Shown here: positions 1-64,000 of the stretch, piece after piece | Layout of the letters: each line of letters opens with the position of its first letter | Position numbering within the stretch: the stretch's first letter is position 1 | Virus record (IMG/VR): IMGVR_UViG_2049941000_000098 | Length of the DNA stretch: 64,000 bases | From: an uncultured virus (IMG/VR IMGVR_UViG_2049941000_000098) | Lineage: Duplodnaviria; Heunggongvirae; Uroviricota; Caudoviricetes | Direction: 5' to 3' (one strand) | Notes under the pieces: generated by a model | Told to the model about the DNA's origin: nothing | What the model saw: only the letters and a program-made list of their open reading frames with translations | Database searches by the model: none | Made by a program: the position numbers and the translations under genes

Positions 1-404
1 TTTGTTGAATACGTAAATTCCCAATCACCTTCAGGACTAACCGAACAAACAATATTTGTGAAATCTGAATCCACAACCCCGTCTGTTTTGAATTTGACAT
101 TAAACGTGATACTTCCGTTCGGTTTCGGGGGTGTATAATCGACAACCGTGTTGTTTTCTATGTAAAAATATTTTTGTGTATAATCTTGATAGTCATAATA
201 ATAATACACTTTATCGTTAAGTGGCGTGATTTCTGGATCAATATCACCGTTCAAATAATAATTATAATAATTATTATCCATTAACGGAACTTGTTCATAT
301 CCTGCGTAATCGGGTTCAAACTGTGCGTTGTTTATCGCTGTACCCCGTACNNNNNNNNNNTCTTTCTTTTGCGTCAACAGCCAATGCCAATGTCGTATCG
401 CCAT
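1..404 (-). CDS. Partial hypothetical (probably virion) protein running off the window edge
   Basis: Manual translation MAIRHWHWLLTQKKE-gap-VRGTAINNAQFEPDYAGYEQVPLMDNNYY..., open to position 1; lies just downstream of the fibre gene. Confidence 0.5.
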   Translation of the reverse strand, partial: MAIRHWHWLLTQKKXXXXVRGTAINNAQFEPDYAGYEQVPLMDNNYYNYYLNGDIDPEITPLNDKVYYYYDYQDYTQKYFYIENNTVVDYTPPKPNGSITFNVKFKTDGVVDSDFTNIVCSVSPEGDWEFTYST

Positions 405-423
405 AATATCGTCATGTTTGTTG

Positions 424-2315
424 TTATACTACTGTCATTTCACCGAATATCGCCGTACCCTTGTAGAATGAAACCAAATAAACGTTTCCCGACACATATT
501 CAGGTTCTTCACCAATCAACATAAATCCTGATGGTAACGTTACTGTCATTCCCGACGCATTATCACCCGCCTTAAAGAACACGTTTGCCTCAAAGTCCGT
601 ACTGTCGTTCACCCCGTTGCCATCTGTGATTGTAAGGGTTGTTACCGCCGAACCCGCATTCACGCTTGGTGCGGAATACGCCGATGCGCCCACGAAATAG
701 TTGTTACCGTATTTGAACGTGATTGACGCGGCGGAGTTGGTGACGGTCGGTTTGTTATCTGTTATTGGAACATCAATTGTAACCGACGCGTAACCCGATT
801 GTGTGTTGTCCGTCGTCAACGTCACGTTACGTCCGCCGATAATATCGAACGCCTTGTTTGAATCCGTCGCCAACAATTGCGTATTGTCAACCTGAATAAC
901 ACGGAATGTGTTTAAATCCGACGGGGTTGCCCATGACAATGTAGTGCCGTTGGTTGAAAGGAATTTGTTGTTATGTCCTGTTTGTGACGGAATGGGGTCA
1001 GTTCCAACAACCGTCAATACTCCGTCTTTTGCACTTACACTTACCAAACCTGTACCTATGATTTGTATTCCGCCCGATTTCGCGTTGTTCTCAACAATAT
1101 TCATGTATGTCGCGTCATTGTTGGTTGCCGCCGTCGCGTTCGCCGTCGCGTTTGTTGCGCCTAATACGGGGGTCGCCGTGTAATGTGTGTTATCCCATGT
1201 GACATTCGTACACAGTTTGCCGTTTGAATCCACACCGACAGCGTATAATTTCGGTGTTGTTCCAATCGTACCCAAACTTGTTTCACTGTTCAATTTTACC
1301 TTGAATGTCCCGTTGTTNNNNNNNNNNAACCGACACCCGCCGTGTATGTTGCCGTAAGGTCATCCTCCCATGACAATGTGCCACTGTTATCAACAACCTT
1401 TAAACATTTTCCCGATTTGTTCGTGCCGTCAGGCAGAACGCTTGGTAATGTCACCGTTTGGGCTGTACCCGTAGATGGTGTAAGGGATAACGTGTTTCCG
1501 TTTAATCCAAGTGAATATTCGGTGTTCGCCCACGGAACATTGACAAATGCCTTATCGTTGTTATCCAAACTAACAGGGTAGTTTCTCGTACCCGTGGTGT
1601 TGTCCGTGTAACCTATTTTGATACCACCTAATGCCGTTGATGTCGCCGCCTGTATTGCTGACGATATGTTCATGGCAAGCATGTCAAATTTATACACGGG
1701 GTTTTCANNNNNNNNNNNNNNNNNNNNNNNNNNNNNNNNNNNNNNNNNNNNNNNNNNNNNNNNNNNNNNNNNNNNNNNNNNNNNNNNNNNNNNNNNNNNN
1801 NNNNNNNNNNNNNNNNNNNNNNNNNNNNNNNNNNNNNNNNNNNNNNNNNNNNNNNNNNNNNNNNNNNNNNCCGTGTTCACAACAACGATGTTTGTACCTG
1901 CGGAAATCGGAGTGGCAACACCTTCGTATTCAATAAAGTCATTTGTCAATACGGTATCGTCCGAAAGATTGTAAACATCACCCGTCTTTGTGTCTGAATC
2001 CAACAATGTGGAATGAATGTCCGTACTTGCCAAACTGCCATGTACATGATATATTCCTGACAACAAAATGTCAATTTCATCTTTCGTGTAAGCGTCGGTG
2101 ATGTTGTAATCCGCAAGTGACTCGCCCGCATCGGCTTTTGTGTTCTCTAATTTTGCAAGCGCGGTGTTAAGATTGTCGATTTGTGTTATCGAACCCGTTT
2201 CACCGTTATTCACGTAATCCGTCATTTCAACACACTCACCCGTGTTGATTGGAATCCACAATTCGCTTGTGTCGTCCTTTTTATGTAATTGTACGATTCT
2301 TCTATTTTCAGCCAT
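424..2315 (-). CDS. Tail fibre-like protein (ORFs 1296..2315 and 424..1293 joined across a 10-N gap)
   Basis: Reading frame continues NNGTFKVKLNSETSLG after the gap; Thr/Asn/Gly-rich with repeated NYPVSLDNNDKAFVNVPWANTEY / LYAVGVDSNGKLCTNVTWDNTHY and GK.L...GTLSW fibre-type motifs. Confidence 0.7.
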
Positions 2316-2342
2316 CGTGTTACGATTTTAAATTGTTTTCCA

Positions 2343-2385
2343 CAAAAATAAAAAAATCCGTACAATTATAAAAATTATACGGATT
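2343..2385 (-). promoter_or_regulatory. Terminator-like hairpin followed by a Bacteroidota -7 promoter element (TATTTTTG)
   Basis: aatccgta...tacggatt inverted repeat then T-run on the minus strand; TAnnTTTG at 2343-2350 upstream of the fibre gene. Confidence 0.5.
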
Positions 2386-2395
2386 NNNNNNNNNN

Positions 2396-2719
2396 TTTCC
2401 ATGATTCTTCGCCTTTGACATAAATCATAGAATAAAAATCAAACGAATCGCATATGTCACAACCAACCGAAATAAATATGTTGTGTTTTTCCCGCAACCA
2501 CCTGAACACCTGTTGGTATGTCGGCGCGGACACCGCCCAACGCGTGAACGGTTCGTTTCCTTTTTTCAACCCGATGTTACAAACCTTATTATCGGTTTCA
2601 ACGAATGATTCCGACCCGACCTGTTTCGGGTTGTAAAACCACGCGGCGTGACACCATTCGTCAAACGACTTGTCGTTTGACAAATCGGCTACTTCAAACG
2701 ATAAACAATCATCCTTCAT
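2396..2719 (-). CDS. Hypothetical phage protein, 3' end in gap
   Basis: ORF with APTYQQVFRWLREKHNIFI, a motif style typical of Bacteroidota phage accessory genes. Confidence 0.6.
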
Positions 2720-2724
2720 AAGTT

Positions 2725-2850
2725 CTATTCTCCTTTCTGTGCCTTAAGTCCAAGTTCAAAGAAATGATTTGCTACACGTCTTAAACTTAATTTGTGACCT
2801 ATTGTTGCTTTTTCAAAATTAGTGTCTATAAACTGAGATATTTCCTTGTT
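2725..2850 (-). CDS. C-terminal fragment of a hypothetical phage protein
   Basis: Ends ANHFFELGLKAQKGE-stop; 5' part lost in the gap. Confidence 0.45.
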   Translation of the reverse strand, partial: NKEISQFIDTNFEKATIGHKLSLRRVANHFFELGLKAQKGE

Positions 2851-2860
2851 NNNNNNNNNN

Positions 2861-3514
2861 TCGTAATTGATACCGTGCAATTCGATTTGGTCTTTATCGA
2901 ACATCGGGTCGTTACCCATGAATATGTAAACCTGTTCGGCGATGTAATCCTTGACGGCGCGGTCGTTCGTTGTATCGATATAACTGTCGAGGTTGTTCAT
3001 CATGTACGTGAACGCGTATTCGTATGTCTGTATCAATTCATTGTTTTTTTCCTGTTCGGACAAATCCGAATAGTTGCGCATTGTCCTCGATTCTTCGTTA
3101 TAGTAAAAATCGTTCACGCGGCGCGAATCAGATATTTTTTTAAACGAATAATTGTTGGTTTTCCAATCGAACGATGCCATAGTGCTTACCTCTTCATAAT
3201 CCGTTTGTGTGTCACCATCTTCATCCTCGTATTCGTATTCCTCCCAATCTTCACCCGCCGCGAAATCCTGTTGCTCAAACCCCTCGCCCAATCCGTCGCT
3301 GTTTTGCCCGCTGACCCAATCGGATATTTTCGCCAATTCGTCATCGGTAAGGTCAATCGCGGTATCAAGATAAATCAAACCGTATTGTTTGTCCTGTAAA
3401 TCCCATTGGAGATTCACGATGTCCGATGGTTGAAGACGTGTCAATTTCAAATAATCGAGGTCATCGATTAAATATTCCGTCATATTATCGGCTTGTAAAT
3501 ATTTACGAGCCGCG
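2861..3514 (-). CDS. Acidic hypothetical protein, both ends in gaps
   Basis: Open frame with WVSGQNSDGLGEGFEQQDF and internal KKISDSRRVND. Confidence 0.6.
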
Positions 3515-4050
3515 NNNNNNNNNNNNNNNNNNNNNNNNNNNNNNNNNNNNNNNNNNNNNNNNNNNNNNNNNNNNNNNNNNNNNNNNNNNNNNNNNNNNNN
3601 NNNNNNNNNNNNNNNNNNNNNNNNNNNNNNNNNNNNNNNNNNNNNNNNNNNNNNNNNNNNNNNNNNNNNNNNNNNNNNNNNNNNNNNNNNNNNNNNNNNN
3701 NNNNNNNNNNNNNNNNNNNNNNNNNNNNNNNNNNNNNNNNNNNNNNNNNNNNNNNNNNNNNNNNNNNNNNNNNNNNNNNNNNNNNNNNNNNNNNNNNNNN
3801 NNNNNNNNNNNNNNNNNNNNNNNNNNNNNNNNNNNNNNNNNNNNNNNNNNNNNNNNNNNNNNNNNNNNNNNNNNNNNNNNNNNNNNNNNNNNNNNNNNNN
3901 NNNNNNNNNNNNNNNNNNNNNNNNNNNNNNNNNNNNNNNNNNNNNNNNNNNNNNNNNNNNNNNNNNNNNNNNNNNNNNNNNNNNNNNNNNNNNNNNNNNN
4001 NNNNNNNNNNNNNNNNNNNNNNNNNNNNNNNNNNNNNNNNNNNNNNNNNN

Positions 4051-6424
4051 TTCGTCATGTATGGTACATGCAAATTTGACGTTCGCCGCCCAATCTGCGT
4101 CGGTGTCAAACAACCGTTTGAATTTACACAAATCGATTCGGATAATATCCGCGCCCGTGTTTTTGTTCACGAACCCCTGATTGTCGTACATCTGCATGTC
4201 GGTTATCTTCGTACACGAACCGACGGGAACTGTTTTTCCTTGTTTCAAACACCAACTGATAGAACGTAACCGAACCCGTTTGTGACGGCGGAACGAAACC
4301 CTGAATTTGTCACGCCGCGCATTATATAGTACGTTGTACCCGAATATCGACGCGACCGAACGTAACGACACCGCCGCGTTGTAATCCGCTGAAAACCAAT
4401 GTCGGGTCAACGCAAGTTTGAACAACGCGCTGTTCAACGTCACGTTGTCGTCCTTTATTTCCGTGTCACGCTTGCACAACATCACGAACAACGACGCGCA
4501 TTCGCCCGACGGACGGAACACGAATCGGTTGAACCGCCNNNNNNNNNNGTTTCTTTCGTAGTTCAGCCAACCAAACGCGTTTTTTTATACCGTTGCGCAA
4601 CGCCGCGACCTTCGGTGCTTTTTTATTACCATACACAAACGAATGGTTTTCGTCGCATATCATCCATTCCCCGCGTCTGAACAAACAGAACAACGGTTCG
4701 GATTCCCCACGGTGTGTCGGTATCAACAAACCGCCGTGAACGTCTTTCAATCTTCGACCGACGACGGATTCCATACGGACAGCCGAATGTTCGGTTTCCA
4801 AATGTCCCGACAACGGGGTGCATCCCTGTATCGGGGAATTGCAAGCACAACGGTCTGCCGCGCGGTAATCACCCCTTTGATACGAATCGAACAACATACG
4901 GGGTCGCCCGAACAACGTCGATACATAACCGTTTTTGCGTGCCTTATCGACCATCCGTTTACGCCACTCGTCCAAACCGCCCAAATGGTTGAAATATTTA
5001 GCCAACATTTCGCGGCATTCATCCACAGTTATTTTCAAACGTTTCGCGATGGAATATTCCGTCGCCCCGTATATCACACTGAAATTCAACTGTTTTATCC
5101 GTGAACGGCTTTCGTCGTCCGTTTGTCCGAACATCGTTTCGGCGATATGTCGGTGAATATCCTTTCCCTCGCGTATTGGTTCGATAAGGTTTTCGTCCTT
5201 ACTGAAACATGCCGCCAACACCATTTCCTCGCCGCTGTAGTCGGCGGACACCCAAACATACCCGTCGGGACATACGAACGCGTCACGCAATCCGCCTTTG
5301 CATTTAACCGTTTTGACCGCGTTGTCGGGGTTGTCGTCAATCGTGAAACCGATTCCGTCATCGGTTCGGTGGACATAACGCACAACGTCTTTTTTCTCAA
5401 CCGCCTGGATGTTGAAATCGTTGAAAAATGTGTTACCCTTCGCGCCGCCTGACGACAAACGACCTGTCGCCGCCGTCACCGTGGAATATCGGACGCGCAT
5501 CGTGTCCCCGTAATCCAACATCTTTTCAAGCGTGGTTCGGTACACGGACAGTTCCCCGTAACGTTTCACCAACATAACAACGGGATGAGCGGAATCCTTC
5601 ACGGCGTAATCCGAAAGGCTTTCCACCGTCCCGATACATTCACGCACCAAATCAAGACGTTTCACGGGGTTGTCGATTTCCGCGTCATACCCCAACAATC
5701 CGCGTAGTTTGTATTTGATTTCGTCGATGTCGGTGTTCACGTTGTTCAATTCCTCCCGCACGCGTTCTTTCGATATTGGTAGTTCGGTGTTCTTACATAT
5801 CCAACGCACCACCTCATTTGATTCGTTATCCAATTGGTATATGTTGTGAATCATGTCATAGGTTTTCCAAACGTACCGTGCCAACATGATTGTCAACACC
5901 GTTTTCTGTGCCGCGAATATGAAAGCCACGTCGGGGTTGTGTTCCGCGAAATTCAATCGTTCGAGGTCGAGTTCGTAAATCGGAACGTCGGGGAAAAACA
6001 GATGCGCGTATTCGTTGCGTGTCGGACACGGTTTGTTGGTACACAGGTACAACATTATCTGTGTGTCGTGCGTGTGGTTCAAACCGCATCGGATTCCCTC
6101 TTTTTCAAGGAATGTGAACACGAAATCACGATTGTAAAAATAAACCCCGTTGTTGTCAATTATTTTCTGAACCAAAGCGAACGTCGGTTCGGTGTCGATG
6201 TTATTACCGACCGTGTGCCGTAACGGAATATAATACGATGTGATTCTGTCCCCGTCCAACACCGCGATTGACACCCCGACAATGGTGTCTTTATTGTAAT
6301 CGTAACCCGTTGTTTCGACATTCAACGCGACGGTATGCCCGTCGGTTTGTATCGACCGTAAATCGTCCGTGGTTTGGACGAGGTACAATGTGTGTTTGGT
6401 GTTGCTGTATTCGGTTTCTAACAT
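4051..6424 (-). CDS. polA: Family A DNA polymerase with degenerate 3'-5' exonuclease domain and an intein; 3' end in gap
   Basis: TGRLSS, motif A SADYSGEE, motif B RSRIKQLNFSVIYG, GYVSTLFGRPR, NSPIQG/TGADII and motif C TIHDE; ORF 4466..6424 and the 5' part of ORF 2725..4521 join across the gap at 4539-4548. Confidence 0.92.
4159..4822 (-). mobile_element. Intein in PolA (about 220 aa plus unknown gap length) with degenerate endonuclease remnant
   Basis: Interrupts conserved NSPIQG|TGADII; begins Cys (CTPLSG), block-B-like ICDENHSF, ends GFVNKN, followed by Thr+1. Confidence 0.85.
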
Positions 6425-6483
6425 ATTTCGTTCGCTTTTAATATCGTGTCTAATATATTGTTGTTATGTCCTGNNNNNNNNNN

Positions 6484-6769
6484 GTTGTTGTAACGTGGAC
6501 TGTTTCAACGGTTCTATCACCATCGAACCCTTTATGTCATCCAATCGTTTCCTGTCGAATGTGTACAACAAATCGTAAACCGTGTAAAAACGGTTACAAC
6601 TGAAACACTTGATTCCGTTGAAATATCTTTTGGCGGCGGGTGTGTTCGTGTTGACGTGGAACGGGCAAAAGAATTTCCCCGACGGGATGTCCCGACCGAA
6701 AATCCTTCTGTATTCCGTATCGATGTTCAACGTGCCGTTGACGTAATCTTTGAACGAGTGTAAATCCAT
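6484..6769 (-). CDS. Stand-alone primase zinc-binding (CHC2-type) protein
   Basis: FFCPFH...TPAAK...IKCFSC motif; immediately upstream of polA; 3' end affected by gap. Confidence 0.75.
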
Positions 6770-6804
6770 TTCGTGTTGTTGTTATCGGGTGCGAATGTAA
6801 TAAA

Positions 6805-7119
6805 TTATTCATTACATAATGTCAGTACGTCCCCAATTTTATATTTGTTCCGTTTGTCATAAAAACAGAACGTTTGGTGTTTGAAACCCTCGCTGTTGTT
6901 TCTACTGAAAAACGTGTTTTCTATCGTGTATTTCGCGATAAGTATTTCACTTGGGTCGTTTGAATAACATTGTTCTATCTTTACAACCACAAATTTGACA
7001 TCTTTGATTTTGTTGGTGTTCGCATTGAAATGTATTTTTTCTTTGGTGAATGCGGCTATTAGAATCAATAACAAAAACACCAATATGGTTACCATACAAA
7101 AAATTTCACTTGCATTCAT
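6805..7119 (-). CDS. Hypothetical protein with N-terminal transmembrane helix
   Basis: 104-aa ORF, hydrophobic N-terminus. Confidence 0.6.
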   Translation of the reverse strand: MNASEIFCMVTILVFLLLILIAAFTKEKIHFNANTNKIKDVKFVVVKIEQCYSNDPSEILIAKYTIENTFFSRNNSEGFKHQTFCFYDKRNKYKIGDVLTLCNE

Positions 7120-7146
7120 GATTTTTGTTTTTAATTGTTATACAAA

Positions 7147-7890
7147 TCATTTCACCGTCGCCGTAAATTCCCAATATGCGTGATTGAATCGACACGTAAA
7201 CCGAACCTTGATTCCTTTCGGTAAATTCCATCGGCGAATCATATTCACGATGTTTTTCTTTGTGAGCGCACCGTGGATTTTGTCATTTACATTGCAGGTC
7301 ATCGGCATCAACTCATAATGATTGTACCACATATCGTCATCCTCGTTGTACCACCAACCCCAATCAATAATATCAATCCACCACCAACATTTTTTGTTAC
7401 GGGGCAGGTACGAAAACGCGTGTTTGCTGAATTTCACCCGTGCGTTTTTGCCCAACCCGTTACGTTGGTATGTGTCATACACGGATGTTCCGTTCTTGAT
7501 TTGTTCGTATTCTTCTTCACCGTATTGTTCTTTAAGACGTTCGTGTATGAAATCGAACGGACAGTTGCGAATCAGAAACACGTCGGCGTATGTCGGTGTG
7601 TTCCACAACACAACATCGAAATAGTTTTCCGCGTTGAACGTCCAATCGTCACCCTCCCATTTCCGCATTTCGGCGATGTGTTCGGGGGTGTTGTAATGTT
7701 CGTTCGCGTATTTAATACGTTCGTCGTGCATTTCATCCCATTCCTGTTTCGTCAGGTCGGGATAATACATAAAATCGGACATACACACAGTCTTTCCGTT
7801 TTTCAACGGAATACGCGTTTCTTTCGCCCAATTGCGAGCCGCGTCGAATTGTTCCCAATTTTTCAAATATGTTTTGTCAATTCCTGCCAT
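7147..7890 (-). CDS. Hypothetical phage protein
   Basis: Long ORF; ATG (MAGIDK) after an AT-rich leader preferred over the TTG at 7929. Confidence 0.65.
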   Translation of the reverse strand: MAGIDKTYLKNWEQFDAARNWAKETRIPLKNGKTVCMSDFMYYPDLTKQEWDEMHDERIKYANEHYNTPEHIAEMRKWEGDDWTFNAENYFDVVLWNTPTYADVFLIRNCPFDFIHERLKEQYGEEEYEQIKNGTSVYDTYQRNGLGKNARVKFSKHAFSYLPRNKKCWWWIDIIDWGWWYNEDDDMWYNHYELMPMTCNVNDKIHGALTKKNIVNMIRRWNLPKGIKVRFTCRFNHAYWEFTATVK

Positions 7891-8832
7891 AATTTCAACT
7901 ATTAATGATTCAATATTTTGATTACACAATCAATACGGTTAAACAATATTTAATCGATTTTTCCGCCGCCCGTTCAAAAGATTCACTACCTTCATCTNNN
8001 NNNNNNNNNNNNNNNNNNNNNNNNNNNNNNNNNNNNNNNNNNNNNNNNNNNNNNNNNNNNNNNNNNNNNNNNNNNNNNNNNNNNNNNNNNNNNNNNNNNN
8101 NNNNNNNNNNNNNNNNNNNNNNNNNNNNNNNNNNNNNNNNNNNNNNNNNNNNNNNNNNNNNNNNNNNNNNNNNNNNNNNNNNNNNNNNNNNNNNNNNNNN
8201 NNNNNNNNNNNNNNNNNNNNNNNNNNNNNNNNNNNNNNNNNNNNNNNNNNNNNNNNNNNNNNNNNNNNNNNNNNNNNNNNNNNNNNNNNNNNNNNNNNNN
8301 NNNNNNNNNNNNNNNNNNNNNNNNNNNNNNNNNNNNNNNNNNNNNNNNNNNNNNNNNNNNNNNNNNNNNNNNNNNNNNNNNNNNNNNNNNNNNNNNNNNN
8401 NNNNNNNNNNNNNNNNNNNNNNNNNNNNNNNNNNNNNNNNNNNNNNNNNNNNNNNNNNNNNNNNNNNNNNNNNNNNNNNNNNNNNNNNNNNNNNNNNNNN
8501 NNNNNNNNNNNNNNNNNNNNNNNNNNNNNNNNNNNNNNNNNNNNNNNNNNNNNNNNNNNNNNNNNNNNNNNNNNNNNNNNNNNNNNNNNNNNNNNNNNNN
8601 NNNNNNNNNNNNNNNNNNNNNNNNNNNNNNNNNNNNNNNNNNNNNNNNNNNNNNNNNNNNNNNNNNNNNNNNNNNNNNNNNNNNNNNNNNNNNNNNNNNN
8701 NNNNNNNNNNNNNNNNNNNNNNNNNNNNNNNNNNNNNNNNNNNNNNNNNNNNNNNNNNNNNNNNNNNNNNNNNNNNNNNNNNNNNNNNNNNNNNNNNNNN
8801 NNNNNNNNNNNNNNNNNNNNNNNNNNNNNNNN

Positions 8833-9136
8833 GGTTATCATGCCAACAAGAATCATGTCTGCAATTATCTGGATATACACTTGCCATCCATCTTACCTTA
8901 CCACCACCAAGTTTATCTTTGGATAACTGCGGGAAAGGAAGAATATCAAGCAACGCTGACAAACTCCAAGCAGGAATATCGTTTTCTTCTGGTTTAAGTT
9001 GCGTTGAAATTACATTAAGTCCGTTAATACGACCTATTGTAAAATCGTAAGTCCACATCATATCCGCAGTATTCACATCAATACCTAACTCAATGAGTTT
9101 CTTGCTCTGTTCTACTGTTGTTGCTATTTGTGTCAT
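8833..9136 (-). CDS. Hypothetical phage protein, 3' end in gap
   Basis: MTQIATTVEQSKKLIELGIDVNTADM...PAWSLSALL, Bacteroidota phage-type family. Confidence 0.65.
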
Positions 9137-9148
9137 AGTTTTGATTAT

Positions 9149-9409
9149 TTAAAAGTTATACATTCCGTCAGGTGCAGGCAAGGCTAACCCCATAGGGATT
9201 AGGTTGCGAAAATCAAAGTGATTTTTTAAAAGAAAATCAAAGCACTCAACAGGAAGATGAATATCTTCATACAACAATTTCATTACAGGTATCAATTCAT
9301 CATCAATAATGATTTCAAAACATTCTTGTGTTACATTGACTTTCAAAAAATCCTCTACACCATACAAACTGACAAACTCTATTGCTTCTTCCTCCGTCAT
9401 ACTTGACAT
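9149..9409 (-). CDS. Hypothetical protein C-terminal part, paralog of 9774..10163
   Basis: Ends HFDFRNLIPMGLALPAPDGMYNF. Confidence 0.6.
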   Translation of the reverse strand: MSSMTEEEAIEFVSLYGVEDFLKVNVTQECFEIIIDDELIPVMKLLYEDIHLPVECFDFLLKNHFDFRNLIPMGLALPAPDGMYNF

Positions 9410-9773
9410 NNNNNNNNNNNNNNNNNNNNNNNNNNNNNNNNNNNNNNNNNNNNNNNNNNNNNNNNNNNNNNNNNNNNNNNNNNNNNNNNNNNNNNNNNNN
9501 NNNNNNNNNNNNNNNNNNNNNNNNNNNNNNNNNNNNNNNNNNNNNNNNNNNNNNNNNNNNNNNNNNNNNNNNNNNNNNNNNNNNNNNNNNNNNNNNNNNN
9601 NNNNNNNNNNNNNNNNNNNNNNNNNNNNNNNNNNNNNNNNNNNNNNNNNNNNNNNNNNNNNNNNNNNNNNNNNNNNNNNNNNNNNNNNNNNNNNNNNNNN
9701 NNNNNNNNNNNNNNNNNNNNNNNNNNNNNNNNNNNNNNNNNNNNNNNNNNNNNNNNNNNNNGGTTTTAATTAT

Positions 9774-10163
9774 TTAATCGTTATACATTTCATCGGGTGC
9801 GGGTAACGCAAAACCTTTCTCAATCCAACCGTTATAGTCACAATGTGTTTCATTCAAAAGATTAACCGCCTGAACCCAATTGTCAAGGGTGTTTCCAAAA
9901 CGGGCGAAATCCGAACAAACCTCTTCTTTTTCCTCGTTGGATATGGGGCGAAGAAACGGTTTGATTTGTAATTCGTTTGTTTTCCGATTTATCATTTCAA
10001 CCCCAAAATTATATCCGTACAGATACACTCGGTTGTAGTAATCAATATATTTCAGGCGTGCCTCAACCGTTTCGGAAAACACCCCACTGACCTGAACCTG
10101 CAATCCGTATGGCACGCGTGCCGAAAGGTCATTCACGAATCGTTGTTGTTCTTCCTGTGTCAT
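9774..10163 (-). CDS. Hypothetical phage protein
   Basis: MTQEE...DLSARVPYG...IKPFLRP...HCDYNGWIEKGFALPAPDEMYND. Confidence 0.7.
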   Translation of the reverse strand: MTQEEQQRFVNDLSARVPYGLQVQVSGVFSETVEARLKYIDYYNRVYLYGYNFGVEMINRKTNELQIKPFLRPISNEEKEEVCSDFARFGNTLDNWVQAVNLLNETHCDYNGWIEKGFALPAPDEMYND

Positions 10164-10564
10164 AGTTTTAATCCGTTGTAATATTGTTGCACTTGTTTTT
10201 TCAATTCGTACGCGAACTGTCTGTACCCCAAACGAACATCGTCCCGAACCCCGTCACAATCCATGTAACGCAACATGTTGTCAATTATTCCGACAAACGT
10301 TTCAGTGTTTTTCTTCGTGATTTCGGTTATCACTCGTAAGACATGTTCGTCCCACATTTTCTTATAATCCGACAAACCGAAATCATGTTCAAGCGCGGGT
10401 AAGTGAAATTTGGGTTGTTCGACTAATTCGTATGACGAATCGGCGTCTTCAACAGGTACGCCGCCGTGACCGACAAACCAATACATCACGTCGGAAACCT
10501 CGCCGATTGTGTATTCCCGACCCGTTATCTTACTCCTAATCGTGTTACCTACTTTGAATTTCAT
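10160..10564 (-). CDS. Hypothetical protein
   Basis: 134-aa ORF, ATGA-coupled to neighbours, starts MKFKVG. Confidence 0.65.
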   Translation of the reverse strand: MKFKVGNTIRSKITGREYTIGEVSDVMYWFVGHGGVPVEDADSSYELVEQPKFHLPALEHDFGLSDYKKMWDEHVLRVITEITKKNTETFVGIIDNMLRYMDCDGVRDDVRLGYRQFAYELKKQVQQYYNGLKL

Positions 10565-10779
10565 TTCTGTATTTTCTTTAATAGTTTGTATTTTATCTTA
10601 TCCGCCTGTTTAAGACATTTGTCACATATCTCGTCCAATGCCGCAATAACCTTGTCTTGGTCTTCGTAAGACATTCTGCTACCATCGTCATAACTTAAAT
10701 ACTCATACTCTGCTATTATAATTTCAGCATTGTTGCCAATCATTTCAAGCGCGTATCGTTTTGCTTCTGTCTTTGTCAT
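10561..10779 (-). CDS. Hypothetical protein
   Basis: 72-aa ORF in a coupled gene run. Confidence 0.6.
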   Translation of the reverse strand: MTKTEAKRYALEMIGNNAEIIIAEYEYLSYDDGSRMSYEDQDKVIAALDEICDKCLKQADKIKYKLLKKIQK

Positions 10780-10804
10780 AGTAGTAATTGTTTAAATGTT
10801 TTTG

Positions 10805-11054
10805 TTATTCACCGAAAACGGCTTTTCTCAATTCTTCTTTTGTGGCAAAAACTTCGCTCTCGCATAGTTCTTTTAAATATGGCGAATCACAATCCCAAAA
10901 GTCATAATGAATTGTTGGCTTTGCCCACTCCAATACTGATTCGTTTCNNNNNNNNNNNNNNNNNNNNNNTGTCAATTTTGCAAACTTGCATACACGTTGG
11001 TCTGTTGTTGCTCATAAACCAAACCTCTTGTCCGATTGAAAATTTTGTTTCCAT
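10805..11054 (-). CDS. Hypothetical protein spanning a gap (not in ORF track)
   Basis: Manual translation METKFSIGQEVWFM...-gap-...EVFATKEELRKAVFGE-stop. Confidence 0.6.
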
Positions 11055-11429
11055 ATTACCATTTTTTAAAATCNNNNNNNNNNNNNNNNNNNNNNNNNNN
11101 NNNNNNNNNNNNNNNNNNNNNNNNNNNNNNNNNNNNNNNNNNNNNNNNNNNNNNNNNNNNNNNNNNNNNNNNNNNNNNNNNNNNNNNNNNNNNNNNNNNN
11201 NNNNNNNNNNNNNNNNNNNNNNNNNNNNNNNNNNNNNNNNNNNNNNNNNNNNNNNNNNNNNNNNNNNNNNNNNNNNNNNNNNNNNNNNNNNNNNNNNNNN
11301 NNNNNNNNNNNNNNNNNNNNNNNNNNNNNNNNNNNNNNNNNNNNNNNNNNNNNNNNNNNNNNNNNNNNNNNNNNNNNNNNNNNNNNNNNNNNNNNNNNNN
11401 NNNNNNNNNNNNNNNNNNNNNNNNNNNNN

Positions 11430-11583
11430 TGTAAAAATCGTCGTCGGTCGCGAAAATTATATGTTTCGACAATATGCTACCGTCAACGTCACGTTGGAAC
11501 AAAATCAAACACGATTTAAACTCCGCCGTCGGATAATGGCGTTTGAACCGCGCCAANNNNNNNNNNCGTTTTGTTGTTGTCAT
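11430..11583 (-). CDS. Hypothetical protein, partial
   Basis: MTTTK...LARFKRHYPTAEF..., runs into a gap. Confidence 0.4.
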
Positions 11584-11594
11584 AATTGTATGTT

Positions 11595-12182
11595 TTAAAA
11601 TTTATCCGCATATATATTGAACATATCTTCCAACCGTTTGTTAATGTCATCCAAGCGTTTATAATAATCTTCTTCATCCAAAACACGTAACCCTCCTTCT
11701 CTCATCACTAATCGTAATTGTTCTGATATTGAATGTTTTTTTACGTGTTTTCTTAATATTTCCATTTCGGATTCGACACGTTTATCGGTTTCATCAGGTT
11801 CGTAATGTTTTTCCCACAAATAATCTTCTTGTTGATTGGGTTCGTCCCATTCACTTACAATAACAATATTACCGTCATACTTATCTTTTGTTAGAAAAAG
11901 GTCATCATCGTCTTTTTCGTTTTTTTCTTCATATCCTTCCCCTATTCGTTCATCATCCACCTTACCCCTTACGGAATATTCCACACACCTTTCATATTTA
12001 TAGGCATTTTCAAAACCATCGTTGGGTGTTGTTATTTTAACTAAACCAATTATCGGCATATTGCACGAACAATCGGTGCATAAAGCGTCCCAACAAATGA
12101 TACGGACAGGTAAACCCTCTCTTGTTACAATACGGTATTCACCTGATTTCGCTTTTTCGATTTCAAATTTAACAAGTTTCAT
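11595..12182 (-). CDS. Hypothetical phage protein
   Basis: 195-aa ORF, VTREGLPVRIICWD...DLFL. Confidence 0.7.
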   Translation of the reverse strand: MKLVKFEIEKAKSGEYRIVTREGLPVRIICWDALCTDCSCNMPIIGLVKITTPNDGFENAYKYERCVEYSVRGKVDDERIGEGYEEKNEKDDDDLFLTKDKYDGNIVIVSEWDEPNQQEDYLWEKHYEPDETDKRVESEMEILRKHVKKHSISEQLRLVMREGGLRVLDEEDYYKRLDDINKRLEDMFNIYADKF

Positions 12183-12193
12183 ATCTGTACGTT

Positions 12194-12580
12194 TTAAAGT
12201 TCCGTCGGTAACACTATCGTTCCGACGTTACAAATATATAAANNNNNNNNNNTATTGGGTACTACTGTAATGAATTTATCGTTGTCGGTCACGGGTAAAA
12301 ACTCCATATTGTATTTTTCCGACACAAAACCCATCCATTCCTCCATATTGTGTTTCGCTTCGTCAAACGTATCGTAATGCCAAAATCCGCCGCAATTGTC
12401 ATCCACGCGTGTTTCCACCACGTAACGCAAAAAGAATATTTTGACGATTGTTCCGTTACGAAATTCGCCGTGCCAAACTTTTATCGTGCGCCCGTCCTCA
12501 TTGGTGAATGTCGCGCCACATTTGATTTCACCGTTTTTGATACCCAACTTGACGTTGTTAAAATCGAATTTGTTTTCCAT
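12194..12580 (-). CDS. Hypothetical protein
   Basis: ORF spanning a small gap. Confidence 0.55.
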   Translation of the reverse strand: MENKFDFNNVKLGIKNGEIKCGATFTNEDGRTIKVWHGEFRNGTIVKIFFLRYVVETRVDDNCGGFWHYDTFDEAKHNMEEWMGFVSEKYNMEFLPVTDNDKFITVVPNXXXXLYICNVGTIVLPTEL

Positions 12581-12595
12581 GATTGATATTGTTTT

Positions 12596-12911
12596 TAGAT
12601 TTTAAATTCGTCCAACATCACACCGCAAATCAAATACGGTAAAACGGTTTTGAACGCGGCGACGTTGTTCACCGTACACAAACCGATGGTTTCCTTAATG
12701 ATACCTTCCCAATTTTGCCCCACAACCCACCACCAANNNNNNNNNNGGTGATTTTCCAATCGTTGTTTTTTGTGTTTTCAACAAATATGTTGTGGAATGG
12801 TAATTGTTTCATAAACCTGTTAAAAACGCGGACATATCCGTTTTTTTCAAACATTTCGTCGGTCAAATCCATTCTCGACAAATCGTTTTGTTGTTGTTTC
12901 GTTGTTTCCAT
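12596..12911 (-). CDS. Hypothetical protein (frame broken by gap)
   Basis: METTKQQQ...LTDEMFEKNGY; after the gap another frame reads ...YLICGVMLDEFKI-stop. Confidence 0.5.
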
Positions 12912-12930
12912 ATTGCCATTTTTTAAAAAT

Positions 12931-12974
12931 TTTGTGTCACTATCGACGTGGCAAATATATAAATAATTTTAATA
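12931..12974 (-). promoter_or_regulatory. Conserved promoter/leader element (copy 1) containing TATATTTG
   Basis: 40/44 identical to 63858..63901; contains the Bacteroidota -7 consensus TAnnTTTG. Confidence 0.75.
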
Positions 12975-13001
12975 ATACAACATTTGTTACGAAAAAAAAA
13001 T

Positions 13002-13034
13002 AAAAAAATGCGGAAACACTTTCATGAATCCGCA
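13002..13034 (-). terminator. Probable intrinsic terminator
   Basis: tgcgga...tccgca stem followed by a T-run on the minus strand. Confidence 0.55.
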
Positions 13035-13077
13035 CCATCACACAAATAAAAAATATACTTATGAATTTGAAAAGGCT

Positions 13078-13834
13078 TTAATTAACATGTTTGCCGTCGG
13101 CGGTAAATTCCCAATCGTTACCGATAATGAAATCTTCAACAACTTCTTCGTCGTAACAACGGTCAATTTCACGTTCCCATTGGTTTCTTAACGCGTTACC
13201 CAAACCAGCAAAAAACGCACGAATACCTTTGGGTTTTTCTTCACCGCTTAACACATCGTCAATATATTGTGATACCGCTTCATCTGTGTACACACCTGTA
13301 AAATACCACGAATCTTTGTATTTGAAATTGTTTTTAACTATATTTAACCAATCGACAACGGTTTCGTAACTATCTTCGTCAAGAGAATACTCGTTGCTGA
13401 TATTCCANNNNNNNNNNNNNNNNNNNNNNNNNNNNNNNNNNNNNNNNNNNNNNNNNNNNNNNNNNNNNNNNNNNNNNNNNNNNNNNNNNNNNNNNNNNNN
13501 NNNNNNNNNNNNNNNNNNNNNNNNNNNNNNNNNNNNNNNNNNNNNNNNNNNNNNNNNNNNNNNNNNNNNNNNNNNNNNNNNNNNNNNNNNNNNNNNNNNN
13601 NNNNNNNNNNNNNNNNNNNNNNNNNNNNNNNNNNNNNNNNNNNNNNNNNNNNNNNNNATCATCTTTGGTTTTTAAACCCATTTGTTCGGTGATTGCTTTA
13701 GACGTTTCAATAAAATCGTCGTTCACCCATTCACATTCTTGTTCACCAACCTCTTGGGTGTATAGTTTTAAAACGTTTTGTTTTGCCTGTTCGTCCAATT
13801 CATCGAACGCGTATAATTCAATACTTCGTGCCAT
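13078..13834 (-). CDS. Acidic hypothetical phage protein spanning a gap
   Basis: MARSIELYAFDELDEQAK... joined to ...FIIGNDWEFTADGKHVN. Confidence 0.65.
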
Positions 13835-13855
13835 AATCGTATTTATATTTAATGT

Positions 13856-14062
13856 TTAAGACCATCTGTTAATTTCACTCAATGCCTCACTCCACGCATT
13901 ATACGCTTGAAACATCAAATCAACCGCCTTTGTTGGAAATCCCAAACTATCCGCGTAATCCGCAAGATTTTGTATTTGGTCGCCCATCATTTCGGCACGT
14001 CCAATAAATCTTTCGGCTTCGGGGTCAAAACCCTCGTAATCATTATCTTTTATCCGTTTCAT
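13856..14062 (-). CDS. Small protein with MKRIKD leader
   Basis: 68-aa ORF. Confidence 0.65.
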   Translation of the reverse strand: MKRIKDNDYEGFDPEAERFIGRAEMMGDQIQNLADYADSLGFPTKAVDLMFQAYNAWSEALSEINRWS

Positions 14063-14344
14063 ACCCTTACTGTTTTTTAGATTTGTTATACATAATATTC
14101 AATATCTTGAGTCTCGTAATCTGCAAAATATTCATTATCATATTGTGCAACACTATCGGCAGGTATATACGCTTCGCCATCAAAATCAAAACGACCCTGT
14201 TTTAATATGTTTGATAATTCGTTTTGACCGTTACCATTCATAATAGCATCCGCTTCTTCAGGGGTGCAATCCAAACTAATACCGATACGCATCCATATCG
14301 TTCTGTTTTCGTTCATATCCTTACTGTTTTTTAGATTTATTGTA
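14060..14344 (-). repeat. 31-bp imperfect direct repeat (14060-14090 / 14314-14344) flanking a single gene
   Basis: tacaataaatctaaaaaacagtaaggatatg vs tataacaaatctaaaaaacagtaagggtatg, 28/31 identical. Confidence 0.9.
14086..14316 (-). CDS. Small acidic hypothetical protein (cargo between direct repeats)
   Basis: 76-aa ORF. Confidence 0.7.
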   Translation of the reverse strand: MNENRTIWMRIGISLDCTPEEADAIMNGNGQNELSNILKQGRFDFDGEAYIPADSVAQYDNEYFADYETQDIEYYV

Positions 14345-16478
14345 ATAGTTGTATTTAGTTCCGTAAATAAGAACCGAGCCTGACGGTACGACTTTCGGCA
14401 TAGTCGTCAGTCCCTCCTGTGCGAACATCGCGCCGCCCTCAACGCCCTCGTCCTTGATAAATTCAGGTACGTCGTCGCACACCCAACATTCGTCGGACAT
14501 CTTGCGTTTGTAGAATTTACTGTCGATGACACCCAGGTTGTTGGTTTTCGCCGCCGCCGAATAATAGTCGTCCGCAGGTACGCAATTGTCGGAAATGATT
14601 TTCTCGACATTTGCATCCTCGGCGTTCAATTGTTCCGCAACCTTTTCGCTTGAACCCATAATCGGAATCCAATTCTGTACCGTGCCGTTCTCACATTCCA
14701 CTTGGATTACGGGCGACAAATCACCATAGTTTACCGCCGCCGCCGACAAACATNNNNNNNNNNNNNNNNNNNNNNNNNNNNNNNTCACTGTCCGATATTT
14801 TGAAATTGTATTTTTTCAATATCGGTAATTTATCCTTCAACGCGTCGATAACCTTGTTGGCGCGTTTGTCACCGTTGACCAACAGTTTTGCCAACAAAAC
14901 AGCGTTGCGTTCGGAATCGTGGACGTTCAATTTTATTTTGTCAACCTTGTCCTTGTCCTCGTCCTCATCGTCCTCATCCTCGTCATCGTCCTCGTCGTTG
15001 AATATGTCTTCCGATTCACCGTTGTCAAGTTCGTCACCCTCGCCGCTTTCGGTTTCAATATCCATATTCAGGTTGTCATCACCCGATTCGTCACCGTTCA
15101 ATTCCTCATTAATCGATTTTTCTTCGGGGTTAATGTCGTCAACCGACAATTCCGACAGGGCTTCAAGTTCGGATGTGTCACCGTTGGCGAACGCCTCCAA
15201 TGCCGAACCCAAACTTTCAAGCAATGTTTTTCCGTCACCGCCGTTACCCGATTCCTCACCCAAACGTTCGTCGATTTGGTCGATAATGTCGTCTTTCACT
15301 TTCTGTGTGTGCGCCGATTTTTGCATCGATATTTCGGTCACGGAATGTGCGAACGCCCTGTCCATGCAATCTTTGACCCGCACGCGTTCGCCGCAACGTT
15401 TAGTGTAACGTTCGACAATATCGTTCATTGAATCACTTACATTCATCAGGCGACCGTTCAACATGTCGTCAGCAAGGTTGTATGCGTCGTCGATAATCAG
15501 GGCTTCCACGTCGTCAAACGATTCTTTCACCGTGTCTTCAACGCGTTTGCGTTCAATGCGTCGTTCGGGACGCGGGAATTGTTTTCGATTGTCAGCGATG
15601 CGTTTTGACGGTTGTGGACGCTTTCTTTGTGAATCACCGAGATTCAACTTGACATCGGGTGTTTCGTCTTCGGTTTCGTTATCCAAATCATCCCCGCCGT
15701 CAATATCCAAATCATCACCGCCGTCAACATCCAAATCGTCGGATTCGGGTTCGTCATCACCAACAACACCGTTATCTTCGTCGATGGTGTCACCGAACGC
15801 GATTGTCAACGCGGTCTGTAACGATTCGGTTTCAAATTTGTTATCCTCAAGAAAATCATATAGAATGTTCAACTCCTCTTCGTCGGCGGTCAGGTCAAGT
15901 TCGTTGTCGATGACCTTGTTGATTATGTCAATCACAGCCGCTTCCTGTGGGTCGCTTTCATTCAATATGTCTTTGTATGATTCCAACATACGCAGTTCGT
16001 CGTCTTTGCGCGAATACGCGTATTTTGTCAATAGGTCGTTGATGACATACAAATCCTGAATCTCGATTTTACGGTTCAAATCACGGCGTTCCAATTCGCC
16101 GCTATCCAAATCGTCACGAACCTTCACAGCGTTAAGGGCGCGTAACACCTTGCGACGTTCCCCGTCCGACAAACGCGACAGGAATTTGCGGCGTTCCGCG
16201 TTCCCCATATCCGCGATTTCGTCAATCGCGTGGCTGTCCAACACAATGTATTGTGTCTTTTGCGGACGGTCAACCTGTGTAATCCGTGAAATGCGTGACG
16301 GTTTGTAGTGTGACTTGTCGCTTATGCGCGACAATGTTTTATTGTTGTTTTTGATTGCGTTAATCGCGTCGTCAAGCACGGTTCTTTTTTGCCGCACGAC
16401 TTCAAGTCCGCGTGCAGAACCCTCGGTGCGTTCTTCACCGTTGCGGATTTTTACCAAACCTGTTAGAAAATCACTCAT
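14321..16478 (-). CDS. Large acidic protein, putative prohead scaffold/core protein (two ORFs joined across a gap)
   Basis: D/E-rich low-complexity tracts, DDLDxDGG repeats, many [KR][IV]xD motifs; own promoter. Confidence 0.55.
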
Positions 16479-16503
16479 TTCGTTTTTAATTTATAAACGT
16501 TTA

Positions 16504-16534
16504 CAAAAATATGTTTTTTATGTTACAATTCAAA
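16504..16534 (-). promoter_or_regulatory. Bacteroidota sigmaA-type promoter
   Basis: TTTG-N19-TATTTTTG upstream of the 16478 start. Confidence 0.65.
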
Positions 16535-16539
16535 ATTTT

Positions 16540-17871
16540 TTAGAACGGGGGCAAATCCTCAAAATCACCGTGCATTTCGGTAAACGAATAGTCAATATCG
16601 TTCATATCCGCCCTGTCAAACTTCTTACCCACCATCATAACCGACGGGGTGAATGACGTTTTGAACGGAACAGGAATCGGAACACCAAGACGGTTTTTCA
16701 ACATAGACACTTTCGTTTCCTGTGTTATCTTCATCGCGTCCGACGTGTATAGGAAAACACAATATGACGACGAACGTTCGACCTCGTTCAGGTCGGCAAT
16801 AGCCTGTAGGTCGTACTGACCCTCACGACGTATCGCGCGTCGGTTGCCCTCGCGGTTGCACTGAACCGCCCACACCATCACGATTTTCTCACCGTTTTCG
16901 TTCTTGAATGTCTTCGCCGCCGACGTTAATTGTTTCAGGATAATATTGCCCGTTTCGGGGTACAATAGTTCCAACTGCCCCACATGGTCAACAATCACCA
17001 TATCCAAACCGCCCATCTTACGTTCCGCCGCCTTGAATAGTTTGTTTATCTTACGGTAATCGGTCATCACTTTTTTTGTGATTTTGGATTCGTCGATAAT
17101 CAACAGGTTGGGGACGACATCACGTTTGAAATCGGGTTCAAGGGAAACAACTAATTCCCCGACGGACGAATCCAACGTGTGATGTTCCATATTGTGTACG
17201 TCAACCGCCAACTCACGCTCGAACATATACCGCGTTTCAAACTGTTTCCACACCATGTCGGGCGGCAACTCAATCGACAATATCATCACTTTCTTACCGC
17301 TTGCGATGTTCGTGTACGCGGTGCTGTCACACAACGTCGTCTTTCCGTGTCCCGTGAACGCGCAGAATGAAACCACCGTGCCACGTTGGAATCCGTTTGT
17401 GGTTTGGTCAAGTTCGTCGATTCCCGTCATCAACCCGCTTTCAAGCGGCTTGTCAACGTCACCGTACAGTTCGGGTTTGCAATCGTCGAAATTGAACTCC
17501 GCGTCGGTTGTCGTTTCCGTGTCGTTCACCAACCGTGACAACCCGTTAAGCAAATCCGACGAGGTTGACGTTTCATTGATGACCTTTGTGGCGTTTTTTA
17601 AAAGGGTCTGACGCAAATAGAAGTCCACCATCGATTTGTAGTGCAGGACTATTTCCGCTTCCGTCTTGGCTATCGATTCGGGTTTGTCGTACAGGTTCGC
17701 GAAATAATCCGCCGACGGGTAATTCCCGTGTTCCGCACATTTCAAACAGTAATCCGCGACATTCTTGTCTTTTTGATTGATAAACGGAAGTGACGACATG
17801 TTGTACAACATATCGTCAATAGGGATTGACTGTTTCAACCCCGCGATTGAATAGAAGAATTTTGCTATCAT
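16540..17871 (-). CDS. dnaB: DnaB-like replicative helicase
   Basis: MTGIDELD..TNGF, Walker A AFTGHGKTT, ILSIEL, VIVDHVGQL, QCNRE, LKNR; ATG at 17871. Confidence 0.9.
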   Translation of the reverse strand: MIAKFFYSIAGLKQSIPIDDMLYNMSSLPFINQKDKNVADYCLKCAEHGNYPSADYFANLYDKPESIAKTEAEIVLHYKSMVDFYLRQTLLKNATKVINETSTSSDLLNGLSRLVNDTETTTDAEFNFDDCKPELYGDVDKPLESGLMTGIDELDQTTNGFQRGTVVSFCAFTGHGKTTLCDSTAYTNIASGKKVMILSIELPPDMVWKQFETRYMFERELAVDVHNMEHHTLDSSVGELVVSLEPDFKRDVVPNLLIIDESKITKKVMTDYRKINKLFKAAERKMGGLDMVIVDHVGQLELLYPETGNIILKQLTSAAKTFKNENGEKIVMVWAVQCNREGNRRAIRREGQYDLQAIADLNEVERSSSYCVFLYTSDAMKITQETKVSMLKNRLGVPIPVPFKTSFTPSVMMVGKKFDRADMNDIDYSFTEMHGDFEDLPPF

Positions 17872-17879
17872 AGATTTTT

Positions 17880-18080
17880 TTATTTGTGATGTCCTAAATG
17901 GTATTTGTTGCAAACGTCACACAGGTACGGTTTGTATTTGAAACTGATACCGTTTTCGTCCCGATAACGTTTCGCGTCGGCGGGGGTATCGAAAGCCATC
18001 TTGGGTTTCATAACGCCACCCTTGCGCGTCCAATGCTGTTTCAGACCGCCGCTGTATATCGATTTCATATCACCCCCCAT
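17880..18080 (-). CDS. Small Zn-ribbon-like protein
   Basis: K.AF.T...A...PYLCDVCNKYHLGH. Confidence 0.65.
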   Translation of the reverse strand: MGGDMKSIYSGGLKQHWTRKGGVMKPKMAFDTPADAKRYRDENGISFKYKPYLCDVCNKYHLGHHK

Positions 18081-18177
18081 TCGTATTTTTCTTTGTAGTC
18101 CATAAATTTAAATTGTTTAAATTGTTATAGTTCAATATCTTTATCAATTCCACATAGTTATCTATAATATTACGTAT

Positions 18178-18755
18178 TTAATATAAATCTTCTGAAAATA
18201 ACTCACCGTCTACCCCATTCGAGCCATCTATTTGTCCTGCATTTAGTGCAATTTTATATGCTTCTTTCCTATTTACAAATACACCTTTATTAGTTATAAA
18301 ACCTTGAGNNNNNNNNNNNNNNNNNNNNNNNNNNNNNNNNNNNNNNNNNNNNNNNNNNNNNNNNNNNNNNNNNNNNNNNNNNNNNNNNNNNNNNNNNNNN
18401 NNNNNNNNNNNNNNNNNNNNNNNNNNNNNNNNNNNNNNNNNNNNNNNNNNNNNNNNNNNNNNNNNNNNNNNNNNNNNNNNNNNNNNNNNNNNNNNNNNNN
18501 NNNNNNNNNNNNNNNNNNNNNNNNNNNNNNNNNNNNNNNNNNNNNNNNNNNNNNNNNNNNNNNNNNNNNNNNNNNNNNNNNNNNNNNNNNNNNNNNNNNN
18601 NNNNNNNNNNNNNTAAAAGGTAGTATATCACAAATCATAGGATGCCTGTATCCACATAATACAAATCCAGTTTCTATACCATAACTTTTCTGAAATTTAT
18701 ATTCAAGTCCATTATCGTAATGAACTGCGGCACAAAGTATGTAGTCAGTTGTCAT
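18178..18755 (-). CDS. Hypothetical phage protein spanning a gap
   Basis: ILCAAVHY...VLCGYRH ... QGFITNKGVFVNRKEAYKIA...ELFSEDLY-stop. Confidence 0.65.
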
Positions 18756-18774
18756 ATCTCAAAGTTTTTTAAGT

Positions 18775-18951
18775 TCAATCAAGAATTTTAAATGGCACTC
18801 CAATATCACCACTCACTACTTCTGCGTTATCATATTCAATAATGATTCTTGAGTGTGGTGGAAAATTCTTCTGCAACCACTCGTTAAAGGGTTTTGCGAG
18901 TTCCTTGAACTCATTCTCCATTTCGATTTTTTCTTTTTTAATACTTTTCAT
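18775..18951 (-). CDS. Small hypothetical protein
   Basis: FKELAKPFNEWLQKNFPPHSRIII...; 5' end adjoins a gap. Confidence 0.5.
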   Translation of the reverse strand: MKSIKKEKIEMENEFKELAKPFNEWLQKNFPPHSRIIIEYDNAEVVSGDIGVPFKILD

Positions 18952-18962
18952 ANNNNNNNNNN

Positions 18963-21544
18963 CATTGTAAAGTGATTGTAAACTATCTTCACAACATTTA
19001 TCAACCATATTTATAGCATATTTTAAATCTTCCATCTGCTCATCAGTTGGTTTCCAATGGGACTGCGGATTATGATTAAGCCATTTATCCATCCATTGCC
19101 CAAGTTCTGATTCTTCTTTGAGTGTTATTACGTTAGTCACTCTTTGAGAATGCACAATACGGCATAACCACTTTAACATTTCCTCATCCTCCTCACTCCA
19201 CTCTTGTTTTTGTTTTGGTTGCACTCTGTTTTTAAGTGAATTTAGAAAATCAATATTTTTTCTGCATTCCTGCTTTGATGGAAATATTCCCTCCTCAAAG
19301 GAAAACACGATTCTGGTTAACGTTTCCTCATCCTCCTCACTCCACGTAGGATTCTGCTTAATGTTTATTTTATCATCTTCCAATAATTCTTCGTATTGTT
19401 CATCATCATTGTCAATTCCCATCATTACTAATACCTTTTTATCCGCATCCCATTCATAGCCTGCTTCTTTCATTTTTGAAAACAAAAGGTCACATTGTTC
19501 TTTTGTTGCAGGATGAATATCGCATTTATTTGCTTCTGTGAGAGAATAGAGACTGTCAGTTACAAATTCTTTACCATCANNNNNNNNNNNNNNNNNNNNN
19601 NNNNNNNNNNNNNNNNNNNNNNNNNNNNNNNNNNNNNNNNNNNNNNNNNNNNNNNNNNNNNNNNNNNNNNNNNNNNNNNNNNNNNNNNNNNNNNNNNNNN
19701 NNNNNNNNNNNNNNNNNNNNNNNNNNNNNNNNNNNNNNNNNNNNNNNNNNNNNNNNNNNNNNNNNNNNNNNNNNNNNNNNNNNNNNNNNNNNNNNNNNNN
19801 NNNNNNNNNNNNNNNNNNNNNNNNNNNNNNNNNNNNNNNNNNNNNNNNNNNNNNNNNNNNNNNNNNNNNNNNNNNNNNNNNNNNNNNNNNNNNNNNNNNN
19901 NNNNNTTGTTTCTACTCCTTTGTGATTTTTAATTTTGTAATTATACAATGAAATTTCGTTTTTGTAACAAAGTACATCACCATCCTTTGCATCTTCAATA
20001 GTCCAAAGTCTGAATGTTTTATCCGCAGTTTCAATATCTATAAAGTAGTCATCGTCACGATAATACATATCATCTTTTATTGACATAACCTTGAAGGTAA
20101 AATCAATACCGTTTGTAATCCAATCGCCAACCTTGAATTTCGATTCAATCTTATCGGCAGGGTTCTGTTCAATCTTCTTCAATTCTTTCTTTTCGGCATC
20201 CCATTCATAGCCTGCTTCTTTCATTTNNNNNNNNNNNNNNNNNNNNNNNNNNNNNNNNNNNNNNNNNNNNNNNNNNNNNNNNNNNNNNNNNNNNNNNNNN
20301 NNNNNNNNNNNNNNNNNNNNNNNNNNNNNNNNNNNNNNNNNNNNNNNNNNNNNNNNNNNNNNNNNNNNNNNNNNNNNNNNNNNNNNNNNNNNNNNNNNNN
20401 NNNNNNNNNNNNNNNNNNNNNNNNNNNNNNNNNNNNNNNNNNNNNNNNNNNNNNNNNNNNNNNNNNNNNNNNNNNNNNNNNNNNNNNNNATCAATCTCCA
20501 TTTTATAATGGTGATATTGATGTATGGTAGCAAGCAGATTGTATTCTCCTGCCAAATGTCTATACACTTGTTGCCTTTAATAATTCGTTTTAATAATTTT
20601 ACTTTCATAGTTATTTAAATTAAATTAGTTGAACTTACTATCTTTTCAATCGTAATGGGTGTTTATATCCCATTAGATTTCCCAAATATCGTCGTGCCTC
20701 GNNNNNNNNNNAATAAGAGGTCACGCTGTTCTTTGGTTGCTGGACAAACCTCTTTATCAGACCACCAATGATTACCTGGACTTATAAGAAAGAGGTTTAC
20801 TGAATCAATGCCACAATATGCTACGGGACAATTAGGATTATTGGAATCTAATAAACCCTTAAAAATAAATGGTCTGTTGTCTTCTTTTGTAACAAGCACA
20901 TCACCATCCTTTGCATCATCAATAGTCCAAAGATGAAATTCACTATCTATATAATCAATATTTGAAAAACCTTTTGTACCATCAATAAATTCGATGTCAT
21001 ACGTATTGTTTTTGATATTCGTTATCAATGTAGGATTAAGTCCGTCACAGATAATCCAATCACCAACTTTAAACTTTGGTTCAACCTTATCAACAGGCTT
21101 CTGCTCGACAAGTTCGTAGTCATCTTGTTCACTAAAATGTGCAACTAATCCGCCTTCAAGACGATACTCTTTGTCCAACATATCAACTTGAATGATTTTA
21201 TGAGAATTATGTATATAATCTCCACCAAGTTCCTTATGTATAATCATATCGCCTTCGTGAAACTTCGGTTTAACTTTATCAACAGACTTCTGCTCACCTT
21301 GCTTTTCAAGCCAAGCAATAACATCTTTATTATCAAAGTTATTGAGTAGTTGAGCATTCCATTCAAAATATTCAATAAGTTCTTTCCTTATCATCTCATC
21401 ATCACTCTCCGCAAGTTCTGGAAAAAGATACTCTAATGTTTGTTTAACATCACTGTACATTTTTTGCTTCCCTTCAAAAAAGTCTTTCACTTTTTGGAAA
21501 ACATACTCATAGGCTTTCGCTCTCTCGTAAGTAGTCATATTCAT
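18963..21544 (-). CDS. Long modular repeat protein, fragmented by gaps and a misplaced insert (20490-20701)
   Basis: Repeated PKFKVGDWI, LWTIxDAKDGDVL, PATKEQxDLL, MKEAGYEWDAxKK and WSEEDE modules across ORFs 20663..21544, 19907..20226 and 18963..19578. Confidence 0.6.
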
Positions 21545-21726
21545 ACTCTTCTAAATTTAGTTAGACACAATTTGTATATGCGCAGGAACACCAATGATTC
21601 ATCTGCGTAGGTCTCTGTGAACTTCATAAAGTCACTTTCATAGTCTTTCGCCCATGATATGCACAAAAGACCTATCCTTATATTCCACTTAAACTCGTAC
21701 ATATCCGCAAGGTTTATAATCACCAA
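21541..21726 (-). CDS. Hypothetical protein
   Basis: 61-aa ORF in a coupled run. Confidence 0.45.
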   Translation of the reverse strand: MVIINLADMYEFKWNIRIGLLCISWAKDYESDFMKFTETYADESLVFLRIYKLCLTKFRRV

Positions 21727-21884
21727 AGTATTTAATAACCCAAAACAACCAACCTACCCTACAATCAAACAATCTCCATTTTATGATGGTGATATTGATG
21801 TACGGCAGCAANNNNNNNNNNNNNNNNNNNNNNNNNNNNNNNNNNNNNNNNNNNNNNNNNNNNNNNNNNNNNNNNNNNNNNNNN

Positions 21885-22126
21885 GAACAATACCATTCCG
21901 TGTCAAACTCAATCATGGTCTGAAATTCGTCCGCGAACCAATTTTCACCCTCATACGATGTCAAACCCGAAAGGAATATCTGTTTAAACGGTTTTTTTTC
22001 ATCTTTGAATAGTGTTTCCCGAATCCCCACAACCTCTCGCTCACACATCACATAAGAACAATCCGTAACATATTCCATTCCGACCCACCAAACCTTTGTG
22101 CCAATCGGATGTTCAAATTCATTCAT
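21885..22126 (-). CDS. Hypothetical protein, 3' end in gap
   Basis: MNEFEHPIGTKVWWV... Confidence 0.55.
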
Positions 22127-22601
22127 TAGCCTGTGGGTATTTCAGTTTGTACGGACAATTCGGGTCAATAAACACGGCGACCTTTCCGCCGTTGTGTACC
22201 GACGTGTCGATGAAGTTCTCTAACATGTTGATTATCTTTTCGGATTCACCAATCGCCTTTGTGACCGTAATGAAACTTACGGGCGAATTGATTTCTTCGA
22301 CGGCGTTGACAACCAAATTCAACGCGGTGTTCGTTGTGTACGGAGTGACCTCCGCGTTCTTTTCAAACGCGAACTGCATCGCGACCGATTTCGCTATGTC
22401 TTTTTTACGACTGTACAACACGTTGTGATGTTCCGTGTTTTTGACGGGCGTGTATTTGAACGCGTCCGACTTTTCCCGTAGTATGTTGCGCATCAGGAAA
22501 CGCGCATGGATTTGCCAAAACCGTTTGCATTGGCTGTAAAACAGGTATTGACATTCCGTACAACCTGCCTGTTTCGCATACTGACATTGTTGGTAACTCA
22601 T
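22119..22601 (-). CDS. Hypothetical protein with N-terminal Cys cluster
   Basis: CQYAKQAGCTECQYLFYSQC. Confidence 0.65.
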   Translation of the reverse strand: MSYQQCQYAKQAGCTECQYLFYSQCKRFWQIHARFLMRNILREKSDAFKYTPVKNTEHHNVLYSRKKDIAKSVAMQFAFEKNAEVTPYTTNTALNLVVNAVEEINSPVSFITVTKAIGESEKIINMLENFIDTSVHNGGKVAVFIDPNCPYKLKYPQANE

Positions 22602-22634
22602 AATTTATTTGTGTTTAAAAATTCCTTTTCAAAG

Positions 22635-22798
22635 TGGTTGTGGTTGGGGTCGCACCAACCTTGCGTTCCGATTGATTGTTGTTGTGATAGGATATAAAAA
22701 TCGGAAACCCCGTTTTGTTTTTCAAACGTTTTTGTTGTGCCATTGTGGAGTGTGCTTTTTCGGGGGCATTGCGGCTCTTAATCGCAATCTTTACAACC
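22635..22798 (-). ncRNA. Putative enlarged tRNA-like structured RNA (~164 nt)
   Basis: Terminal stem GGTTGT/ACAACC+A enclosing four hairpins: ATTGCG/CGCAAT, CCCCG/CGGGG, TTCCGATT/AATCGGAA and T-arm-like GTTGG-TGCGACC-CCAAC. Confidence 0.55.
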
Positions 22799-22966
22799 GT
22801 GTCGGGTGGGCGGCTTTTTGCAACCATATCTCTTGTTGGTTCGCCCACCCAAAAAACAAAGAACCCTATTTTTACGTCGTTTCGGANNNNNNNNNNGGAC
22901 GCACGGTTGTCAAGCCGTGTTACGGTCAGGAAAGGGTGTTAAGCCAAAACCTTCCGTATGGACGTG

Positions 22967-23038
22967 TAGTCGGTGGGGGAATCGAACCCCCATTACGAGA
23001 ATGAAAATCTCGTGTCCTAACCGTTAGACGAACCGACC
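22967..23038 (-). tRNA. tRNA-Glu (anticodon TTC)
   Basis: GGTCGGT/ACCGACT acceptor, CGAGA-TTTTCAT-TCTCG anticodon arm, GGGGG-TTCGATT-CCCCC T arm; no encoded CCA. Confidence 0.95.
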
Positions 23039-23244
23039 GTTTCTGTTTTCGCTTTGTTGTTTTTGCGGAAATCGCGAACCAAATAAAACAAAAACGCAAT
23101 CATAATGATTGTAACGAATATGTTTAACACGGGAACAAACCCCGCGTACCGTATAATGTTCCTGTTCGACCNNNNNNNNNNCGCCAAAAGGCAACCGCCG
23201 ACCCCGAAACCGTACAATATTGCGAATATCAATATAAACATCAT
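23017..23244 (-). CDS. Small membrane protein (3' end uncertain, overlaps tRNA)
   Basis: Two hydrophobic stretches; preceded by TACATTTG at 23270-23277. Confidence 0.45.
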   Translation of the reverse strand: MMFILIFAILYGFGVGGCLLAXXXXSNRNIIRYAGFVPVLNIFVTIIMIAFLFYLVRDFRKNNKAKTETVGSSNG

Positions 23245-23309
23245 CGTTCAATTCTTTTTAAATCGTTGGCAAATGTAATAATGTTTTTGTTACACGCAAC
23301 ATTTATTTT

Positions 23310-26300
23310 TAAAAATTTACAAAAAAGTTTGCGGGACAATCTGTANNNNNNNNNNACATAATAACAACCGTTATTTTCAACATAATCAACGTTTTTCAAC
23401 AGACGCTTAAATGCGTCGGTATGAAGATTAATAATTGTTGATTGTGTTGTCACGTAACTTTTGGATATTATCTTCTGCCATGCCGAACGCGTCAGGCGCG
23501 GTGTGTCCATATCGAATGTGTTTCCAAACGCGAAACCACCGAACGTGTTGATGGTCGTCAAATAAGGCATTTTTAAGCCCGACATGCTTACCGTGGATTT
23601 GATTCCGATTGACGTTGCCTCGCAATTGGTAAGAATATCCGTTGCCCCGTTATCCGCAATATCAAACATGATGTTGACACTTTCGACCGCCGAATCCATG
23701 AACATACCGTTCGCCTTTATGTTAGTCGATTTCCAACCGTCAAAACTGCCGTATGACTTTAACTTGTGGCATTTTCTGAATGTGTACTTCGTGTTGTTTA
23801 TCACATTGTTTTCACCCCAATTCACAAATATGTTTTCAAGTCGTAAACAACCGTCGAACGCCGACGTTGTGTTTGTTAGTTCCGAAAAATCGATACCACT
23901 TAAATCCAAGTTACGCAACCGCTTGCAATTCTTGAATGCCGACGCAAGACTTGTGACGCTAACATTACGGTTTTTAAAATTGATTCGTATGTTTTCGAGG
24001 CTTTCACAATCCTTGAACATACCATTCCATTTCATTTTCACGGTCGGGGGCAACGATTCGTCGAACTCGATATTCAAAGTCAGGCTTTCGATGTTCTTTT
24101 TGTCTGACAACAAATAGAAAACATCAAAACCGTCGTTGTAGTTGTCCGCCGTTATCTTGAAGTTGAACGCGGCGGCGTTCACATAAAGCAAACCATTACA
24201 TCCACTGAAATCGGATTTACCCCAACAATGGGTCGGAAACATCAAACCGTCAATAACCTTTAAATTGGGGAAATCCTGAACCACCTGACCATTAACCACA
24301 TTCTTGGCGAACAGCCCGTGTCCGCCTTCAAGTTTTATGTTTTTGAATCGTACCGCCGTGATGCCTTGTTGCCCGCCCGTAAACTCGAGTGATTCGACAT
24401 CATCGGTAAAATCGAAATGGAAAAACCCGTTCGCTTGCGCCGCCGTGTAATCGGTGTCACCGTTTATCGTGACGGTAATATCCTCATCCCCATCGTAAAA
24501 CCCATATATTCGGTATTCGGGTTTCTGTTTCGCGGTCAACGACGCGAGTGTGTCATCCACAACACGGTGCTGTTTGTCTTTCTTTTCGTCGTATTCCACA
24601 TCTTCCGTGTACTCGACATATTCGTTGTTCGTGTATATCTTTATGTCACACGACCCGTTTCTGTATTGTTCTGACAATTCCGAAACAATATCCCGTATCG
24701 GTTTATCGTCAACCGTGACGATAATTGATTTCGGGCGGTTAAACGGGGTTGTGTTCTGATATGCGACAACGAGGTCGCGCGGCGTGTTTGCATCCGTGAA
24801 AACAATCGGATTGTTAACGGTTATCAGGTGCGTGTGTTTGTTGTAACATAAAATCCGTGCGAACACCGAACAATCCAAATCGGCAATGTCATTATCACTT
24901 TCGGGTGATTCCTTTAACTCGCCCAAACGTGTGTAACTTACCAAATATGGTATGCAATCCGCGAACTGCATAAGTTCCAAATTGTCACAGTACATCGTTG
25001 TTGTTTCAATCGTCGGGTTGTTTTCGTCCACAACACCGTCATATATCGGATAAACTTTGACAAAGTGGTTGAAATACATCGTTTCGATGTTCTTTGTTTT
25101 GTTTGTCACCTCAAGATAATAAAAACTCATACCGTACTGTAGTTTGGCGATTCGGGTTTTCCTGTCGTAACTTACAATAGTATATTGGTATGCGTTGTTG
25201 TCGGAAAAGAACACCGTTTTTTTACCTATTCTATTTGTCAAATCATCGTTCGTGTAACAATTCTCAATAAACTCTCCCATGTCACCGTCGGCGTTCGTGT
25301 TGTATAAATAACACAACTGATAATAACCGCCATAAGATACACCCGTGGGAATTTTATCGTCGAATGTAGTAAGGTTATTTTGTGTCGTTAATGACAACTT
25401 GTATTTGTCCGTATCAAAGTTTATTTGATACGATGGTTTGCCGACACCACCTATCACCGCGTCAAAATTGGCGGACAATGAGTATTTTTCGTTATTGTCA
25501 TTGGGATAAACAAACACGGGTTGTGCTTTCAAACCGCATTCGTCAGCATACAACGGGGTGTCATCCGAATAAACACTTTTCTTATAAAGATTAGAGTATA
25601 TTGTTGGTAAATCATTCGGAATCACAAAACGTTTCCCTTCAACACCAACCTCGTATATGTACAATTTGAATTTCCCATATACACTGTTTGTTCCGATAGA
25701 TTCGTTTGTGCAAACAAAATCCCCCATATCGACCGTACCCAATTTCTTGTTGACATAACGCACGTCTTCATACTTATCCAATCTATATTCTTCGTGATTG
25801 AATTTGATGAATCCATCCTTATAAACATCATCGGGTTTATTGTCGTATATTACGACATATGTATCAAGACCTGCATAATCATTATCTGATGGTGACAAAA
25901 TCCAACGGTTTTCAAGTACGGGTGCATTGTCAGATACCACGGGGGTAAAACATATCTTTAGAATTTCAACAAATGTTTTACCATCGAACTCCTGTTGGTT
26001 ATCGGGGTCGTTAATGATTTCCATCATGCTTGTATAACCCTCTTTAACGTATGGGTTGTATTGGTTTCCTCCGTCCATCCATACTCTTGGGTTCTCGGAT
26101 GCGAACTCAATATTCCAAGTGTCACCGCCCGTGTTATATATGTCCGCAATATCGCTTTCCTCGACATAGAACGACACGTTCGGATTATCGTATTTGGAAT
26201 TTGTGAACTTGTAGAACCCACGGACGTAACATAAATTTGAAAAATACAAAACCGATTCCTTTTGATTGTACCCGTACACGTCATATATGTACTTGTAACG

Positions 26301-26789
26301 CGTATCTTCCTCGAAATAGTTTTCGGATTGGTTGGGCGTACTTGCGTACACGTCAATACTTTGGGATTCGTCTTCGGGGTCGGGCGTTTGTGCCTTATGG
26401 TCATCCGTGATATTTGTTTTTTTATATCCCCAAACACCATTATCCTTGTCCGAACTTTGAACCAAGTATGTGTGCGGTAACGCGACGTTTTTATTGACCT
26501 CCCGTATCTTCGCGCCATACAAACTTAACATACGCATGAATGAAACCAACGATATGTTTTCGGTTACATTCAGCCGCATCAAATCCCTTTTGTACGATAA
26601 TGACGCGTAACGGGGTTGCAGGTCATCCTGACTATCGGACAAAAGAACCAAACCGTTTTCCGTTTCCGCAATCAGATTGTCGTCATTTGCAACGTGGCAA
26701 TCATCCACGATGGAATCCAAATACAGTTTCCAATTCGGGTCGGCTTGTAACGCCTCAATAGTGTTGTTGTATAATGTCGTTTTCATCAT
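23310..26789 (-). CDS. Large baseplate/receptor-binding protein with C-terminal BspA/DUF285-like leucine-rich repeats; true stop uncertain after gap
   Basis: About 1150 aa; repeats MFKDCESLENI, AFKNCKRLRNLDLSG, AFDGCLRLENI, TFRKCHKLKS; coupled to the wedge gene. Confidence 0.7.
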
Positions 26790-29700
26790 TCAAAGTTTAT
26801 CGAGTTTTTATCCAAAACAAGGTATGTGTCGTCCTGTAGGTTCGGGGTCTTGCAATCGTATTTGATTGTGTCGATACTGATACCTGATTCATTCACAATC
26901 GTGTTGTTTTTATAATCAATCCAACCGATTGTCTTCGCCTGTGATGATAGTGTTTGCGTGTAAGTATATGTCGTGATTTTTTCATCAACCCACACTTTCA
27001 GGTAGTATGTGATACCAAGCGAACTGCTACCCATGTACGGCGCACCCGTAAGACGATAAGACAACCATTTTTTTAAATCCCTTGCTTCATTATCGTCACC
27101 ATACGCAATTGCGTCTATGATGGATGCAAAAGAATCAGTATTACGGTTATAGACTTCACCGCTGATTGTAACATCTCGTCCCTCGACAAATTTTGAAAGT
27201 TTCCCCCCTATGCCCGCGTTTTGGTACACGGACGAATCCAAATAAGCCATTACAATGGCTTCGGCGGAATAATCCATGTACTTTATTTGATGGTAACACT
27301 TTTTAGCGACATGCGGTGTCGGATTATTACCAAGTTTACTGTAACCATGGAATGTGGGTAGTGTTGCCCCTTTCTTTCCTTCGTAATCGGATGAAAAAAC
27401 AAATTCGTATTCGTCGTCGGGTGATTCCCNNNNNNNNNNNNNNNNNNNNNNNNNNNNNNNNNNNNNNNNNNNNNNNGCCATTAGATGTTTTATCGCGAAT
27501 AAAAACCTCACCCGTTTCAAGATTGTAACAATAAAAAACCAAAGAGGTTGTTGATTCATCCTCGACACGTTTATAAATGGTCGCGAACTCGCCCGTGCAA
27601 CTGCCAATCGAACATTCCGATATATCAACGTCGGCGAATATCTGTTTGATATTACGGAATGACATTTTGGATTCCGACAACTCATCGAATCCGTCACCGA
27701 CAAACACCTCGGTCGGTNNNNNNNNNNNNNNNNNNNNNNNNNNNNNNNNNNNNNNNNNNNNNNNNNNNNNNNNNNNNNNNNNNNNNNNNNNNNNNNNNNN
27801 NNNNNNNNNNNNNNNNNNNNNNNNNNNNNNNNNNNNNNNNNNNNNNNNNNNNNNNNNNNNNNNNNNNNNNNNNNNNNNNNNNNNNNNNNAATGATATGTT
27901 TGTCGAAACCGCGTTGTATCTCGATAATATTCAACGGGGTGTTGTAATCGCGATATGCGTTGTATGTCTTGATTTTCTGCTTGAATCCGCTGAATCCTTC
28001 AACCTTTGTTATTGAACGGTCAAAGATGACATAAACATTGTCACCGAACGGGATTATGCCACGGAACACTCCGTTCATTGGTATTGCAATGTCTTTGTTG
28101 CCACCCTTCAAAACATGCAATAACAACGTGCTGTCGGTTATCGAACTAATCCAATACACATTATCCTCATACACGAATAGATTGGATTTAATGTTGTGTT
28201 TGATGCCATTGTTGTCTATATTTTTCAAACCACTATAAAAACCCTTAAAATCCACCAAACCGTCACCCGTCCATGCCATATTCCAAGCGTCCGAACTTAA
28301 ATCCATCAGTGACGGTGACTGTTTCATTACCAACATGGTCTGATATTTTCCATCACCACCGTATGTCGTGTTCGCACCATTCAGATATTGTGAATAACCG
28401 TATGTGTTGTTCGGATTCCAATATTTATACGTGCTGACATGTTCGGTTGCTTCGCCCTCATCCGTGACCGTGCCTACCATTTTACCGTCATCGGTTTGTG
28501 TGCCTGAACTTTTATAAATAAAAATAGGAACAAAACAATCGTTAACCGACACAACCTCAAGGTCATACAAATTACCGANNNNNNNNNNCGTATGCCATGC
28601 GCGGTTAAAAATTGACGGGTTGGTATCTTGCATCAAAAGCATGTTCATGGTGTTGTCAAACGGCTTAATCATGTCGGTGCTTGCGTCATACAGATAGAAA
28701 CGGTTATATTTGTTACTAATCGGAACAACCACCTCCTCGTTGTACGTACTGTATGTTTTAACAACCGACGTACCCGCTTCGTTATATTGTTTCACACCGT
28801 TTTCGATTTCGTCTTCGGTTTTGATGTAATCCACTTTCATTTTCAACAGGAACATTTTTCCGACCGCACAAACAATCTCAAACATAAAGAACGGGATTGA
28901 TGTCGCGGACGTGTCCCGACCGTACAACAATCCATCATGTTCCCAAGCCACCAACGCACCGTTCGCGTCGTAACCCTTGAATGTGTTTTTAATCGGAACG
29001 TAACTTAACGGTTTGTTGTTCACAAAATCCTCGCTGACATTCATGTTGATTGACGGAACGATGCCGTAATGTGAATAAATCTCCGACAAAACNNNNNNNN
29101 NNCACCATACTGTTGAATTTCAGGTTTTCATACGCGAATGTCTGTTGCAACATATTCTTGATTCCGTTCTGTAAAATATCGTCTTTCACACCGCCGATAC
29201 TTAAACCGAATTTCAGTCGGTTGCCCGTCCGTACTTTGATATTCGGGAACAATACCGTGTTTAATGCAATGTGCGCGGCGATTTCCGAAAAATTCAAGTA
29301 CATTTCCAAATCCTTATCGGATGACGGTTTGATGTAAACATTCACGCCGCCGTTTTCTGATGCCACGCATTTTGAATCAATCACATAAGGAAGACTATTG
29401 ACGTACCGTTCCACCGATTTCGGGGTGTTCATGCCGTTATAAATCGACATTCCACCCTTCAGTTGGTTACGCATGTATTCAAGGTCGTCAACCGAACCCT
29501 GTGACGTGTATTTCACCTCAGCGACCACCGTATTACCATCCTTGACGGACATGTCCGATTCATCGAAATCGAACGCGTCGGGCGAATGGTCGATGTATTT
29601 GATTTGGTATGAATAAGGTTCGGTTGTGCCGTCCGAACAAATGAAACGGATATACTGTTTGCCGTCAACCGATGTGACAACCTTATACATAATGTCAATA

Positions 29701-30251
29701 GTGTTCGATAACGCCGTGTCGGGCGAATAACGGGGTATCTCAACACCCGTCGCACCGTCAAACACCGAAATAGAATCGGGGTACGCGTTCCCGAGCATTA
29801 TGCCCGAATAGGACTTGCCGCCGTCATAGAACGTCACAATGTCCGCGTTGGAATCGTTCATGGTTTTGGGTTCGCCGCAAATCAGGGACACGACCTTGCC
29901 GTTCATTGTGTATTCCAAGTTGTAGAACGTCACGTTGCCGCAATTGTATGTCAGTTCGTATGGTGCGTATGTTTTCGCATCCGAAGCCATTTGGACGACA
30001 ACCGCCGACGGTTTGATGTTCGTCACGGGAATCTCGTTCATCTGTGACAACAGATACAATCCGTATTTATCCGCCGTTTCGGGATTCAACTGTAACAGCA
30101 TCGTGTCTTTCACGTTTTCGGATTCGGATATTATCTCCGCGCCCAAAGCCAAAAGTTCACGACCCAACAAACCGTTTTTCAGTTTCTTCCAAACATCACT
30201 GCTATTCATACGTGATGTCAACGATTCTATTATTTCCGATTTTGCCCTCAT
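26786..30251 (-). CDS. Baseplate wedge (gp6/J-like N-terminus) large protein, fragmented by gaps
   Basis: Follows the gp25-like gene; QLNPETA...LYLLSQM and GSVDDLEYMR...GGVNVYIKP; frames continue across four gaps. Confidence 0.6.
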
Positions 30252-30261
30252 AGTTATATTT

Positions 30262-30573
30262 TTAATCGTTTAATCCAAATTTTTCCGTTAATTCCCGACC
30301 GTTGTAATTGATACGCAATATAACATTTGTATCAACAACATCAATAGATATTATTTCAATTCCGCGCAATTGTGACACGGAATCCTTCACTGCGTTCCGC
30401 AATTCCACCGCGTCCGTCGAATGTAACGGAATGTACGAACCCGTCCGACAAGACTGATACCACGTCTTAATAGGTTCTTTAAGCAACAAATACAAATCCT
30501 GTTGCATTTCCATGACACCCGTCACAAACGTGGAATTATTTTCTAAAACAATCGGCAAATCCATATCAATCAA
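30262..30573 (-). CDS. gp25-like baseplate wedge subunit
   Basis: 103 aa between spike and wedge; QDLYLLL...W...TGS...IEIISIDV. Confidence 0.6.
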   Translation of the reverse strand: MIDMDLPIVLENNSTFVTGVMEMQQDLYLLLKEPIKTWYQSCRTGSYIPLHSTDAVELRNAVKDSVSQLRGIEIISIDVVDTNVILRINYNGRELTEKFGLND

Positions 30574-31014
30574 TTATTTATAGTTATCTTGTATATCCTT
30601 TAGTTTTGTTTTTGTTGGTAGGGATTGTAACGGTTGTGCCAACATAGGCGCAAAGGTATCTCCCGCCGCCACCCACAGCGAGCCTTCCGCAACCTTTCCC
30701 GCCCCCGCAAGTTTGGTAATCAAATCGTTGTATTTATTCACCAATTCGTTGATTTTGTCTTCCGACGCGTTCAATCGGTCAACCAACAGATTCAACACAA
30801 TATCGTTTCTGTCCGCCTTACCCAATACCAATGGGGAATACAAACCGTCCGCAACCGAAACAAAAACAACATCCCCTTTGTTTAATGCACACCCGTTCAC
30901 CGACGGGACAAGTTCGGTTTCCTGATTCCAAACCCCTTCGGATTTCAATCGTACCCGACCCATCGCGTCGTCAGCCGATGCCGTCACACATACCGCTTTG
31001 ATGATTTTAGCCAT
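30574..31014 (-). CDS. Baseplate spike (gpV/gp5 OB-fold-like)
   Basis: DDAMGRVRL...GDVVFV...PLVLG. Confidence 0.7.
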   Translation of the reverse strand: MAKIIKAVCVTASADDAMGRVRLKSEGVWNQETELVPSVNGCALNKGDVVFVSVADGLYSPLVLGKADRNDIVLNLLVDRLNASEDKINELVNKYNDLITKLAGAGKVAEGSLWVAAGDTFAPMLAQPLQSLPTKTKLKDIQDNYK

Positions 31015-31017
31015 ATA

Positions 31018-31968
31018 TCAATAGTTAAACATAGGTTCTGAAATAATAACCGCGCTTACGGACGGAATCCGTGTCAAATCGTTAAAACCCGTTGACACCG
31101 CCTTCACGATGTACGTGTCACCCAACCCGTTCAGGTCAACCAAATCACCGACCTGTATCTGTACGCCCGTCGGGATTGATACGTTGACCGTGTAACTTGA
31201 ATACCATTTATTGTAGAACATGTTTGTCAGTTCCTGTTTCACGACATTCTTACCCACGCCCGTTGTGTCGTTGATGTCAACACACGCGCACCCGAACCCT
31301 TTAATAATCGTAAAATGTTCCTTTTTGAAATTGTTTTTTTCGTCCCAACAAAACAAATCGTATTCGGACGGGGTGAAATCCAACCAATTAGTTTTCAAAC
31401 CTTTACCTTGTATCGTCGCGTCAAGACGGTACGGTTTGCGTTTATCCTTTATCAGTTTGTAATCGTAACCGTGGATATACCCGTCATTCGTCATGTAAAA
31501 ATGTGCGCCGCCACCGTTGGAAAACGAAGCGGCACGNNNNNNNNNNNNNNNNNNNNNNNNNNNNNNNNNNNNNNNNNNNNNNNNNNNNNNNNNNNNNAAC
31601 AATGTCACAACCCTGCATTGCGGAATCGCGAAATACGTGTTGTTTGTTTGATAGTCCGACTTATAGTTGAACCCCAATTTGTTGAACAGGCGTTCGACGG
31701 TTGTGTTTCCGTTGTAACCCGCCGTGACCGAACAGAATTTGTCGTGTATCTCCTTTGACACACAATCAATCTTCATCTTACCATCACTCATTCGGGTTTG
31801 ATTTTCAACACACACATCAAAGTTTGTGAAATCCGTTTCGATACGTCCGTCATGGGTGTACAATTCCGCCACAGACGTAAACGAAATCGTGCTGTGATAT
31901 TCACCGATATTGTCCGACAAAACAAGGTCGGTGATTGGAATTTTCTTATCTTTAACCGAAAACCACAT
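31018..31968 (-). CDS. Baseplate hub (gp27/gpD-like) protein
   Basis: Position and C-terminal IQVGDLVDL...YIVKAVS. Confidence 0.55.
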   Translation of the reverse strand: MWFSVKDKKIPITDLVLSDNIGEYHSTISFTSVAELYTHDGRIETDFTNFDVCVENQTRMSDGKMKIDCVSKEIHDKFCSVTAGYNGNTTVERLFNKLGFNYKSDYQTNNTYFAIPQCRVVTLXXXXXXXXXXXXXXXXXXXXXRAASFSNGGGAHFYMTNDGYIHGYDYKLIKDKRKPYRLDATIQGKGLKTNWLDFTPSEYDLFCWDEKNNFKKEHFTIIKGFGCACVDINDTTGVGKNVVKQELTNMFYNKWYSSYTVNVSIPTGVQIQVGDLVDLNGLGDTYIVKAVSTGFNDLTRIPSVSAVIISEPMFNY

Positions 31969-32182
31969 CTATCGTATTCAAAACTTGGTTTGGAAAATAT
32001 CTGATTGTCACGCCACCCTCTAAATATGACCAATCATACCTGACGTTCAATTCCTTGATGGTCGCGTATGCCTTGTCGTAGTCGTCCCCGTACAACAAAC
32101 GCACGATACGGGTAAGGTTGTCCCCGACCGATGTTGTGTATTCATACACGGGATATATCGCCGCCGCTTCTTTTGTTGTCAT
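31952..32182 (-). CDS. LysM/tail-X-like protein
   Basis: YTTSVGDNLTRIVRLLYG...IKELN...LEGG.TI. Confidence 0.65.
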   Translation of the reverse strand: MTTKEAAAIYPVYEYTTSVGDNLTRIVRLLYGDDYDKAYATIKELNVRYDWSYLEGGVTIRYFPNQVLNTIDVVFG

Positions 32183-32184
32183 AA

Positions 32185-32671
32185 TTATCTTTGTTTTGCT
32201 GTAGGTTTAAACTTTTGATTCAGTGTTGGGGTTTGAGATTGTATCATTCCACTTTGTAACAATTCGCCGACACGACGTTGATACGCAAGGTTTTTAAGCC
32301 AATCGTATGTCTTTATACTTGTATTACGCGTGCCTTTCACGTTTAGCGACAATCCCACACGGTCAAACAATCCGCCCTCATACATCAAATACGGCAAATC
32401 AAACGTCACACTATCCAAGATAATGTTCTCCAAAACAATCCAATCACCGATACATATACGCAAACGCGCGTCCTTTTTGAATTGTTTTGGTATTTGAAAA
32501 AACGTCATTCCGCCAAAATATTCGTTTGATGTTTCCCATAGGAATTTCGCAATGTCAGACACCCATTCGCGTTCAAATAGTTTCTTACCGTTACGGTCGG
32601 TATTCGTTTCAATCATTCGCCCCAACTCAACCATGTTTGCCGTGTCCGCTAATTTCACGCTTTCGTCAGGC
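32185..32671 (-). CDS. C-terminal part of a tail-tube initiator/baseplate protein (probably continues 35857..36253)
   Basis: RICIGDWIVLENIILDSVTF; 5' end in gap. Confidence 0.5.
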
Positions 32672-32731
32672 NNNNNNNNNNNNNNNNNNNNNNNNNNNNN
32701 NNNNNNNNNNNNNNNNNNNNNNNNNNNNNNN

Positions 32732-33908
32732 AAATACCGTAAACGTAACCCGATGGTATTTGGTTCAGGTGTACCTCTTTCGCGATGTTTACCATTTCAC
32801 CGCAATAAGCACCGATACAGTTCAACGTAAACCGCTGACCGAACGCCGACACATATTCGCAACCCTGAACGAAAATAACAAATTTGCTACCCAAACACGG
32901 GTGCGTGCTGAAATATTCTTCAACTTTTTCCTTGCTATAATCCGCATTATAGTCAATCGGATAACCAATGACCGCCAAACAATTCTTACGGTATTCCGCG
33001 ATATTCTTTATGGCTGTGTCATACTCGGTAATCAACACCGTTTCTCCGTATTTGGCACTTACACTAACAAACGGATTGATGATTAACGTACATACGCTTG
33101 ATTCATAATCCTCGAATACGTCATAACCATTTTTAATTCCTGTTTTAAACGCCTCGGTAAACGAGTTAGATGTAAAGACCCCCGATTCATCATAAGTGTT
33201 GCATGCGTACACCACTTCATCAACATCCTCCTCGATGGTTATGTTGTCGGTTGCCATGACATCTATGAACATGCTATTACTAACAACGTTCTCAATAAAA
33301 ATGGATTCACCACCTATTTTGGCGGTCGGGTTAGCCGCACCCTCAAATGTTTCCAACAGTGTGTTGGTGTTATCCGAATTAACGCCATAAACATTGATTG
33401 TTATGATTGCGCCATCCGCATAATCATCCGAATTAGACAATGCGACACCAACCGATATGTTAGTATATCCGAAAGCAAGTGATTGTGGAACATAACCCGC
33501 ATATTTCAGGGCGATTGTGACCGCCTTTGTTTCATCATATTTTGTTGCGGATAAATTCAAATTGGTGCTTGTTCCCGACACCGTACCTGTTTTGTCTATT
33601 GTTAAGTTTTGGTATTTCCAACCATTAGACGGACGGTAAATCTCAACCTCGCCCGCGCCGTGTGAAAACGCATTTTTGATTTGTGCGTAACCCGAATACA
33701 AATCCGTGTTGGTGATATTATTAACACCAATGGGCAACGATTCAGGGAACATCTCGAAAAATTCGGTGCGTGTGTAAACCCTTGTCTTGTCCGATTCACC
33801 CCAATAAAACGGCATCACCATTCCGATGGTGTCCGTTGATGTTGTTGATGTATGGTTGGTCGCGTCCTGAAATTGAACGTCAATCAAATCTAAAACTGAT
33901 TTTGCCAT
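32732..33908 (-). CDS. Tail sheath protein, N-terminal part
   Basis: IGMVMPFYWGE, LLETFEG, IAEYRKNCLAVI, QIPSG; runs into a gap. Confidence 0.8.
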
Positions 33909-33972
33909 AATTCCGTTATTTAATATTTACAACTACGAATATAATGTTTTTTAATCAAATGGGAAATTTTGT

Positions 33973-34533
33973 TCAATCGGGAAAATTCGTCCCGAATTTT
34001 TGATTTACATATCCGAACCATTTTCGTACCGAATCAGACCATTCGTCTATTCCTTCGCTTATGGCATACGCTATATCATCGTAAAACCTACCCTTTTTAT
34101 CATCAATCAAATCACCGTCTTCATCAAGCCAATCCGATTCATCCCAACCCATAAAATCACATACTTCCGAATTACTCATTATGTCAGTGTCGGGTAACGA
34201 TTCGTAATCCAAATATTCAACATCTGTTGGTGCAAACTCAAACCGACCGTTCAATTCGTTGACATTATCTATCAGTGTTTCATATTGAGATTCCCAAAAA
34301 TCGAGGTTATAATGCACGCCCGACGAATGTATTTCGTGCCGTAAGTGTGACAGTTCCGCGACGGGTTCAAAAATGTTTTCATAATCGGCGACCATATCTT
34401 CATATTCGTCGTCATCTTCCGTCAGTCCGTCCTGTTGCGCGTAATATTCAGCCATAATTTCCAAATTATTAGCCGATTGACGGTACGCGTATTCCCTTTT
34501 GCGTTCGTAAACCTCCTTACTAAAATATGCCAT
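33973..34533 (-). CDS. Acidic hypothetical protein inserted in the tail module
   Basis: 186-aa D/E-rich ORF. Confidence 0.7.
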   Translation of the reverse strand: MAYFSKEVYERKREYAYRQSANNLEIMAEYYAQQDGLTEDDDEYEDMVADYENIFEPVAELSHLRHEIHSSGVHYNLDFWESQYETLIDNVNELNGRFEFAPTDVEYLDYESLPDTDIMSNSEVCDFMGWDESDWLDEDGDLIDDKKGRFYDDIAYAISEGIDEWSDSVRKWFGYVNQKFGTNFPD

Positions 34534-34537
34534 AGTG

Positions 34538-35152
34538 TCAAATATTTATCGGTGTCAACGNNNNNNNNNNTGTCGTGAACACCCCGATTTCGTTGTATAT
34601 CTGTGCCTCGGTGATTCCTTTCGGGTTGACCCAAATGTTGATTTTCTTAACCAACGTGTCACCGATGTCGTCCGTGTAATCCGACATGAACAATTGTGAC
34701 TGCCAACCGAAATCAACCCACCGCAACGCGCCCTTCGCGTCAGCCTGTGAACGGTCTTCCCCGATTCCGACGGACGTTAACCGAAACTGAACGTCAACCA
34801 CGTCCTGTTCGTCCTTTGTCGGGAAATGGATTGTGATGTACGGGTGTTTGGCTATACCGAACCGCAGTTTGCTTGCGATGGTTATCGCCTGACCTTGGTT
34901 TTCGACAAGTATTTTCCCCGTGTATTTTTGTTCGTATGACACAAACGCCGACCGTTCGATTCCGTCACGTATGACGAACTGTTTGTTGTTCGACCATTCC
35001 GCCGATTGGCGTTGGTAGAAGAACGCGGGGAATTTTGTGACCTCGCGCATCATTTCAAATATGTTGTCGTCGGTCGCGTATGTCGCGATTTTGATGTTCG
35101 GAAAAATCGAACTAATCAGATTCAATATGCCCGCCTCGTATTCGTAAATCAT
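34538..35152 (-). CDS. Putative tail terminator/neck protein
   Basis: Upstream of the sheath gene; FPAFFYQR; TATATTTG promoter at 35173-35180. Confidence 0.5.
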   Translation of the reverse strand: MIYEYEAGILNLISSIFPNIKIATYATDDNIFEMMREVTKFPAFFYQRQSAEWSNNKQFVIRDGIERSAFVSYEQKYTGKILVENQGQAITIASKLRFGIAKHPYITIHFPTKDEQDVVDVQFRLTSVGIGEDRSQADAKGALRWVDFGWQSQLFMSDYTDDIGDTLVKKINIWVNPKGITEAQIYNEIGVFTTXXXXLTPINI

Positions 35153-35181
35153 TATCCGTCATTTTAACACCCCAAATATAC

Positions 35182-35249
35182 AAAAAAAACACGAACCGTT
35201 TGTTGATTCGTGTTTTTGATATTCATTAACCGTTTGTTGATTCGTGTTT
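35182..35249 (-). terminator. Intrinsic terminator with a 22-bp tandem duplication of one arm
   Basis: aaaaacacgaa...ttcgtgttttt hairpin; aaccgtttgttgattcgtgttt at 35194-35215 and 35228-35249. Confidence 0.7.
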
Positions 35250-35252
35250 ATT

Positions 35253-35534
35253 TTAGTTTGTAAACCTCCAACCGTAACCACTGCGTTGTTGTGAACGTTC
35301 GTATGAATCCAAACCTTCATTGTATATTTCACGAATCATGTCCGCCCATTCTTCGACCGTGTAATCCTTAAATAATCGGGTTTCAATCGAATTGTCCGCA
35401 CGAAACAATATGTCGTTGGTAAAATCGTCGTCCGACCATACCGACACAAACCCCTCGGAAAAATTCAAAACCACATCCTTGATTCCTTCTTCGTTCAATA
35501 TGCGGCGCAATTTCGCGTTCCGTACATCCCTCAT
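35253..35534 (-). CDS. Small acidic hypothetical protein
   Basis: 93-aa ORF. Confidence 0.65.
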   Translation of the reverse strand: MRDVRNAKLRRILNEEGIKDVVLNFSEGFVSVWSDDDFTNDILFRADNSIETRLFKDYTVEEWADMIREIYNEGLDSYERSQQRSGYGWRFTN

Positions 35535-35546
35535 GGTTGTAATCTA

Positions 35547-35803
35547 TTATTCACTAAATCTATATGAAAGACCATATTGGCGGTCATAACGGTAACTAAC
35601 CATAATGTTCGATGCACCCGTCGCCGCTTTCCATTCTTCCAATCTTTGCATATCTACAAACGCATTTTTTGTACTCAAGAAAATCGCGTTGTTTCCTTCG
35701 TCGTCTTTTCCGTAAGATACGCTTACAATCCCAGGCACAACTGTTTGATTTTTGCCTCAAATTCAGTGTTGTTCATTTCACTGTCTTGAATCCGATTGTT
35801 CAT
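35547..35803 (-). CDS. Small protein, paralog of 43274..43561, with an apparent 1-nt frameshift near 35745
   Basis: MNNRIQDS...EAKIK then shifts to TVVPGIVSVSY...TKNAFV...LEEW. Confidence 0.55.
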
Positions 35804-35856
35804 TAACTTTTTAAAGTTCATAATCATTATATTTTAAATTGTTAANNNNNNNNNNG

Positions 35857-36253
35857 TCACAAGTTCACAATTGAATTTCTTTGTGAATTGCGGCGTTCCC
35901 GTGAATTGGTAGTTGTAATCAAAATTGAATGCCAATGACGAATCGGTTTGTTGTTGTATCACACGGGACACAACGCCACCTAACGCCTTATTGATAACCA
36001 TACCAATACCTTTCGTAGAACCGTTTATCCAATTGGCGAATTGTTCCATCAACGAACCGACCTGAACACCTGCGGTAAACTCGCCGATTGGCGACGTAAG
36101 GTACAGACAGCCGTTTTCACCGAGTATGTTTGTCGATGTGCCGTTTATTTCGGTAAGCGAGCCGCCGCTTGCGGGGGTTGCCACGTTGTAAGCGTATATC
36201 TTCAACTTGTTCAACTCCCGTATCGATTCAATATTTATGCCGTCCATTGCCAT
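35857..36253 (-). CDS. N-terminal part of a tail/baseplate protein
   Basis: Follows the hydrolase-like gene; runs into a gap. Confidence 0.55.
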
Positions 36254-37422
36254 TATCCGTTTCCTTTCTTAACGTTGCGTTCAACGTATTGTCGCCGCGT
36301 GTTGTCCTGATACTGCGACGTTTCGTATGTGATTGTTCCGCCGCCGTTTCGTGCAACCATTATGTTCTGTAAGGGTTTGGGCGCACCTAAAAATTGCGCG
36401 TCATAACACTTTGAAAGATAATCAATTGACACATTCAGATTACTTTCGTGCCATGCCATTCCCTTTAACACCGCAATATACACATTTTTATCGGTAATAT
36501 CAACCCGCGAATATTCGTTTATATTAACCAATCCCGTGGCGTTCGCGCGTCTAACTACGTCGATGACATACGCTTGGGTTGCCTGACTGCCCGCGTATTC
36601 GTCCGTTGTCGGGCAATACTTATACAACCATTCGTGTATCGAATAAAGTCCGTAACGTTTCTGATACGACATGATGTTCCGCGCCGCCGCACGGAATGAA
36701 TAATACGGGTCGGAAAACGCCAAAAAGTAACCCGCACCCTCTATATAGTGCATTCCTGTAAGACCTTCCCATTTATCGGTGTGTAACGATTTGTCCTTAT
36801 ATTGGACAGGACGGATATTCAACGGGTTTCCATATTGGGCGGAAGGCATCTGTGTACGTTTGTATTCAAACTGTCCCGCCGTGTTCTGAACGTTTATCCG
36901 TTCACCCTGTGTGAATCCCTTTGGATGTCCCGACAACGGGGCGGACGGGGTAAAATCAAATTTGCTTATGTCAAACGTTTTGTTCCCGTCTTTTTTGGGG
37001 ATTTCAAAATCGATGTCGGGTAACGAAAAACCGTCACCCTTTGTTTTCACAGCCGCAACCGCCGTGGTAATCGCACCGCCAACCAACGCCGTTGTGACAA
37101 CGATTATGGGGGTGATGTCGTCACTGTCGTCCTCGGTTTCCTTTTCCAAATCGTCACCGTTTTCATCATCCTCGTTCCGTGTCGTCGTGACCCGTGCGCC
37201 AAACAACCCCGACAGTCGGGATTTGAAACCCTTCGGCTTTATTTCCCCGACAGTCGGGAACGTCGGTAATTCGGATAATTTGAAAGTGTTTTTCAGTTTG
37301 TCCGCGATATTTTTGATTTTGTTAATCGCGGTTTCCGTGAAAAACCGTCCGATTTTGTGTACGATTTCCTTTTTGCCGATTTTTAACGCAATCTTTGATA
37401 ATATTTTGAATGGAATAGCCAT
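36253..37422 (-). CDS. Virion protein with lysozyme-like (NPxNIR family) C-terminal domain
   Basis: GNPLNIR...FSDPYYSFRAAARNIMSYQ...KYCP...MAWHES. Confidence 0.6.
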   Translation of the reverse strand: MAIPFKILSKIALKIGKKEIVHKIGRFFTETAINKIKNIADKLKNTFKLSELPTFPTVGEIKPKGFKSRLSGLFGARVTTTRNEDDENGDDLEKETEDDSDDITPIIVVTTALVGGAITTAVAAVKTKGDGFSLPDIDFEIPKKDGNKTFDISKFDFTPSAPLSGHPKGFTQGERINVQNTAGQFEYKRTQMPSAQYGNPLNIRPVQYKDKSLHTDKWEGLTGMHYIEGAGYFLAFSDPYYSFRAAARNIMSYQKRYGLYSIHEWLYKYCPTTDEYAGSQATQAYVIDVVRRANATGLVNINEYSRVDITDKNVYIAVLKGMAWHESNLNVSIDYLSKCYDAQFLGAPKPLQNIMVARNGGGTITYETSQYQDNTRRQYVERNVKKGNG

Positions 37423-37424
37423 CG

Positions 37425-39021
37425 TTATTTAATATCTAACGGGGACAAAGACGGTTGAACAGTCACTTCGGTTGTTATGAATGTGTTGTTTGATACAATA
37501 TTCGGCGCATCCCCGTTCGTGTCCGAAAACGCAAGGTTGGATGTCAACCCGTTGAACGCGCTACCCGTCATGCCGCCCAAATCGTAGTTACCGTTGTTAT
37601 CGAACCATTCGGGGTGGTTTTGCATGTCTTGGTATTTTTTCTGTTCACCCTCGTATGTTTCTTTGTATTTCGGATTCAAATAATCCATTTGCATAGGATT
37701 ATATGCCATACCCGTCGGGGCGGTCATCGACCGTTGTGCTAAATTATTACGATACGATTCGCGTTTTAAAAATTCCGCATTTTTTTGTTGGTAAAGATAA
37801 TCAAGTTCCGCCACTTCCGTTTTTATCCGTTGACGTTCCAACGCGGTCAGATTTTCGTTTTTCAACGCGGTTTCATATTCCTTTCGGGCGGCTTCGTATT
37901 TTTCGGTTAATTCCCGTTGGTTGTCTATATCGTGAGCCGCCGCCGCAAACGAACCGACAAGCGCACCCGCNNNNNNNNNNNNNNNNNNNNNNNNNNNNNN
38001 NNNNNNNNNNNNNNNNNNNNNNNNNNNNNNNNNNNNNNNNNNNNNNNNNNNNNNNNNNNNNNNNNNCCGCTGATGCCGCAACTATCCCCGCTTCTTCCAT
38101 CGCTTCTTTCTGTTCGTCGGTCGCGTTACCGTAATATTTGTTGTACAGTTCCTTTAACGTCAATGCAAAATCCAATATTTCCCCAACGGCGTGCATAACC
38201 CATTGTATGCCCTCGGAAAGTTTAGGAAAGTTTTTCGTAAACCAATCCGTAAACGGTCGCCACATCGGTTCGGTCATCTCGACGATACCGCCAAGAATAC
38301 GTTTTATCACCCCACCGAAAAGAAAAATCGCGGCAACCAACAATATTTTCTTCAACCGACCCCACCATTTGCCGAACCCGCTTTTGATTTTACTTTTTAT
38401 CGAACGTTCCATACGTTTGTTATCCTGACGCAGGTTGTGTTCCGACCGATGGATTGAACCCCGAATCGATTTCAAATAATGAATCGTGCGCACATGGTGT
38501 TTGCTACCCTTTTCGTCATCGGACGAATCCGTGGGGATTGTACCGTTGGTTGTCGGTGTGGTTGTGTTGTCTTTGGTTTTCTCGTCTAACCTTTTCTTGA
38601 TTTCCTTAATATCATTTCCCTGTGCCGTTGTGTCCGATTGTAGTTTCTCCACGATAGCCAACACACGGTGTTGGTTTACACTAATGGCTTGTACGTTGTT
38701 TTGTATGTTGCTCAAAACACCGCTTGATGCCACATTATTCCCGCTGTCGTTGTTTCCCGCGTCCTTTTTGTTGAAATAGTTGTAGATACTTTCCGCAAGA
38801 CCGTTGATATTGTTGTTCAGGTCGTCCGCCTTTTTATCCACGGTTTCCATTTTGTCGTTCGTGTCGATAATCCGTTGTTCGGTTTCAACACCGTTGTCAA
38901 GTATTTCGTACAACAAATCCGTGAACTCCTCGAATTTTTCGTTGTCCGACAAATCCAATGTCCCGTCTTCCTTTAGTTTTTCAACCAATTCCTCGGCAAG
39001 ATTTTCAACTAATTTGCTCAT
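37425..39021 (-). CDS. Tape-measure-like protein (two ORFs joined across a gap)
   Basis: Coiled-coil N-terminus, hydrophobic and Ala/Gly-rich segments, position after tube and chaperone genes. Confidence 0.55.
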
Positions 39022-39802
39022 TGTCGCGTGCCTCCGCCTTTAAATATTCACAAAAATTTTTATATTCGGGAATAGTGAAATCAAGGAATGATTTGAAATC
39101 CAAATAATCACGAATCACGGCGTATTGCGCCACAAACGACGGAACGTCCGTCTTGACCCACGAGGAATCAAGTTCCATGTGGACGGTCGTGTCTTTGCCG
39201 CATTTACTACATTTGCATTTTTTCTCCAACACCATACCGTGTTTGTTCGCTTTTATGAATATGAAACAACTTACGTATATCGCCACGGGGATTGTGCTGA
39301 CCCACGCGATGTTTTCCTCTGTTATTTCCCGACCAAGCACCTTGCACACGGTCGCGTCCTCCACCATTTTGTCATGTTCCGTGTCGTCCAACGCGTATGT
39401 GTATATATCCACGCCGTCCGCCGCCGACAATACGTGATAGTTGTATTCGACACCCTCAAGAATTTTCTTACATTTTTTGAAATGTTTGTCGAGTGTGACG
39501 ACGGGGATGTCGTCAACACCGATTGTGAAACTGTCCCGAATCGGATTCCCGCACGCGCACGTAACGGTGAATTTCAGTGTATTGAACGAACACGCCGCCG
39601 CCGCCAACGAATAAAGATGTTCAACGTCGTCCATAGTGACCTTTTTCGGGTCAAATTCACACAGCCCACTTACAAATTCATACTTGAACAGGTAATCGTC
39701 GGTTGTTGCGCTTAACGCGCGTCTGACATCACCGTAATTGGGTTCGCGCATATCAACGTACCGCGTCCCCAACAAACCGTTGCTTGGTAGTATTATTTTC
39801 AT
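39005..39802 (-). CDS. Baseplate hub assembly/tail chaperone (T4 gp26/gp51-like)
   Basis: ILPSNG start, TCACG and CSKCG Zn-ribbon motifs. Confidence 0.6.
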   Translation of the reverse strand: MKIILPSNGLLGTRYVDMREPNYGDVRRALSATTDDYLFKYEFVSGLCEFDPKKVTMDDVEHLYSLAAAACSFNTLKFTVTCACGNPIRDSFTIGVDDIPVVTLDKHFKKCKKILEGVEYNYHVLSAADGVDIYTYALDDTEHDKMVEDATVCKVLGREITEENIAWVSTIPVAIYVSCFIFIKANKHGMVLEKKCKCSKCGKDTTVHMELDSSWVKTDVPSFVAQYAVIRDYLDFKSFLDFTIPEYKNFCEYLKAEARDNEQIS

Positions 39803-39814
39803 ATCTCATTGTTG

Positions 39815-40438
39815 TTATTGTTGTTTTTTGATTTTCGCGGGATTGTCACGATGTGCGTAATCGTCGAACAGGAACTCCTTGTATTTTGAAAACGACACGT
39901 TCGTTTTGTAAACAATTATGTCGTTGTTCGACGGGGACATCATGTATGTCGGATATGTGAACATACAATCGTACATTTCATACACGACCTTATTTGTGTG
40001 CAGATTCACGACAAACAGGGCGGGTAGATTCCAATCGTTTGTTTTGATTCGGAACGTGCCTTTAGCCGTTATCTGTTGGTTGTAATAGTAGTGAACCAAC
40101 GATGTGTATGTCTTGCGTGTTTTAATATCGTAATACGGGGTCGCGATATACCCGAAGTCAAAATCCTTGTTGAACGAAAAATCCGCCGTCGGGAAACCGA
40201 GTTTGTCTTTTGTCCTACCGAACCCGTTTCCCAACATTCCCGTACCGATATTTGTCACAATCAAATTTTGAAACATCGTGCTATCGGTCTGTATGTTGTA
40301 TTCGGGAACAATCACAATGGTATAATCGGATTGCAGGCTCGGAACAAACGCGGCATCACCCGCGCCGTTGATGTTGAAATAACTGTAATCCTCAATCAAC
40401 TGTTTGAAATTCGTCAATTGTGTGCCTACCAATCCCAT
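39815..40438 (-). CDS. Tail tube-like protein
   Basis: Position; VYEMYDCMF...VSFSKY. Confidence 0.45.
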   Translation of the reverse strand: MGLVGTQLTNFKQLIEDYSYFNINGAGDAAFVPSLQSDYTIVIVPEYNIQTDSTMFQNLIVTNIGTGMLGNGFGRTKDKLGFPTADFSFNKDFDFGYIATPYYDIKTRKTYTSLVHYYYNQQITAKGTFRIKTNDWNLPALFVVNLHTNKVVYEMYDCMFTYPTYMMSPSNNDIIVYKTNVSFSKYKEFLFDDYAHRDNPAKIKKQQ

Positions 40439-40447
40439 AACCGTCCG

Positions 40448-41185
40448 TTATAAATAATCAATAAAATTCCGTCCCGCAAGGTTCTTTAATCCGCCGCCCA
40501 ACCGTTTGAACGTGTCAGCCAAATCCTCGACCCCTTTTTCGCCTTTAAGTGCGCCGACAGCCGCGTTGGTCGCCTTATTTGCACTCCAAGCGGCGACCGT
40601 GTTCGCGATAACACCAGCCTCCAACGCTAACGGTCGGTGAACGTCGTTGACATCGTATGTCGTTCCCAATATGTTATCCTCCATGTCAATCGGATTCTTG
40701 ATACCATTGTACCTGAACGTCAAATCGAATTTCATCGGGGTTGTCGCACCCGACGCTTCCAATGTCAACGGTGATATTTTTTCAAGGTAACAATTCTGCA
40801 ACACACAACCCATTATCGGGGCTGTCCCCGTCACACCGTCCGTTACATATATGTATATGTCTTTATATTCAACGGTTGACAACTTGTTAAGTATGTCGTT
40901 TGTGACCGTTTCACAATGCTGTTTCCAAAGTGACTGATATATCGACGACATTAATATGTTTTCACCCAACGTACAACTCCACGTACCCTGTTTCTTCATT
41001 TTCACAGGGATTGAATACAACACGCCGCGAATCGCAATTGTTTTGGATTCAATCTCGCCGAACGGCAACGTCGTCCTTTCAACTACGAACGGCGACGTTA
41101 ATATCGACGGAATCCAAACAATGTAATTGCATGTCGGTTGCGGCGCGATACACGCCATTCTGAACATTGTTAGTTTTCGCGACAT
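40448..41185 (-). CDS. Tail tube-like protein
   Basis: GTWSCTLGE, VLQNCYL, FDLTFRY, similar to 41199..41741. Confidence 0.55.
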   Translation of the reverse strand: MSRKLTMFRMACIAPQPTCNYIVWIPSILTSPFVVERTTLPFGEIESKTIAIRGVLYSIPVKMKKQGTWSCTLGENILMSSIYQSLWKQHCETVTNDILNKLSTVEYKDIYIYVTDGVTGTAPIMGCVLQNCYLEKISPLTLEASGATTPMKFDLTFRYNGIKNPIDMEDNILGTTYDVNDVHRPLALEAGVIANTVAAWSANKATNAAVGALKGEKGVEDLADTFKRLGGGLKNLAGRNFIDYL

Positions 41186-41198
41186 ACATATTCATTCG

Positions 41199-41741
41199 TT
41201 ATTGTTCACCGAACGGATTAGGTGAACCCGCGTTGTTTTTCAGTTTGTTTTCAATCCATTGGTATTGAAACTCGTAATTCCAATCCACACTGCTTGTAAC
41301 ATCCTGTGTTTTCAAATCAAAACCGTCACGTCCTAACAACCAACAACCATGCAAAACAACCGAGAAAACAATGTTATCCTGCAAATCGCGATGGAACACC
41401 TCAACGTCATACCACGGTGTCGGTGTCAACACACCCGAACGTTGGTCGTACTGTTGGTCTTTCAAACGGTCAAGTTCACGGCACGTTTGCCCCCTGTCGC
41501 CTTCGGGTACGGTGATAGTCCACGTACCGCTTGTTTCAGGTTTGGCGGCGTATGTAATTTTTTCACCCTGAAAATATTTTTCCATTTTACGCAATTTTTC
41601 GGACGGAAACTTTGTTGATGACACAACCGTCAACACATTTTCGTCTACCTTGTCTGTCAGTGACGTGATGCGGATTTGGAAATTATAGATATTCAACGGT
41701 TGCGTGATGTAACTCGCGAATGTGTTTATTTTTATACTCAT
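41199..41741 (-). CDS. Major tail tube protein (gp19-like)
   Basis: SGTWTITVPE, VLHGCWL, YEFQYQW; follows the sheath C-terminus. Confidence 0.75.
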   Translation of the reverse strand: MSIKINTFASYITQPLNIYNFQIRITSLTDKVDENVLTVVSSTKFPSEKLRKMEKYFQGEKITYAAKPETSGTWTITVPEGDRGQTCRELDRLKDQQYDQRSGVLTPTPWYDVEVFHRDLQDNIVFSVVLHGCWLLGRDGFDLKTQDVTSSVDWNYEFQYQWIENKLKNNAGSPNPFGEQ

Positions 41742-41749
41742 AGCCTAAA

Positions 41750-41950
41750 TTATTTATAATCATTAAAATATTCCACCATTTCCTTTAAAGCACCGATATA
41801 CCCGCGTTCTGTCGCGTTGTTCGGGAAATACCGTTCGATTATCCCGTGGGATTCGTTCAAATCATTCACCAAACGTTTGATTAAAGACGCGGACGGAGCA
41901 ACCATCCATTCATCTTTGATTTTCCGTTTCACTAACTTTTTGAAATTCAT
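41750..41950 (-). CDS. Small protein with MNFKKLVKRKIKD leader, between sheath and tube
   Basis: 66-aa ORF from ATG at 41950. Confidence 0.6.
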   Translation of the reverse strand: MNFKKLVKRKIKDEWMVAPSASLIKRLVNDLNESHGIIERYFPNNATERGYIGALKEMVEYFNDYK

Positions 41951-41966
41951 ACCCAATCCCCCCCCG

Positions 41967-42433
41967 TTATGCAAATTCAGCCGTTACCGATGTGTCGGTG
42001 GCGATAATCTTAATCGACACGCGTTCCACCAATCCGATGAAGTGCAGACTTAATATGATATTCAACACCGTACCGCCTTTTGTCAGATAATCCGTATTGA
42101 TGGAATCCGAACAATCGGCGTATGAATCGGCGTGCAAATCCTGATTCGCGATATACGTGTCGATTATACTGTTCAGCATCGTTGACAACGAAGCGCGTGT
42201 AATCGGGTTCGATGCCGCGTCGGTGTGCAATGTTTCAATCGCAATCGGGAATATGTTTTTCAGCAACATCGTACAAACGCGCATCACGTTTATCTTCCCG
42301 AAGTAAGACGACTGACGGCTGTACGCCGTGCGTGTACCCCAAATAATATTGCCGCGTTTCGATGCGAACACGCTGTTGATACCTTTTTCCATAAGGTCGA
42401 TGACCTTACCCGGCCACTTCCGTTTTTATCCGT
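41967..42433 (-). CDS. Tail sheath protein, C-terminal part
   Basis: GINSVF...IIWGTRT...INVMRV...CSDSINT...VERVSI. Confidence 0.85.
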
Positions 42434-42443
42434 NNNNNNNNNN

Positions 42444-42576
42444 TGACGGTGCTGCTGTACATCACAGCGCCGGAGCTGCTGCGCCTGCTGGGCGGGGATG
42501 ACGGGACGCTGCCCGCGGCCCTGGGGTATTTCCGGATCTATGTACTCGGAACGATCCCGGTGCAGATCAGCCTGGG
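42444..42576 (+). other. High-GC fragment resembling a bacterial MATE efflux transporter; probable assembly contaminant
   Basis: Bounded by gaps, opposite strand, GC-rich; LLYITAPELLRLLGGDDGTLPAALGYFRIY. Confidence 0.65.
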
Positions 42577-42586
42577 NNNNNNNNNN

Positions 42587-42950
42587 TCAAATGTATATCC
42601 ATCTATAAATTCCGTAGCCACACCTTTAACATAATCGGGACTAAATTTGTCATAAGCCGCCAAAATAGCATCTTCCTCTTCATCATTAGCGAACTCGTAT
42701 TCCGATTCATATCCTTCCGTATCTATAATGATACTTTGGTAATTGTGTCCGTCCCAATAATTGATATACGTTGCTTTGGTATAATTTTGATTTTCTTCTA
42801 CAAATTGTTTTACAACGTCAGATAAAAATTCATCTTTACCATTATCCAATTCAACGGAATCACCATCGGTTGTTTGGATTATATTTTTATACACCCAATC
42901 TTTAAAATCTTCATCATCAATGCCATAGGTTTGTTATATCGACGACATTA
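42587..42950 (-). CDS. Acidic hypothetical protein, partial
   Basis: TYINYWDGHNYQSIII; ends in a gap. Confidence 0.5.
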
Positions 42951-43033
42951 ATNNNNNNNNNNGAGCCTTCATACCATTGTGTTAAAACTAAATTGCGGTC
43001 ATCATAATACGATTCACTATACTTTTTCATACT

Positions 43034-43066
43034 TCTAAAATTTTAAATTGTTAAACAAATTCCAAA
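43034..43066 (-). repeat. 33-bp exact repeat (gene leader), second copy at 58621..58653
   Basis: tttggaatttgtttaacaatttaaaattttaga directly upstream of an ATG at both sites. Confidence 0.9.
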
Positions 43067-43236
43067 TGGTACGATTAAATATAATACTTATCCTTTGCTT
43101 CGCGTATTTTCTGAACGTTGCGGTTGATGATTTCAATCGCGTCAAGGACAACCATGCTGTTGAATTTTCCTTTCTTTTCGTACTGTTCAAGTAGAAACTC
43201 AACTTCCTGTTCGATTTCCTGTAAATATTTTTCCAT
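43043..43236 (-). CDS. Small hypothetical protein (not in ORF track)
   Basis: Manual translation MEKYLQEIEQEVEFLLEQYEKKG...; ends approximate. Confidence 0.45.
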
Positions 43237-43273
43237 GACCGTAATTGTTTATCGTTCGTAAGTCAAGGAATCA

Positions 43274-43561
43274 TTAACCGCGTAAATATATTGTGTATAT
43301 AAAACCTTCTCTTCCGTCGGCGAATATATCAACATCAATATCCACCGCGTTTAATTTGGCGCACCATTCGTTCAATTTGCTTGCACTTACAAATACGTTT
43401 TTGGTATATGCAACAACCAAACCACCGCCCGTGTCACTCTTTAAACGATATTCTGTCTTATAAACGCCTTTGATAACCTTTTTTATTGCCGCGTCCATTT
43501 CGCCGTTCACATCAAGTCCTTGTGCGTCTGAAACCCGTTTTGCCATTTTTTTAATGTTCAT
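43274..43561 (-). CDS. Small protein with MNIKKMAKRVSD leader
   Basis: 95-aa ORF; paralog of 35547..35803. Confidence 0.7.
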   Translation of the reverse strand: MNIKKMAKRVSDAQGLDVNGEMDAAIKKVIKGVYKTEYRLKSDTGGGLVVAYTKNVFVSASKLNEWCAKLNAVDIDVDIFADGREGFIYTIYLRG

Positions 43562-44398
43562 AATTGNNNNNNNNNNNNNNNNNNNNNNNNNNNNNNNNNN
43601 NNNNNNNNNNNNNNNNNNNNNNNNNNNNNNNNNNNNNNNNNNNNNNNNNNNNNNNNNNNNNNNNNNNNNNNNNNNNNNNNNNNNNNNNNNNNNNNNNNNN
43701 NNNNNNNNNNNNNNNNNNNNNNNNNNNNNNNNNNNNNNNNNNNNNNNNNNNNNNNNNNNNNNNNNNNNNNNNNNNNNNNNNNNNNNNNNNNNNNNNNNNN
43801 NNNNNNNNNNNNNNNNNNNNNNNNNNNNNNNNNNNNNNNNNNNNNNNNNNNNNNNNNNNNNNNNNNNNNNNNNNNNNNNNNNNNNNNNNNNNNNNNNNNN
43901 NNNNNNNNNNNNNNNNNNNNNNNNNNNNNNNNNNNNNNNNNNNNNNNNNNNNNNNNNNNNNNNNNNNNNNNNNNNNNNNNNNNNNNNNNNNNNNNNNNNN
44001 NNNNNNNNNNNNNNNNNNNNNNNNNNNNNNNNNNNNNNNNNNNNNNNNNNNNNNNNNNNNNNNNNNNNNNNNNNNNNNNNNNNNNNNNNNNNNNNNNNNN
44101 NNNNNNNNNNNNNNNNNNNNNNNNNNNNNNNNNNNNNNNNNNNNNNNNNNNNNNNNNNNNNNNNNNNNNNNNNNNNNNNNNNNNNNNNNNNNNNNNNNNN
44201 NNNNNNNNNNNNNNNNNNNNNNNNNNNNNNNNNNNNNNNNNNNNNNNNNNNNNNNNNNNNNNNNNNNNNNNNNNNNNNNNNNNNNNNNNNNNNNNNNNNN
44301 NNNNNNNNNNNNNNNNNNNNNNNNNNNNNNNNNNNNNNNNNNNNNNNNNNNNNNNNNNNNNNNNNNNNNNNNNNNNNNNNNNNNNNNNNNNNNNNNNA

Positions 44399-45157
44399 CT
44401 AAAAAAATACGATTTGTGAAATTATTTCCATACCCCCCTTGATATACAACATCCTGTGTGATTCCTTTTCCGACAGATTGAACCGTATTCGTGATTGGAA
44501 CGGCAACCACGTTTCGTTGTCGAATGAATATTCCGTCGGGTTTCCGCCCCAAACAATGTCGAGAACAACGTCTTTAGGCACAATCGGGGGTTCGGGTGTC
44601 GGTTCAGGTTCAACGTCACCGTCCCCGCCGTCACCGTCCGACGGTTTAACGTCACCGTGTTCATACACATTCAAATCGGGAATCGGTAACAGGGTGTCCC
44701 CGTCCAACAACGTAAGTTTGTATATGTTCAAAGGGTCAACAAACGTTGTCCTTTCGGGGTACACAATCAATTGAATCAAACCGCTAATGTCACGGTTCAT
44801 CGGTTTGACGTGATGTATCGTGTAAAGATTACCCTCGTGCAACAACATGTCGTCACGACGCGGCATACGCGGCAATCCCGTCATCGTCGTCAGCACCTCA
44901 TACGGTATCGCAGACTCTTTATCGTCCAACAGTTCGTCAGAATCGTCGGGGACGAACGTAAGTTCTTCCGTTTTGCGGAAAACCGCAAGTTTTTTGATAC
45001 GGTCAACCTCGGCGATACGGCTGTCCTGATAATGGTCAACCGACAAATCGTTGTATATGACGATTACTTCGGACGCGAGGGCGTTATGGGACAACTGAAT
45101 ATCAGCCATCCCAACCGCCATTGTCGATAATATGTCTCGCCTGTAATCGTGCCGCAT
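44399..45157 (-). CDS. Putative head-tail joining/neck protein
   Basis: PRRDDML...LYTIHHVKP; position upstream of the tail module. Confidence 0.45.
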   Translation of the reverse strand: MRHDYRRDILSTMAVGMADIQLSHNALASEVIVIYNDLSVDHYQDSRIAEVDRIKKLAVFRKTEELTFVPDDSDELLDDKESAIPYEVLTTMTGLPRMPRRDDMLLHEGNLYTIHHVKPMNRDISGLIQLIVYPERTTFVDPLNIYKLTLLDGDTLLPIPDLNVYEHGDVKPSDGDGGDGDVEPEPTPEPPIVPKDVVLDIVWGGNPTEYSFDNETWLPFQSRIRFNLSEKESHRMLYIKGGMEIISQIVFF

Positions 45158-45160
45158 AGA

Positions 45161-45523
45161 TTATTTACTTAACGAACGTTCAGCCTTGGTTTTGCCTGCA
45201 CACCGATAGTTGTATATTTATGATAAAACAACCGCATAACGACGTGAATCATCATCATCATCGTTATCATTAAATACTACCACATCTGTACGAGTATAGT
45301 CTGAATATTTCACCTCTTCAATATCTACATCAGATATTTCACGAGCGACCACCCTTCCTGCGTAGTCACCATAATCATATGCAAACTCAACCTCCATGTC
45401 TCCATCGAATTGTTGTAGTTCTTGTATCAATTCATCTACTGTCATAATTGTACGATTTTAAATATTTAAAAATTACTTTTCAATGACCGTTCAGCCTTTG
45501 TTTTCCCCGTGCGTTGGTAGTCA
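45161..45523 (-). repeat. Diverged direct repeat of a gene 3' end (45161-45211 / 45473-45523) flanking one gene
   Basis: Encodes NYRCAGKTKAERSLSK* vs DYQRTGKTKAERSLKK*. Confidence 0.85.
45218..45445 (-). CDS. Small acidic hypothetical protein (cargo)
   Basis: MTVDELIQELQQFDGDMEV..., AT-rich. Confidence 0.75.
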   Translation of the reverse strand: MTVDELIQELQQFDGDMEVEFAYDYGDYAGRVVAREISDVDIEEVKYSDYTRTDVVVFNDNDDDDDSRRYAVVLS

Positions 45524-45597
45524 ACCAACGATTTGCTGATTTTTTTCGCCGTCGTGCATGTCGCCGTAAGGCTTTTGTTTGTCGGATTCAATTTCAT
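45473..45597 (-). CDS. Small basic protein (~41 aa, not in ORF track)
   Basis: MKLNPTNKSLTATCTTAKKISKSLVDYQRTGKTKAERSLKK; ATGA-coupled; synonymous divergence from its duplicate supports coding. Confidence 0.6.
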
Positions 45598-46059
45598 AAT
45601 TCTTCGTCCTCCTCGCCGTTGTCAACATAACCCCAATCCAAACACCAATCGTAAAAATCATCTTTGTTCACCAATCGGCGTATGAAACCGTCACGGTTTT
45701 CCGCACTGCACGAATACCAACCGCTGTTGTACTCAATCACGTATTCATCCCAATACTCGAANNNNNNNNNNNNNNNNNNNNNNNNNNNNNNNNNNNNNNN
45801 NNNNNNNNNNNNNNNNNNNNNNNNNNNNNNNNNNNNNNNNNNCACCGCCACGAAGTTTGTCGCCGTCGTAATGCCCGCCGTAATATATCTTTTGGGCGAT
45901 TGATTGTACGATTTCGTCCTCCTCGTTTTCGGACAACAGATACTTTGCATCCCACATTTCGACGATACGTATGTTTTTCTTATCCTCGAGGTATTCAACA
46001 CCCCGTTCCGCCAACATCGCGTCGAAATCCCAACCGTTGTCTTTGATTCGTGTTCTCAT
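45594..46059 (-). CDS. Acidic protein with MRTRIKD leader, spanning a gap
   Basis: ORF 45745..46059 joined to ...DWGYVDNGEEDEEL. Confidence 0.6.
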
Positions 46060-46062
46060 AGA

Positions 46063-46473
46063 TTAAAATTCTTCGTCCACATTCTTGGCTTGTCCCCATT
46101 TACCGTTCTTTGGTCTGTAGTACGCCATGAATGTTCTTGTGTTCTTGTCGTAATCCACCTTTGCCAACAGCGCGTCAACACTTCCACCGATGTTAACTTT
46201 ATCAGGCAGGGTCAGTTTCACACCGCATACGTGTTTTTTACCATTGCCACCTTTAAGGTTGCCGCCGCCGACTTTAAGATAACCGTTGCCGTCAACTATT
46301 TTCCAAAACTCATTCTTAAAGGCTTCTATCGTTTCGTCAGGAAGTGCCTCGTCGGTGCGGTTGAACAGTGACGAACGCAACGAACCCGAACCGCCCGAAC
46401 GCATGTCGGAAACACGTTGTTTGCGCGAATCGCTCACCGCCTTCAGTTTTTTGTAATTGAAATTTTTAGCCAT
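46063..46473 (-). CDS. Basic protein with KAVSDSRKQRVSD leader
   Basis: 136-aa ORF; TATATTTG at 46499-46506. Confidence 0.7.
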   Translation of the reverse strand: MAKNFNYKKLKAVSDSRKQRVSDMRSGGSGSLRSSLFNRTDEALPDETIEAFKNEFWKIVDGNGYLKVGGGNLKGGNGKKHVCGVKLTLPDKVNIGGSVDALLAKVDYDKNTRTFMAYYRPKNGKWGQAKNVDEEF

Positions 46474-46516
46474 AATGATAAATATTTTAAATCAAACACA
46501 AATATACGGTTTTAAT

Positions 46517-47221
46517 TTATACCGACAAACCGAAATGTGCGAAATTATCCCGTATGTGTCTGTCGTATTTTGTCCTGTTGAAGTTGTATAACGTCCCGCA
46601 CCCAATCGGCAACCGTTGTTTTCGGTTTTTCCGCGTCCCCGACAAATTGCAAACACCGATTCCGTGACTAATCATGTACGGGGACAGATATGTGTCGTCA
46701 CACGTCGGGGAAACGCGGTACGCCTCGTCGATGTCCGCCCGTTCCAACCTCATTACGTTCGGCGGGAAAACCAAACCCCAACCCGAATAAACCACAAACC
46801 CGTCGTGATACACGCCCGTATTCGTGATAAAATCTTGTTCAAGGAACGGGAATCCGACCCGACGCATTCCGAACGAATACACATAGTCAGAACCGTGTTT
46901 TTCATACGCTTGTTCAAATGTCCGCCAACAATCTGGGTCGTATATCAGGTCGTCATCAATCACCCATACGAAATCACCGTCGAACTCCCGTTCCGACAAC
47001 GCCGTGTATTTGTTGTGGCTTTTACAATCATGCCCGACGTATCGGATGTCGAAGGACGGAAATGCGGATTTATCCATGCGACTGACGTATTTGTCGTTTT
47101 CCGACACGTACAAAACGACAGAATCGGGGGTCATGTTGGCATATACCGATTCGATTGTCTTGGGTAACGTACCGTTCAACCGCAAGCCGTATGACGTTAA
47201 CGTGACTATTTTATGGCACAT
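46517..47221 (-). CDS. GT-A fold glycosyltransferase
   Basis: VTLTSY..RL, WVIDDDLIY (DxD), GWGLVFPP, CDDTYLS. Confidence 0.75.
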   Translation of the reverse strand: MCHKIVTLTSYGLRLNGTLPKTIESVYANMTPDSVVLYVSENDKYVSRMDKSAFPSFDIRYVGHDCKSHNKYTALSEREFDGDFVWVIDDDLIYDPDCWRTFEQAYEKHGSDYVYSFGMRRVGFPFLEQDFITNTGVYHDGFVVYSGWGLVFPPNVMRLERADIDEAYRVSPTCDDTYLSPYMISHGIGVCNLSGTRKNRKQRLPIGCGTLYNFNRTKYDRHIRDNFAHFGLSV

Positions 47222-48047
47222 TGTTTTAACTCATTGGCTGATTCGTTCCATTTCCTGATATACTCCAATTTTTCGGGTGTTTTTTCGTTCATTCTGAAAA
47301 AATAATCCAATTTAAGTTCGTCGTTGTTGCACCTGAACGTGGATAACCGCCCGATTTTGTATTTCAAAAATTCGGATAATGTCTTCGTCATATAATGCGC
47401 GATGTAACACCTGTGATTTCCGCACACCGTCTTGTGGTTGTTCCCGNNNNNNNNNNTGAAACACGTTTCCCATCGCAATCACAATATTTGCGTTCGTGTT
47501 TGTTTTGTGTGCATACGTGGGAATTGACGAAAAACATGTTTTTAATACCACCCCTGACGGTCGTTTTAATGATTCTGTTGAACGGGTTATTACCGTCGTA
47601 TAATTTGTTCGTGATACGTTCGTAAACGGGCGCAGATTCGTTTCCTTCGATTATCCCGTCGTCCCCGTACACTTGCCAATTCAAAGCCAAAAGATTGATT
47701 TCAGACGGCAATCCATCAACCAATCCGCGCATGTCGTCCGTAACCACGAACTCGTCGATGTCGATAAACGTACACCATTCGTAATCGTTGTAATGTTTCC
47801 GTATGAATCGGTTGTAAACATACGCCTGTTTGCTACGAAGATTATCACCCCGAACATCAACCACAACCACCTTGTCACGGTACGCCGTGTCGATACAATC
47901 CCCGACATACGGGTCGGACGGGTCGTTGTTGTCGAAAAGATATATTCGGTCATACCCCATGTCGATGTGATATTTGACCCAATCATTTATGTATGCGTTT
48001 TCGTTTTTTGCCAACGAACATATAACCAATTTATCCATTTTACCCAT
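47206..48047 (-). CDS. Glycosyltransferase (GT2/GT92-like), two ORFs joined across a gap
   Basis: AKNENAYINDWVKYH..GYDRIYLFDNND, FIDIDEFV, HYMTKTLSEF. Confidence 0.8.
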
Positions 48048-48127
48048 GTGTTTGTTTTAAAACAAAATAAACACCCCGCCTGTTGACAAGGTGTTTATAA
48101 TTCTACAAACCGTTTGTTCGGTTATAA

Positions 48128-48496
48128 TCACGAGCCCTCACCCGACGCGGCGGCGGCATCCTGACCAATAATACGCACCTTGTAGGTTACAGGATTCTCA
48201 GCCCAACTTTCAACCGTTTCTTCACCGAACGACACAGTGACATCGTTGTCGTCCGTATCAATGGTTACATCCACGATTACCGCCTCGTCAACATTGTTCG
48301 ACGCGTCGGTAATAAACAATTGAACAATCGGGTTCATGATTCCGTGGGTGTCACCGCTAATTGTTTCGTAGTTGTCGTCACTCGACGACGAGCGCGTGAA
48401 CGTGTCTTCGTAAAGGATAATCGGAATTTGACCGTCAACCTGTGCGGCGTTTTGGATGCTGTTACCGTTCAAATCCAAATTGCATAATACTTTCAT
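48128..48496 (-). CDS. Small fibre-associated structural protein
   Basis: NLDLNGNSIQNA start; THG...PIVQ...DVT...VTVSF domain shared with 55058..56827. Confidence 0.6.
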   Translation of the reverse strand: MKVLCNLDLNGNSIQNAAQVDGQIPIILYEDTFTRSSSSDDNYETISGDTHGIMNPIVQLFITDASNNVDEAVIVDVTIDTDDNDVTVSFGEETVESWAENPVTYKVRIIGQDAAAASGEGS

Positions 48497-48540
48497 ATAA
48501 ACTTGAATTTAATTATTAATACCGAATACAAACATACGAA

Positions 48541-49761
48541 TTATTTGTTTGTATTCAAAACACCGACATCATGCCGTTTTTTCCACGCCTTCACATACGA
48601 TGAGTGTATTTCATGATTCGCATCATCAAACTTTAGTTTGGAACAGTATTTTTTGATTTCGGTAAACGACATGTTCATCGTAGGGTGTCCGTTTTCCACC
48701 CAACTTTCAAACGAACCAATCCATGATTCGACAAAACGAACATCGCTGTTGTTTTTAACGCCTGTCAACATTTGCCATACATCCGACGGGGTGATTTCAT
48801 CCCAATATACTTTCAATTCTGTCCTTATCTTATTAAGAACAACCTTATACAATTCCCAATCCTCCGACAAACATTTTGGGTCATCCTTCCAACCTAATGA
48901 CATTTCCTTCATCCAACTTAAATAGTTGAAATACGAATAAACGTTCATGTTAAGAATTTCCATCTTCATAAACTCGTCTTTCTCCTTAACAATGTTGTGC
49001 AATTCATTATACCACTTGTAGTATTCGTAAATCATGCACGACGAATTTAGTGTGAACGGTGTCAACAACGCAGTGTAAAACTTATCAACATGCGTTCGCG
49101 ATTTTAGATTCGGAATCCAATAATAAAACGTATCAGCCGTGTCATCAAAATCAATTCGCTTGTAGTTCGAGTTGTTGTCGATGGCATAATCCAACATTTT
49201 GGCGAATGGATAATCTTCAGAACGGTGTGAGTTTTTTCCCGTCGGAAATGCAATGCAATTATCCCGCAAGAACTGTCTGTTGTACAATTTCGCGTTTACC
49301 CATATGCTTCTCGAATCGATTATCCTTCGGTGCTTTTCAACATCAAACGAATACAACGGCGCAGATAGCAACGCAACGGGTTTACCATCATTGCCGCCAC
49401 AATGCTGTTCATTCAATATCTCCCAAAAACGATAAAGAGCATTCGGGGCGTACATGTCATCTTCGTCACATAACAACACCCAATTGGATACCGCGTTGTC
49501 AATCCCTATTTGTCGGGAAACACCCTGTCCGTAATTTTCGGAGTTGTTGATGATACGGATAACAACATCATTACTTGCGATACGCATAAACTCGTCACTT
49601 AAAAAGTACGTATAATCCTGTTCGGGATTATCGTTTACGATTAATACTTCCAATCGGAATGAATCAGTCGGAATCCATTGGGTTACTAAAGATACAACTG
49701 AATTACGTACCACGCTTATATCACTATAAGCGGGTATGACCACTGATAATGTTTTCTCCAT
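48541..49761 (-). CDS. Glycosyltransferase family 2
   Basis: LSVVIPAY, LIVND, NYGQGVSRQIGID, LLCDEDD, SED; ATG at 49761. Confidence 0.85.
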   Translation of the reverse strand: MEKTLSVVIPAYSDISVVRNSVVSLVTQWIPTDSFRLEVLIVNDNPEQDYTYFLSDEFMRIASNDVVIRIINNSENYGQGVSRQIGIDNAVSNWVLLCDEDDMYAPNALYRFWEILNEQHCGGNDGKPVALLSAPLYSFDVEKHRRIIDSRSIWVNAKLYNRQFLRDNCIAFPTGKNSHRSEDYPFAKMLDYAIDNNSNYKRIDFDDTADTFYYWIPNLKSRTHVDKFYTALLTPFTLNSSCMIYEYYKWYNELHNIVKEKDEFMKMEILNMNVYSYFNYLSWMKEMSLGWKDDPKCLSEDWELYKVVLNKIRTELKVYWDEITPSDVWQMLTGVKNNSDVRFVESWIGSFESWVENGHPTMNMSFTEIKKYCSKLKFDDANHEIHSSYVKAWKKRHDVGVLNTNK

Positions 49762-49787
49762 TTTGTTGTTGTTTTTANNNNNNNNNN

Positions 49788-50511
49788 GTGAATTATTTGT
49801 CGGCGTAGAAACAGTATGCTTGAATGTTGCTTTTGTGCCTGAATAACGATACGAATCCCTTAATTCCGTGAAAAACTCGCTTGCTTTGGTTATTCCGTTC
49901 GTAAGCGAATAAGTAAAGGTTGTGGCAAGTGCTGTCTTGGTCGCCGTGGCGTACATGGGTTGCCACGTTTCCTCCCCATGTCCAGGCAGTGTCACGCTCA
50001 TCGTACCGCCCGCATATGGACTCATGGAACATAGAACCGAAAAACGTCCGTCAATCGGTCTGCTGATAGAACGCAAATTATTAACATTCGCCCAATGGTA
50101 TGTTGACGATGTTGACGCAAACGGGAAGAAATTAGGCAAATTAAATACAGGTGTCGCTTCTATTGATACGCTATATCCCCATATTGTCGAATTATTAGAT
50201 TTATACGAATAAAACGACAATGGATATGTGTGATAAGGAGTGTCCCACGCTTGATAGTTATCCGAATAACGCGCCTGTCCTGAATAATAATAGTACGTGT
50301 AATTTGCCGAAATGGTATTAGTGACCTTTTTAAGTTCGTAATCTGTGTAACTATATGGGAATGCCGATGCGGTATAACTATACCATGNNNNNNNNNNCGT
50401 TTTGGTTGTGTTACTTAATGATACCGCAACCTTACGAAACGTGCTACCATTAAAACTAACACGATGTATCGGGGACGTAGTATTACCGTTGTAATAACAA
50501 TATTGTGCCAT
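49788..50511 (-). CDS. Tyr/Ser/Thr-rich hypothetical structural protein
   Basis: 5' part of the 656-aa ORF, separated from the GT2 gene by a gap. Confidence 0.55.
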
Positions 50512-50514
50512 ATC

Positions 50515-53442
50515 TTATGTTGTTGATATACGTAATATGTCGGTTGAACCCGATTCTACCCAAACCTTTACGCCGCCCAACACGGTTTTACTCGACGCGG
50601 GAACACTCGTCAGGTAGTTTTTACCCTCTACAAATGTCGCCACGGCTTTGCTTGTTGGCAGATTTGTACTTGTGCTTGCGGCGGCGATACTCGAGTCAAC
50701 CGCCTTTGCGCACGCCGCGCCTAATGTGTAATCCGCACCAACCGTCAGTGTTTTTGATGTCGTGCCGCCCGAAATGGAAAAACCTGTCGCATTCTTGGTA
50801 AGTGTCAGCGGTTTGTTCGTGATGTCCGCCCAATCGTAATGGTCGGTAAACACTGCATCCGATGGTACTGACTTGGCAATCGAACAACCATTAACAGTGC
50901 CATTTATGTTGTTGGTTAATGTCGCATTAGTCGATATAATAACCGTACCACCTGTTGTATATGAAGCACTACCATGTCCACTTATTGAATCACATAAAGT
51001 CCAAGTTGAAATACCATTACCAGCTCTATTACCACTATCCAACACGGTGAAATGATAACCTCCATATCGTTCTGTCATCTTACACCACAACTCAACATTG
51101 GGTGATTTCCAAACAAAGATAAAATCATTAACATCAATACCATTATTAACAGCCCAATTTAATTTTGTACTACTACTATTAAACGCTGATTCAGCATCCC
51201 ATCTCGCTCTACATTTAAGAATACCATTACGTGCTACACCAGCACCTGTTGTTACAAAGAATGTGACAACTTTATCTGTTTGTGCAGCAGCAACTGCATA
51301 GGCAACCTTATGCCATGCGTAACTTGCATAGTCTGAAGTGCTATCATAATGGTATCTATATATATCACAAGCAGTTGGAACACCTGCATTTAAGTAAAAC
51401 GGTTTGATTGGATTGCCAAAACTTGATGTGCCTAATTTAGTTGCCGTAGTTGCGGTTGCGGCGTTGCCACTAATAGTTGTTATTTCGTTTCCATTGATGT
51501 AACCCTTTCCAGACGAAACGTAGGTATCAACCTTCGACACCATATCTTCAGGTGCGGGTGTCCAATCGGTTGCCAATGTACCGTATTCAAGTTGGTCAGC
51601 GCATATATACAGTATGTTTCCAACGGTTGCAGACTTCACATACACATACCCTGCTCGTATGCCACTCGTATGGTCGTAATTGGGGGTCTTTGTATATATA
51701 TATCGATGCCAATCCGTATCGGTAATAGTGTATGTAACATCGCCCCCTTCCCTTGAACCTGATGCGTCTGAATAAAGCGGTTGTAACCGCACAATATCAC
51801 CAACATTACCCTTAACCCACACCGATTGTGTCATTGTTTGTTTACGCAAAGGAACACCGCTTTGCGCGAATCCTATTTCTGTGTTTGCGGTAGTTATGGT
51901 GATTTTTATTCCATTCATCACCGAAGGTATCGGGGTACTTGGTAACGAGACATTTTCAATGCTTCCTCCACTATTCGACTTGTAGAATTTGCCGTATGCC
52001 CAAGTAGTGTCTGTTGTGTCAATGGTAAGTGTTGCCGTGCCTTTCAATAGATTTCGTCCGCCAATCGCTAATTCATCAAGTTTCTTTTTATCGGTCGATA
52101 GCATTAGACCATTTGCCGATTGTGTTACCACATCATACGTAGTGTCGGTGAATACCGCATTAGATGGTACGGATTTGCCGAGTGTATATCCATTTAATGT
52201 CCCTTTGTACACGACATTTCTTTCCACGCAACTTGTAGTCGAAAAATCTATACTGTTGTATATCTCACTATTAACCGCTGTTGCTGTCGAACTACTTACC
52301 GTTGCGTACTTTACAATGAATGGTGTGAATGAATTTGGTATGCTCACACCTTGTGTATAAAAGTTACGATTANNNNNNNNNNCGAGTCCGCCAAACCATT
52401 TGGTGACATTATCTATTGTGTACTGAAACCGACAAGCCCTGAATCCTTGTGTGTTCGACAAACTACTTGATGTATTTCTGTATGTCGTTATAAGTGTGTA
52501 TTCAAAGCCGTTGTCAATATCTTTCTTTGACATAATATCTATCTTCGCCCAATGTGCGAAATTATCACCCGTACTGTTTCTTGATGCGATTATATTGCCA
52601 CTCCAACCTTTTGTCGTATTTGTTGTTGTACCTGCTGTTAATTCGCACAATGCAATAACCAATCGACTGCCTTCATTACTGATTAACTCATTACATAACG
52701 TATCTTCAGTTGCGGGCAACCAATCCGTCGGAATATTGCCTTCCTCTATTTTTGGATGCCAATATACAAAGTCAAATGTGTAGCCACTAACATTGTCGGG
52801 GTCAACGAAATTAAAACCTATATTTGAGCCTGTTATACTTGAACCATCTATAACAAAATATTTCCTGCCAACTTCACCGACATCCCATATACATCGCTTA
52901 CTACTATTACCATTGGATTGTATGCACACCCGTGTTTGTCCCAGATTCTTAACGTACATCGAAACAACATATTGTTTTGCCTTCCAATGCGCGATTTGTT
53001 GAGGATATGGTGACTGATACGTACCGTAAATATAGTTAGTTCCTTTCGTGCCAACCGCCCTTATGCCGTCACTTGCGTTCCATTCGGTCACAATTACATT
53101 GTCAATAAATGTGACGGTCGGACTACCATACAAATTAAAGTGTTTAACTCTTGTATTGGGTAATAGGTTTCTTCCGCCCACTTCTATATCTACAGATGAT
53201 TCGTTAAATGGTTTCCATTGCGTGCCGTCATACATATAATATCCTTTCGGATATGTGATACTCCCGTTCTGTGATGTATCATTAATCACATAAACCATTT
53301 CGCCGACGTACTTGTTCGCACCAATAGTAGATTCAAGGTCGGCATAATATTCCACAACCTCCCTATTATCAAGAGGCGCACCCATGCCAACCTCAAACAT
53401 GTTGTTGAATGTGACCGCACCGACTGTATATTGTTTACCCAT
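50515..53442 (-). CDS. Tail fibre/receptor-binding protein with two carbohydrate-binding-like domains
   Basis: Two GGRNLL...E.G...TDW.PA.ED domains; SVPSNAVFTD / SVPSDAVFTD fibre repeats. Confidence 0.75.
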   Translation of the reverse strand: MGKQYTVGAVTFNNMFEVGMGAPLDNREVVEYYADLESTIGANKYVGEMVYVINDTSQNGSITYPKGYYMYDGTQWKPFNESSVDIEVGGRNLLPNTRVKHFNLYGSPTVTFIDNVIVTEWNASDGIRAVGTKGTNYIYGTYQSPYPQQIAHWKAKQYVVSMYVKNLGQTRVCIQSNGNSSKRCIWDVGEVGRKYFVIDGSSITGSNIGFNFVDPDNVSGYTFDFVYWHPKIEEGNIPTDWLPATEDTLCNELISNEGSRLVIALCELTAGTTTNTTKGWSGNIIASRNSTGDNFAHWAKIDIMSKKDIDNGFEYTLITTYRNTSSSLSNTQGFRACRFQYTIDNVTKWFGGLXXXXNRNFYTQGVSIPNSFTPFIVKYATVSSSTATAVNSEIYNSIDFSTTSCVERNVVYKGTLNGYTLGKSVPSNAVFTDTTYDVVTQSANGLMLSTDKKKLDELAIGGRNLLKGTATLTIDTTDTTWAYGKFYKSNSGGSIENVSLPSTPIPSVMNGIKITITTANTEIGFAQSGVPLRKQTMTQSVWVKGNVGDIVRLQPLYSDASGSREGGDVTYTITDTDWHRYIYTKTPNYDHTSGIRAGYVYVKSATVGNILYICADQLEYGTLATDWTPAPEDMVSKVDTYVSSGKGYINGNEITTISGNAATATTATKLGTSSFGNPIKPFYLNAGVPTACDIYRYHYDSTSDYASYAWHKVAYAVAAAQTDKVVTFFVTTGAGVARNGILKCRARWDAESAFNSSSTKLNWAVNNGIDVNDFIFVWKSPNVELWCKMTERYGGYHFTVLDSGNRAGNGISTWTLCDSISGHGSASYTTGGTVIISTNATLTNNINGTVNGCSIAKSVPSDAVFTDHYDWADITNKPLTLTKNATGFSISGGTTSKTLTVGADYTLGAACAKAVDSSIAAASTSTNLPTSKAVATFVEGKNYLTSVPASSKTVLGGVKVWVESGSTDILRISTT

Positions 53443-53445
53443 TTA

Positions 53446-55041
53446 CTACGATATGAGAATTTTATAAATACGATTACCAATTGTGTCAGGTGATGTATAG
53501 CAATATGTTTTGTAAGCGATTGTTACATCATTAATGGTTTTATTGTGATAATAAACCGTTTGATTGTTTCCATCCGTATATGCCTTTAACGCCCAATCCG
53601 CCGTATGGTCACGCCAAACATTAAATCCAGTGTCCCACCACCACACCTTGCGTAATGTCCAACTGTTTGGAATCTCGAATGTGTACGGGGTTGTACTACT
53701 ATGACTTGGGAATGATACATTCAGACCGATATTGGTTGATTGTTCGGGTGTTTTTGAACTAAAATCCTCTGTGCTTTGTAAAACAGACTTGGCTTTGATG
53801 CTTTGTTCTTGCGTTACACTTAAACTTGCGCTATTCGTATTGGCAAATACGGGACACACAATCTCAATGCCCTTATTACCCGATTTGATTTCGTGACCAA
53901 CAAATGCCGCAAGAGTTGATTCGTTGCCCGCACTGTCAGAATATTTTGTTCCGTTGCCAAATGTGACACCACCCTTGAACGAAACGGTTTGTTCAACCGA
54001 CGTACTTATCGTATTGCCACCAATGTTGATATTTTCCCCATTAATTTGGAACAAACCAGCCGCACTGACAGTTACAGTGATTGTTTGTTCGGTTGATGTG
54101 GTTGATACCGACGCAACGGATGTGTCAACATTGTTCGCGGTGTGATAAAGTTGAATTTCAGATACAGCACCCGCATAATTACCCAACGTCGTTTCCGATG
54201 TTCCGTTACTACGCTTAACCGTACCTTTGTTGCCCGTAATTTTGAAACTATATGTTTTTGATTTACTGCCAATTTTGATTAAATCGTCATCGCCGCTTGT
54301 TTTTGCAATTGTCGTACTTGCGTTTGTCGCAACATATGGCTGATAGACTTTTACGAGGATTTTCTTGAATATATCATCAACACTCATTCCCGTCGTTATT
54401 TGTGTCCCAACGGGAATACCGCCAACCTCAATGTTTGTTGTGTACGTACTCGATATTTGCGAACCGCCTATCTCGAAATAAACGCTTCCGCCATAACGAT
54501 ACGACTTGTTGCTTGCCAAATCAACGTATATCTTGCCCGTTTCACCAACTATTTGGGTTGTGTGCGCGGAGTCCTCGTAAAATGCACCGTTGTAATAGTA
54601 ACCCTCGATGACATCGTCCACATAAGATGGTAGATATTGTGACGGTATTTTTGAGTTTTCGTCAAGCGGGGCAATACCATCAGGCTCACCGACGGGTAAA
54701 ACATCGACGGGGATTTCCGAACTCGAACCGCCGCCCGAGCCACCGTCTTGAATCAACATGATTTTTACCCAACCATCTGTTTCGTTCTTAAAATAATAGT
54801 AACCGACCTCTGAAACAACGATACCGTCAACGGTTTCGGGTTGGTCACTGTCTAATTGCGCGTCATACTCACCTGTTACATACACAACCTGTCCCATATA
54901 GTGATTCTCGCCGATTCCGTCCACCAAGTGCGCATAACGCCTTACAACGTCACGATTGTCGAGTGGTGCGCCCATACCGACCTGAAACATATTGTTGAAT
55001 GTTACCGCACCGACCGTGTATTTCCTTTCATCTGCTGACAT
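53446..55041 (-). CDS. Fibre/structural protein
   Basis: ATG at 55041 (MSADERK); GIAPLDENSKIPSQYLPSYVDDVIEG...GETGKIYVD motif. Confidence 0.7.
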   Translation of the reverse strand: MSADERKYTVGAVTFNNMFQVGMGAPLDNRDVVRRYAHLVDGIGENHYMGQVVYVTGEYDAQLDSDQPETVDGIVVSEVGYYYFKNETDGWVKIMLIQDGGSGGGSSSEIPVDVLPVGEPDGIAPLDENSKIPSQYLPSYVDDVIEGYYYNGAFYEDSAHTTQIVGETGKIYVDLASNKSYRYGGSVYFEIGGSQISSTYTTNIEVGGIPVGTQITTGMSVDDIFKKILVKVYQPYVATNASTTIAKTSGDDDLIKIGSKSKTYSFKITGNKGTVKRSNGTSETTLGNYAGAVSEIQLYHTANNVDTSVASVSTTSTEQTITVTVSAAGLFQINGENINIGGNTISTSVEQTVSFKGGVTFGNGTKYSDSAGNESTLAAFVGHEIKSGNKGIEIVCPVFANTNSASLSVTQEQSIKAKSVLQSTEDFSSKTPEQSTNIGLNVSFPSHSSTTPYTFEIPNSWTLRKVWWWDTGFNVWRDHTADWALKAYTDGNNQTVYYHNKTINDVTIAYKTYCYTSPDTIGNRIYKILIS

Positions 55042-55057
55042 ATTGTATTTTTTTAAA

Positions 55058-56827
55058 TTATCCCCAAATAATTTTGAATGTGTTTGACTCCATATACGTA
55101 TTGTTCTTGTATATATACCGTTTATATTGAACACCGTTTTTTGTCGTGTTAACAACCGAAAAATCGTTAATACGGTTATCGGGTTCATACCTTATTGCAA
55201 AGGTATTAAAATATTTGATTTCCGTTATGTTAATGGTGGACGGAATTTCAAACATGTATCTATCTGTTAAACCATGTTGTAACGGGAACGTTATCTCGAT
55301 GTACCCAACACCCCTACTTACAAGCGGTTGTTCGTATGTGTCATTTAAATGTTCTATGTCCGTGTTCGCGTATATCGGATATACAAATTCAAACGAAACC
55401 CCGTTGGATGTGTCCACCGTCCCGCTTGGTAACGGCTCACCGTATTCCTTACCCTCACTGTCATACGGTTGGTCGCCTTCGCCGTATGTTACCGACCCCC
55501 TGTATGTCACGATACATTCTTCATACCGTTGTATCACGGGTGTGATTGAATTGTCGGGTTCTTCGGTCACTTCTGCACCATCCCTGAACGCGTATTCCGT
55601 AGCCACACCCGCCGTATATCCCTGAATTGTTCCGTCAAGTGTGATGTTTCCTCGGTTGTAATTAATCCATATTGTTGGTTGGATTGAATTGCCGACCTTT
55701 ATCAGACGTTGCGCCGCCGTCGCCGATGTTTCGATTGTCGCGGACGGCGTTGTTATGGTCGGATTTATTGATGGTGCAAGTATGTCACGCAACAGTTTGT
55801 TCAAAAGTGTGTTTTTTTTGATAAAATCACCCTTATCGACACCGCCGACGTTTACGGTTGACGTGATACCGCCGTCACCTTCTTTCTTCTCACCAATCAC
55901 AACAAGGTCGTTGATGTCGTATGTAACGGATTTTGTTTTTTGTTCCGATATGACAACCGTCAAAGGTGTTAGTGTACTTATGTCATAATCATGTGTCCAA
56001 TGTATAGTCACATTCCCGTTGTCGGTTGTAACATCAAATAACGCACACTCCGAACCATACCAACACTGTACAATCGGTTTTTCCTTTCCATGTGTCGTCT
56101 TTGCTATCGTATAACTACATTCGTCGTTTTCGTTTGTAAAAACGTCCACAAACACGTCGGATGTGAAAATTACATAAAGTTCATGTTGTATGATGATGTC
56201 CTCTCCCCAAGAAACCGTGATGTCACCGTTGTTGTTAACCATGTCGAACATGACAAACTCACCATCAAGCCAACATTGTACGAACGGATTATCACCGCTT
56301 TCGTGTAATGACTTGGGAACGGTAAACTCGTTAACCAAACCCGTGTCATAAACAAATCTATATTCGGATTCCGTGATAAAAACATTCAAAACATCATCAT
56401 CACATATTTCACCGACCCTTGTCCAACTTACATTCAGGTCGCCATTGGTGTTCGTTATATCACATATCACTATCTCACCATTAAGCCAACATTGTACGAA
56501 CGGATAATCACCCATTTGGTGCGTGGTCTTCGGAATTTCGACAAAACTAACCGAACCTAAATTAGTGAACACCCCAGTATATCCGTCAACCACGGTGTTG
56601 TAACCGAATTTCAACACCAAATCCTCATCGGCGATACCCGACTTCCACCAATATTCGGCAACCGCACCGTTTTCGACGATACCAACCGTCTTGCCAACCA
56701 TACGTACCGCCAACGGGACAGCCGCGCATGCCGCTTCCTTTGATTCATACGTACCGTAATAAAAATCAATATTCGCGGACGGGTTCGCGTTCCGCACGTT
56801 GACCGATAAATCGAATGAATTTGCCAT
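55058..56827 (-). CDS. Fibre/structural protein with three tandem PxVQCW domains
   Basis: PFVQCWLNGE, PFVQCWLDGE, PIVQCWYGSE repeats. Confidence 0.7.
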   Translation of the reverse strand: MANSFDLSVNVRNANPSANIDFYYGTYESKEAACAAVPLAVRMVGKTVGIVENGAVAEYWWKSGIADEDLVLKFGYNTVVDGYTGVFTNLGSVSFVEIPKTTHQMGDYPFVQCWLNGEIVICDITNTNGDLNVSWTRVGEICDDDVLNVFITESEYRFVYDTGLVNEFTVPKSLHESGDNPFVQCWLDGEFVMFDMVNNNGDITVSWGEDIIIQHELYVIFTSDVFVDVFTNENDECSYTIAKTTHGKEKPIVQCWYGSECALFDVTTDNGNVTIHWTHDYDISTLTPLTVVISEQKTKSVTYDINDLVVIGEKKEGDGGITSTVNVGGVDKGDFIKKNTLLNKLLRDILAPSINPTITTPSATIETSATAAQRLIKVGNSIQPTIWINYNRGNITLDGTIQGYTAGVATEYAFRDGAEVTEEPDNSITPVIQRYEECIVTYRGSVTYGEGDQPYDSEGKEYGEPLPSGTVDTSNGVSFEFVYPIYANTDIEHLNDTYEQPLVSRGVGYIEITFPLQHGLTDRYMFEIPSTINITEIKYFNTFAIRYEPDNRINDFSVVNTTKNGVQYKRYIYKNNTYMESNTFKIIWG

Positions 56828-56828
56828 T

Positions 56829-57934
56829 TTATTGTATTGTTATTGTTACGTTTGTTCCCATCGGTGTTGCCGCCATGAAAAGGAAAGCGTTGTATTGTTC
56901 GGTCGCCCCATTTTCATACGACATTGTTATTGTATATTCNNNNNNNNNNNNNNNNNNNNNNNNNNNNNNNNNNNNNNNNNNAATTCATTTTTGGTTTCAT
57001 CTTTCAGATATTGGTTGTTACCCGTGACGGCGGTTTTTAAAACACGTCCCGTTGGCATCACAACAATAAAACCATTACCAATGTTCGCCAAAGACAACGT
57101 ACACGCCGCACTCCAATCCCAGTATTCCAACGCCCTTACTGACATATTGTCGGTTATCTTGCTCGACACATTGCCGTAAAACATCTTCTTTGCAACATTT
57201 ATTGTCCGTGTGGCAACCGCCGTGCCACCCGAAATTCTTACATCCGATTCCGTACCGTCATTCTTAACGGGAATAGCCACACTTGCGCCATAATCGGTTT
57301 CCGCGCGAAATATCGTATTCCCGATTGTTGAGAATATGGTTGTGTTTGTCGGAGAAACAATTTCGTTTCCACGCTTGAATATCGTTTCACCTTGTTCGCA
57401 ACCAGCGTTCAGATGGTATGTATAACCGCTTTGTCCGCTAAAATAACCGTCTGTGTATGACACCGACAATGTTTGTTCCAACGATGTACCCAATTCCACC
57501 TTTGTGACCGCCGATGTTGAATTGAGTGTGATTGTCGGTTTGTTCGCGATTACGTCGATTACCTTTGTCAACATTTCCTTTATGACTTCCCATGTCGTGT
57601 GAGGTGTCCCGTCGGGCTTTTTCGCACGAATCCATTGTCCGTCGGAATAGTTACCGACCGTAACACCCATCACTTGAAAATCCTCATTAACAATCTCGCT
57701 CGACAGATTCGCGTACATCTCGTCCGTGATGCCGATATTGTTGCGGGCAACGGATTGTTCGGATTCGTTAAGTTCTTGCGGGACATAAAGCACCGCGTCC
57801 GTCGTCACCGATTTGAGCAACGGTATATCGACACCCAAACGGTTCGGCATGTTCGGCATCTTGACGCGCAACGTACCCGATTGCGTCAAGACACGTACTT
57901 TCAATCTTGGCACTATGTTGTTTTCGCTTGCCAT
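56829..57934 (-). CDS. Fibre/structural protein
   Basis: VLYVPQEL...QSVARNNIG; after the gap reads EYTITMSYENGATEQY...TITIQ-stop at 56829. Confidence 0.65.
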
Positions 57935-58299
57935 TATTGGTTGATACCTTTTTCGGTTGTTATCGCTAAATCAATCGGTTGCCACGCCGTCCACACGTCC
58001 TTGTAACCGTCTTTGAAATGTTCGTTCACTTCGTGGACGCAACAACGGATGTAAACCGTTCCGAACTCCAATGTCCCTGCGGGTATGACACACACAATCG
58101 CGTCATCCTCGATGTAACAGTTCTCGAAAATCGGGGATTCGGGGTCTTCGTCGTTCGGTTTGTCGGATTCCGCCGTAAACAACGATTTGCCCACCTTGAC
58201 CTCAATCGTCAACCAATTACGCGTAACGTCAATCGGCAAACCTTCGTAGTCAATCGGACTTACCTGTAATTCCAAATCACTATCCTTCGATAATATCAT
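57934..58299 (-). CDS. BppU-N-like small structural protein
   Basis: 121-aa beta-rich ORF heading the fibre operon; TAAATTTG at 58316-58323. Confidence 0.5.
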   Translation of the reverse strand: MILSKDSDLELQVSPIDYEGLPIDVTRNWLTIEVKVGKSLFTAESDKPNDEDPESPIFENCYIEDDAIVCVIPAGTLEFGTVYIRCCVHEVNEHFKDGYKDVWTAWQPIDLAITTEKGINQ

Positions 58300-58418
58300 A
58301 CACTTTGTTTTTCTGCAAATTTAATAAAAAAATGCTTTTTATAAATAAAACCGCGTTTGGCGTATGTTATTACACTTTCTTTTGGTATTCCAACGGAGGA
58401 AGCGGCGCNNNNNNNNNN

Positions 58419-58617
58419 ATAAATCAACATCAAACCATCCGTTACCAAACGTATAATCACCAGCATCATACGTACTTATTTGTTGACCATATCCGTTATA
58501 TGTATTGTGTAGATAACCATCTATGATTTCTTTTGTTGGTACAATCAAGTAATCCTCTTCCTCAAAGGCATCATCGTAGTAATGTGTGTTCCTTAACACC
58601 GTGTAATCTGTTCCCAT
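58419..58617 (-). CDS. Small acidic hypothetical protein, 3' end in gap
   Basis: Preceded by the 33-bp repeated leader. Confidence 0.55.
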
Positions 58618-58658
58618 ATCTCTAAAATTTTAAATTGTTAAACAAATTCCAAAATTTG

Positions 58659-58886
58659 TTAATCTTCGTTTAAATACATTTCTTCGTACTCATTCATTAG
58701 AAAATCAACCATATCTTTCTTGAACATATCTACATCATCAATAACAATGTCCCAACCATAAGTAGTTCCATTATGTATTTCTTCACTACAATTATCCACT
58801 CCAGCGTCTACATCATTTTCTATGTATGACTTAACCTCGTCAACATCGTAAATATCACTAACAAAATCTTCAAGGTTTCTCATCAT
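58659..58886 (-). CDS. Small very acidic hypothetical protein
   Basis: 75-aa D/E-rich ORF; 5' end adjoins a gap. Confidence 0.55.
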   Translation of the reverse strand: MMRNLEDFVSDIYDVDEVKSYIENDVDAGVDNCSEEIHNGTTYGWDIVIDDVDMFKKDMVDFLMNEYEEMYLNED

Positions 58887-58897
58887 ANNNNNNNNNN

Positions 58898-59238
58898 AAT
58901 CTCATAAGTTGTTATACCACTGTGTAAAAGATTTAATGTTTGACAATCATAAACGTCGTAAATTTTACCATTACCGTAATTAGGGTTATCAATTCCGTTA
59001 CGCCTACCCAACATAGATTTTCTTTTCTTTTCAATCGTATCTTGACTATATTTATAACCCGACATTCCACCATGACATCGTCNNNNNNNNNNNNNNNNNN
59101 NNNATATTTTTTTATCGCCTTGGTAAGTAAGACCCCACTGCCCAAATAATTATCTTTCGACAAATCTTCCGATGTGTGTTTACCAACGTACTTTTTGCCA
59201 TTTAATTTATTTTCCGTTAAATAAACAATGTATTCCAA
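58898..59238 (-). CDS. GIY-YIG (Seg-like) homing endonuclease with NUMOD3-like motif, fragmented by gaps
   Basis: YIVYLTENKLNGKKYVGKH...YLGSG..L.KAIKKY; GYKYSQDTIEKKRKS...NPNYG. Confidence 0.8.
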
Positions 59239-59244
59239 TATATA

Positions 59245-59712
59245 TTACGCTTTGAATAAATAAACTTTATCTTTTTGACTTGCCATACACATAACATCGA
59301 TATGTAACCACGACACACCGTCTTCAATCCTAACATTGTACGGTAATTTCGATTTGTTCGCGACAATCAGTTTACGCATCTGTTCTGCTGTCATTTTAGA
59401 CGAAACGATGTCAACTGCTTTACCAAAACAATGTTGCGATAGATACAGGACACCCTTATCGGTTTTTTCTTTAACCGTCGGGGAAATGTTTGTACGTAAA
59501 CCCCGTTGTGAGTTTTTGCCACCCCAAGACCAATCGTTGATAACCATCGGTACTTTGAGAATATCACAGCGTAACACTAATACTGTTTCTAAAAGTGCGG
59601 TATCAATAAAATTCCACGCATTCTCACTCCAACGCTTGAATGTCGGTTCGTCAACAAACTCCTGTACTTTAAAATACTTTTTGATTTCCGCTAAAACCTT
59701 ATTTCGTTCCAT
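59245..59712 (-). CDS. Endolysin, peptidase M15-like
   Basis: GLR...SQHCFGKAVD...WLHID zinc ligands; next to the holin; ATG at 59712. Confidence 0.85.
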   Translation of the reverse strand: MERNKVLAEIKKYFKVQEFVDEPTFKRWSENAWNFIDTALLETVLVLRCDILKVPMVINDWSWGGKNSQRGLRTNISPTVKEKTDKGVLYLSQHCFGKAVDIVSSKMTAEQMRKLIVANKSKLPYNVRIEDGVSWLHIDVMCMASQKDKVYLFKA

Positions 59713-60229
59713 TATTCGATTTTTTAGTTGTTTTTTTGTTTTGTTTCTCTTTTTCGTCAACCACCTCTTTAATAAAATCACCTGATGTCATATCAAAATG
59801 ACGGGCGGTTTTGTCAACTAATATCTTTTGCAACATTTTCGCCCACTTCGCATCATTGCAGGACGATATGTTCTCCAATATCGACACAACCTGAATCATA
59901 CAGAACGCGGATGCCGCAAGGTGGGGTAATTTCAAATCGGCGTAAACGAAACAGTATTTGTCGATACCTTGCAATAATAAAATGATTATTGAAATACCGA
60001 ACACCGTCCAACCCAACGATTTCAACCGTTGTGACTGAATCTTTCCGTGTGACACACCTTTGTACTTTTGCGCCACGCGGCGGTTTAACATATACGCCGT
60101 CAGGACATCAATAATTATCGAAGCGAATATCACATACATCACCTCTTCAAGCGGCTCGACGTATGCGGCGAACGCACCGATACCCGCAAAAAACATTCTA
60201 ATCAACCAATCGGACACTGCGTTGTGCAT
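59699..60229 (-). CDS. Holin
   Basis: Three or four hydrophobic segments, DVLTA, SILEN; overlaps the endolysin start. Confidence 0.8.
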   Translation of the reverse strand: MHNAVSDWLIRMFFAGIGAFAAYVEPLEEVMYVIFASIIIDVLTAYMLNRRVAQKYKGVSHGKIQSQRLKSLGWTVFGISIIILLLQGIDKYCFVYADLKLPHLAASAFCMIQVVSILENISSCNDAKWAKMLQKILVDKTARHFDMTSGDFIKEVVDEKEKQNKKTTKKSNNGTK

Positions 60230-60273
60230 AATCCTAATATTTTAATTCTATTTAACAATCTTAACAAACAAAA

Positions 60274-61018
60274 TTAATCATACGATATTGAAACCACAAC
60301 ATTGGGAACCTTCGTCTCTTTATATATTGCGTTAGCCATACTACGGACTCTGTTACCTAAACTCTCCGAACCACTATTGTCCATATCGTCAAGCACACCG
60401 TCTCGATAGTAACAAGTTGCGCCATAACTGTCTCCATACGCTTTAAAGTACCCGTACACACGAATCGTGTCCCTTTCAGTTACATCATACTCAAAGTAGC
60501 TCGCGTCTTGACCGCAGCTGTATAAAATATTTTTCAACTTGGACTTTAACGAGGTCATTTGACTCTTATCCAAGTAATTCCCCATTTTCTTATTAAACTC
60601 TTCCCGTATACCGTCAATGACGTCCTGTGTTATGTAATTTTTGTAATACTTAATGAAATCGGGTTTGTACAACTCAAAGTCTTCGGAATTTATTCTTTTT
60701 TCTTTTCCCGTNNNNNNNNNNCACAACATCCTTTTTAAAGTTTAAAAACCATCCCGTTCCACTCGCTTCTGTGCCAAGTTCAAAAAGTATACTAACACGC
60801 CGTGGTTCTTGCTGTTCAAAGCAAATCTTAAACCCCAAGGATTTACCATCCCCAAGCGGTACTTTGTCAAAATAAGCCGCTACAAGCTTCCACTGTGGGT
60901 AGTCGGTATAAATTGCCGCCGAATAGTCGCCGCGCTGAACTTTCTTAAGCAAAATATTAAACTGCTTCTCAGCCTCGCTCTTAGCGTCCTTAACCCTCAT
61001 TAATCTCTTTAAATTCAT
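60274..61018 (-). CDS. One or two hypothetical proteins (MNLKRLMRVKD leader) split by a gap
   Basis: ORFs 60674..61018 and 60274..60729. Confidence 0.55.
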
Positions 61019-61136
61019 AGCCTTTATATTTTTTAATAATACTTTTCTCCATTTACAGTCTCAATATCTAACGATNNNNNNNNNNNNNNNNNNNNNNNNN
61101 NNNNNNNNNNNNNNNNNNNNNNNNNNNNNNNNNNNN

Positions 61137-61372
61137 TATATTGCAGCATACTCGGTAACCGCTTGAACCGTGTAGGTTTCGTTCATACCCTCGTAACCAA
61201 GACTGACCGTTACGCTAAACCTGCCGTCGCGCACCCAATACACGTCCTTCGCAATCAAAAGGTCTGTCGCAAGCTGTAGCGCGTGCTCCGCCGCCTCATC
61301 CTCGTTCCTTGCATCTACGTCAAGGCTAAAAATGCCGTGAACTCCAAACATTAAACCTACCTCGTATTTCAT
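61137..61372 (-). CDS. Small hypothetical protein, 3' end in gap
   Basis: MKYEV...VDARNEDEAAEHA; ATG at 61372. Confidence 0.55.
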
Positions 61373-61388
61373 AACTCTAATATTTAAA

Positions 61389-62024
61389 TTATTTAACAAT
61401 CTCCACAAACCTTTGTTTCCTAACACTTGAATACGGGTTCGCGTCCACCACATCAATTTTCACCACGGTTTGTTTCTTCTGAAACCAGCGAATAAAAAAA
61501 ATCTTTGACGGTGGTTTTATCGTTTGTTTTTCACCCGACACAATCACGCTTAACTCGTTGTTGAACGTGGATTCCACATCTATTTTGTTCGGGTATTTAA
61601 GTTTCAGGTTCAACACACGCCACCTGTCCGCCAACGTCGTATCTACATTAACGTCGTAATTGAAAATGGTGTCGGTGAAATATATCGAATCGTGTGTTGT
61701 GGTTTGGGTCAATATGTATTCAAGACGTTGGATGTTTTTGTCTTTTATTTTTAGTTCCTTACGGAGTTCGTTCAAATTCCGAATGATACTATCGTTGGAA
61801 TATTCCAACATTTCCTTTGTAAGTTTCAATTCGTAGTTTTTCCCGTTGACGGAATCAAGTTTCGCTGTCACCATTTGTTCATACGCCTTGTAGTTGTTCA
61901 TCGCAAGGGAATAATCGGTTTGAAGATGTTTGTTTTTAGCCAACAGAAAACCGATATACAACACCATCGCGACGAATACTATCGCGATAATCAACGCCAA
62001 TTTGTTTTTTATGTATTCCAACAT
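61389..62024 (-). CDS. Spanin-like lysis accessory protein
   Basis: N-terminal TM helix, coiled coil, FFIRWF...NPY C-terminus; heads the lysis operon after TATATTTG at 62049-62056. Confidence 0.6.
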   Translation of the reverse strand: MLEYIKNKLALIIAIVFVAMVLYIGFLLAKNKHLQTDYSLAMNNYKAYEQMVTAKLDSVNGKNYELKLTKEMLEYSNDSIIRNLNELRKELKIKDKNIQRLEYILTQTTTHDSIYFTDTIFNYDVNVDTTLADRWRVLNLKLKYPNKIDVESTFNNELSVIVSGEKQTIKPPSKIFFIRWFQKKQTVVKIDVVDANPYSSVRKQRFVEIVK

Positions 62025-62081
62025 AATACGTCGTTTTTTATTTGTTCACAAATATACAATAAATTCATTACGGAATGAAAC

Positions 62082-62113
62082 AAAAAACACGAATCGGGTT
62101 GCGGTTCGTGTTT
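62082..62113 (-). terminator. Intrinsic terminator
   Basis: aaacacgaa...ttcgtgttt hairpin plus T-run; same stem as at 35182. Confidence 0.65.
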
Positions 62114-62153
62114 ATAATGTGAATCAAAACNNNNNNNNNNACTTATACAAATT

Positions 62154-63660
62154 TTATCGTTTCCACAATAACATTTTCCGTACTACGTCCAACGTCTGTT
62201 TTTCGTTGATGACGTTCTTATAGTCGGGTGGTACGTTCATTTCCTCCCCCTGTGTGATTTCCATCTGTGCGCATTTCGACGACACCATCACCATTTTGTA
62301 TTCATCGATGTTGCGGCTTCGGAAAATCCAACAATTCAAATCGTCGGGGTACAACGTGTTCTTACGGGTTATCCTTCCCACCAACTGAACGAATATGTGC
62401 GGAACGGTCGGTATGTGAAAAAAAACCACATTATTGAAAAAGTAATACGACACCGATTCGGACGAAGCCCGTGTCCCGAATATCACATACGGACGTTCCC
62501 GTGCGCCCTGTTCCGTCACAACACCGTCCTTTATCACGTCCGACCCCGTAGATTTAAGAAACGTCACGTCCAAACCCAATTCGCCCAAACGTTTTTCCGC
62601 CGCTTCCAACGAACACAGATAATCGAAATACACAATCAGGGATTGTCGTTTTCCGACAATATCACGTATCAAATCCATCAACATATCCATTTTGACACCG
62701 CCCCGACCGTCCTGTGTTCCGTTTTCCGTCAACACCCCGTCCGCCGCCGATTGCAGATATATGAACCGTGACGAATGCGCGTTGATGTCCTTTATGTGCC
62801 GCACCTCGGGCGCGCAAACCGTTTCTTCTTCCAACACCGACTGCAACCATTCGTCGTCATCGTCACCGTCAAGGGTTATCCCGTTCGCGATTTTCCTGTA
62901 AATCGCCGATTCCGATTCCGACAGTATGTAATCCACATAGTGAAACTTAACCGTCAGGAACGATTCGCCCGTTATCACAACGGGTTGGATTTTCGCGCGG
63001 AACGCGTCGGGGTTTTTTATCCCGACTATCTCAATCGCTTTTTTCAGCGATTTGTCGGGGTTGCGTCCGATAACCTTTTCGACGGTCTTACAGTACGTGT
63101 CGCGGAAATGTACGAATCCGCCCAAAAACCACGGTTTCACCAAATTGATGATATTGTATGTGTCAACCAACGAACGGGAAAGGGTCGTACCCGTGATTCC
63201 CCAAAACAACTGTGTATTTTCTATACAATAACNNNNNNNNNNACGCGTGAATCTCGTCAACGACAACCAATGTCTTGGGGTCGGAACAAACCACGCGCAA
63301 CGTTTCGTAGTCCTGTTTAAGGTGTGTGTGTTTGCAATATATGACATCGTGTTTCTTCAATGCGTCGGGGGACTCCGATTTTACGGAATCAAAATCCGCA
63401 CACGACAGTTTGGTAAATTTGTCGATGTCTTTCGCCCACACCCGTTTTGTGTACGCGTTCAACGGGGTGAACACAATCATTCGGTCGGCGAACCCTTTTT
63501 CTTTCAGGTAACAGAATGAATACAACGTTGACAGGGATTTCCCGCTACCCACATGGTCGGTCAGCAACGCACGGCGCATCGTCACCAAACGTTTAACGTT
63601 CGCCTTTTGGTTGTCGAACAGCGTGAACCCGTCCTTCAAGTATATTTGGTTAAATGCCAT
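62154..63660 (-). CDS. SNF2/SF2-like helicase (two ORFs joined across a gap)
   Basis: DHVGSGKS, VVDEIH, ITGT, QLVGRITR. Confidence 0.85.
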
Positions 63661-63838
63661 TTTCTTCCTCCCGTTGTTTTGCTTCTTTGTAAAAATGAAA
63701 CAGGATGACCGATATTGTCCCGTACATCACACCCTCGCCCAACGCGTGCATTTTGTCGATGTACAAACCGTAAATCACAATCGCAACCGCACCTATCGCG
63801 GTTAAAACCCCAAGAATCAAATGAATGTACTTTTCCAT
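63650..63838 (-). CDS. Small two-TM membrane protein
   Basis: 62-aa ORF with two hydrophobic helices. Confidence 0.6.
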   Translation of the reverse strand: MEKYIHLILGVLTAIGAVAIVIYGLYIDKMHALGEGVMYGTISVILFHFYKEAKQREEENGI

Positions 63839-63857
63839 AACTGTATATTTTATGTGT

Positions 63858-63901
63858 TTTGTGTCACTATTGACGCGACAAATATATAAATTATTTTAAT
63901 A
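63858..63901 (-). promoter_or_regulatory. Conserved promoter/leader element (copy 2)
   Basis: 40/44 identical to 12931..12974; TATATTTG. Confidence 0.75.
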
Positions 63902-64000
63902 TTGATACATTGTCGGGTGTTTTTTTTACAAAAAAAACAAGGCGGTGTGTTCCGCCGCCCCATCTTCCCCCAATCGAAATATGTGTTTATGATACTTCAA

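Follow-up and report, generated by a model that had tools for sequence, protein, structure and literature searches.

Three loci in a 64,000-nt stretch of DNA from the uncultured virus IMGVR_UViG_2049941000_000098 (hereafter the window) are best read as a record of ordinary recombination swapping accessory genes, and not of a new kind of mobile element. At each of them (L1, 14.1-14.3 kb; L2, 45.2-45.5 kb; L3, 60.2-61.4 kb; all genes on the minus strand), one to three ORFan genes sit between the intact end of a resident gene and an orphan copy of that end of about 33-51 nt, which adjoins the next gene. A sequence-only reading had claimed these repeat pairs, and they are present at all three loci when the minus strand is read. 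The repeats of L1, L2 and L3 are, as had also been claimed, unlike each other, with no common site between loci, each being confined to its own locus. It is considered probable that the cassettes were gained and exchanged in a homology-guided manner at slot-specific junction 'linkers', through recombination with diverged co-infecting relatives.

The upstream repeat of L1 (14312-14344, repeat family D13) consists of the last eight codons (YNKSKKQ and stop) of a long replication-region gene, a 4-nt spacer (GGAT) and the beginning of the cargo gene (ATGAA). This cargo (14086-14316) is a 76-aa ORFan with a GC content of 0.355 (0.42 for the window). The L1 orphan (14058-14090) encodes YNKSKKQ and stop out of the cargo frame and ends in the start codon of a 68-aa gene (13856-14062) that has no counterpart in G001, the closest relative. 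The two copies are identical at 30 of 33 positions (91%). At L2, the resident gene (45466-45597) encodes 43 aa, 40 of which align to G001 at 90% identity, and its last ~19 codons (45466-45522) form the upstream repeat. The cargo (45218-45445) is a 75-aa acidic ORFan of GC 0.373, assigned to phrog_5861 (unknown function). It is followed by the orphan (45160-45211), which reads NYRCAGKTKAERSLSK and stop where the resident gene ends in DYQRTGKTKAERSLKSNF and stop, and which finishes 3 nt ahead of the ATG of the next gene (44399-45157).

L3 lies within the lysis operon, its cargo being placed between the first gene and the holin. The upstream repeat (61370-61410) comprises FVEIVK and stop of a DUF6549-like gene (61389-62024), a 16-nt leader and the cargo ATG, while the orphan (60227-60269) comprises FVKIVK and stop, the leader and the ATG of the holin gene (59699-60229). 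Between them, the cargo (60274-61372, partly masked) holds three ORFans (61372 to about 61061, 60674-61018 and 60274-60729). Many runs of masked N with lengths unlike real sequence occur in the window, so frames that cross them are unreliable; at L3 this masking touches the first cargo ORF at its end and the other two where they overlap, and at L1 it touches the long gene in its upstream part.

G001 is complete (142 kb, with direct terminal repeats), is syntenic with the window at 67-98% nt identity and is the sole close complete relative in the collections searched. It encodes a T4-like core (Gp23 capsid, gp20 portal and S77 prohead protease) along with a RecA/UvsX-like recombinase, an Mre11-like phosphoesterase and an SMC-like ATPase; judging by synteny, the phage of the window would possess the same T4-type backbone and general recombination system. 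The phage to which the window belongs is lytic and T4-like, has a genome of roughly 140 kb and infects bacteria of the ruminant gut, probably Bacteroidota. Comparison with G001 at L2 and L3 showed the flanking genes to be directly adjacent with a single junction copy, and at L2 the stop of this copy overlaps the GTG of the next gene. In two distant viral contigs (L002 and L003), the L3 gene is likewise followed directly by a membrane protein and lysin. The earlier suggestion that the cargo genes are accessory insertions agrees with these empty sites. At L1, relatives carry other content, and none shows an empty site with the same neighbour. The long gene is followed in the window by cargo, orphan, the 68-aa gene and gene X (13078-13836), in G001 directly by the homologue of gene X, and in relative L019 by a terminator region; ahead of a 44-aa gene, G001 has the terminator start copied in part, together with a junction that resembles a gene end.

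Searches for the origin of the cargo gave few leads. No match in G001 was obtained by tblastn with six cargo and extra proteins, and none to DNA of positions 13000-17000 among 50,697 phage records. tblastn with two cargo proteins returned one weak Vibrio-phage match for one of them and none for the other; IMG/VR scans with two cargo proteins found no relative, and the ESM Atlas yielded no usable lead for two. The L1 cargo had no match in Pfam or PHROGs and only short matches in IMG/VR (13 and 16 residues), and the L3 cargo was assigned to no family and had no IMG/VR homologue. The IMG/VR scan likewise gave no match for the holin, and for the gene downstream of L2 it gave G001 only. A metagenome scan returned a single 1.7-kb contig, and in the collections searched no cargo was found at another locus.

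Metagenome contigs of other ruminant-gut samples show that the content of a slot differs among strains. In the independent sheep-gut run X5, sequence unlike that of the window begins right after the L3 junction ATG (248 nt) and, on the other side, runs up to the junction that precedes the ATG of the holin (121 nt), and another strain thus carries alternative cargo between the same L3 junction copies. One contig of X6 joins 60260 to 61368 with a short side of 34 letters, a joint that may mark a replaced cassette and not an empty site. For contigs of X6 and X9, the point of divergence is the ATG of the gene downstream of L2 (45157), and contigs of X5 and X6 end at 58299 and 58300, where the ATG below a second window-specific island lies. 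There is no cover over 60355-60945 in X5, X6 and X9, or over 58582-59763 in X9, which in the lack of a joining contig does not imply absence. Neither a circle nor a precise-excision joint was seen at L1-L3 among these assembled contigs, a form of data that drops rare forms. Two odd joints were also recorded, one in X5 that goes back from 58653 to 44398 and one in X1 from 56693 to 60688 (side of 21); their probable source is the masked stretch beside 44398 or the likeness of a junction motif at about 35.8 kb.

In the reading considered probable here, the substrate would be the slot's own junction, namely the last codons of the upstream gene, a short leader and the next start codon, at which recombination with diverged co-infecting relatives would add small ORFan cassettes inside operons. 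The incoming piece would bring the gene an intact end and the cargo a leader, and the resident gene-end allele, still joined to the native leader and ATG of the downstream gene, would end up behind the cargo as an orphan that does not code. This junction could then serve as a linker, at which homologous recombination would remove cassettes, restore them or exchange them for others. The work would fall to the phage's general system (RecA/UvsX-like recombinase, Mre11-like nuclease), with no site-specific enzyme. A search limited to the TATATTTG-type motif found no such promoter inside the cargo or at its borders; as the cargo lacks a phage-type promoter, keeping the downstream gene's native leader would make these insertions viable. 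Homeologous recombination by phage recombinases was reportedly described by Martinsohn et al. in 2008, and PeSL cassettes of T4-type phages by Comeau et al. in 2014.

The first event may have been a crossover of concatemers that were out of register, a homology-facilitated illegitimate joining or the entry of a looped-out circle by single crossover, the last of which is plausible. A more specific proposal, which we hold only tentatively, is that each operon junction acts as its own attachment site, with mini-circles of cargo plus junction passing between co-infecting relatives and re-entering by a single homologous crossover. If true, this would amount to integrase-free, integron-like cassette exchange in a phage population, with gene ends as the recombination sites. 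For the displacement of Rhs C-termini, a loop-out circle and single crossover have been proposed (Jackson et al. 2009, PMC2935791). There too, the incoming piece carries its own copy of the gene end, and the old end, moved downstream, is a silent orphan that looks conserved and not decayed. At L1-L3, as in Campbell-type and C-terminal displacement, the intact end lies upstream and the displaced homologous end, derived from another allele, lies downstream. The systems differ in that Rhs, in a bacterial chromosome, displaces a long, functionally distinct toxin tip and has hundreds of bases of core homology, whereas L1-L3 duplicate 8-17 codons, leave the protein unchanged and carry separate genes as payload in a phage.

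An unlikely alternative is that a template switch or staggered break copied the cargo in and duplicated 30-50 nt of target, the copies being identical at birth and diverging later. Its topology is that of published insertion with long target duplication, for which 46-bp repeats over a gene 3' end are described (Furuta, Abe and Kobayashi 2010, PMC2853133); as at L1-L3, there are no mobility genes and the direct repeats are unique, exceed 30 bp and may overlap a gene 3' end, and a single copy is found at the relative's empty site (here at L2 and L3 in G001). The 91% identity of the L1 copies would also fit. However, a non-coding orphan should drift regardless of codon position, and third positions account for 13 of the 18 differences between copies (p = 0.00085; 9 of 13 for the L2 orphan). 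The differing codons comprise ten synonymous and five non-synonymous, compared with 21% of possible single changes being synonymous, which bears out the synonymous bias claimed earlier. In addition, the published repeats are nearly identical (43-49 of 45-49 in the cases given in PMC2853133), in contrast to the diverged alleles found here, whose identity in ungapped coding cores is 92% (L1), 69% (L2) and 86% (L3). Diverged copies with a codon-position bias point to two parental lineages, unlike a true duplication.

Variants of the orphans also recur in relatives. Both coding differences of the L1 orphan are synonymous and equal to the L019 allele (TAT AAC), and the GTT variant of the L3 orphan is the state in G001 and L003. 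From the third-position bias and these matches in L019, G001 and L003, the orphans are read as alleles from a diverged relative and not as drifted duplicates, in line with the earlier proposal that the displaced copy is a related phage's allele; for L1, where the copies have three differences in all, this allelic origin rests on little.

A dedicated enzyme that has escaped recognition, whether a novel recombinase or a reverse-transcription route, inserting cassettes at gene ends is very unlikely, even with most ORFs of both phages lacking a family assignment. No integrase, transposase or reverse transcriptase was identified among 79 ORFs of the window or among the 180 of 222 ORFs of G001 that were examined, and PHROGs showed no mobility gene among 32 window ORFs. 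The claimed lack of such enzymes and of a common att site is thus upheld in the window, and the search beyond it yielded the RecA/UvsX-like protein of G001 and no reverse transcriptase. The proposed RNA/cDNA-templated route is accordingly not supported, as no feature points that way. Repeat length and identity vary between loci as expected of homology-dependent events, and the phage has a general recombination system of a kind sufficient in T4-type phages. The loci also differ from integrons and tyrosine-integrase islands in having no integrase and no common attC or att, and the sole tRNA gene (Glu, 22966-23038) lies off all three.

Chance similarity was assessed by aligning the last 45 nt of each gene and 25 nt downstream to the 3 kb downstream of that gene. 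The scores of L1 (27), L2 (19) and L3 (26.5) were each reached by none of 1000 distant 3-kb windows. In the window-wide scan, 7 of 69 testable gene ends exceeded all 100 nulls (~0.7 expected), L1 having been tested apart from these 69, so that gene-end matches stand well above the null, as the sequence-only reading required. A junction-pair test (score of at least 20) gave three near pairs where 0.13 were expected (317 near and 2387 far pairs). It is hardly credible that the repeats are functional look-alikes, that is, RBS or leader signals placed before every gene, and not recombination products. Generic leader motifs do recur in both phages, SD-like junctions of KGE and stop recur in a gene array of G001, and the L3 leader motif occurs three times. 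This explanation leaves unaccounted for the 8-17 in-frame, synonymously diverged codons upstream of the leader, the confinement of each repeat to its own locus and the single copy at empty sites, and for the coding part it is largely refuted. Part of the junction similarity is nevertheless generic leader or RBS sequence, e.g. ACTTTAAAACRTACAGATATG and AAAGGAGAATAAAACTATG.

Several other candidates were rejected as scars. A 53-nt repeat (9138-9190 and 9763-9815) considered as a fourth orphan proved by tblastn to be the C-terminus shared within a family of paralogues, several of which are encoded by G001, and consecutive like junctions at 12194, 11595 and 11056 were not counted, being the generic leader ACTTTAAAACRTACAGATATG found throughout both genomes. 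The highest score of the gene-end scan (22, for 35253-35534) comes from a perfect intergenic tandem repeat of 22 nt and not from a gene-end copy. The endolysin end matches 58639-58681 (score 17, reached by 0 of 100 nulls), and another copy was read by eye near 58320, but both are AT-rich and weak. Not all window-specific islands have such a scar: the gene above the island at 46517-47221 scored at null level, and some islands being scarless suggests that the process is often traceless or is one of several.

That the repeats are assembly artefacts of merged strains has practically no probability: strain variants do occur in the sample (loose ends in X1), but all three structures are continuous in Logan contigs from what is probably the source sample, among them a 14,836-nt contig (depth about 52) across both L3 copies and cargo and a 1,264-nt contig across L2 with no difference, and the L2 structure with its cargo is found on two contigs of X5 at 95-99% likeness.

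Two further repeat structures were identified on the minus strand. A third, more decayed copy of the L3 junction (58615-58650, junction-pair score 22.5) precedes an ORFan (58339-58617) in the second window-specific island (58339-59238), which lies behind the endolysin and is not in G001; the L3 junction motif gave three matches, all within 2.8 kb, where 0.05 were expected. At 12183-12965, about 0.7 kb with two ORFs lies between two copies of a promoter-like element (TTTATATATTTG) with a stem-loop. G001 has one copy of this element (1388-1407), which aligns to both 12223-12242 and 12944-12963. This is a true PeSL-like case, of a different class from L1-L3 in the same phage.

L1-L3 resemble PeSL cassettes in belonging to a T4-like phage, in their ORFan cassettes that differ between close relatives, in short flanking direct repeats without an integrase and in exchange by the phage's own recombination at patches below 50 bp. 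For T4-type recombination, a need for less than 50 bp of homology is described (PMC2839356), and PeSL mini-circles have been physically shown in T4-type phages (Arbiol et al. 2010, PMC2839356). The repeats of L1-L3, however, are the slot's own gene end and leader, not a genome-wide promoter-terminator element, and of the cases described here only that at 12183-12965 is flanked by promoter and stem-loop repeats. Moreover, the L1-L3 cargo lies inside an operon with no promoter of its own, and circles were seen for PeSL, compared with contigs alone here. In the Botstein-Campbell 'linker' model and Hendrix 'moron accretion', as summarised in PMC2839356, modules are exchanged via short conserved junctions and single genes are accreted between residents, as at L1-L3. 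Morons bring their own promoter and terminator, whereas this cargo lacks a phage-type promoter, and the linkers of L1-L3 are slot-specific and include coding sequence. The suggestion of a possibly undescribed mechanism is not sustained, as the same logic is published for Rhs displacement, PeSL mini-circles and insertion with long target duplication, and no new mechanism is called for.

Large phages diversify mainly by the gain of ORFans, and it is seldom that the joints can be read. In this phage, three events, perhaps four, are legible at single-base level, with duplicated codons, a displaced copy that is an allele of another lineage, a leader kept by the downstream gene and other cargo in other strains. 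L1-L3 thereby offer concrete material for testing whether cassettes are moved by T4-like recombination alone, and they widen the idea behind PeSL and 'linker', which concerns shared regulatory elements, to include gene ends specific to one slot, in an uncultured group of rumen phages.

All long ORFs of the window are carried by the minus strand, as are the elements of the three loci (L1, L2 and L3) at which ORFan cargo lies between the intact end of a resident gene and a displaced second copy of that end, the orphan. At L1, a long resident gene ends in ...YNKSKKQ-stop, after which come GGAT and the start codon of the cargo, a 76-aa ORF (14086-14316); 33 nt recur 254 nt further on (30/33 identical), and this second copy enters the ATG of the gene after the orphan (13856-14062). 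At L2, the 43-aa resident gene (45466-45597) ends in DYQRTGKTKAERSLKSNF-stop, the cargo encodes 75 aa (45218-45445), and the orphan behind it reads NYRCAGKTKAERSLSK-stop, 3 nt from the ATG of the gene at 44399-45157. The resident gene of L3 (61389-62024), the first of the lysis operon, shows a weak DUF6549 match and ends in FVEIVK-stop and a 16-nt leader; three cargo ORFans (60274-61372) follow, and behind them the orphan consists of FVKIVK-stop, the same leader as the upstream copy and the ATG of the holin gene. Cargo GC content is below that of the window at L1 and L2 (0.36-0.37 versus 0.42), and a promoter of the phage's own type (the TTATATATTTG element, the one motif searched) was absent from the cargo. 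The repeats have nothing in common between loci; the sequence-only reading had stated that they differ. Allowing up to 3 mismatches, the window has three occurrences of the 18-nt L3 junction motif (0.05 expected), all within 2.8 kb. The end of the first L3 cargo ORF, the junction of the second and third, and the upstream part of the L1 gene are masked. Three of the window's 52 masked N runs (45762-45842, 56940-56981 and 61076-61136; 81, 42 and 61 N) correspond to 2, 4 and 24 letters in contigs; as N runs do not preserve true length, reading frames across them are untrustworthy.

Pfam and PHROGs searches recognised a DnaB-like helicase, a family-A DNA polymerase, a SNF2-type helicase, glycosyltransferases, tail proteins, a holin and an endolysin, with most ORFs of the window left without family assignment. 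No DNA match to the window was found among 50,697 deposited phage genomes, and one close relative is present in IMG/VR: G001, a complete contig of 142,338 bp that has direct terminal repeats and shares synteny and 67-98% nucleotide identity with the window. It encodes a T4-like major capsid protein (Gp23), a gp20-like portal, a prohead protease, a sliding clamp and RNase H, together with a RecA-family (UvsX-like) recombinase, an Mre11-like phosphoesterase and a SMC-like ATPase. DNA of this phage is present in ruminant-gut metagenome runs of nine studies. Its promoter-like element, TTATATATTTG, presumably agrees with the Bacteroidota -7 motif, and from this likeness we infer that the host may belong to the Bacteroidota. 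The only tRNA, also the only Rfam match in the window, is a tRNA-Glu (TTC) on the coding strand at 22966-23038, distant from the three loci; it is conserved in G001 (7551-7623, 81% identity).

The two genomes also differ elsewhere. The endolysin of G001 (43240-44748; L012:3240-4748) contains an intein of approximately 1 kb with Intein_splicing and LAGLIDADG_3 matches (...SQHC|FDDK...IQGN|CFGKA...), while the window endolysin lacks an intein at exactly the same point (59424-59430). A single 850-aa ORF encodes the DNA polymerase in G001, against two ORFs in the window (4466-6424 and 2725-4482); the region 2725-6424 has approximately 1.4 kb extra, mostly masked (3515-4050), which could represent an inserted intein, intron or homing endonuclease. 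Two structural blocks (32737-35534 and approximately 36000-42405) stand in reversed order in G001 (24974-27234 and 17645-24931), a block transposition between close relatives. A 3.8-kb window-specific island (18081-21886; approximately 0.3 kb in G001) carries five or six ORFs with common internal repeats (42-75 nt, 67-93% identity; families D1, D4, D9 and D10), which look like tandem paralogues. A 22-nt sequence, AAACACGAATCAACAAACGGTT, is directly and perfectly repeated with 34-nt spacing at 35194-35249 of the window; it has a gene end on one side and a promoter-like element on the other, and could be a site where a regulator binds.

Gene ends (45 coding nt plus 25 downstream) were aligned to the 3 kb downstream and compared with distant same-strand 3-kb windows. 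The scores of L1 (27), L2 (19) and L3 (26.5) were reached by 0/1000 nulls. The anatomy that had been read from the sequence is confirmed. Seven of the 69 testable gene ends of the window beat all 100 nulls (approximately 0.7 expected); for G001 the count was 10/221 (approximately 2.2 expected). L2 and L3 are two of the seven, and the L1 gene, outside the automatic ORF set, was tested separately and is not part of this count. The other five were rejected: they comprise a tandem repeat of 22 nt in intergenic DNA, shared gene starts, leaders of the generic type and a single weak match in AT-rich sequence. When the 66 nt around every start codon were compared, three of 317 nearby junction pairs scored at least 20 against 0.13 expected from 2387 distant pairs: L1, L3, and the L3 junction with that before ORF 58339-58617. 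Generic motifs are present, namely the leader ACTTTAAAACRTACAGATATG and, in a G001 gene array, the SD-like AAAGGAGAATAAAACTATG; the nulls include both. In the small-gene run at G001 137828-140929, nearly all junctions read ...KGE-stop with AAAGGAGAATA(A/G)AACTATG, placing an SD-like site inside the preceding gene's last codons, in contrast to the SD-less leaders elsewhere.

Empty sites were found in relatives for two loci. G001 has a single junction at each: the GTG start of the gene downstream of L2 overlaps the stop of the L2 resident gene, and the holin's ATG lies 2 nt after the L3 resident gene. In two distant viral contigs the L3 gene is directly followed by a membrane protein and lysin. 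The six cargo or extra proteins gave no tblastn match in G001. At L1, relatives carry other content. Metagenome contig L019 has a terminator-like region (GCCTTTTCAAATTCATAA...) immediately behind the gene. In G001, gene X (188 aa) comes next, then a partial copy of the terminator-like region, a junction resembling a gene end and a gene of 44 aa. The order in the window is cargo, orphan, a gene of 68 aa, X and then the terminator region.

That many mismatches between copies are synonymous was borne out: 13 of 18 differences fall at third codon positions in the upstream gene's frame (binomial p = 0.00085), and among the codons that differ, synonymous ones outnumber non-synonymous ones by ten to five, even though just 21% of the single changes possible would be synonymous. 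Both copies must have diverged while coding, since a non-coding duplicate would not drift with third-position bias. TAT AAC of the L1 orphan is the state in L019, the functional copy having the G001 state, and GTT of the L3 orphan is shared with G001 and viral contig L003. The orphans are therefore alleles, with variants that recur in relatives.

Logan contigs of four runs were compared over window 44398-62100. Strain-merging misassembly is refuted for L2 and L3, as contigs from the probable source sample run across L2 (1,264 nt) and across both L3 copies with the cargo (14,836 nt), and an independent sheep-gut run, X5, also carries the L2 structure. At L3, X5 contigs become unlike the window precisely behind the junction ATG (248 nt) and, at the other flank, are unlike it precisely up to the junction before the holin (121 nt); X5 thus has different cargo here, framed by the same pair of junction copies. 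One contig of a further ruminant-gut run, X6, joins 60260 to 61368, a weak case with a short side of 34 letters that may reflect replacement instead of an empty site. Contigs of X6 and of another such run, X9, depart from the window at the start codon of the gene downstream of L2, and those of X5 and X6 end at 58299 and 58300, respectively, where the start codon below a second island specific to the window lies.

No integrase, transposase or reverse transcriptase was found in 79 window ORFs, as had been noted, or in 180 of 222 called G001 ORFs (the other 42 being 35 of <70 aa and seven crossing borders of retrieved segments). The sequence-only reading of recombination was largely right, but the undescribed mechanism it allowed for is not needed, the same logic having been published. 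C-terminal displacement at rhs loci is proposed to proceed via a loop-out circle and single crossover (PMC2935791), PeSL cassettes of T4-type phages are shuffled through physically shown mini-circles with homology of <50 bp needed (PMC2839356), and insertion with long target duplication is a third proposal (PMC2853133). The logic of L1-L3 matches all three. Unlike PeSLs, whose repeats are a shared promoter-terminator, L1-L3 have as repeats the gene ends of their own slots. Their copies are diverged alleles, which sets them apart from long target duplication, and they depart from rhs displacement in scale and payload. Keyword searches of open-access literature found no account, for any phage, of gene-end orphans that show codon-position bias. 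The window has one true PeSL-like case (12183-12965). Copies of TTATATATTTG lie at 63886, 12959 and 12238 (also 62056, 46506 and 35180), followed by a short stem-loop and conserved leader as in PeSLs of T4-type phages; two of them flank an insertion of 0.7 kb with two ORFs (12243-12943), a place at which G001 has a single copy.

The first event may have been a looped-out circle entering by single crossover (assembled contigs, the evidence here, cannot reveal circles), crossing-over of concatemers out of register, or illegitimate joining anchored by homology. The simplest account of the slots is recombination at their junctions by a general phage system: diverged co-infecting relatives would recombine at the slot's own junction via the phage's general recombination system, and the products would survive because the downstream gene retains its native leader.

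Follow-up and report, generated by a model that had tools for sequence, protein, structure and literature searches.

Why should a phage genome carry the last codons of one gene, its stop codon and the start of the next gene twice over, once on either side of a small gene? The question is raised by an operon of an uncultured Caudoviricetes virus (IMG/VR record IMGVR_UViG_2049941000_000098), of which a stretch of 64,000 nt, hereafter the window, was analysed. In it, an intact gene for a 76-aa protein (the cargo) lies between a large acidic gene and a gene for a 68-aa protein, and a short direct repeat covers both of its boundaries. Does the repeat record the arrival of the cargo, does it serve an exchange that is still going on, or was it made by the assembly?

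Gene order around the duplicated boundary

Every gene in this region is on the minus strand, and coordinates are given on the plus strand; the copy of the repeat at 14312-14344 is called U and the copy at 14058-14090 is called D. Two relatives recur in the comparisons, namely L001, a 142,338-nt IMG/VR phage contig with terminal repeats, and L005, a metagenome contig of 1685 nt that is 85% identical. From upstream to downstream, the features are as follows.

16504..16534, minus strand: promoter-like site TTTG-N-TAnnTTTG, which precedes the large-gene ATG by 26 nt
14321..16478, minus strand: large acidic gene, ~750 aa, ending ...YNYYNKSKKQ with its stop at 14321-14323; split by an N run at 14754-14784
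14312..14445, minus strand: 3' tract of the large gene, ~98% identical to L001 (~80% upstream of it), ending exactly at ATGAA
14312..14344, minus strand: repeat copy U, in which the large gene functionally ends (7 codons, stop, GGAT) and the cargo begins (ATGAA)
14086..14316, minus strand: cargo, intact 76-aa gene, delimited by the ORF list and the family alignment
14058..14090, minus strand: repeat copy D, an apparently vestigial, untranslated large-gene tail with stop and spacer GGGT, and the ATGAA of the 68-aa gene; it holds the cargo stop
13856..14062, minus strand: 68-aa gene, which also occurs in relatives without the cargo
13078..13834, minus strand: last gene of the unit, ~190 aa, with an N run at 13408-13657; homologue of the 188-aa gene of L001, phrog_10310
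13002..13034, minus strand: terminator-like hairpin and T run, within an intergenic block that is conserved at the end of the unit in the window, L001 and L005

The order of the unit is a promoter, the large gene, zero to three small accessory genes and a conserved terminator. TTTG-N-TAnnTTTG is a promoter consensus; the window contains four such sites against 2.26 expected, and only the position of the site before the large gene is suggestive. The terminator was recognized from a consensus hairpin and from the block that blastn aligns; its loop exceeds the limit of the simple terminator scan, so that it is not listed there.

A gene for a DnaB-like helicase precedes the large gene, and the other neighbours examined have no family match. 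The initial annotation had called the large gene scaffold-like, a label that no family search supports, since comparison with Pfam, PHROG, NCBIfam and PADLOC gave no match past threshold. It is one gene of ~750 aa interrupted by the N run, and its counterpart in L001 is a single ORF of 764 aa (755 aa from the ATG taken as start); the 143 residues after the N run are 94% identical between the two. In a blastn search of 13000-17000 against 50,697 phage records there was no match, and a scan of viral contigs with the 68-aa protein found no relative.

The repeat

The repeat is real and unique in the window. A repeat finder places it at 14058-14090 and 14312-14344, a direct repeat of 33 nt with 30/33 positions identical (91%) and a start-to-start distance of 254. 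It contains the slightly shorter span that had first been noticed, 14060-14090 against 14314-14344, whose identity of 28/31, with stop codon, spacer and next ATG included, is reproduced. The mismatches fall at 14064/14318, 14085/14339 and 14088/14342, and the longest perfect run is 20 nt (14065-14084 = 14319-14338). As a 25-nt pattern with up to three mismatches, the repeat was found at two sites on both strands of the 64 kb, copies U and D, with an expectation of 0 from 100 shuffles, and a search of the window with the 20-nt core likewise returned these copies only. That the repeat is simply a generic gene-start motif was rejected, near-matches to the core being absent elsewhere in the 64 kb and, apart from the two sites described below, in the 142 kb of L001.

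Read on the minus strand, U and D alike spell Y-N-K-S-K-K-Q, a TAA stop, 4 nt and ATGAA. Both coding mismatches (TAC/TAT and AAT/AAC) are synonymous, as had been claimed, and are third-position transitions; two synonymous changes out of two are weak statistics. The third mismatch is a base of the spacer, GGAT in U and GGGT in D. The stop codon of the cargo does overlap the beginning of the second copy, its TAA (14086-14088) lying inside D in a frame other than that of YNKSKKQ. Neither copy is a structured element: RNA folding of both is weaker than that of shuffled sequences (z +1.14 and +1.26), and the repeat finder detected no inverted repeats at either of them.

Independent contigs

With its 52 N runs, the window is a scaffold rich in gaps, and a mis-joined scaffold of co-occurring strains could in principle have made the duplicated junction. 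Contigs of four public runs (X2, X5, X6 and X7) were placed on 13658-14753. X2, the probable source sample, shows 0 differences and is not independent; its graph breaks at 14354, where a 92-nt contig (14325-14416) has an L001-type letter at 14357, a point in favour of a mis-joining. Against a mis-joining stand the contigs of two other studies. In X5, a 417-nt contig (13831-14247) spans the 68-aa gene, copy D and part of the cargo, and a 152-nt contig (14231-14382) spans the cargo start, copy U and the end of the large gene, so that both copies are bridged. In X6, from sheep, one contig of 5184 nt covers 14055-14753 with 10 differences and comprises the large gene, copy U, the cargo and copy D. 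X7 gave pieces of all three genes and bridged neither copy. The 76-aa protein is also found letter for letter on further contigs. Because X5 and X6 carry the same structure, the assembly is neither collapsed nor chimeric here, which was the weak point named in the initial annotation, and an origin of the junction in the assembly is extremely improbable.

The cargo and its protein family

The cargo is strongly acidic (pI 4.05; 16 D+E against 4 K+R), and its gene has a GC of 0.36 and a GC3 of 0.28, compared with a GC of 0.47-0.48 and a GC3 of 0.55-0.59 in the large gene; with the helicase included, the GC3 range is 0.55-0.62. Its family has 230 representatives at E<=1e-3 and 9 at 1e-10, with members that are either standalone proteins of ~75 aa or C-terminal domains of proteins of 110-360 aa. 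Among 1.84 billion representatives, the closest relative outside its own cluster, which comprises 3 contigs (the longest of 5184 nt), is only 50% identical. The cargo aligns over its full length with 42 relatives, W8, G12, G47 and P52 are invariant in the 43 aligned sequences, and AlphaFold2 on the family alignment predicts a beta-alpha-alpha-beta-alpha-beta fold with a pLDDT of 97.

Searches with the cargo found 0 families in Pfam, PHROGs, NCBIfam and PADLOC, and none alike among solved folds (best Foldseek PDB E 2.5, best Z 2.4 in the wide VIA-align search); the best E in a PDB profile search was 0.41. In BFVD it matches two viral proteins only, one of them uncharacterised and the other bearing no annotation beyond "zinc finger domain protein", and the protein atlas around it holds viral hypothetical clusters only. 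Tblastn matched 1 phage record, unannotated and at 31% identity, and no plasmid, and a scan of viral contigs gave two short matches of 13-16 residues (L002 and L003). Near-identical phages gain and lose the cargo, an accessory gene, and with it the locus flags a widespread, confidently folding and entirely uncharacterised ~75-aa phage family as an accessory gene of this kind. An anti-host role is only a guess.

The C-terminus of the cargo aligns with the usual end of the family; its stop codon is therefore native, and the junction with copy D lies inside a common TATAA. A different idea, that the end of the cargo, ...EYYV, had been captured from the ...NYYN of the large gene, was rejected, the cargo stopping where its family stops. 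Around cargo relatives elsewhere, a boundary repeat of the U/D kind was present at 0/2 loci (L006 and L008). A 30-nt repeat in L008 is a protein motif common to two paralogous N-terminal domains.

Variable genes behind the large gene

Behind the end of the large gene, related phages carry different genes. L001 has the same tail, stop, GGAT and ATGAA, followed directly by its 188-aa gene, and neither the 76-aa nor the 68-aa protein has a match in the L001 record even at E<=10. In L005, the large gene ends in YNKNKENK, and directly behind its stop come the conserved terminator block and unrelated small genes. Beyond copy D, the X6 contig continues into unlike sequence, of which 30 letters read M-K-R-Q-I-K-D-G-A-G-A-G; the gene there agrees with the 68-aa gene in its ~7 first codons and then differs. 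In X2, copy U continues into the L001-type gene on a second contig, whose loose end is at 14312. Since the L001-type and window-type junctions are separate contigs of this one run, both configurations co-occur in one sample. The number of different genes joined to the same stop-spacer-ATGAA is at least four (76-aa gene, 68-aa gene, the 188-aa gene of L001 and the X6 gene), and on these comparisons we regard the site as a hypervariable gene-insertion site, with five states seen or inferred.

Stacking of genes may have left a trace in L001 as well. Its 142 kb contain two sites of the 20-nt core at up to three mismatches (reversed control, 0), one at the end of the large gene and a second, with 2 mismatches, before a 44-aa ORF located behind the 188-aa gene. 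Duplicated there as well is the 10-nt beginning of the terminator block (AACGCCTTTT), one copy lying after the 188-aa gene and another after the 44-aa ORF. A partial terminator start and, behind it, a partial tail between two stacked genes are the remnant that unequal joining of two single-gene versions would leave. The second core copy partly overlaps the generic gene-start motif.

A recombinant large gene

The large gene itself is not of uniform ancestry. Its sliding identity to L001 is 72-88% from 14752 to ~14450 and 95-98% over the last ~135 nt, after which the homology stops exactly at ATGAA; of 63 mismatches in the 441-nt comparison, 52 are at third codon positions. A search of a 5.8-billion-protein set with the C-terminal 156 residues of L001 found 32 clusters. 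The large protein of the window is closest to P0178 and P0179, with 87% identity over the N-terminal 564 aa, and its last 143 aa are 96% identical to P0178 and 95% to P0179. It departs from these two chiefly in its tail, which has KVVPSGS like that of L001, in the place of which P0178 and P0179 have MEIPTGS. With an upstream part like P0178/P0179 and a tail like L001, the large gene is thus recombinant, and its 3' end is of other ancestry.

The same clusters point to relatives without the cargo. The longest contigs of P0178, P0179 and P0181 measure 19,043, 33,632 and 147,688 nt, and exactly these lengths recur as the longest contigs of P0154, P0153 and P0002, members of the 68-aa cluster; P0153 is identical to the 68-aa protein of the window, whose cluster comprises 11 contigs, those of 147,688, 33,632 and 19,043 nt among them. 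We infer from the matching lengths, and from the confinement of the 76-aa cluster to 3 contigs of at most 5184 nt, that three genomes carry the large and 68-aa genes without the cargo, and on these contigs the two genes are presumably adjacent. As the cargo-free genomes carry the MEIPTGS tail, they are not simple U-by-D deletion products of the window type. P0153 pairs with P0179, the tail of which is YNKNKKQ, and copy D encodes YNKSKKQ, as in P0178; to judge from these tails, the exact parent is absent among the sampled genomes. A scan with the large-protein alignment (A2) returned only the contig of L001 among viral contigs and, among genome contigs, one of 2975 nt that ends inside the large gene and is binned in a Paludibacteraceae MAG.

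Possible active exchange between repeat copies

Several of these observations could also be explained by active exchange of cassettes. The repeat would then be a recombination site, and flanked genes would leave as small circles and return at any copy, reversibly and frequently. Four different genes behind one stop-spacer-ATGAA, the fourth of them (in X6) resembling the 68-aa gene in its first ~7 codons, and a core that is duplicated in L001 too are what such a process would produce, and ORFans flanked by PeSLs (promoter-early stem-loops) behave in this manner according to work on T4-type phages (PMC2839356). Clean excision is possible on paper. The initial annotation had proposed that recombination between the copies would remove the cargo cleanly, and a modelled U x D crossover in the 20-nt core does leave the YNKSKKQ stop and the 68-aa ORF intact; no contig lacking exactly 14086-14316 was found. 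The contigs of the four runs contain no joint that skips this interval and no indel, a comparison in which rare deletion forms would not show. Against active exchange, moreover, perfect identity extends over only 20 nt, the repeat is confined to one locus in the window and in L001, unlike the scattered PeSLs, the cargo-free relatives are not simple excision products, and the cargo relatives of L006 and L008 lack such a boundary repeat. We consider this explanation improbable.

Gene starts and the end of the large gene

What, then, would preserve a second copy of the large-gene tail? A possible reason emerges from the gene starts of the phage. The upstream regions of 67 minus-strand genes were compiled from ATG-started ORFs of >=70 aa with overlaps removed; the 68-aa gene was included manually, and one ATG inside the large gene was left out. 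The motif T[TA]AAA begins at -20 to -12 (mostly at -17 to -14) in 28/67 starts, against 3.4% of 5000 random positions. A stands at -14, -13, -12 and -11 in 38, 47, 41 and 35 of 67, T at -1 in 38/67, and ATGAA opens 14 of the 67 genes. Both copies of the repeat have A at -16 to -11 and T at -1; a point against their use as start signals is G rather than A at -3. The claim that the duplication supplies the cargo and the downstream 68-aa gene with the same initiation context holds, in that both copies fit the genome-wide start signal.

A similar signal is described in a study of Flavobacterium johnsoniae, which initiates translation without Shine-Dalgarno sequences: A is over-represented from -14 to -11, and A-12 and A-13 raise translation in reporters (PMC6847099). 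The gene-start signals of this phage (~140 kb, from the rumen) look Bacteroidota-like, which suggests the phylum of its host. The start signal and the one contig of the Paludibacteraceae MAG are the only hints to the host.

Over the 32 clusters, the last 3-7 residues of the large protein vary (SKKQ, NKKQ, RKNK, MNK, AKKKENN...) yet stay rich in K and N. A K/N-rich tail means A-rich DNA, so that the end of the large gene probably also serves the next gene as its start region. From the motif count and the paper on another organism, it seems probable that the A-tract in the tail acts as the start signal.

Origin of the repeat

Taken with the mosaic large gene, these properties lead us to the view that the repeat is probably, if by no means certainly, a recombination scar at a hypervariable insertion site, retained through overlapping signals. 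The resident arrangement would have been the large gene, a 4-nt spacer and the 68-aa gene. A donor piece, consisting of the last ~130 nt of an L001-like large-gene allele and the 76-aa gene behind it, would have replaced part of the resident tail. Its left crossover would have been homologous (homeologous), within the large gene, in the nearly identical stretch upstream, and its right crossover illegitimate, at or next to the cargo stop. There, TATAA may have been used twice, as GTA TAA at the end of the cargo and as TAT AAC, the Y-N codons of the resident tail; this microhomology is read from the product only. Copy D would be what was left behind of the resident, namely its last 7 codons, stop, spacer and ATG. 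The order of events and the exact crossover points are our reconstruction.

The retention of D would follow from the overlap of signals. If, as is probable, a start region that works without Shine-Dalgarno pairing is contained in the A-rich final codons of the large gene, only recombinants retaining copy D would have survived; an insertion that preserves both the end of the large protein and the translation of the next gene would have to duplicate the tail. As an outcome, the large gene would keep its C-terminus (U), the cargo would inherit the resident start context and the 68-aa gene would keep its own (D). Two synonymous transitions and one spacer base separate U from D, differences such as alleles of the large gene show among themselves. 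Were copy D left over from another allele, its synonymous differences from U would be explained, and better than by drift after a duplication.

The same product could have been reached within a single genome. The 76-aa gene would have been inserted by two template switches, or at a staggered break, at ATGAA and TATAA, with 33 nt duplicated, and copy U would later have drifted or been replaced through homologous exchange with an L001-like phage. Short letters common to start and stop contexts are found at both junctions, and ATGAA, which begins so many of the genes, offers a microhomology ready for use. Window-type and L001-type phages occur in one run. The L001-like tract may have been acquired later; in that case, the 98% tract would stem from an unrelated exchange, and the duplication could have arisen in place. 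Such a history requires two illegitimate events and a later exchange, against one illegitimate event for a donor piece that brought tail and cargo together. The right end of the L001 tract, moreover, is exactly the left junction of the cargo, a coincidence unless tail and cargo co-arrived. We judge insertion within one genome unlikely, yet still the most serious competitor of the recombination scar.

A further reading gives the repeat a function of its own. In these phages without Shine-Dalgarno sequences, the A-rich coding tail of a conserved gene would be a dedicated landing pad, uniting C-terminal codons, translation start and recombination site in one 30-nt element, at which genes would be stacked, swapped and looped out repeatedly; it would be a minimal, promoter-less counterpart of PeSLs and integrons. 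The second core copy in L001 and the four genes at the same ATGAA would be its traces. We regard this as a rather long shot.

Comparison with known systems

The closest precedent for the outcome is the PeSL. According to Arbiol et al. (2010, PMC2839356), a PeSL is an element of ~100 bp with a strong promoter and a terminator hairpin, scattered over hyperplastic regions, and mini-circles are shown for PeSLs in T4-type phages. PeSL loci and the present one have in common small accessory genes of unknown function that are differentially present in close relatives (L001 is without the 76-aa and 68-aa genes, and L005 and X6 have other content) and flanked by directly repeated copies of an expression signal. 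Crossing over within these copies would remove the gene cleanly, and the inserted gene would be expressed from the duplicated signal. Unlike a PeSL, the repeat is a 33-nt, unstructured coding tail with stop, spacer and start at a single locus; it has no promoter or ~100-bp stem-loop with terminator, and lies within an operon, between a stop and a start codon.

Other mobile elements fit less well. Integron cassettes differ by the attC site at their 3' end, imperfect inverted repeats folding into a hairpin; no inverted repeat was found at or near either copy. The target-site duplications of transposons, IS elements and MITEs are short and exact, typically of 2-14 bp; here the insert runs from the ATGAA of the cargo to its stop, without terminal inverted repeats, and the duplication measures 33 nt with 3 mismatches. 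A classical moron is an extra gene between two phage genes with a promoter and terminator of its own. The cargo resembles one as an accessory gene of lower GC (0.36 against 0.47-0.48) between genes that are probably adjacent in relatives, and differs in that it lies 4 nt from the upstream stop and relies on the operon and on the duplicated start context. In a consensus scan of the window, 14 sites were promoter-like (8.8 expected) and 8 were terminator-like (4.6 expected); a promoter-like site near the cargo (14367-14339) and a terminator-like site inside it (14300-14283) are both at chance level. A self-contained mobile unit, as the term "cassette" might imply, is not supported, the repeat having neither inverted repeats nor a hairpin, the promoter and terminator sites being at chance level and no recombinase being among the neighbours examined.

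In the model of Hendrix, phage mosaicism reportedly arises by illegitimate recombination, with surviving joints at gene boundaries. Homeologous recombination by lambda Red is described by Martinsohn et al. (2008, PMC2327257). The locus resembles such mosaic joints in its joint at a gene boundary, a crossover in a homologue of ~80% identity, the co-occurrence of relatives and the preservation of function. Unlike most of them, it has a legible vestige of the replaced allele, copy D, apparently retained through the overlap of tail and start signal. On this comparison, the outcome works most like a PeSL-flanked ORFan, and the origin would be most like that of ordinary mosaic joints.

Current views of phage mosaicism are not overturned by the locus; as we read it, this is mosaicism of the ordinary kind, made unusually legible. 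Gene gain in hyperplastic regions is usually inferred from presence and absence, and here the joint itself appears to retain a remnant of the replaced allele, in which one can read the likely parents, both crossover points and why the remnant is kept. If the reading of the start signal is true, a constraint of hosts that do without Shine-Dalgarno sequences comes into view: insertion into a tightly packed operon forces a duplication of the last codons of the upstream gene.

The cargo gene and its neighbours

The family of the 76-aa acidic gene (14086-14316, minus strand), the cargo between the two copies of the 33-nt repeat, is predicted with very high confidence (pLDDT 97) to form a small alpha/beta domain, for whose fold no solved relative was found. 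It often occurs as a C-terminal domain fused in larger phage proteins, and at one locus (L008) the domain is preceded by an N-terminal domain that reappears in the next gene. A terminator-like hairpin of 7 pairs lies within the first codons of the cargo gene (14283-14300, minus strand). Because the 8 terminator-like sites observed in the region are close to the 4.6 expected after shuffling, this hairpin is probably a chance occurrence.

Past window position 14055, a different gene follows the downstream repeat copy in a sheep-gut variant (contig of run X6). Its first ~7 codons are like those of the 68-aa gene found there in the window, with one codon extra, and it diverges thereafter.

The terminator block and its duplicated parts

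A conserved intergenic block, terminator-plus-promoter-like and carrying a TATATTTG box, is common to the window, the relative phage contig L001 and the metagenome contig L005:

window 13082-12944 and 12242-12193, block in two parts
L001 5190-5360, block
L005 536-653, block

The block is unbroken in L001; in the window ~700 bp, comprising an 80-aa gene and a 128-aa gene, separate its two parts, with ~20 nt found at both sides. AACGCCTTTT, with which the conserved terminator block begins, occurs in L001 in two copies (5009-5018 and 5195-5204) that flank a 44-aa ORF, upstream of which lies a near-copy (18/20) of the large gene's tail/start core (5045-5064).

Other direct repeats in the window

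A second boundary repeat, 27 nt long, is present at 96% identity and a spacing of 1857 nt. It takes in the start regions of two small genes that differ from each other, from the A-tract ahead of the ATG to the opening codons (M-E-T), and a run of N masks the left side of its second copy:

12902-12928, first copy
11045-11071, second copy
11574-11600, weaker third copy

Several direct repeats of 42-75 nt (75-93% identity, spacing 750-1280 nt) lie within coding sequence at 19430-21811 and probably derive from paralogous neighbouring genes. A perfect 22-nt direct repeat (35194-35215 and 35228-35249, spacing 34 nt) is located immediately upstream of a gene starting at 35152.

Start signal and host

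Across 67 minus-strand gene starts of the window, a genome-wide start signal was observed, with T[TA]AAA at -17..-14, A at -14..-11, -6, -4 and -3, and T at -1; a Shine-Dalgarno-like G peak is absent from these starts. This signal points to a Bacteroidota host for the phage. Binning has placed a truncated piece of the ~750-aa large gene (L010) in a Paludibacteraceae MAG from the rumen.

Follow-up and report, generated by a model that had tools for sequence, protein, structure and literature searches.

The analysed window is a 64,000-nucleotide stretch of DNA from an uncultured virus of the Caudoviricetes (IMG/VR record IMGVR_UViG_2049941000_000098). Its minus strand contains an element predicted to fold into an RNA four-way junction (Table 1). 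The locus is arranged in the order promoter-like motif, 75-aa ORF, tRNA-Glu (in three of the four loci known to carry the element), GC-rich hairpin P0, element, A-rich tail, ORF160, small ORFs, and DnaB-like helicase. In the complete genome of a relative (G001, ~142 kb), 118 of the 119 ORFs are on the strand of the element. As judged from the gene arrangement, the element sits within an operon, before the first gene of the replication module, and we infer that it is transcribed on the gene strand within a polycistronic RNA.

Table 1 Features of the element and its surroundings (window coordinates).
Feature	Position	Strand	Description
Whole element	22635..22798	-	164 nt; four-way-junction RNA in the MFE fold and the 4-homolog consensus fold
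P1, 5' strand	22793..22798	-	GGUUGU; acceptor-position closing stem; partner 22636-22641
P1, 3' strand and A22635	22635..22641	-	ACAACC and unpaired A (discriminator position); pairwise identity 7/7 or 6/7
H1	22768..22788	-	D-arm-position hairpin AUUGCG/CGCAAU; 6 bp; 9-nt loop AUUAAGAGC
P2	22707..22767	-	Anticodon-position stem (22763-22767 with 22707-22711); 51-nt A/C-rich hypervariable loop
P3	22666..22706	-	Variable-arm-position stem UUCCGAUU/AAUCGGAA; 8 bp; 25-nt hypervariable loop
P3 strands	22699-22706 with 22666-22673	-	Also inverted repeat I5
Junction P3-H4	22661..22665	-	CGCAA; 5/5 identical in all six pairwise comparisons
H4	22642..22660	-	T-arm-position hairpin GGUUGG-UGCGACC-CCAACC; 6 bp; 7-nt loop; abuts P1
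P0	22804..22850	-	GC-rich hairpin; 9-bp stem GGGUGGGCG/CGCCCACCC; 5 nt upstream of P1; inverted repeat I4
Tail	22602..22634	-	33-nt A-rich sequence between the element and the AUG of ORF160
ORF160	22119..22601	-	First downstream gene; no family; C-terminal P-loop/AAA+-like fold, borderline
tRNA-Glu(UUC)	22966..23038	-	No encoded CCA; 167 nt upstream of the element
75-aa ORF	23017..23244	-	Predicted membrane protein; 3' end runs into the tRNA
Promoter-like motif	23270..23277	-	TACATTTG; closest upstream match to a Bacteroidota-type -7 motif; pattern only; 26 nt before the 75-aa ORF

The promoter-like motif TACATTTG, which we take to be of the Bacteroidota -7 type, has the equivalent TATATTTG in the related locus L001. 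Matches to this motif show no overall enrichment across the window (66 found, 58.7 expected). A conserved GGTTCTTT block upstream of P0 is probably a relic of the end of the membrane-protein gene. A role of this block as a repeated promoter-like motif was rejected, as each of two genomes contains only five scattered sites.

The earlier note on this DNA had placed the element downstream of tRNA-Glu. The tRNA-Glu gene does precede it on the same strand, but the link is not obligatory, since the related locus L005 keeps the element and has no tRNA. tRNA-Glu is the only tRNA of the complete genome G001, from which CCA-adding-enzyme families are absent. Because the phage tRNA-Glu lacks an encoded CCA, a host route for CCA-less precursors would be used on the same transcript. 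The tRNA trailer includes a 13-nt complement to the 5' strand of P1 (22902-22914), which is missing from L001 and L005.

Hairpin P0 is part of the consensus in all four loci and has double changes at two pairs. It persists together with the four-way junction in 315-390-nt context folds of three loci. The tail is conserved among the window, L005, and L001, whereas that of locus L004 is different. A bare tRNA mimic would leave both P0 and the conserved tail unexplained, and both would suit a larger leader RNA. An intergenic scan found neither a sigma-70-like promoter nor a terminator between the element and ORF160, and TAnnTTTG has no match there.

The ORF160 protein has no match in Pfam or PHROGs. 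Within its AlphaFold model, only residues 60-160 are well predicted, and Foldseek gives no match at E <= 0.001. The best VIA-align Z of 7.5, which lies within the noise range, is to P-loop/AAA+-type folds including DnaC, DnaA-III, and clamp-loader; atlas feature matches of 0.79-0.80 are leads only.

Fold of the element and its conservation among relatives

Stems in tRNA order on the minus strand had been described in the earlier note. All of them are found at the positions it gave, and they make up the MFE fold of the window sequence (-37.6 kcal/mol over 164 nt). On its own, this fold is marginal relative to chance (z -2.16; 3 of 200 shuffles fold equally well), and the L001 homolog alone gives z -1.41, with 18 of 200 shuffles as good. 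As the single-sequence values are only marginal, it is the comparison of homologs that places the fold beyond chance.

The comparison set consists of four sequences (the window, L001 of genome G001, L004, and L005) from about three lineages. The element is present in all four relatives found, with or without tRNA-Glu. The three homologs are 177, 181, and 192 nt long. A covariance model built from the element, R1, scores 168-189 bits on the four loci and finds a single copy in the complete genome G001. The sole match to exact and degenerate DNA patterns in viral_contigs is the G001 contig, and protein-guided searches of the same collection, with ORF160, the ORF160 alignment, and the helicase alignment, returned G001 and four weak unrelated loci (L008-L011) without a match to the element model. 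The metagenome_contigs collection provided three loci, two of them with upstream DNA. No homolog was found in genome_contigs by protein or by pattern, nor in GenBank phages by blastn and tblastn. Nine ORF160-related protein clusters occur in other assemblies. Four DNA runs gave contigs of 151-330 nt that span ORF160 and extend over the element's 3' third, and these contain no variants within the element. The 22 runs in which the stretch is present include no RNA run. The public holders of the element carry ruminant-gut metagenome labels, and the gene starts of these phages look Bacteroidota-like.

L001, L004, and L005 each fold individually into the same five helices. RNAalifold of the four homologs gives a shared four-way junction of 30 pairs with an energy of -24.7, compared to -9.7 +/- 3.0 in 300 column shuffles, none of which reached that value (z -5.0). 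The proportion of paired cells is 93.3% of 120, against 38-54% when the partners are slid by 1-3 columns. Double changes occur at four pairs, compared to 1.2 +/- 0.9 in shuffles (8 of 500 reach four) and none in six slid-partner controls. The independent covariation events are few, because the window and L004 are near-identical over the greater part of the element, and L005 arose by recombination between the two other types. The earlier note's proposal of a structured RNA is thus borne out by a junction kept in three related loci with compensatory changes and by the column shuffles. The element is very probably a real, conserved, and structured element of the non-coding RNA type.

Compensatory changes are found in four of the five helices, to which the closing stem P1 adds one G-U change. 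P1 is constant in the four loci but for this single replacement of U-A by U-G in L004. The H1 stem has a C-G to U-A double change in L001, where the helix is weak and retains 3 bp, and a U-A to U-G change in L005; eight of the nine nucleotides of its loop are conserved. The P2 stem occurs as GCCCC/GGGGU, GUUCCCGA/UUGGGAAC, and AUUCCCU/GGGGAAU, and encloses 50-67 nt of variable sequence across the homologs. The P3 stem UUCCGAUU/AAUCGGAA of the window corresponds to UUUCUGACU/AGUCAGGAA in L001. Further compensatory changes in P2 and P3 become apparent once the helices are registered sequence by sequence. The H4 stem has the variants GGUUGG/CCAACC, GGUCGG/CCGACC, GGGCGG/CCGCCC, and GGACGG/CCGCCC, the last with one A-C mismatch, around the loop sequence UGCGAC that is invariant in the four loci.

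Between the window and L001, the four-fold synonymous sites of ORF160 are 50% identical (42 sites). The same pair of sequences is identical at 10 of 10 positions of the P1 5' strand and junction, 5 of 5 of CGCAA, and 7 of 7 of the P1 3' strand; the loops match at 27 of 71 positions in P2 and 7 of 31 in P3. Apart from the exceptions given above, the core formed by P1, the H1 loop, the junction, and the H4 loop is invariant, and the P2 and P3 loops drift freely in length and sequence.

The element overlaps a 77-aa ORF (22615-22848, minus strand), and the earlier note had regarded conserved coding of this frame as evidence against an RNA. The frame is open in the window, and a longer one is present in L005. 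However, the frame shifts after 'MAQQK' in L004 and terminates at element position 130. In L001 it is interrupted by a stop codon at position 49 of the element, and no AUG lies further inside. The 3' part in L005 is read in a different frame, and the loop indels are not multiples of three. The ORF as a conserved protein is refuted by these changes, and we give virtually no credence to its being a coding sequence.

Folding of the antisense strand gives an energy equal to or better than that of the gene strand. The main helices contain eight G-U pairs on the gene strand, compared to one A-C. The assignment of the element to the minus strand thus follows from the G-U counts and the direction of the genes, fold energy not being decisive because the antisense strand is equal. 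The equal folding of the two strands would also suit an element acting as DNA, either a replication origin or a single-strand initiation or primosome assembly site whose hairpins form in ssDNA. The element heads the block with the DnaB-like helicase, and the borderline structural likeness of ORF160 to DnaC, DnaA-III, and clamp-loader folds (Z <= 7.5) points in the same direction. A repeat search, however, found no iterons or direct repeats, and the region is not AT-rich (GC 0.44-0.47). The eight G-U pairs of the gene strand would turn into A-C mismatches on the opposite one, and the combination of a four-way junction, conserved loops, and a strict junction sequence is typical of RNA. We therefore consider a DNA-level replication element very unlikely.

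Comparison with tRNA, tmRNA, and other tRNA-like RNAs

The element shares with tRNA and the tRNA-like domain of tmRNA the order of arms and a 12-bp acceptor/T stack. No nucleotides separate H4 from P1 in any of the four loci, and the 6 + 6 bp form the stack. The 7-nt loop and the trailing A complete this arrangement in the window, L004, and L005; L001 follows this plan too, and its loop can close further. As in tRNA and tmRNA, the loop has U1, C3, R4 (here G4), and A5, which correspond to U54, C56, G57, and A58, and the discriminator A is unpaired. The tRNA likeness described in the earlier note is thus supported for the top half. The last ~31 nt of the element model align to the variable loop, T arm, and 3' acceptor strand of tRNA-Glu with 16.5 bits, and the alignment stops exactly at the discriminator of that tRNA.

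The consensus nucleotides of the tRNA core are U8, G18-G19, and U54-U55-C56. In the element, four nucleotides (AAAG) replace U8-N9, the 6-bp H1 has a loop without GG, and position 55 is G. Five nucleotides separate P3 from H4, and the acceptor stem has 6 bp instead of 7, so that the acceptor/T configuration is 6/6 in the element compared to 7/5 in tRNA. A 7-nt anticodon loop is absent from every homolog in the individual folds of the four sequences. In the T-loop plan set out in PMC4810234, positions 1 and 5 are paired and position 3 is free for pairing with the D-loop; the H4 loop UGCGAC matches this plan as given there.

The Rfam tRNA model RF00005 has no match over 22635-22798, either at the gathering score or at E <= 10, and ARAGORN with introns at default settings called none of the four loci. 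When the ARAGORN threshold was relaxed to 80%, 'tRNAs' with the exact ends of the element were called in three of the four loci. The anticodons called differed by locus, and with these settings 400 shuffles yielded 129 calls and 614 natural slices yielded 167. We rejected the relaxed calls as noise because shuffles give them and their anticodons are inconsistent. A decaying or intron-interrupted tRNA gene would account for the arms in tRNA order, the colinearity of the 3' 31 nt with tRNA, and the exact ends of the relaxed calls. Against this stand the anticodons that differ per locus, the frequency of such calls in shuffles, the missing matches to default ARAGORN and Rfam, the lack of a 7-nt anticodon loop in all homologs, and a core under purifying selection instead of decay. 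The tRNA with an unusual intron that the earlier note had considered is not upheld, the large loops being hypervariable, and we regard either form of a tRNA gene as highly improbable.

The earlier note was correct that the tmRNA alanine signature is lacking: position 3 of the element is U-A and not G3-U70, there is no tag reading frame, and ARAGORN -m at a relaxed threshold called none of the four loci. Rfam tmRNA families match only the T arm of the real tRNA-Glu, with 13.2 bits. No family of Rfam 15 reaches or approaches its gathering score over the element or matches it even at E <= 10. The nearest Rfam neighbour lies outside the element, at 22451-22634, where a snoRNA family with a gathering score of 100 has a chance match of 17.8 bits.

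The phage T4 species 1 RNA (rnaC) and species 2 RNA (rnaD) are small stable RNAs whose genes, by annotation, immediately follow a tRNA gene on its strand. Their lengths of 139 and 119 nt exceed that of tRNA, as does the length of the element. T4 rnaC has a multi-branched fold in which the stem closing the 5' and 3' ends is next to a T-arm hairpin with a 7-nt loop, as in the element. The two differ in sequence and model: R1 reaches only 2.5 bits on rnaC and at most 6.0 bits within a 5-kb stretch of T4. The T arm of rnaC is the canonical GGGUUCGAAUCCC, whereas the loop of the element is UGCGACC. Unlike the T4 RNAs, the element precedes a protein gene of an operon by 33 nt, and one homolog lacks an adjacent tRNA. 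The likeness of the element to rnaC is one of kind and placement only.

Plant mitochondrial t-elements are described in PMC1920247 as non-decoding tRNA-like folds in mRNAs that stand beside real tRNAs or replace them. They are proposed or shown there to direct cuts by RNase P and RNase Z that produce mRNA ends and a stable tRNA-like piece (PMC1920247). The motif GGTTCRANYCC of the T arm by which t-elements were found, according to PMC1920247, is absent from the element, in which H4 reads GGUUGG-UGCGACC-CCAACC. t-elements as described there are tRNA-sized and belong to a different domain of life, and it is by analogy to them that the element might be processed.

YrlA, as described in PMC4201824, is a non-coding RNA that mimics the D arm, T arm, and acceptor of tRNA and occurs also in phages. 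One member is reported there to be cut by RNase P and to receive CCA (PMC4201824). The ends of YrlA, according to PMC4201824, form a Ro60-binding stem (GNCGAAN0-1G) at the anticodon position, and its 'acceptor' is a closed hairpin. The ends of the element, unlike those of YrlA so described, form the stem at the acceptor position. YrlA genes lie near a TROVE/Ro60 gene in the same description, whereas a search for TROVE/Ro60 (PF05731) gave no match in the complete 142-kb relative G001, with controls matched in two genomes.

On these sequence and structure comparisons, the element founds a new small RNA family in uncultured phages, which is not a tRNA, tmRNA, YrlA, or Rfam family.

Possible functions of the element

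We tentatively propose, at somewhat less than even confidence, that the element is a mimic of the top half of tRNA that is used as a processing or recognition signal. The 6-bp P1 would stack on the 6-bp H4 to form a 12-bp acceptor/T helix capped by the 7-nt T-loop-like loop. The D-position hairpin H1 could close a tRNA-type elbow, and the unpaired A would occupy the discriminator position. Only stems, with unconstrained loops, would be retained in place of the anticodon and variable arms. Host tRNA-maturation enzymes may recognise this top half, so that RNase P would cut 5' of G22798 and RNase Z, or an enzyme equivalent to it, would cut after A22635. The cuts would split the transcript of the operon, leaving the replication-gene mRNA with a 5' end 33 nt ahead of its AUG and freeing a stable tRNA-shaped RNA. 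T4 rnaC and the plant mitochondrial t-elements are precedents for this reading. Like transcription, the recognition by tRNA enzymes, the cleavage, and any role in trans are inferred.

It is also possible, although somewhat less likely, that P0 and the four-way junction form one 5'-UTR domain of ORF160 and the replication operon and act in cis as a leader. Such a leader would bind a protein or ligand, shield the mRNA 5' end, or modify RNA polymerase without involvement of tRNA enzymes. It would govern stability, antitermination, or translation downstream, and the resemblance to tRNA would be coincidental, owing to the geometry of a four-way junction. The element ends 33 nt ahead of the AUG without a promoter or terminator between them, P0 located 5 nt upstream is conserved and covarying, the tail is conserved between distant relatives, and P0 and the junction are kept jointly in the folds of three loci. 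The unmet core rules of tRNA (U8, G18G19, and U55) and the lack of an Rfam tRNA match are consistent with this alternative as well. However, the three context folds contain no conserved alternative pairing of the kind expected from a switch, and the start region is not sequestered, as the tail is unpaired in all three. No riboswitch or leader family was matched, even at E <= 10. With a leader, the exact 12-bp stack, the unpaired A, and a 7-nt loop of the form U..C.A would be coincidences without an explanation.

Instead of serving as a processing signal, the top-half mimic could act in trans, which we consider improbable. The element would be excised by RNase P and RNase Z, given CCA, and kept in stable form, serving as decoy or adaptor for a host reader of the acceptor, T arm, or elbow. 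Two expansion arms that evolve freely would replace its anticodon and variable arms. The host reader could be, for instance, a defence enzyme directed at tRNA, an enzyme of modification, or the ribosomal or processing machinery. As a decoy or sponge, it would titrate, for example, a tRNA-targeting defence nuclease, a modifying toxin, or a tRNA-binding enzyme, and thereby protect phage translation. The conservation limited to the tRNA top half with drifting anticodon-side loops, the presence of the element in all four relatives found independently of tRNA-Glu, and one conserved copy in a complete 142-kb genome with just one tRNA are in agreement with such a role. However, the element has no anticodon loop and therefore would be no decoy for anticodon nucleases. 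No promoter or terminator of its own was detected, and no partner gene related to tRNA biology came to light: G001 lacks TROVE/Ro60 and CCA-adding-enzyme families, and ORF160 is P-loop/AAA+-like at best.

The T4 species 1 and 2 RNAs are examples of phage stable RNAs near tRNA genes without a solved function. The element represents an uncatalogued family of such RNAs in an uncultured ~142-kb gut-phage lineage that has no cultured relative. It provides a concrete construct for RNase P, RNase Z, and CCA-addition assays and a four-sequence seed model for the mining of rumen assemblies. The signature of selection is unusually clean: the top half of the tRNA is frozen and the would-be decoding arms drift, a pattern that shows which part of the tRNA shape would be read by something in the host. 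If tRNA enzymes cut the element, it would be a case of tRNA-type operon 'punctuation' in a bacterial virus, at the border of late and replication genes. If it acts in trans, the element would be a candidate tRNA decoy. As an RNA for counter-measures or host takeover, such a mimic would form a new functional class in phages and would give the first function ascribed to stable RNAs associated with tRNA clusters, such as T4 rnaC.

Structure and conservation of the element

The four-way junction proposed in the earlier note is exactly the minimum free energy (MFE) fold of the element, as calculated with ViennaRNA. The fold is composed of an acceptor-position closing stem (P1), a D-arm-position hairpin (H1), an anticodon-position stem (P2), a variable-arm-position stem (P3), and a T-arm-position hairpin (H4). 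For the window sequence alone, the fold is weakly above chance (z −2.16; 3/200 shuffles). ARAGORN and Rfam identified only the neighboring tRNA-Glu(UUC) and nothing over the element, and a permissive Rfam scan of positions 22300–23300 (E ≤ 10) gave no match over it.

Features of the element and its surroundings. Helices are those of the MFE fold, variants are per-sequence helices, and positions refer to the window unless another record is named.
Feature	Position	Description	Variants
Element	22798–22635 (−)	164 nt	
P1	minus strand	GGUUGU/ACAACC	
H1	minus strand	AUUGCG/CGCAAU, loop of 9 nt	
P2	minus strand	GCCCC/GGGGU, enclosing A/C-rich loop of 51 nt	GCCCC/GGGGU, GUUCCCGA/UUGGGAAC, AUUCCCU/GGGGAAU
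P3	minus strand	UUCCGAUU/AAUCGGAA, enclosing 25 nt	UUCCGAUU/AAUCGGAA, UUUCCGAU/GUCGGAAA, UUUCUGACU/AGUCAGGAA
Junction	minus strand	CGCAA, 5 nt, preceding H4	
H4	minus strand	GGUUGG-UGCGACC-CCAACC, no spacer to P1	GGUUGG/CCAACC, GGUCGG/CCGACC, GGGCGG/CCGCCC, GGACGG/CCGCCC (last with one A-C mismatch)
Element end	minus strand	single unpaired A	
P0 hairpin	22850–22804 (−)	9-bp GC-rich stem, 5 nt upstream of P1	
ORF160	22119–22601 (−)	160-aa gene directly downstream of the element	
tRNA-Glu(UUC)	22966–23038		
tRNA-Glu and hairpin-rich trailer	22897–23045 (−); L004 1440–1600	apparent insertion into 3′ end of 75-aa ORF	
Trailer stretch	22902–22914	13 nt, 92% complementary to 22789–22801 (P1 5′ strand and bases just before)	
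End of L005 membrane-protein ORF	L005 100–150	uninterrupted, ...SETTIK-stop, immediately before conserved GGTTCTTT block	
TAnnTTTG-like motif	23270–23277	closest on gene strand, before 75-aa membrane-protein ORF; counterpart in L001	
Region between ORF160 block and helicase	18100–22100 (−)	~4 kb, without equivalent in G001	
Blocks matching G001	1–6900; 13000–18100	G001 133300–137900; G001 1700–6200	

The search was entered through ORF160 and led to three further loci with upstream DNA. L001 is part of the complete phage record G001 (142,338 bp, terminal repeats), and L004 and L005 are metagenome contigs. DNA patterns and protein-guided scans of viral, genome, and GenBank-phage collections retrieved no further DNA; nine protein clusters related to ORF160 occur in other assemblies. 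Public runs containing the stretch are all DNA, labeled as ruminant or gut metagenomes, and it may derive from two of these runs. The window and G001 are collinear, with ~50–90% amino-acid identity by block, and the window and L004 are nearly identical except in the P3 loop. L005 combines an L001-type ORF160 (97% identity at four-fold sites) with an element whose 5′ half is window-type (H1 20/21). L005 is therefore recombinant, which leaves about three lineages among the four sequences; comparison of L005 235–930 with L001 and the window places the breakpoint within or near the element. The window reads across the positions at which the terminally repeated G001 record begins and ends, so the two assemblies are differently permuted or joined.

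Each homolog folded singly forms the same five helices, and RNAalifold recovered the same junction, with 30 pairs, from a MAFFT alignment. The consensus energy is −24.7, compared to −9.7 ± 3.0 in conservation-preserving column shuffles (n=300; z −5.0; 0/300). Pairing is retained in 93.3% of 120 pair cells, against 38–54% when partners are slid by 1–3 columns. Four pairs are changed on both sides, a number reached in 8/500 shuffles, whereas all six slid controls gave 0. The automatic alignment yields too low a count, since P2 and P3 slip out of register in it. The observation of a structured element is confirmed, on a narrow base of four DNA sequences.

Four-fold synonymous sites of ORF160 served as the neutral yardstick between the window and L001, and just 50% of the 42 sites are identical. 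In the same comparison, the P1 5′ strand with the linker (10/10), the CGCAA junction (5/5), and the P1 3′ strand with the terminal A (7/7) are identical, and a single base differs in each of the H1 and H4 loops. Loop length varies in P2 and P3, where 27/71 and 7/31 positions, respectively, are identical. Thus, the core is conserved, in contrast to the two large loops.

The earlier note had also named conserved coding of an overlapping 77-aa ORF as grounds for refutation, and this coding proved not to be conserved. The frame is shifted by a 1-nt insertion in L004, ending at element position 130; in L001 it meets a stop at position 49, and in L005 its 3′ part is read in a different frame. A small protein encoded here is the least likely of the alternatives and scarcely credible. 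Since the antisense strand folds equally well, folding energy is uninformative on strand. The gene strand has eight G-U pairs in the main helices, each of which would read A-C in antisense, versus a single A-C, and 118 of the 119 ORFs of at least 120 aa in G001 lie on the strand of the element.

Resemblance to tRNA

The element resembles a canonical tRNA in the order of its arms, the gap of 0–1 nt between H1 and P2, and the unpaired 3′ A. It shares the 12-bp stack, but as 6+6 instead of 7+5. The H4 loop is T-loop-like, with seven nucleotides including U1, C3, G4, and A5; according to PMC4810234, these loop positions form the pair within the T loop and contact the D loop. Unlike in a tRNA, the P1-H1 linker is 4 nt long and lacks U8, the 6-bp H1 is without GG, a G occupies position 55, H4 is preceded by five nucleotides, and there is no anticodon loop. 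Models of tRNA and tmRNA gave no match to the element. When a covariance model was derived from all four sequences, its 3′ 31 nt aligned to the variable-loop/T-arm/acceptor part of tRNA-Glu and ended at the discriminator, scoring 16.5 bits for the window and 14.2 bits for L004; the tRNA of L001 gave no reported match. The element may fairly be described as a tRNA top-half mimic and not a tRNA. The interpretation in the earlier note, an enlarged tRNA-like cloverleaf, is partly supported. A decaying tRNA is very improbable, more so than a replication signal at the DNA level.

G001 contains one tRNA, this tRNA-Glu, and one copy of the element. L005 carries the element and lacks the tRNA. In the window, L004, and L001, the tRNA and its trailer are placed after a GAAACG; in the window and L004, the insert is followed by another GAAACG and a remnant of the membrane-protein ORF end. 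This direct repeat flanks the insert, with the present ORF end lying 21 nt into the tRNA. Given its absence from L005 and the flanking pattern, the tRNA resembles a cassette that was acquired or lost beside a more ancient element, and adjacency to a tRNA is outside the definition of the element. The trailer stretch complementary to P1 could compete with P1 in the window and L004; it is absent in L001 and L005.

Genomic surroundings and putative role

All four loci contain P0, and two of its pairs show double changes. A U run follows it in L001 only, so P0 is not a general terminator. The 33 A-rich nucleotides from the element to the ORF160 AUG are conserved in three of the four loci and gave no promoter or terminator match. 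Shine-Dalgarno-like motifs precede only 10/119 starts in G001; an A-rich block lies at −14 to −12, and a TAnnTTTG-like motif is frequent ~25–35 nt upstream of gene starts. This is the Bacteroidota pattern and suggests a Bacteroidota host. Counted over the entire window, the promoter-like motif shows no enrichment (66 found, 58.7 expected).

Upstream of the element, G001 encodes an amidase and large unknown proteins, which are probably structural. Downstream follow ORF160, small ORFs, and a DnaB-like helicase. This order places the element at the head of the replication block within a predicted long co-directional transcription unit. A DNA-level replication signal is nevertheless improbable, less likely than a trans-acting decoy.

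No family was found for ORF160. The 30 N-terminal residues contain four nearly invariant cysteines (C6, C14, C17, and C25) and have low model confidence. The C-terminal 100 residues are modeled as an α/β domain resembling P-loop/AAA+ folds of the DnaC, IstB, and DnaA-III type at borderline scores only, and a Walker A motif is not visible in the alignment. Several proteins of the ~4 kb region preceding the helicase contain the repeated motifs W-S/T-EEDEE, KFKVGDWI, and LWTI-D/E-DAKDGDVL; N runs mask much of this region.

PMC4810234 describes RNase P, RNase Z, and the CCA-adding enzyme as measuring the acceptor/T helix and clamping the elbow. We tentatively favor a reading in which this host tRNA-maturation machinery would recognize the top half of the element, which would act as a processing signal within the operon RNA and yield a stable tRNA-shaped by-product. 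It is the best supported reading, from the conservation pattern and precedent. Plant mitochondrial t-elements are a precedent for a tRNA-like processing signal, as described in PMC1920247. The other precedent, T4 rnaC, adjoins tRNA-Arg and folds as a comparable enlarged tRNA-like RNA, although it is not homologous to the element. The main alternative, a cis-acting leader domain in which P0 and the junction engage another partner, is possible and accounts better for P0 and the conserved tail than tRNA processing does. That the RNA acts in trans as a decoy is unlikely, and less probable than the leader domain.

The element represents a new RNA family that matches none in Rfam, and its kind is already known from tRNA-like RNAs beside phage tRNA genes. 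Its selection signature, seen across four sequences, is unusual and well defined.

Follow-up and report, generated by a model that had tools for sequence, protein, structure and literature searches.

A gene of 75 codons, here termed the cargo, stands in the genome of an uncultured tailed phage between a complete small basic gene and a displaced copy of the 3' end of that same gene, at a site that is empty in the four relatives found. With a probability of about 0.6, we interpret this arrangement as a moron-type gene gain, brought about by an unequal, illegitimate crossover between related phages, of which the displaced gene end (the orphan) would be the recombination scar. The DNA analyzed, referred to as the window, is a stretch of 64,000 nucleotides from IMG/VR record IMGVR_UViG_2049941000_000098. 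All positions are those of the window, all features named lie on its minus strand, and protein tails are written up to the stop codon.

The phage and its relatives

The window derives from a phage, and its long ORFs are nearly all on the minus strand. Matches to PHROG families include tail sheath, tail tube and other tail/virion proteins, and three glycosyltransferases are encoded just upstream of the focal unit. About 8% of the 64-kb window is masked. The public runs that contain this stretch are gut metagenomes of bovine, sheep and goat origin. Neither a blastn search with positions 44400-46500 nor a tblastn search with the 252-residue protein encoded downstream of the cargo yielded a match in 50,697 GenBank phages, and there is thus no cultured relative among those records. 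The closest relative found is a complete IMG/VR genome of 142,338 bp with terminal repeats (designated G001, and L001 for its focal locus), which is collinear with the window and shows 67-86% nucleotide identity to it in every matched block except one short one. Scans of genome contigs found nothing with the 252-residue protein, and with the small basic protein only the contig of a further relative (L002).

Organization of the focal site

Read along the minus strand, the site consists of a partly masked gene, the small gene of 43 residues, an AT-rich spacer of 20 nt, the cargo gene, six bases, the orphan, three bases and the gene for the 252-residue protein. The partly masked gene (45594-46059) ends in a stop codon that overlaps the ATG of the small gene (ATGA). 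The small gene itself (45466..45597) is intact, encodes MKLNPTNKSLTATCTTAKKISKSLVDYQRTGKTKAERSLKSNF and carries the upstream copy of the duplicated end, within which the 27-nt core of the direct repeat, encoding GKTKAERSL, occupies 45481..45507. The initial annotation had correctly described a basic gene with a duplicate of its end, but its length of about 41 residues and its terminus ...SLKK were both in error: the protein has 43 residues and the tail ...GKTKAERSLKSNF, its C-terminus thus reading ...SLKSNF.

The cargo gene (45218..45445; 75 residues, as first annotated) encodes an acidic protein of a phage family of unknown function. It is preceded by a gene-start motif, TAAATATTTAAAAT (45455..45468), located 9 nt before the cargo ATG, and the stop codon of the small gene sits within this motif. 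A promoter-like site, TTGAAA-17-TAAAAT (45483..45455), was recognized by consensus only; its -10-like hexamer is formed by the last six bases of the gene-start motif. At the right junction (45212..45220), as read from the sequence, the cargo stop TAA is followed by ATAT, then AC, then the orphan, so that the end of the cargo gene reads TAAATAT, which is the first seven bases of the gene-start motif again.

The orphan, a 3' fragment of the small gene of 51 nt (45161..45211, core at 45170-45196), reads NYRCAGKTKAERSLSK, in agreement with the initial reading of the bases behind the cargo. It lies in frame with the cargo, directly behind the cargo TAA and with no start codon between them, and its end is separated by 3 nt from the ATG of the conserved downstream gene (44399..45157), whose 252-residue product shares 87% amino acid identity with that of L001. 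The GC content is 0.29-0.41 over the unit versus 0.45-0.56 in its flanks. Neither a terminator-like site nor a stable fold was found behind the cargo: positions 45140-45240 gave a folding z-score of +1.36, and an Rfam search of 44900-45760 gave no match at E<=1. A group I or group II intron, or another structured RNA, was rejected on these two results.

The small gene is conserved, with 40-45 codons, at the same place in all four relatives' loci (L001-L004) and in a very distant relative (L006), in which a basic gene of 45 codons lies behind capsid-side genes. Its retention even in the latter indicates an old, conserved member of the structural module.

Filled and empty sites

The filled site was recovered repeatedly. 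In one run (X1, possibly the source sample of the window) a contig of 1264 nt spans 44420-45632 without a single difference. A run from a different study (X5) provided a contig of 542 nt spanning 44940-45472, i.e., the orphan and the whole cargo, with 6 differences and 9 gap letters. Two contigs of a sheep run from a third study (X6) cover 44420-45243 and 45296-45760, and the sequence is broken only at the GAT-repeat of the cargo. The filled site with its orphan is therefore real and stable across three studies, two bovine and one sheep. The window contains many masked stretches and the duplicate is short, as might be expected of an assembly artefact or a chimeric contig, but the same arrangement occurs in contigs from all three studies, and no N lies within the unit (the nearest N runs being at 43567-44397 and 45762-45842), as the initial annotation had also observed. 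We regard an artefact as exceedingly improbable.

The cargo is absent, and its site empty, in all four of the relatives' loci; homologs of the small gene without an adjoining cargo thus exist, and the initial reading survives one of the two objections raised against it at the outset. In L001 the small gene ends in ...TDYHRTGKTKNERNLKKQ, with its stop codon overlapping the GTG start of the gene orthologous to that for the 252-residue protein. In L002-L004 a homolog of 41 codons (...KYNLTGKTKAERSIKK) is followed by a spacer of 77-95 nt, and the neighbouring protein shows 55-59% identity. By eye, a GC-rich hairpin with a run of T can be made out in this spacer. When the window was aligned pairwise with L001, a single long gap of about 311 nt opened within the core, and no cargo homolog was detected anywhere in the complete genome G001 at E<=10. 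Identity to L001 is similar on both sides of the unit (0.75-0.85), with no visible breakpoint signal. Some unrelated contigs matched over 37-41 nt at about 80% likeness; these short matches were taken to be fortuitous.

Two alleles of one gene end

The two 27-nt cores lie 311 nt apart (repeat family D4: 26 nt, 85%). They encode the same nine residues, GKTKAERSL, and differ at five sites, all of them third positions and all silent (ggg/ggc, aca/acc, cgg/cgt, tca/tcg and ttg/tta), exactly as first listed. When the small protein was compared by tblastn with the whole window, the orphan was the sole second match (E 0.007, the next best being 0.96). Moreover, the flank-repeat score of 16 at the focal unit was reached in none of 200 shuffles. 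The resemblance of the small gene to the orphan is therefore more than chance.

Among the 81 possible single substitutions in the core, 20-21 are silent. When five random substitutions were introduced into the 27-nt core, all nine residues survived in 0.04-0.14% of the simulations. A scan-corrected simulation, conditioned on the 17 differences observed over 48 nt, produced a run of at least nine identical residues with at least five silent differences in 0 to 0.006% of the cases. Neutral decay of a once-identical duplicate is rejected (P about 0.0004-0.0014). The possibility that all five changes arose in the selected upstream copy was considered and is not credible: it would then have changed at over half of its third positions, while the unselected orphan remained untouched over 11 codons. 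The rejection of decay from identity, together with the lack of a transposase family in the 75-residue cargo, also removed a transposon or insertion sequence with its target-site duplication from consideration; no inverted repeat at the ends of the unit was present among the 21 pairs listed.

The protein database contained 13 further alleles of the small gene, the tails of which vary naturally (...AERGLKK, ...NERNLKKQ, ...NERSLKSK and ...AERSLSK); P0156 has the odd tail ...SLSNKHN. One of these, P0152, is a natural full-length allele that ends in ...GKTKAERSLSK, which is the orphan tail exactly. Another, P0158, ends in ...SLKSK, and the ...SLKS of the upstream copy is identical to it up to the last codon. 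With one allele matching the tail of the orphan and another close to the upstream copy, the two gene ends derive from two alleles. The initial proposal that both copies had evolved as coding sequence, as two alleles and not as a neutrally decayed duplication, is thus borne out by the simulations and by P0152. Among the alleles compared, the tail ...KSNF occurs solely in the window and in P0163; P0163 and the 75-residue form of the cargo, P0165, are each encoded on a contig of 16,632 nt.

Exchange of such alleles is evident in the sheep run. Its small gene carries five differences from the window within 45550-45564, and the same five are found in contigs of unrelated relatives in X1 and X9. Mapped onto codons by hand, this patch amounts to one replacement (A to K) and three silent changes. 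Since it is common to the contigs of other relatives, alleles of the small gene are exchanged in nature.

Comparison with L001 does not single out either copy as the resident one. Over the 27 bases of the core, 17 agree with L001 in either copy. Over the five codons before the core, a hand count gave 12 of 15 bases for the upstream copy and 9 of 15 for the orphan. This is the opposite of what a simple equation of the orphan with the resident allele would predict, unless those codons have decayed.

The gene-start motif and the two junctions

The motif that precedes the cargo (TAAATATTTAAAAT, also written TAA..ATTTAAAAT) occurs eight times on the sense strand of the window when up to two mismatches are allowed. 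In six of these eight matches an ATG follows at 8-10 nt, and in five at exactly 9 nt, compared with a mean of 0.07 and a maximum of 1 such combination of motif and ATG in shuffled sequence. The genome G001 contains six matches, versus none for the reversed control. Given this recurrence in both the window and G001, the cargo uses the phage group's own gene-start signal. Hand-read contig ends of two relatives provided similar cases behind the small gene itself: in record 5 of X1 and record 20 of X9 the small gene ends in ...LKK and the motif-like TAACAATT... lies within a few bases. With a native-type motif behind the small gene, the boundary on the left of the cargo has a native look, and the appearance of an illegitimate joint is confined to the right side (TAAATAT-AC-orphan).

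The following course of events is proposed. The donor would have been a phage of this rumen group, in which the small basic gene was followed by the gene-start motif, the 75-residue cargo and a second copy of the motif. The other parent would have been a co-infecting relative, in which the small gene abutted the gene for the 252-residue protein, as it does in L001. Joining of the DNA just behind the cargo stop (inside the second motif copy, TAAATAT) to about codon 26 of the relative's small gene would have left a whole small gene from one parent, the cargo with its motif, and 16 terminal codons of the allele from the other parent, with the orphan now presumably untranslated and placed directly before the 252-residue gene. 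We infer the single unequal crossover, which is the most economical account of the site, and the assignment of each copy to its parent. One such event would account for the intact upstream gene, the native-type start signal and the allelic, silent-only differences, the latter through the divergence of the copies as working genes in two lineages. It would also explain why only 3 nt separate the orphan from the next ATG, at the place of the real gene end in L001. Such a gene gain is mechanistically ordinary. Weighing against the crossover are the negative search for a donor, the lack of a breakpoint signal in the identity to L001, and the finding that just two of five window-specific insertions relative to G001 have significant flanking repeats.

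Alternatively, about 50 nt of a single genome could have been duplicated in situ, and the functional upstream copy replaced later by allele exchange. The sheep contigs are compatible with this course, inasmuch as tracts of the small gene are exchanged among cargo-bearing genomes and many alleles circulate. It would require, however, two illegitimate joints and a later conversion that ended within the last 50 nt or so of the gene, and the left end of the cargo resembles a native boundary of gene end and motif. We therefore consider duplication in situ to be improbable.

Fate of the orphan gene end

The codons of the orphan have not changed evenly. Its first five read NYRCA, compared with DY(H/Q)RT in close alleles, and differ from the latter by first- and second-position transitions; T30, which is invariant in all 16 aligned alleles, is thereby lost. 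The last 11 codons contain no replacement at all. The chance that four replacements among 16 codons would all fall in the first five is 5/1820, by arithmetic performed post hoc, and this uneven distribution is not accounted for by plain neutrality. The pattern is consistent with decay of the distal part of the orphan and retention of the 36 nt next to the ATG of the 252-residue gene, possibly as its upstream region; the displaced gene end may thus now serve the gene behind it. NYRCA could also have arisen through a cluster of mutations at the joint, or could belong to a genuinely odd allele. Across the contigs of the three studies, the orphan shows a single difference, at 45176 in the sheep run, which is silent in the old frame; the sheep contig on the orphan side differs at 23 of 824 sites overall. 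A single silent difference is too little to argue for either constraint or decay.

The orphan might also still be translated, if readthrough of the cargo TAA extended some of the cargo protein by a basic tail of 18 residues. The orphan shares the reading frame of the cargo, the TAA is the sole stop between them, the last 11 codons are free of replacements, and the difference at 45176 is silent in that frame. Nevertheless, the placement in frame is a one-in-three chance; all three members of the cargo cluster, and the other family members read, terminate in ...VVLS or something close to it; and TAA, which closes 41 of 70 long ORFs, is the most frequent stop codon of the window. Furthermore, in the second instance of a duplicated gene end in the window (at 14090, described below), the displaced copy is in a frame different from that of its cargo. 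Readthrough, the other objection foreseen in the initial annotation, is very unlikely in our judgement.

The cargo protein and its family

The cargo matched phrog_5861, a family of unknown function (E 3e-8), and none of the Pfam families. Its other PHROG matches were to families of unknown function and to a weak one labelled HNH (34 residues of a 55-position profile, E 0.004). In a HMMER search, 334 representative clusters were recovered at E<=1e-3. Most of the family members viewed are free-standing proteins of about 75 residues with the pattern MTV.ELI..L...D.D.EV.F.Y.YGD...... and an end of the form ...VV.LS; the family ends read conform to ...VV(L/I)S. The cluster of the cargo itself comprises three variants of 75-78 residues, which differ in the length of a run of Asp and all end in ...VVLS. 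The nearest relatives outside this cluster are at most 54% identical. No donor genome for the cargo and no close relative of it in IMG/VR was found, and tblastn against the 50,697 GenBank phages provided a single weak match, to a Vibrio phage.

The AlphaFold model of the cargo is confident (pLDDT 89.5), with one helix and five strands. Foldseek with this model found no match in the PDB at E<=0.001, and VIA-align no chain at Z>=2 among 48,161. In BFVD there was one match at E<=0.001, and the top matches were unnamed or uncharacterised viral proteins; in the Atlas, the matches were confined to viral clusters of "hypothetical protein". A homing-type endonuclease was rejected as the identity of the cargo, in the light of the lack of a Pfam family and of a PDB fold match, the HNH-labelled hit at E 0.004 being the one weak exception. 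Similarly, integrase-mediated integration into the 3' end of a gene was rejected, as the unit is a single ORF of 75 codons with no integrase and no att core.

In IMG/VR, 110 of 117 candidate stretches encoded relatives of the cargo, and 80 loci were kept for a scan in which a smaller alignment was used, the 81-row one being too diverse. Direct repeats bracket the cargo homolog in 22 of the 80 loci (score of at least 14; the median of the highest shuffle score per locus was 10). In 20 of these 22 no upstream reading frame of at least 40 codons extends into the left repeat, and the repeats viewed contain TATAAT-like and AGGAG-like boxes, i.e., they are intergenic repeats of promoters and ribosome sites, and not gene ends. 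Judging only from where its relatives sit in other phages, namely in arrays of small genes with repeated promoters, the cargo may be an accessory early or host-interaction protein. As a large and uncharacterised family with a confident fold, it is a reasonable candidate for functional screening.

Recurrence of duplicated gene boundaries in the window

Relative to G001, the window contains five clean window-specific insertions (those with a G001 gap of at most 96 nt). In two of these five, the flanking repeats were unreached by shuffles (0 of 200 each): the focal unit and an insertion at 60233-61392. The latter (60212..61430 with its repeats; score 16) is an insertion of 1158 nt with three ORFs, and represents the third instance of the pattern. 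On either side of it stand the six terminal codons of the upstream gene, as FVEIVK in one copy and FVKIVK in the other, and behind each copy come the motif, 9 nt and an ATG. At the counterpart in G001 the site is empty, and two bases separate the end of ...FVEVVKEK from the ATG of the next gene's ortholog.

The second instance emerged from a scan in which 252 reading-frame ends were searched for a downstream copy of their last residues, and which recovered both the focal pair and a pair at 14321/14090. Here a gene of 76 codons (14086..14316) is flanked by a 33-nt boundary repeat (14046..14365 in all) that comprises the last seven codons of the upstream gene, the stop codon, 4 nt and ATGAA. The two copies are identical at 30 of 33 bases, and both coding differences are silent. 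G001 has one copy of the 33-nt boundary and no homolog of the 76-codon gene, and this site is empty as well. Two others among the five top matches of the scan were examined and dismissed as scars: 21765/20522 consists of paralogous N-terminal regions in the wrong frame, and 9774/9190 of neighbouring proteins with a common C-terminal region of 32 residues, identical at 15 of 32.

The three scars in 64 kb, which also speak for the gene-gain reading, suggest a rule, whereby insertions between abutting genes are viable if the boundary is kept twice. Where genes abut or overlap, an insertion would be tolerated only with the boundary present in two copies, one of which would finish the upstream gene while the other would keep the upstream region of the downstream gene. 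Since long identical repeats would delete the insert, only short and diverged ones would persist.

The same repeats could be read as recombination sites that still work. The focal unit might be a mobile cassette of the kind known as PeSL, in which recombination between the duplicated gene ends releases a 311-nt loop made up of gene end, motif and cargo, the loop re-enters by a single homologous crossover in the small-gene end of a relative, and excision restores an intact small gene; the duplicated gene end would then be a working recombination site. The direct repeats do coincide exactly with the ends of the unit, and an excision inside the core would give an open small gene with the natural tail ...SLSK. 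Mini-circles and reinsertion between short repeats are known for the PeSL cassettes of T4-type phages (PMC2839356). Direct repeats also flank the cargo homologs in the 22 IMG/VR loci, and the pattern occurs three times in the window. The repeats of those 22 loci, however, are of the intergenic type described above, and a core of only 27 nt that contains five mismatches would support homologous recombination poorly. The assembled contigs of four runs, which would not show rare or circular forms, contained neither the joint nor the empty-site form; the cargo cluster has three members only; and none of the 10 members listed for the two small-protein clusters nearest to it was the predicted excision product. 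A mobile focal cassette is, in our opinion, a doubtful reading that merits being kept in view.

Extended to the whole phage group, this reading would make the duplicated boundaries (the last 6-16 codons together with the next start signal) the working sites of an enzyme-free shuffling of cassettes. Small genes led by the motif would loop out as mini-circles and re-enter relatives at the homologous gene end, excision would always restore an intact gene, and displaced ends would occasionally be captured as new C-termini of cargo proteins. Capture of this kind is hinted at by the neighbouring genes at 9152-10163, which have a common ...ALPAPD.MYN. tail, and by the position of the focal orphan in frame with its cargo. 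We consider such group-wide shuffling unlikely.

Whichever way the repeats behave at present, the 311-nt unit is a concrete object with which the role of short gene-end repeats in excision and spread can be tested. On the preferred reading, that of gene gain by unequal crossover, the site shows one route by which a single accessory gene enters an operon of abutting or overlapping genes. The joints of phage mosaics are rarely legible, and this one is legible to the single base. Recent gene gains in uncultured phages could be recognized by a simple sequence mark, an orphan gene end that follows a small gene.

Comparison with known systems

In the moron concept of Hendrix and co-workers, an extra gene with its own expression signals is reportedly found between genes that are adjacent in relatives. 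The focal cargo fits this description: it lies between genes that are adjacent in all four relatives, its GC content is lower than that of its flanks, and a promoter-like or gene-start signal, recognized by consensus, precedes it. Unlike morons, the unit has no terminator-like site behind it, its start signal is that of the phage group itself, and it is accompanied by a legible gene-end scar.

Displacement of C-terminal ends is familiar from the Rhs, CDI and T6SS systems and from the integration of e14 and phage 21 into the 3' end of icd. As in those cases, an incoming segment brings a replacement end, and the old end is pushed downstream as an orphan. The focal unit differs from them in having no toxin-immunity pair, no integrase and no att core, and in its size, with an orphan of 51 nt and a unit of 311 nt.

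The PeSL and ORFan cassettes of T4-type phages, in which a small ORFan lies between elements made up of a promoter and a stem-loop (Arbiol et al. 2010, PMC2839356), are similar in several respects. Both comprise a small ORFan between short direct repeats, in both cases a close relative lacks the ORFan and has a single copy of the repeat, and in both a conserved regulatory motif leads; the homologs of the cargo in other phages likewise lie between repeated regulatory elements in 22 of 80 loci. In contrast to those cassettes, the focal repeat is coding sequence, from the 3' end of the gene upstream, and has no stem-loop; the motif is complete in front of the cargo but represented behind it by just seven of its bases.

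A further parallel is provided by the mORF gene hybrids of fungal mitochondria, described for atp6 of Allomyces and for atp6, atp9, cox2 and nad3 of Glomus (PMC3630166). In these hybrids, a gene with a diverged, in-phase C-terminus is followed by an inserted ORF and by the displaced original C-terminus, much as at the focal site. The inserted ORF of those hybrids is an endonuclease that drives mobility, whereas the focal cargo has neither a nuclease family nor a nuclease fold. A displaced end of the mORF type should also be closer to the sister genome than the in-phase end; at the focal site the two copies are equally close to L001 in the core, and the in-phase copy is the closer one in the five codons before it. 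The focal scar is thus a variant of three known themes, namely morons, PeSL cassettes and C-terminal displacement of the mORF type.

Other insertions bracketed by duplicated gene ends

Two further insertions bracketed by copies of a gene end lie on the minus strand of the window, and for both the comparison is provided by G001, a complete 142-kb IMG/VR genome and the closest relative found. At 60212-61430, three ORFs form an insertion of 1158 nt relative to G001, and each of its brackets consists of the last six codons of the upstream gene, the gene-start motif (the TAA-led motif also found ahead of the 75-aa cargo gene), 9 nt and an ATG. The corresponding empty site is present in G001 (positions 5268-5340 of L090, the stretch of that genome covering it). 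At 14046-14365, a gene for a 76-aa protein (14086..14316) is bracketed by a 33-nt boundary duplicate, comprising the last 7 codons of the upstream gene, its stop codon, 4 nt and ATGAA. The two copies are identical at 30 of 33 bases, and both of the coding differences (two in number) are silent. The stop codon of the 76-aa cargo falls within the orphan copy of the repeat. In G001 the 33-nt boundary occurs as one copy only, and a homolog of the 76-aa gene is absent.

A possible older example is found at 9152-10163 (minus strand; 9410-9761 masked), where two adjacent proteins have in common the C-terminal tail ..G(F/L)ALPAPD(E/G)MYN(D/F)*, with many silent differences, and both are followed by TAAATAAT(T/C)AAAAC. 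Here, a duplicated gene end may have become the working C-terminus of a neighbouring gene. The small basic gene itself has a database allele, P0156, whose protein sequence ends in ...AERSLSNKHN*, i.e., the orphan-type ...SLS extended by four odd residues; this tail could be the trace of another insertion joint located at that same codon.

Gene-start motif and probable paralogs

The gene-start motif, TAA(A/C)(A/T)ATTTAAAAT-like, is conserved on the minus strand 8-9 nt ahead of ATG codons, with first bases at 61395, 58640, 45468, 43053, 35844 and 3505, and is also carried by G001. At 43053 and 58640 the conserved stretch around it widens to about 40 nt (..TTGGAATTTGTT-motif-TTTAGA..). The motif is a candidate promoter, which may yield nearly leaderless transcripts.

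Two other minus-strand genes, at 19577-20608 and 21689-22126 (both partly masked), have a near-identical 42-nt stretch close to their starts, which encodes LLPYINITIIKWRL. By hand count 38 of its 42 bases are identical, and the three differences located, of the four counted, are silent. The two genes look like paralogs.

Host and genome organization

A relative's contig with the empty cargo site (L002, identical to L087; 2896 nt) is of phage origin but has been placed in a MAG that bears the title Paludibacteraceae (Bacteroidota), which is a weak hint as to the host group. Shine-Dalgarno sequences were absent ahead of the genes read, which fits this hint.

Block order was compared between window 32737-42405 and G001 21594-27234. 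Window 32737-35534 matches G001 24974-27234, and the counterpart of window 39029-42405, where the genes for sheath and tube lie, is G001 21594-24931. The order of these two blocks differs between the genomes, and they are therefore swapped relative to the conserved 252-aa gene (44399..45157, minus strand).
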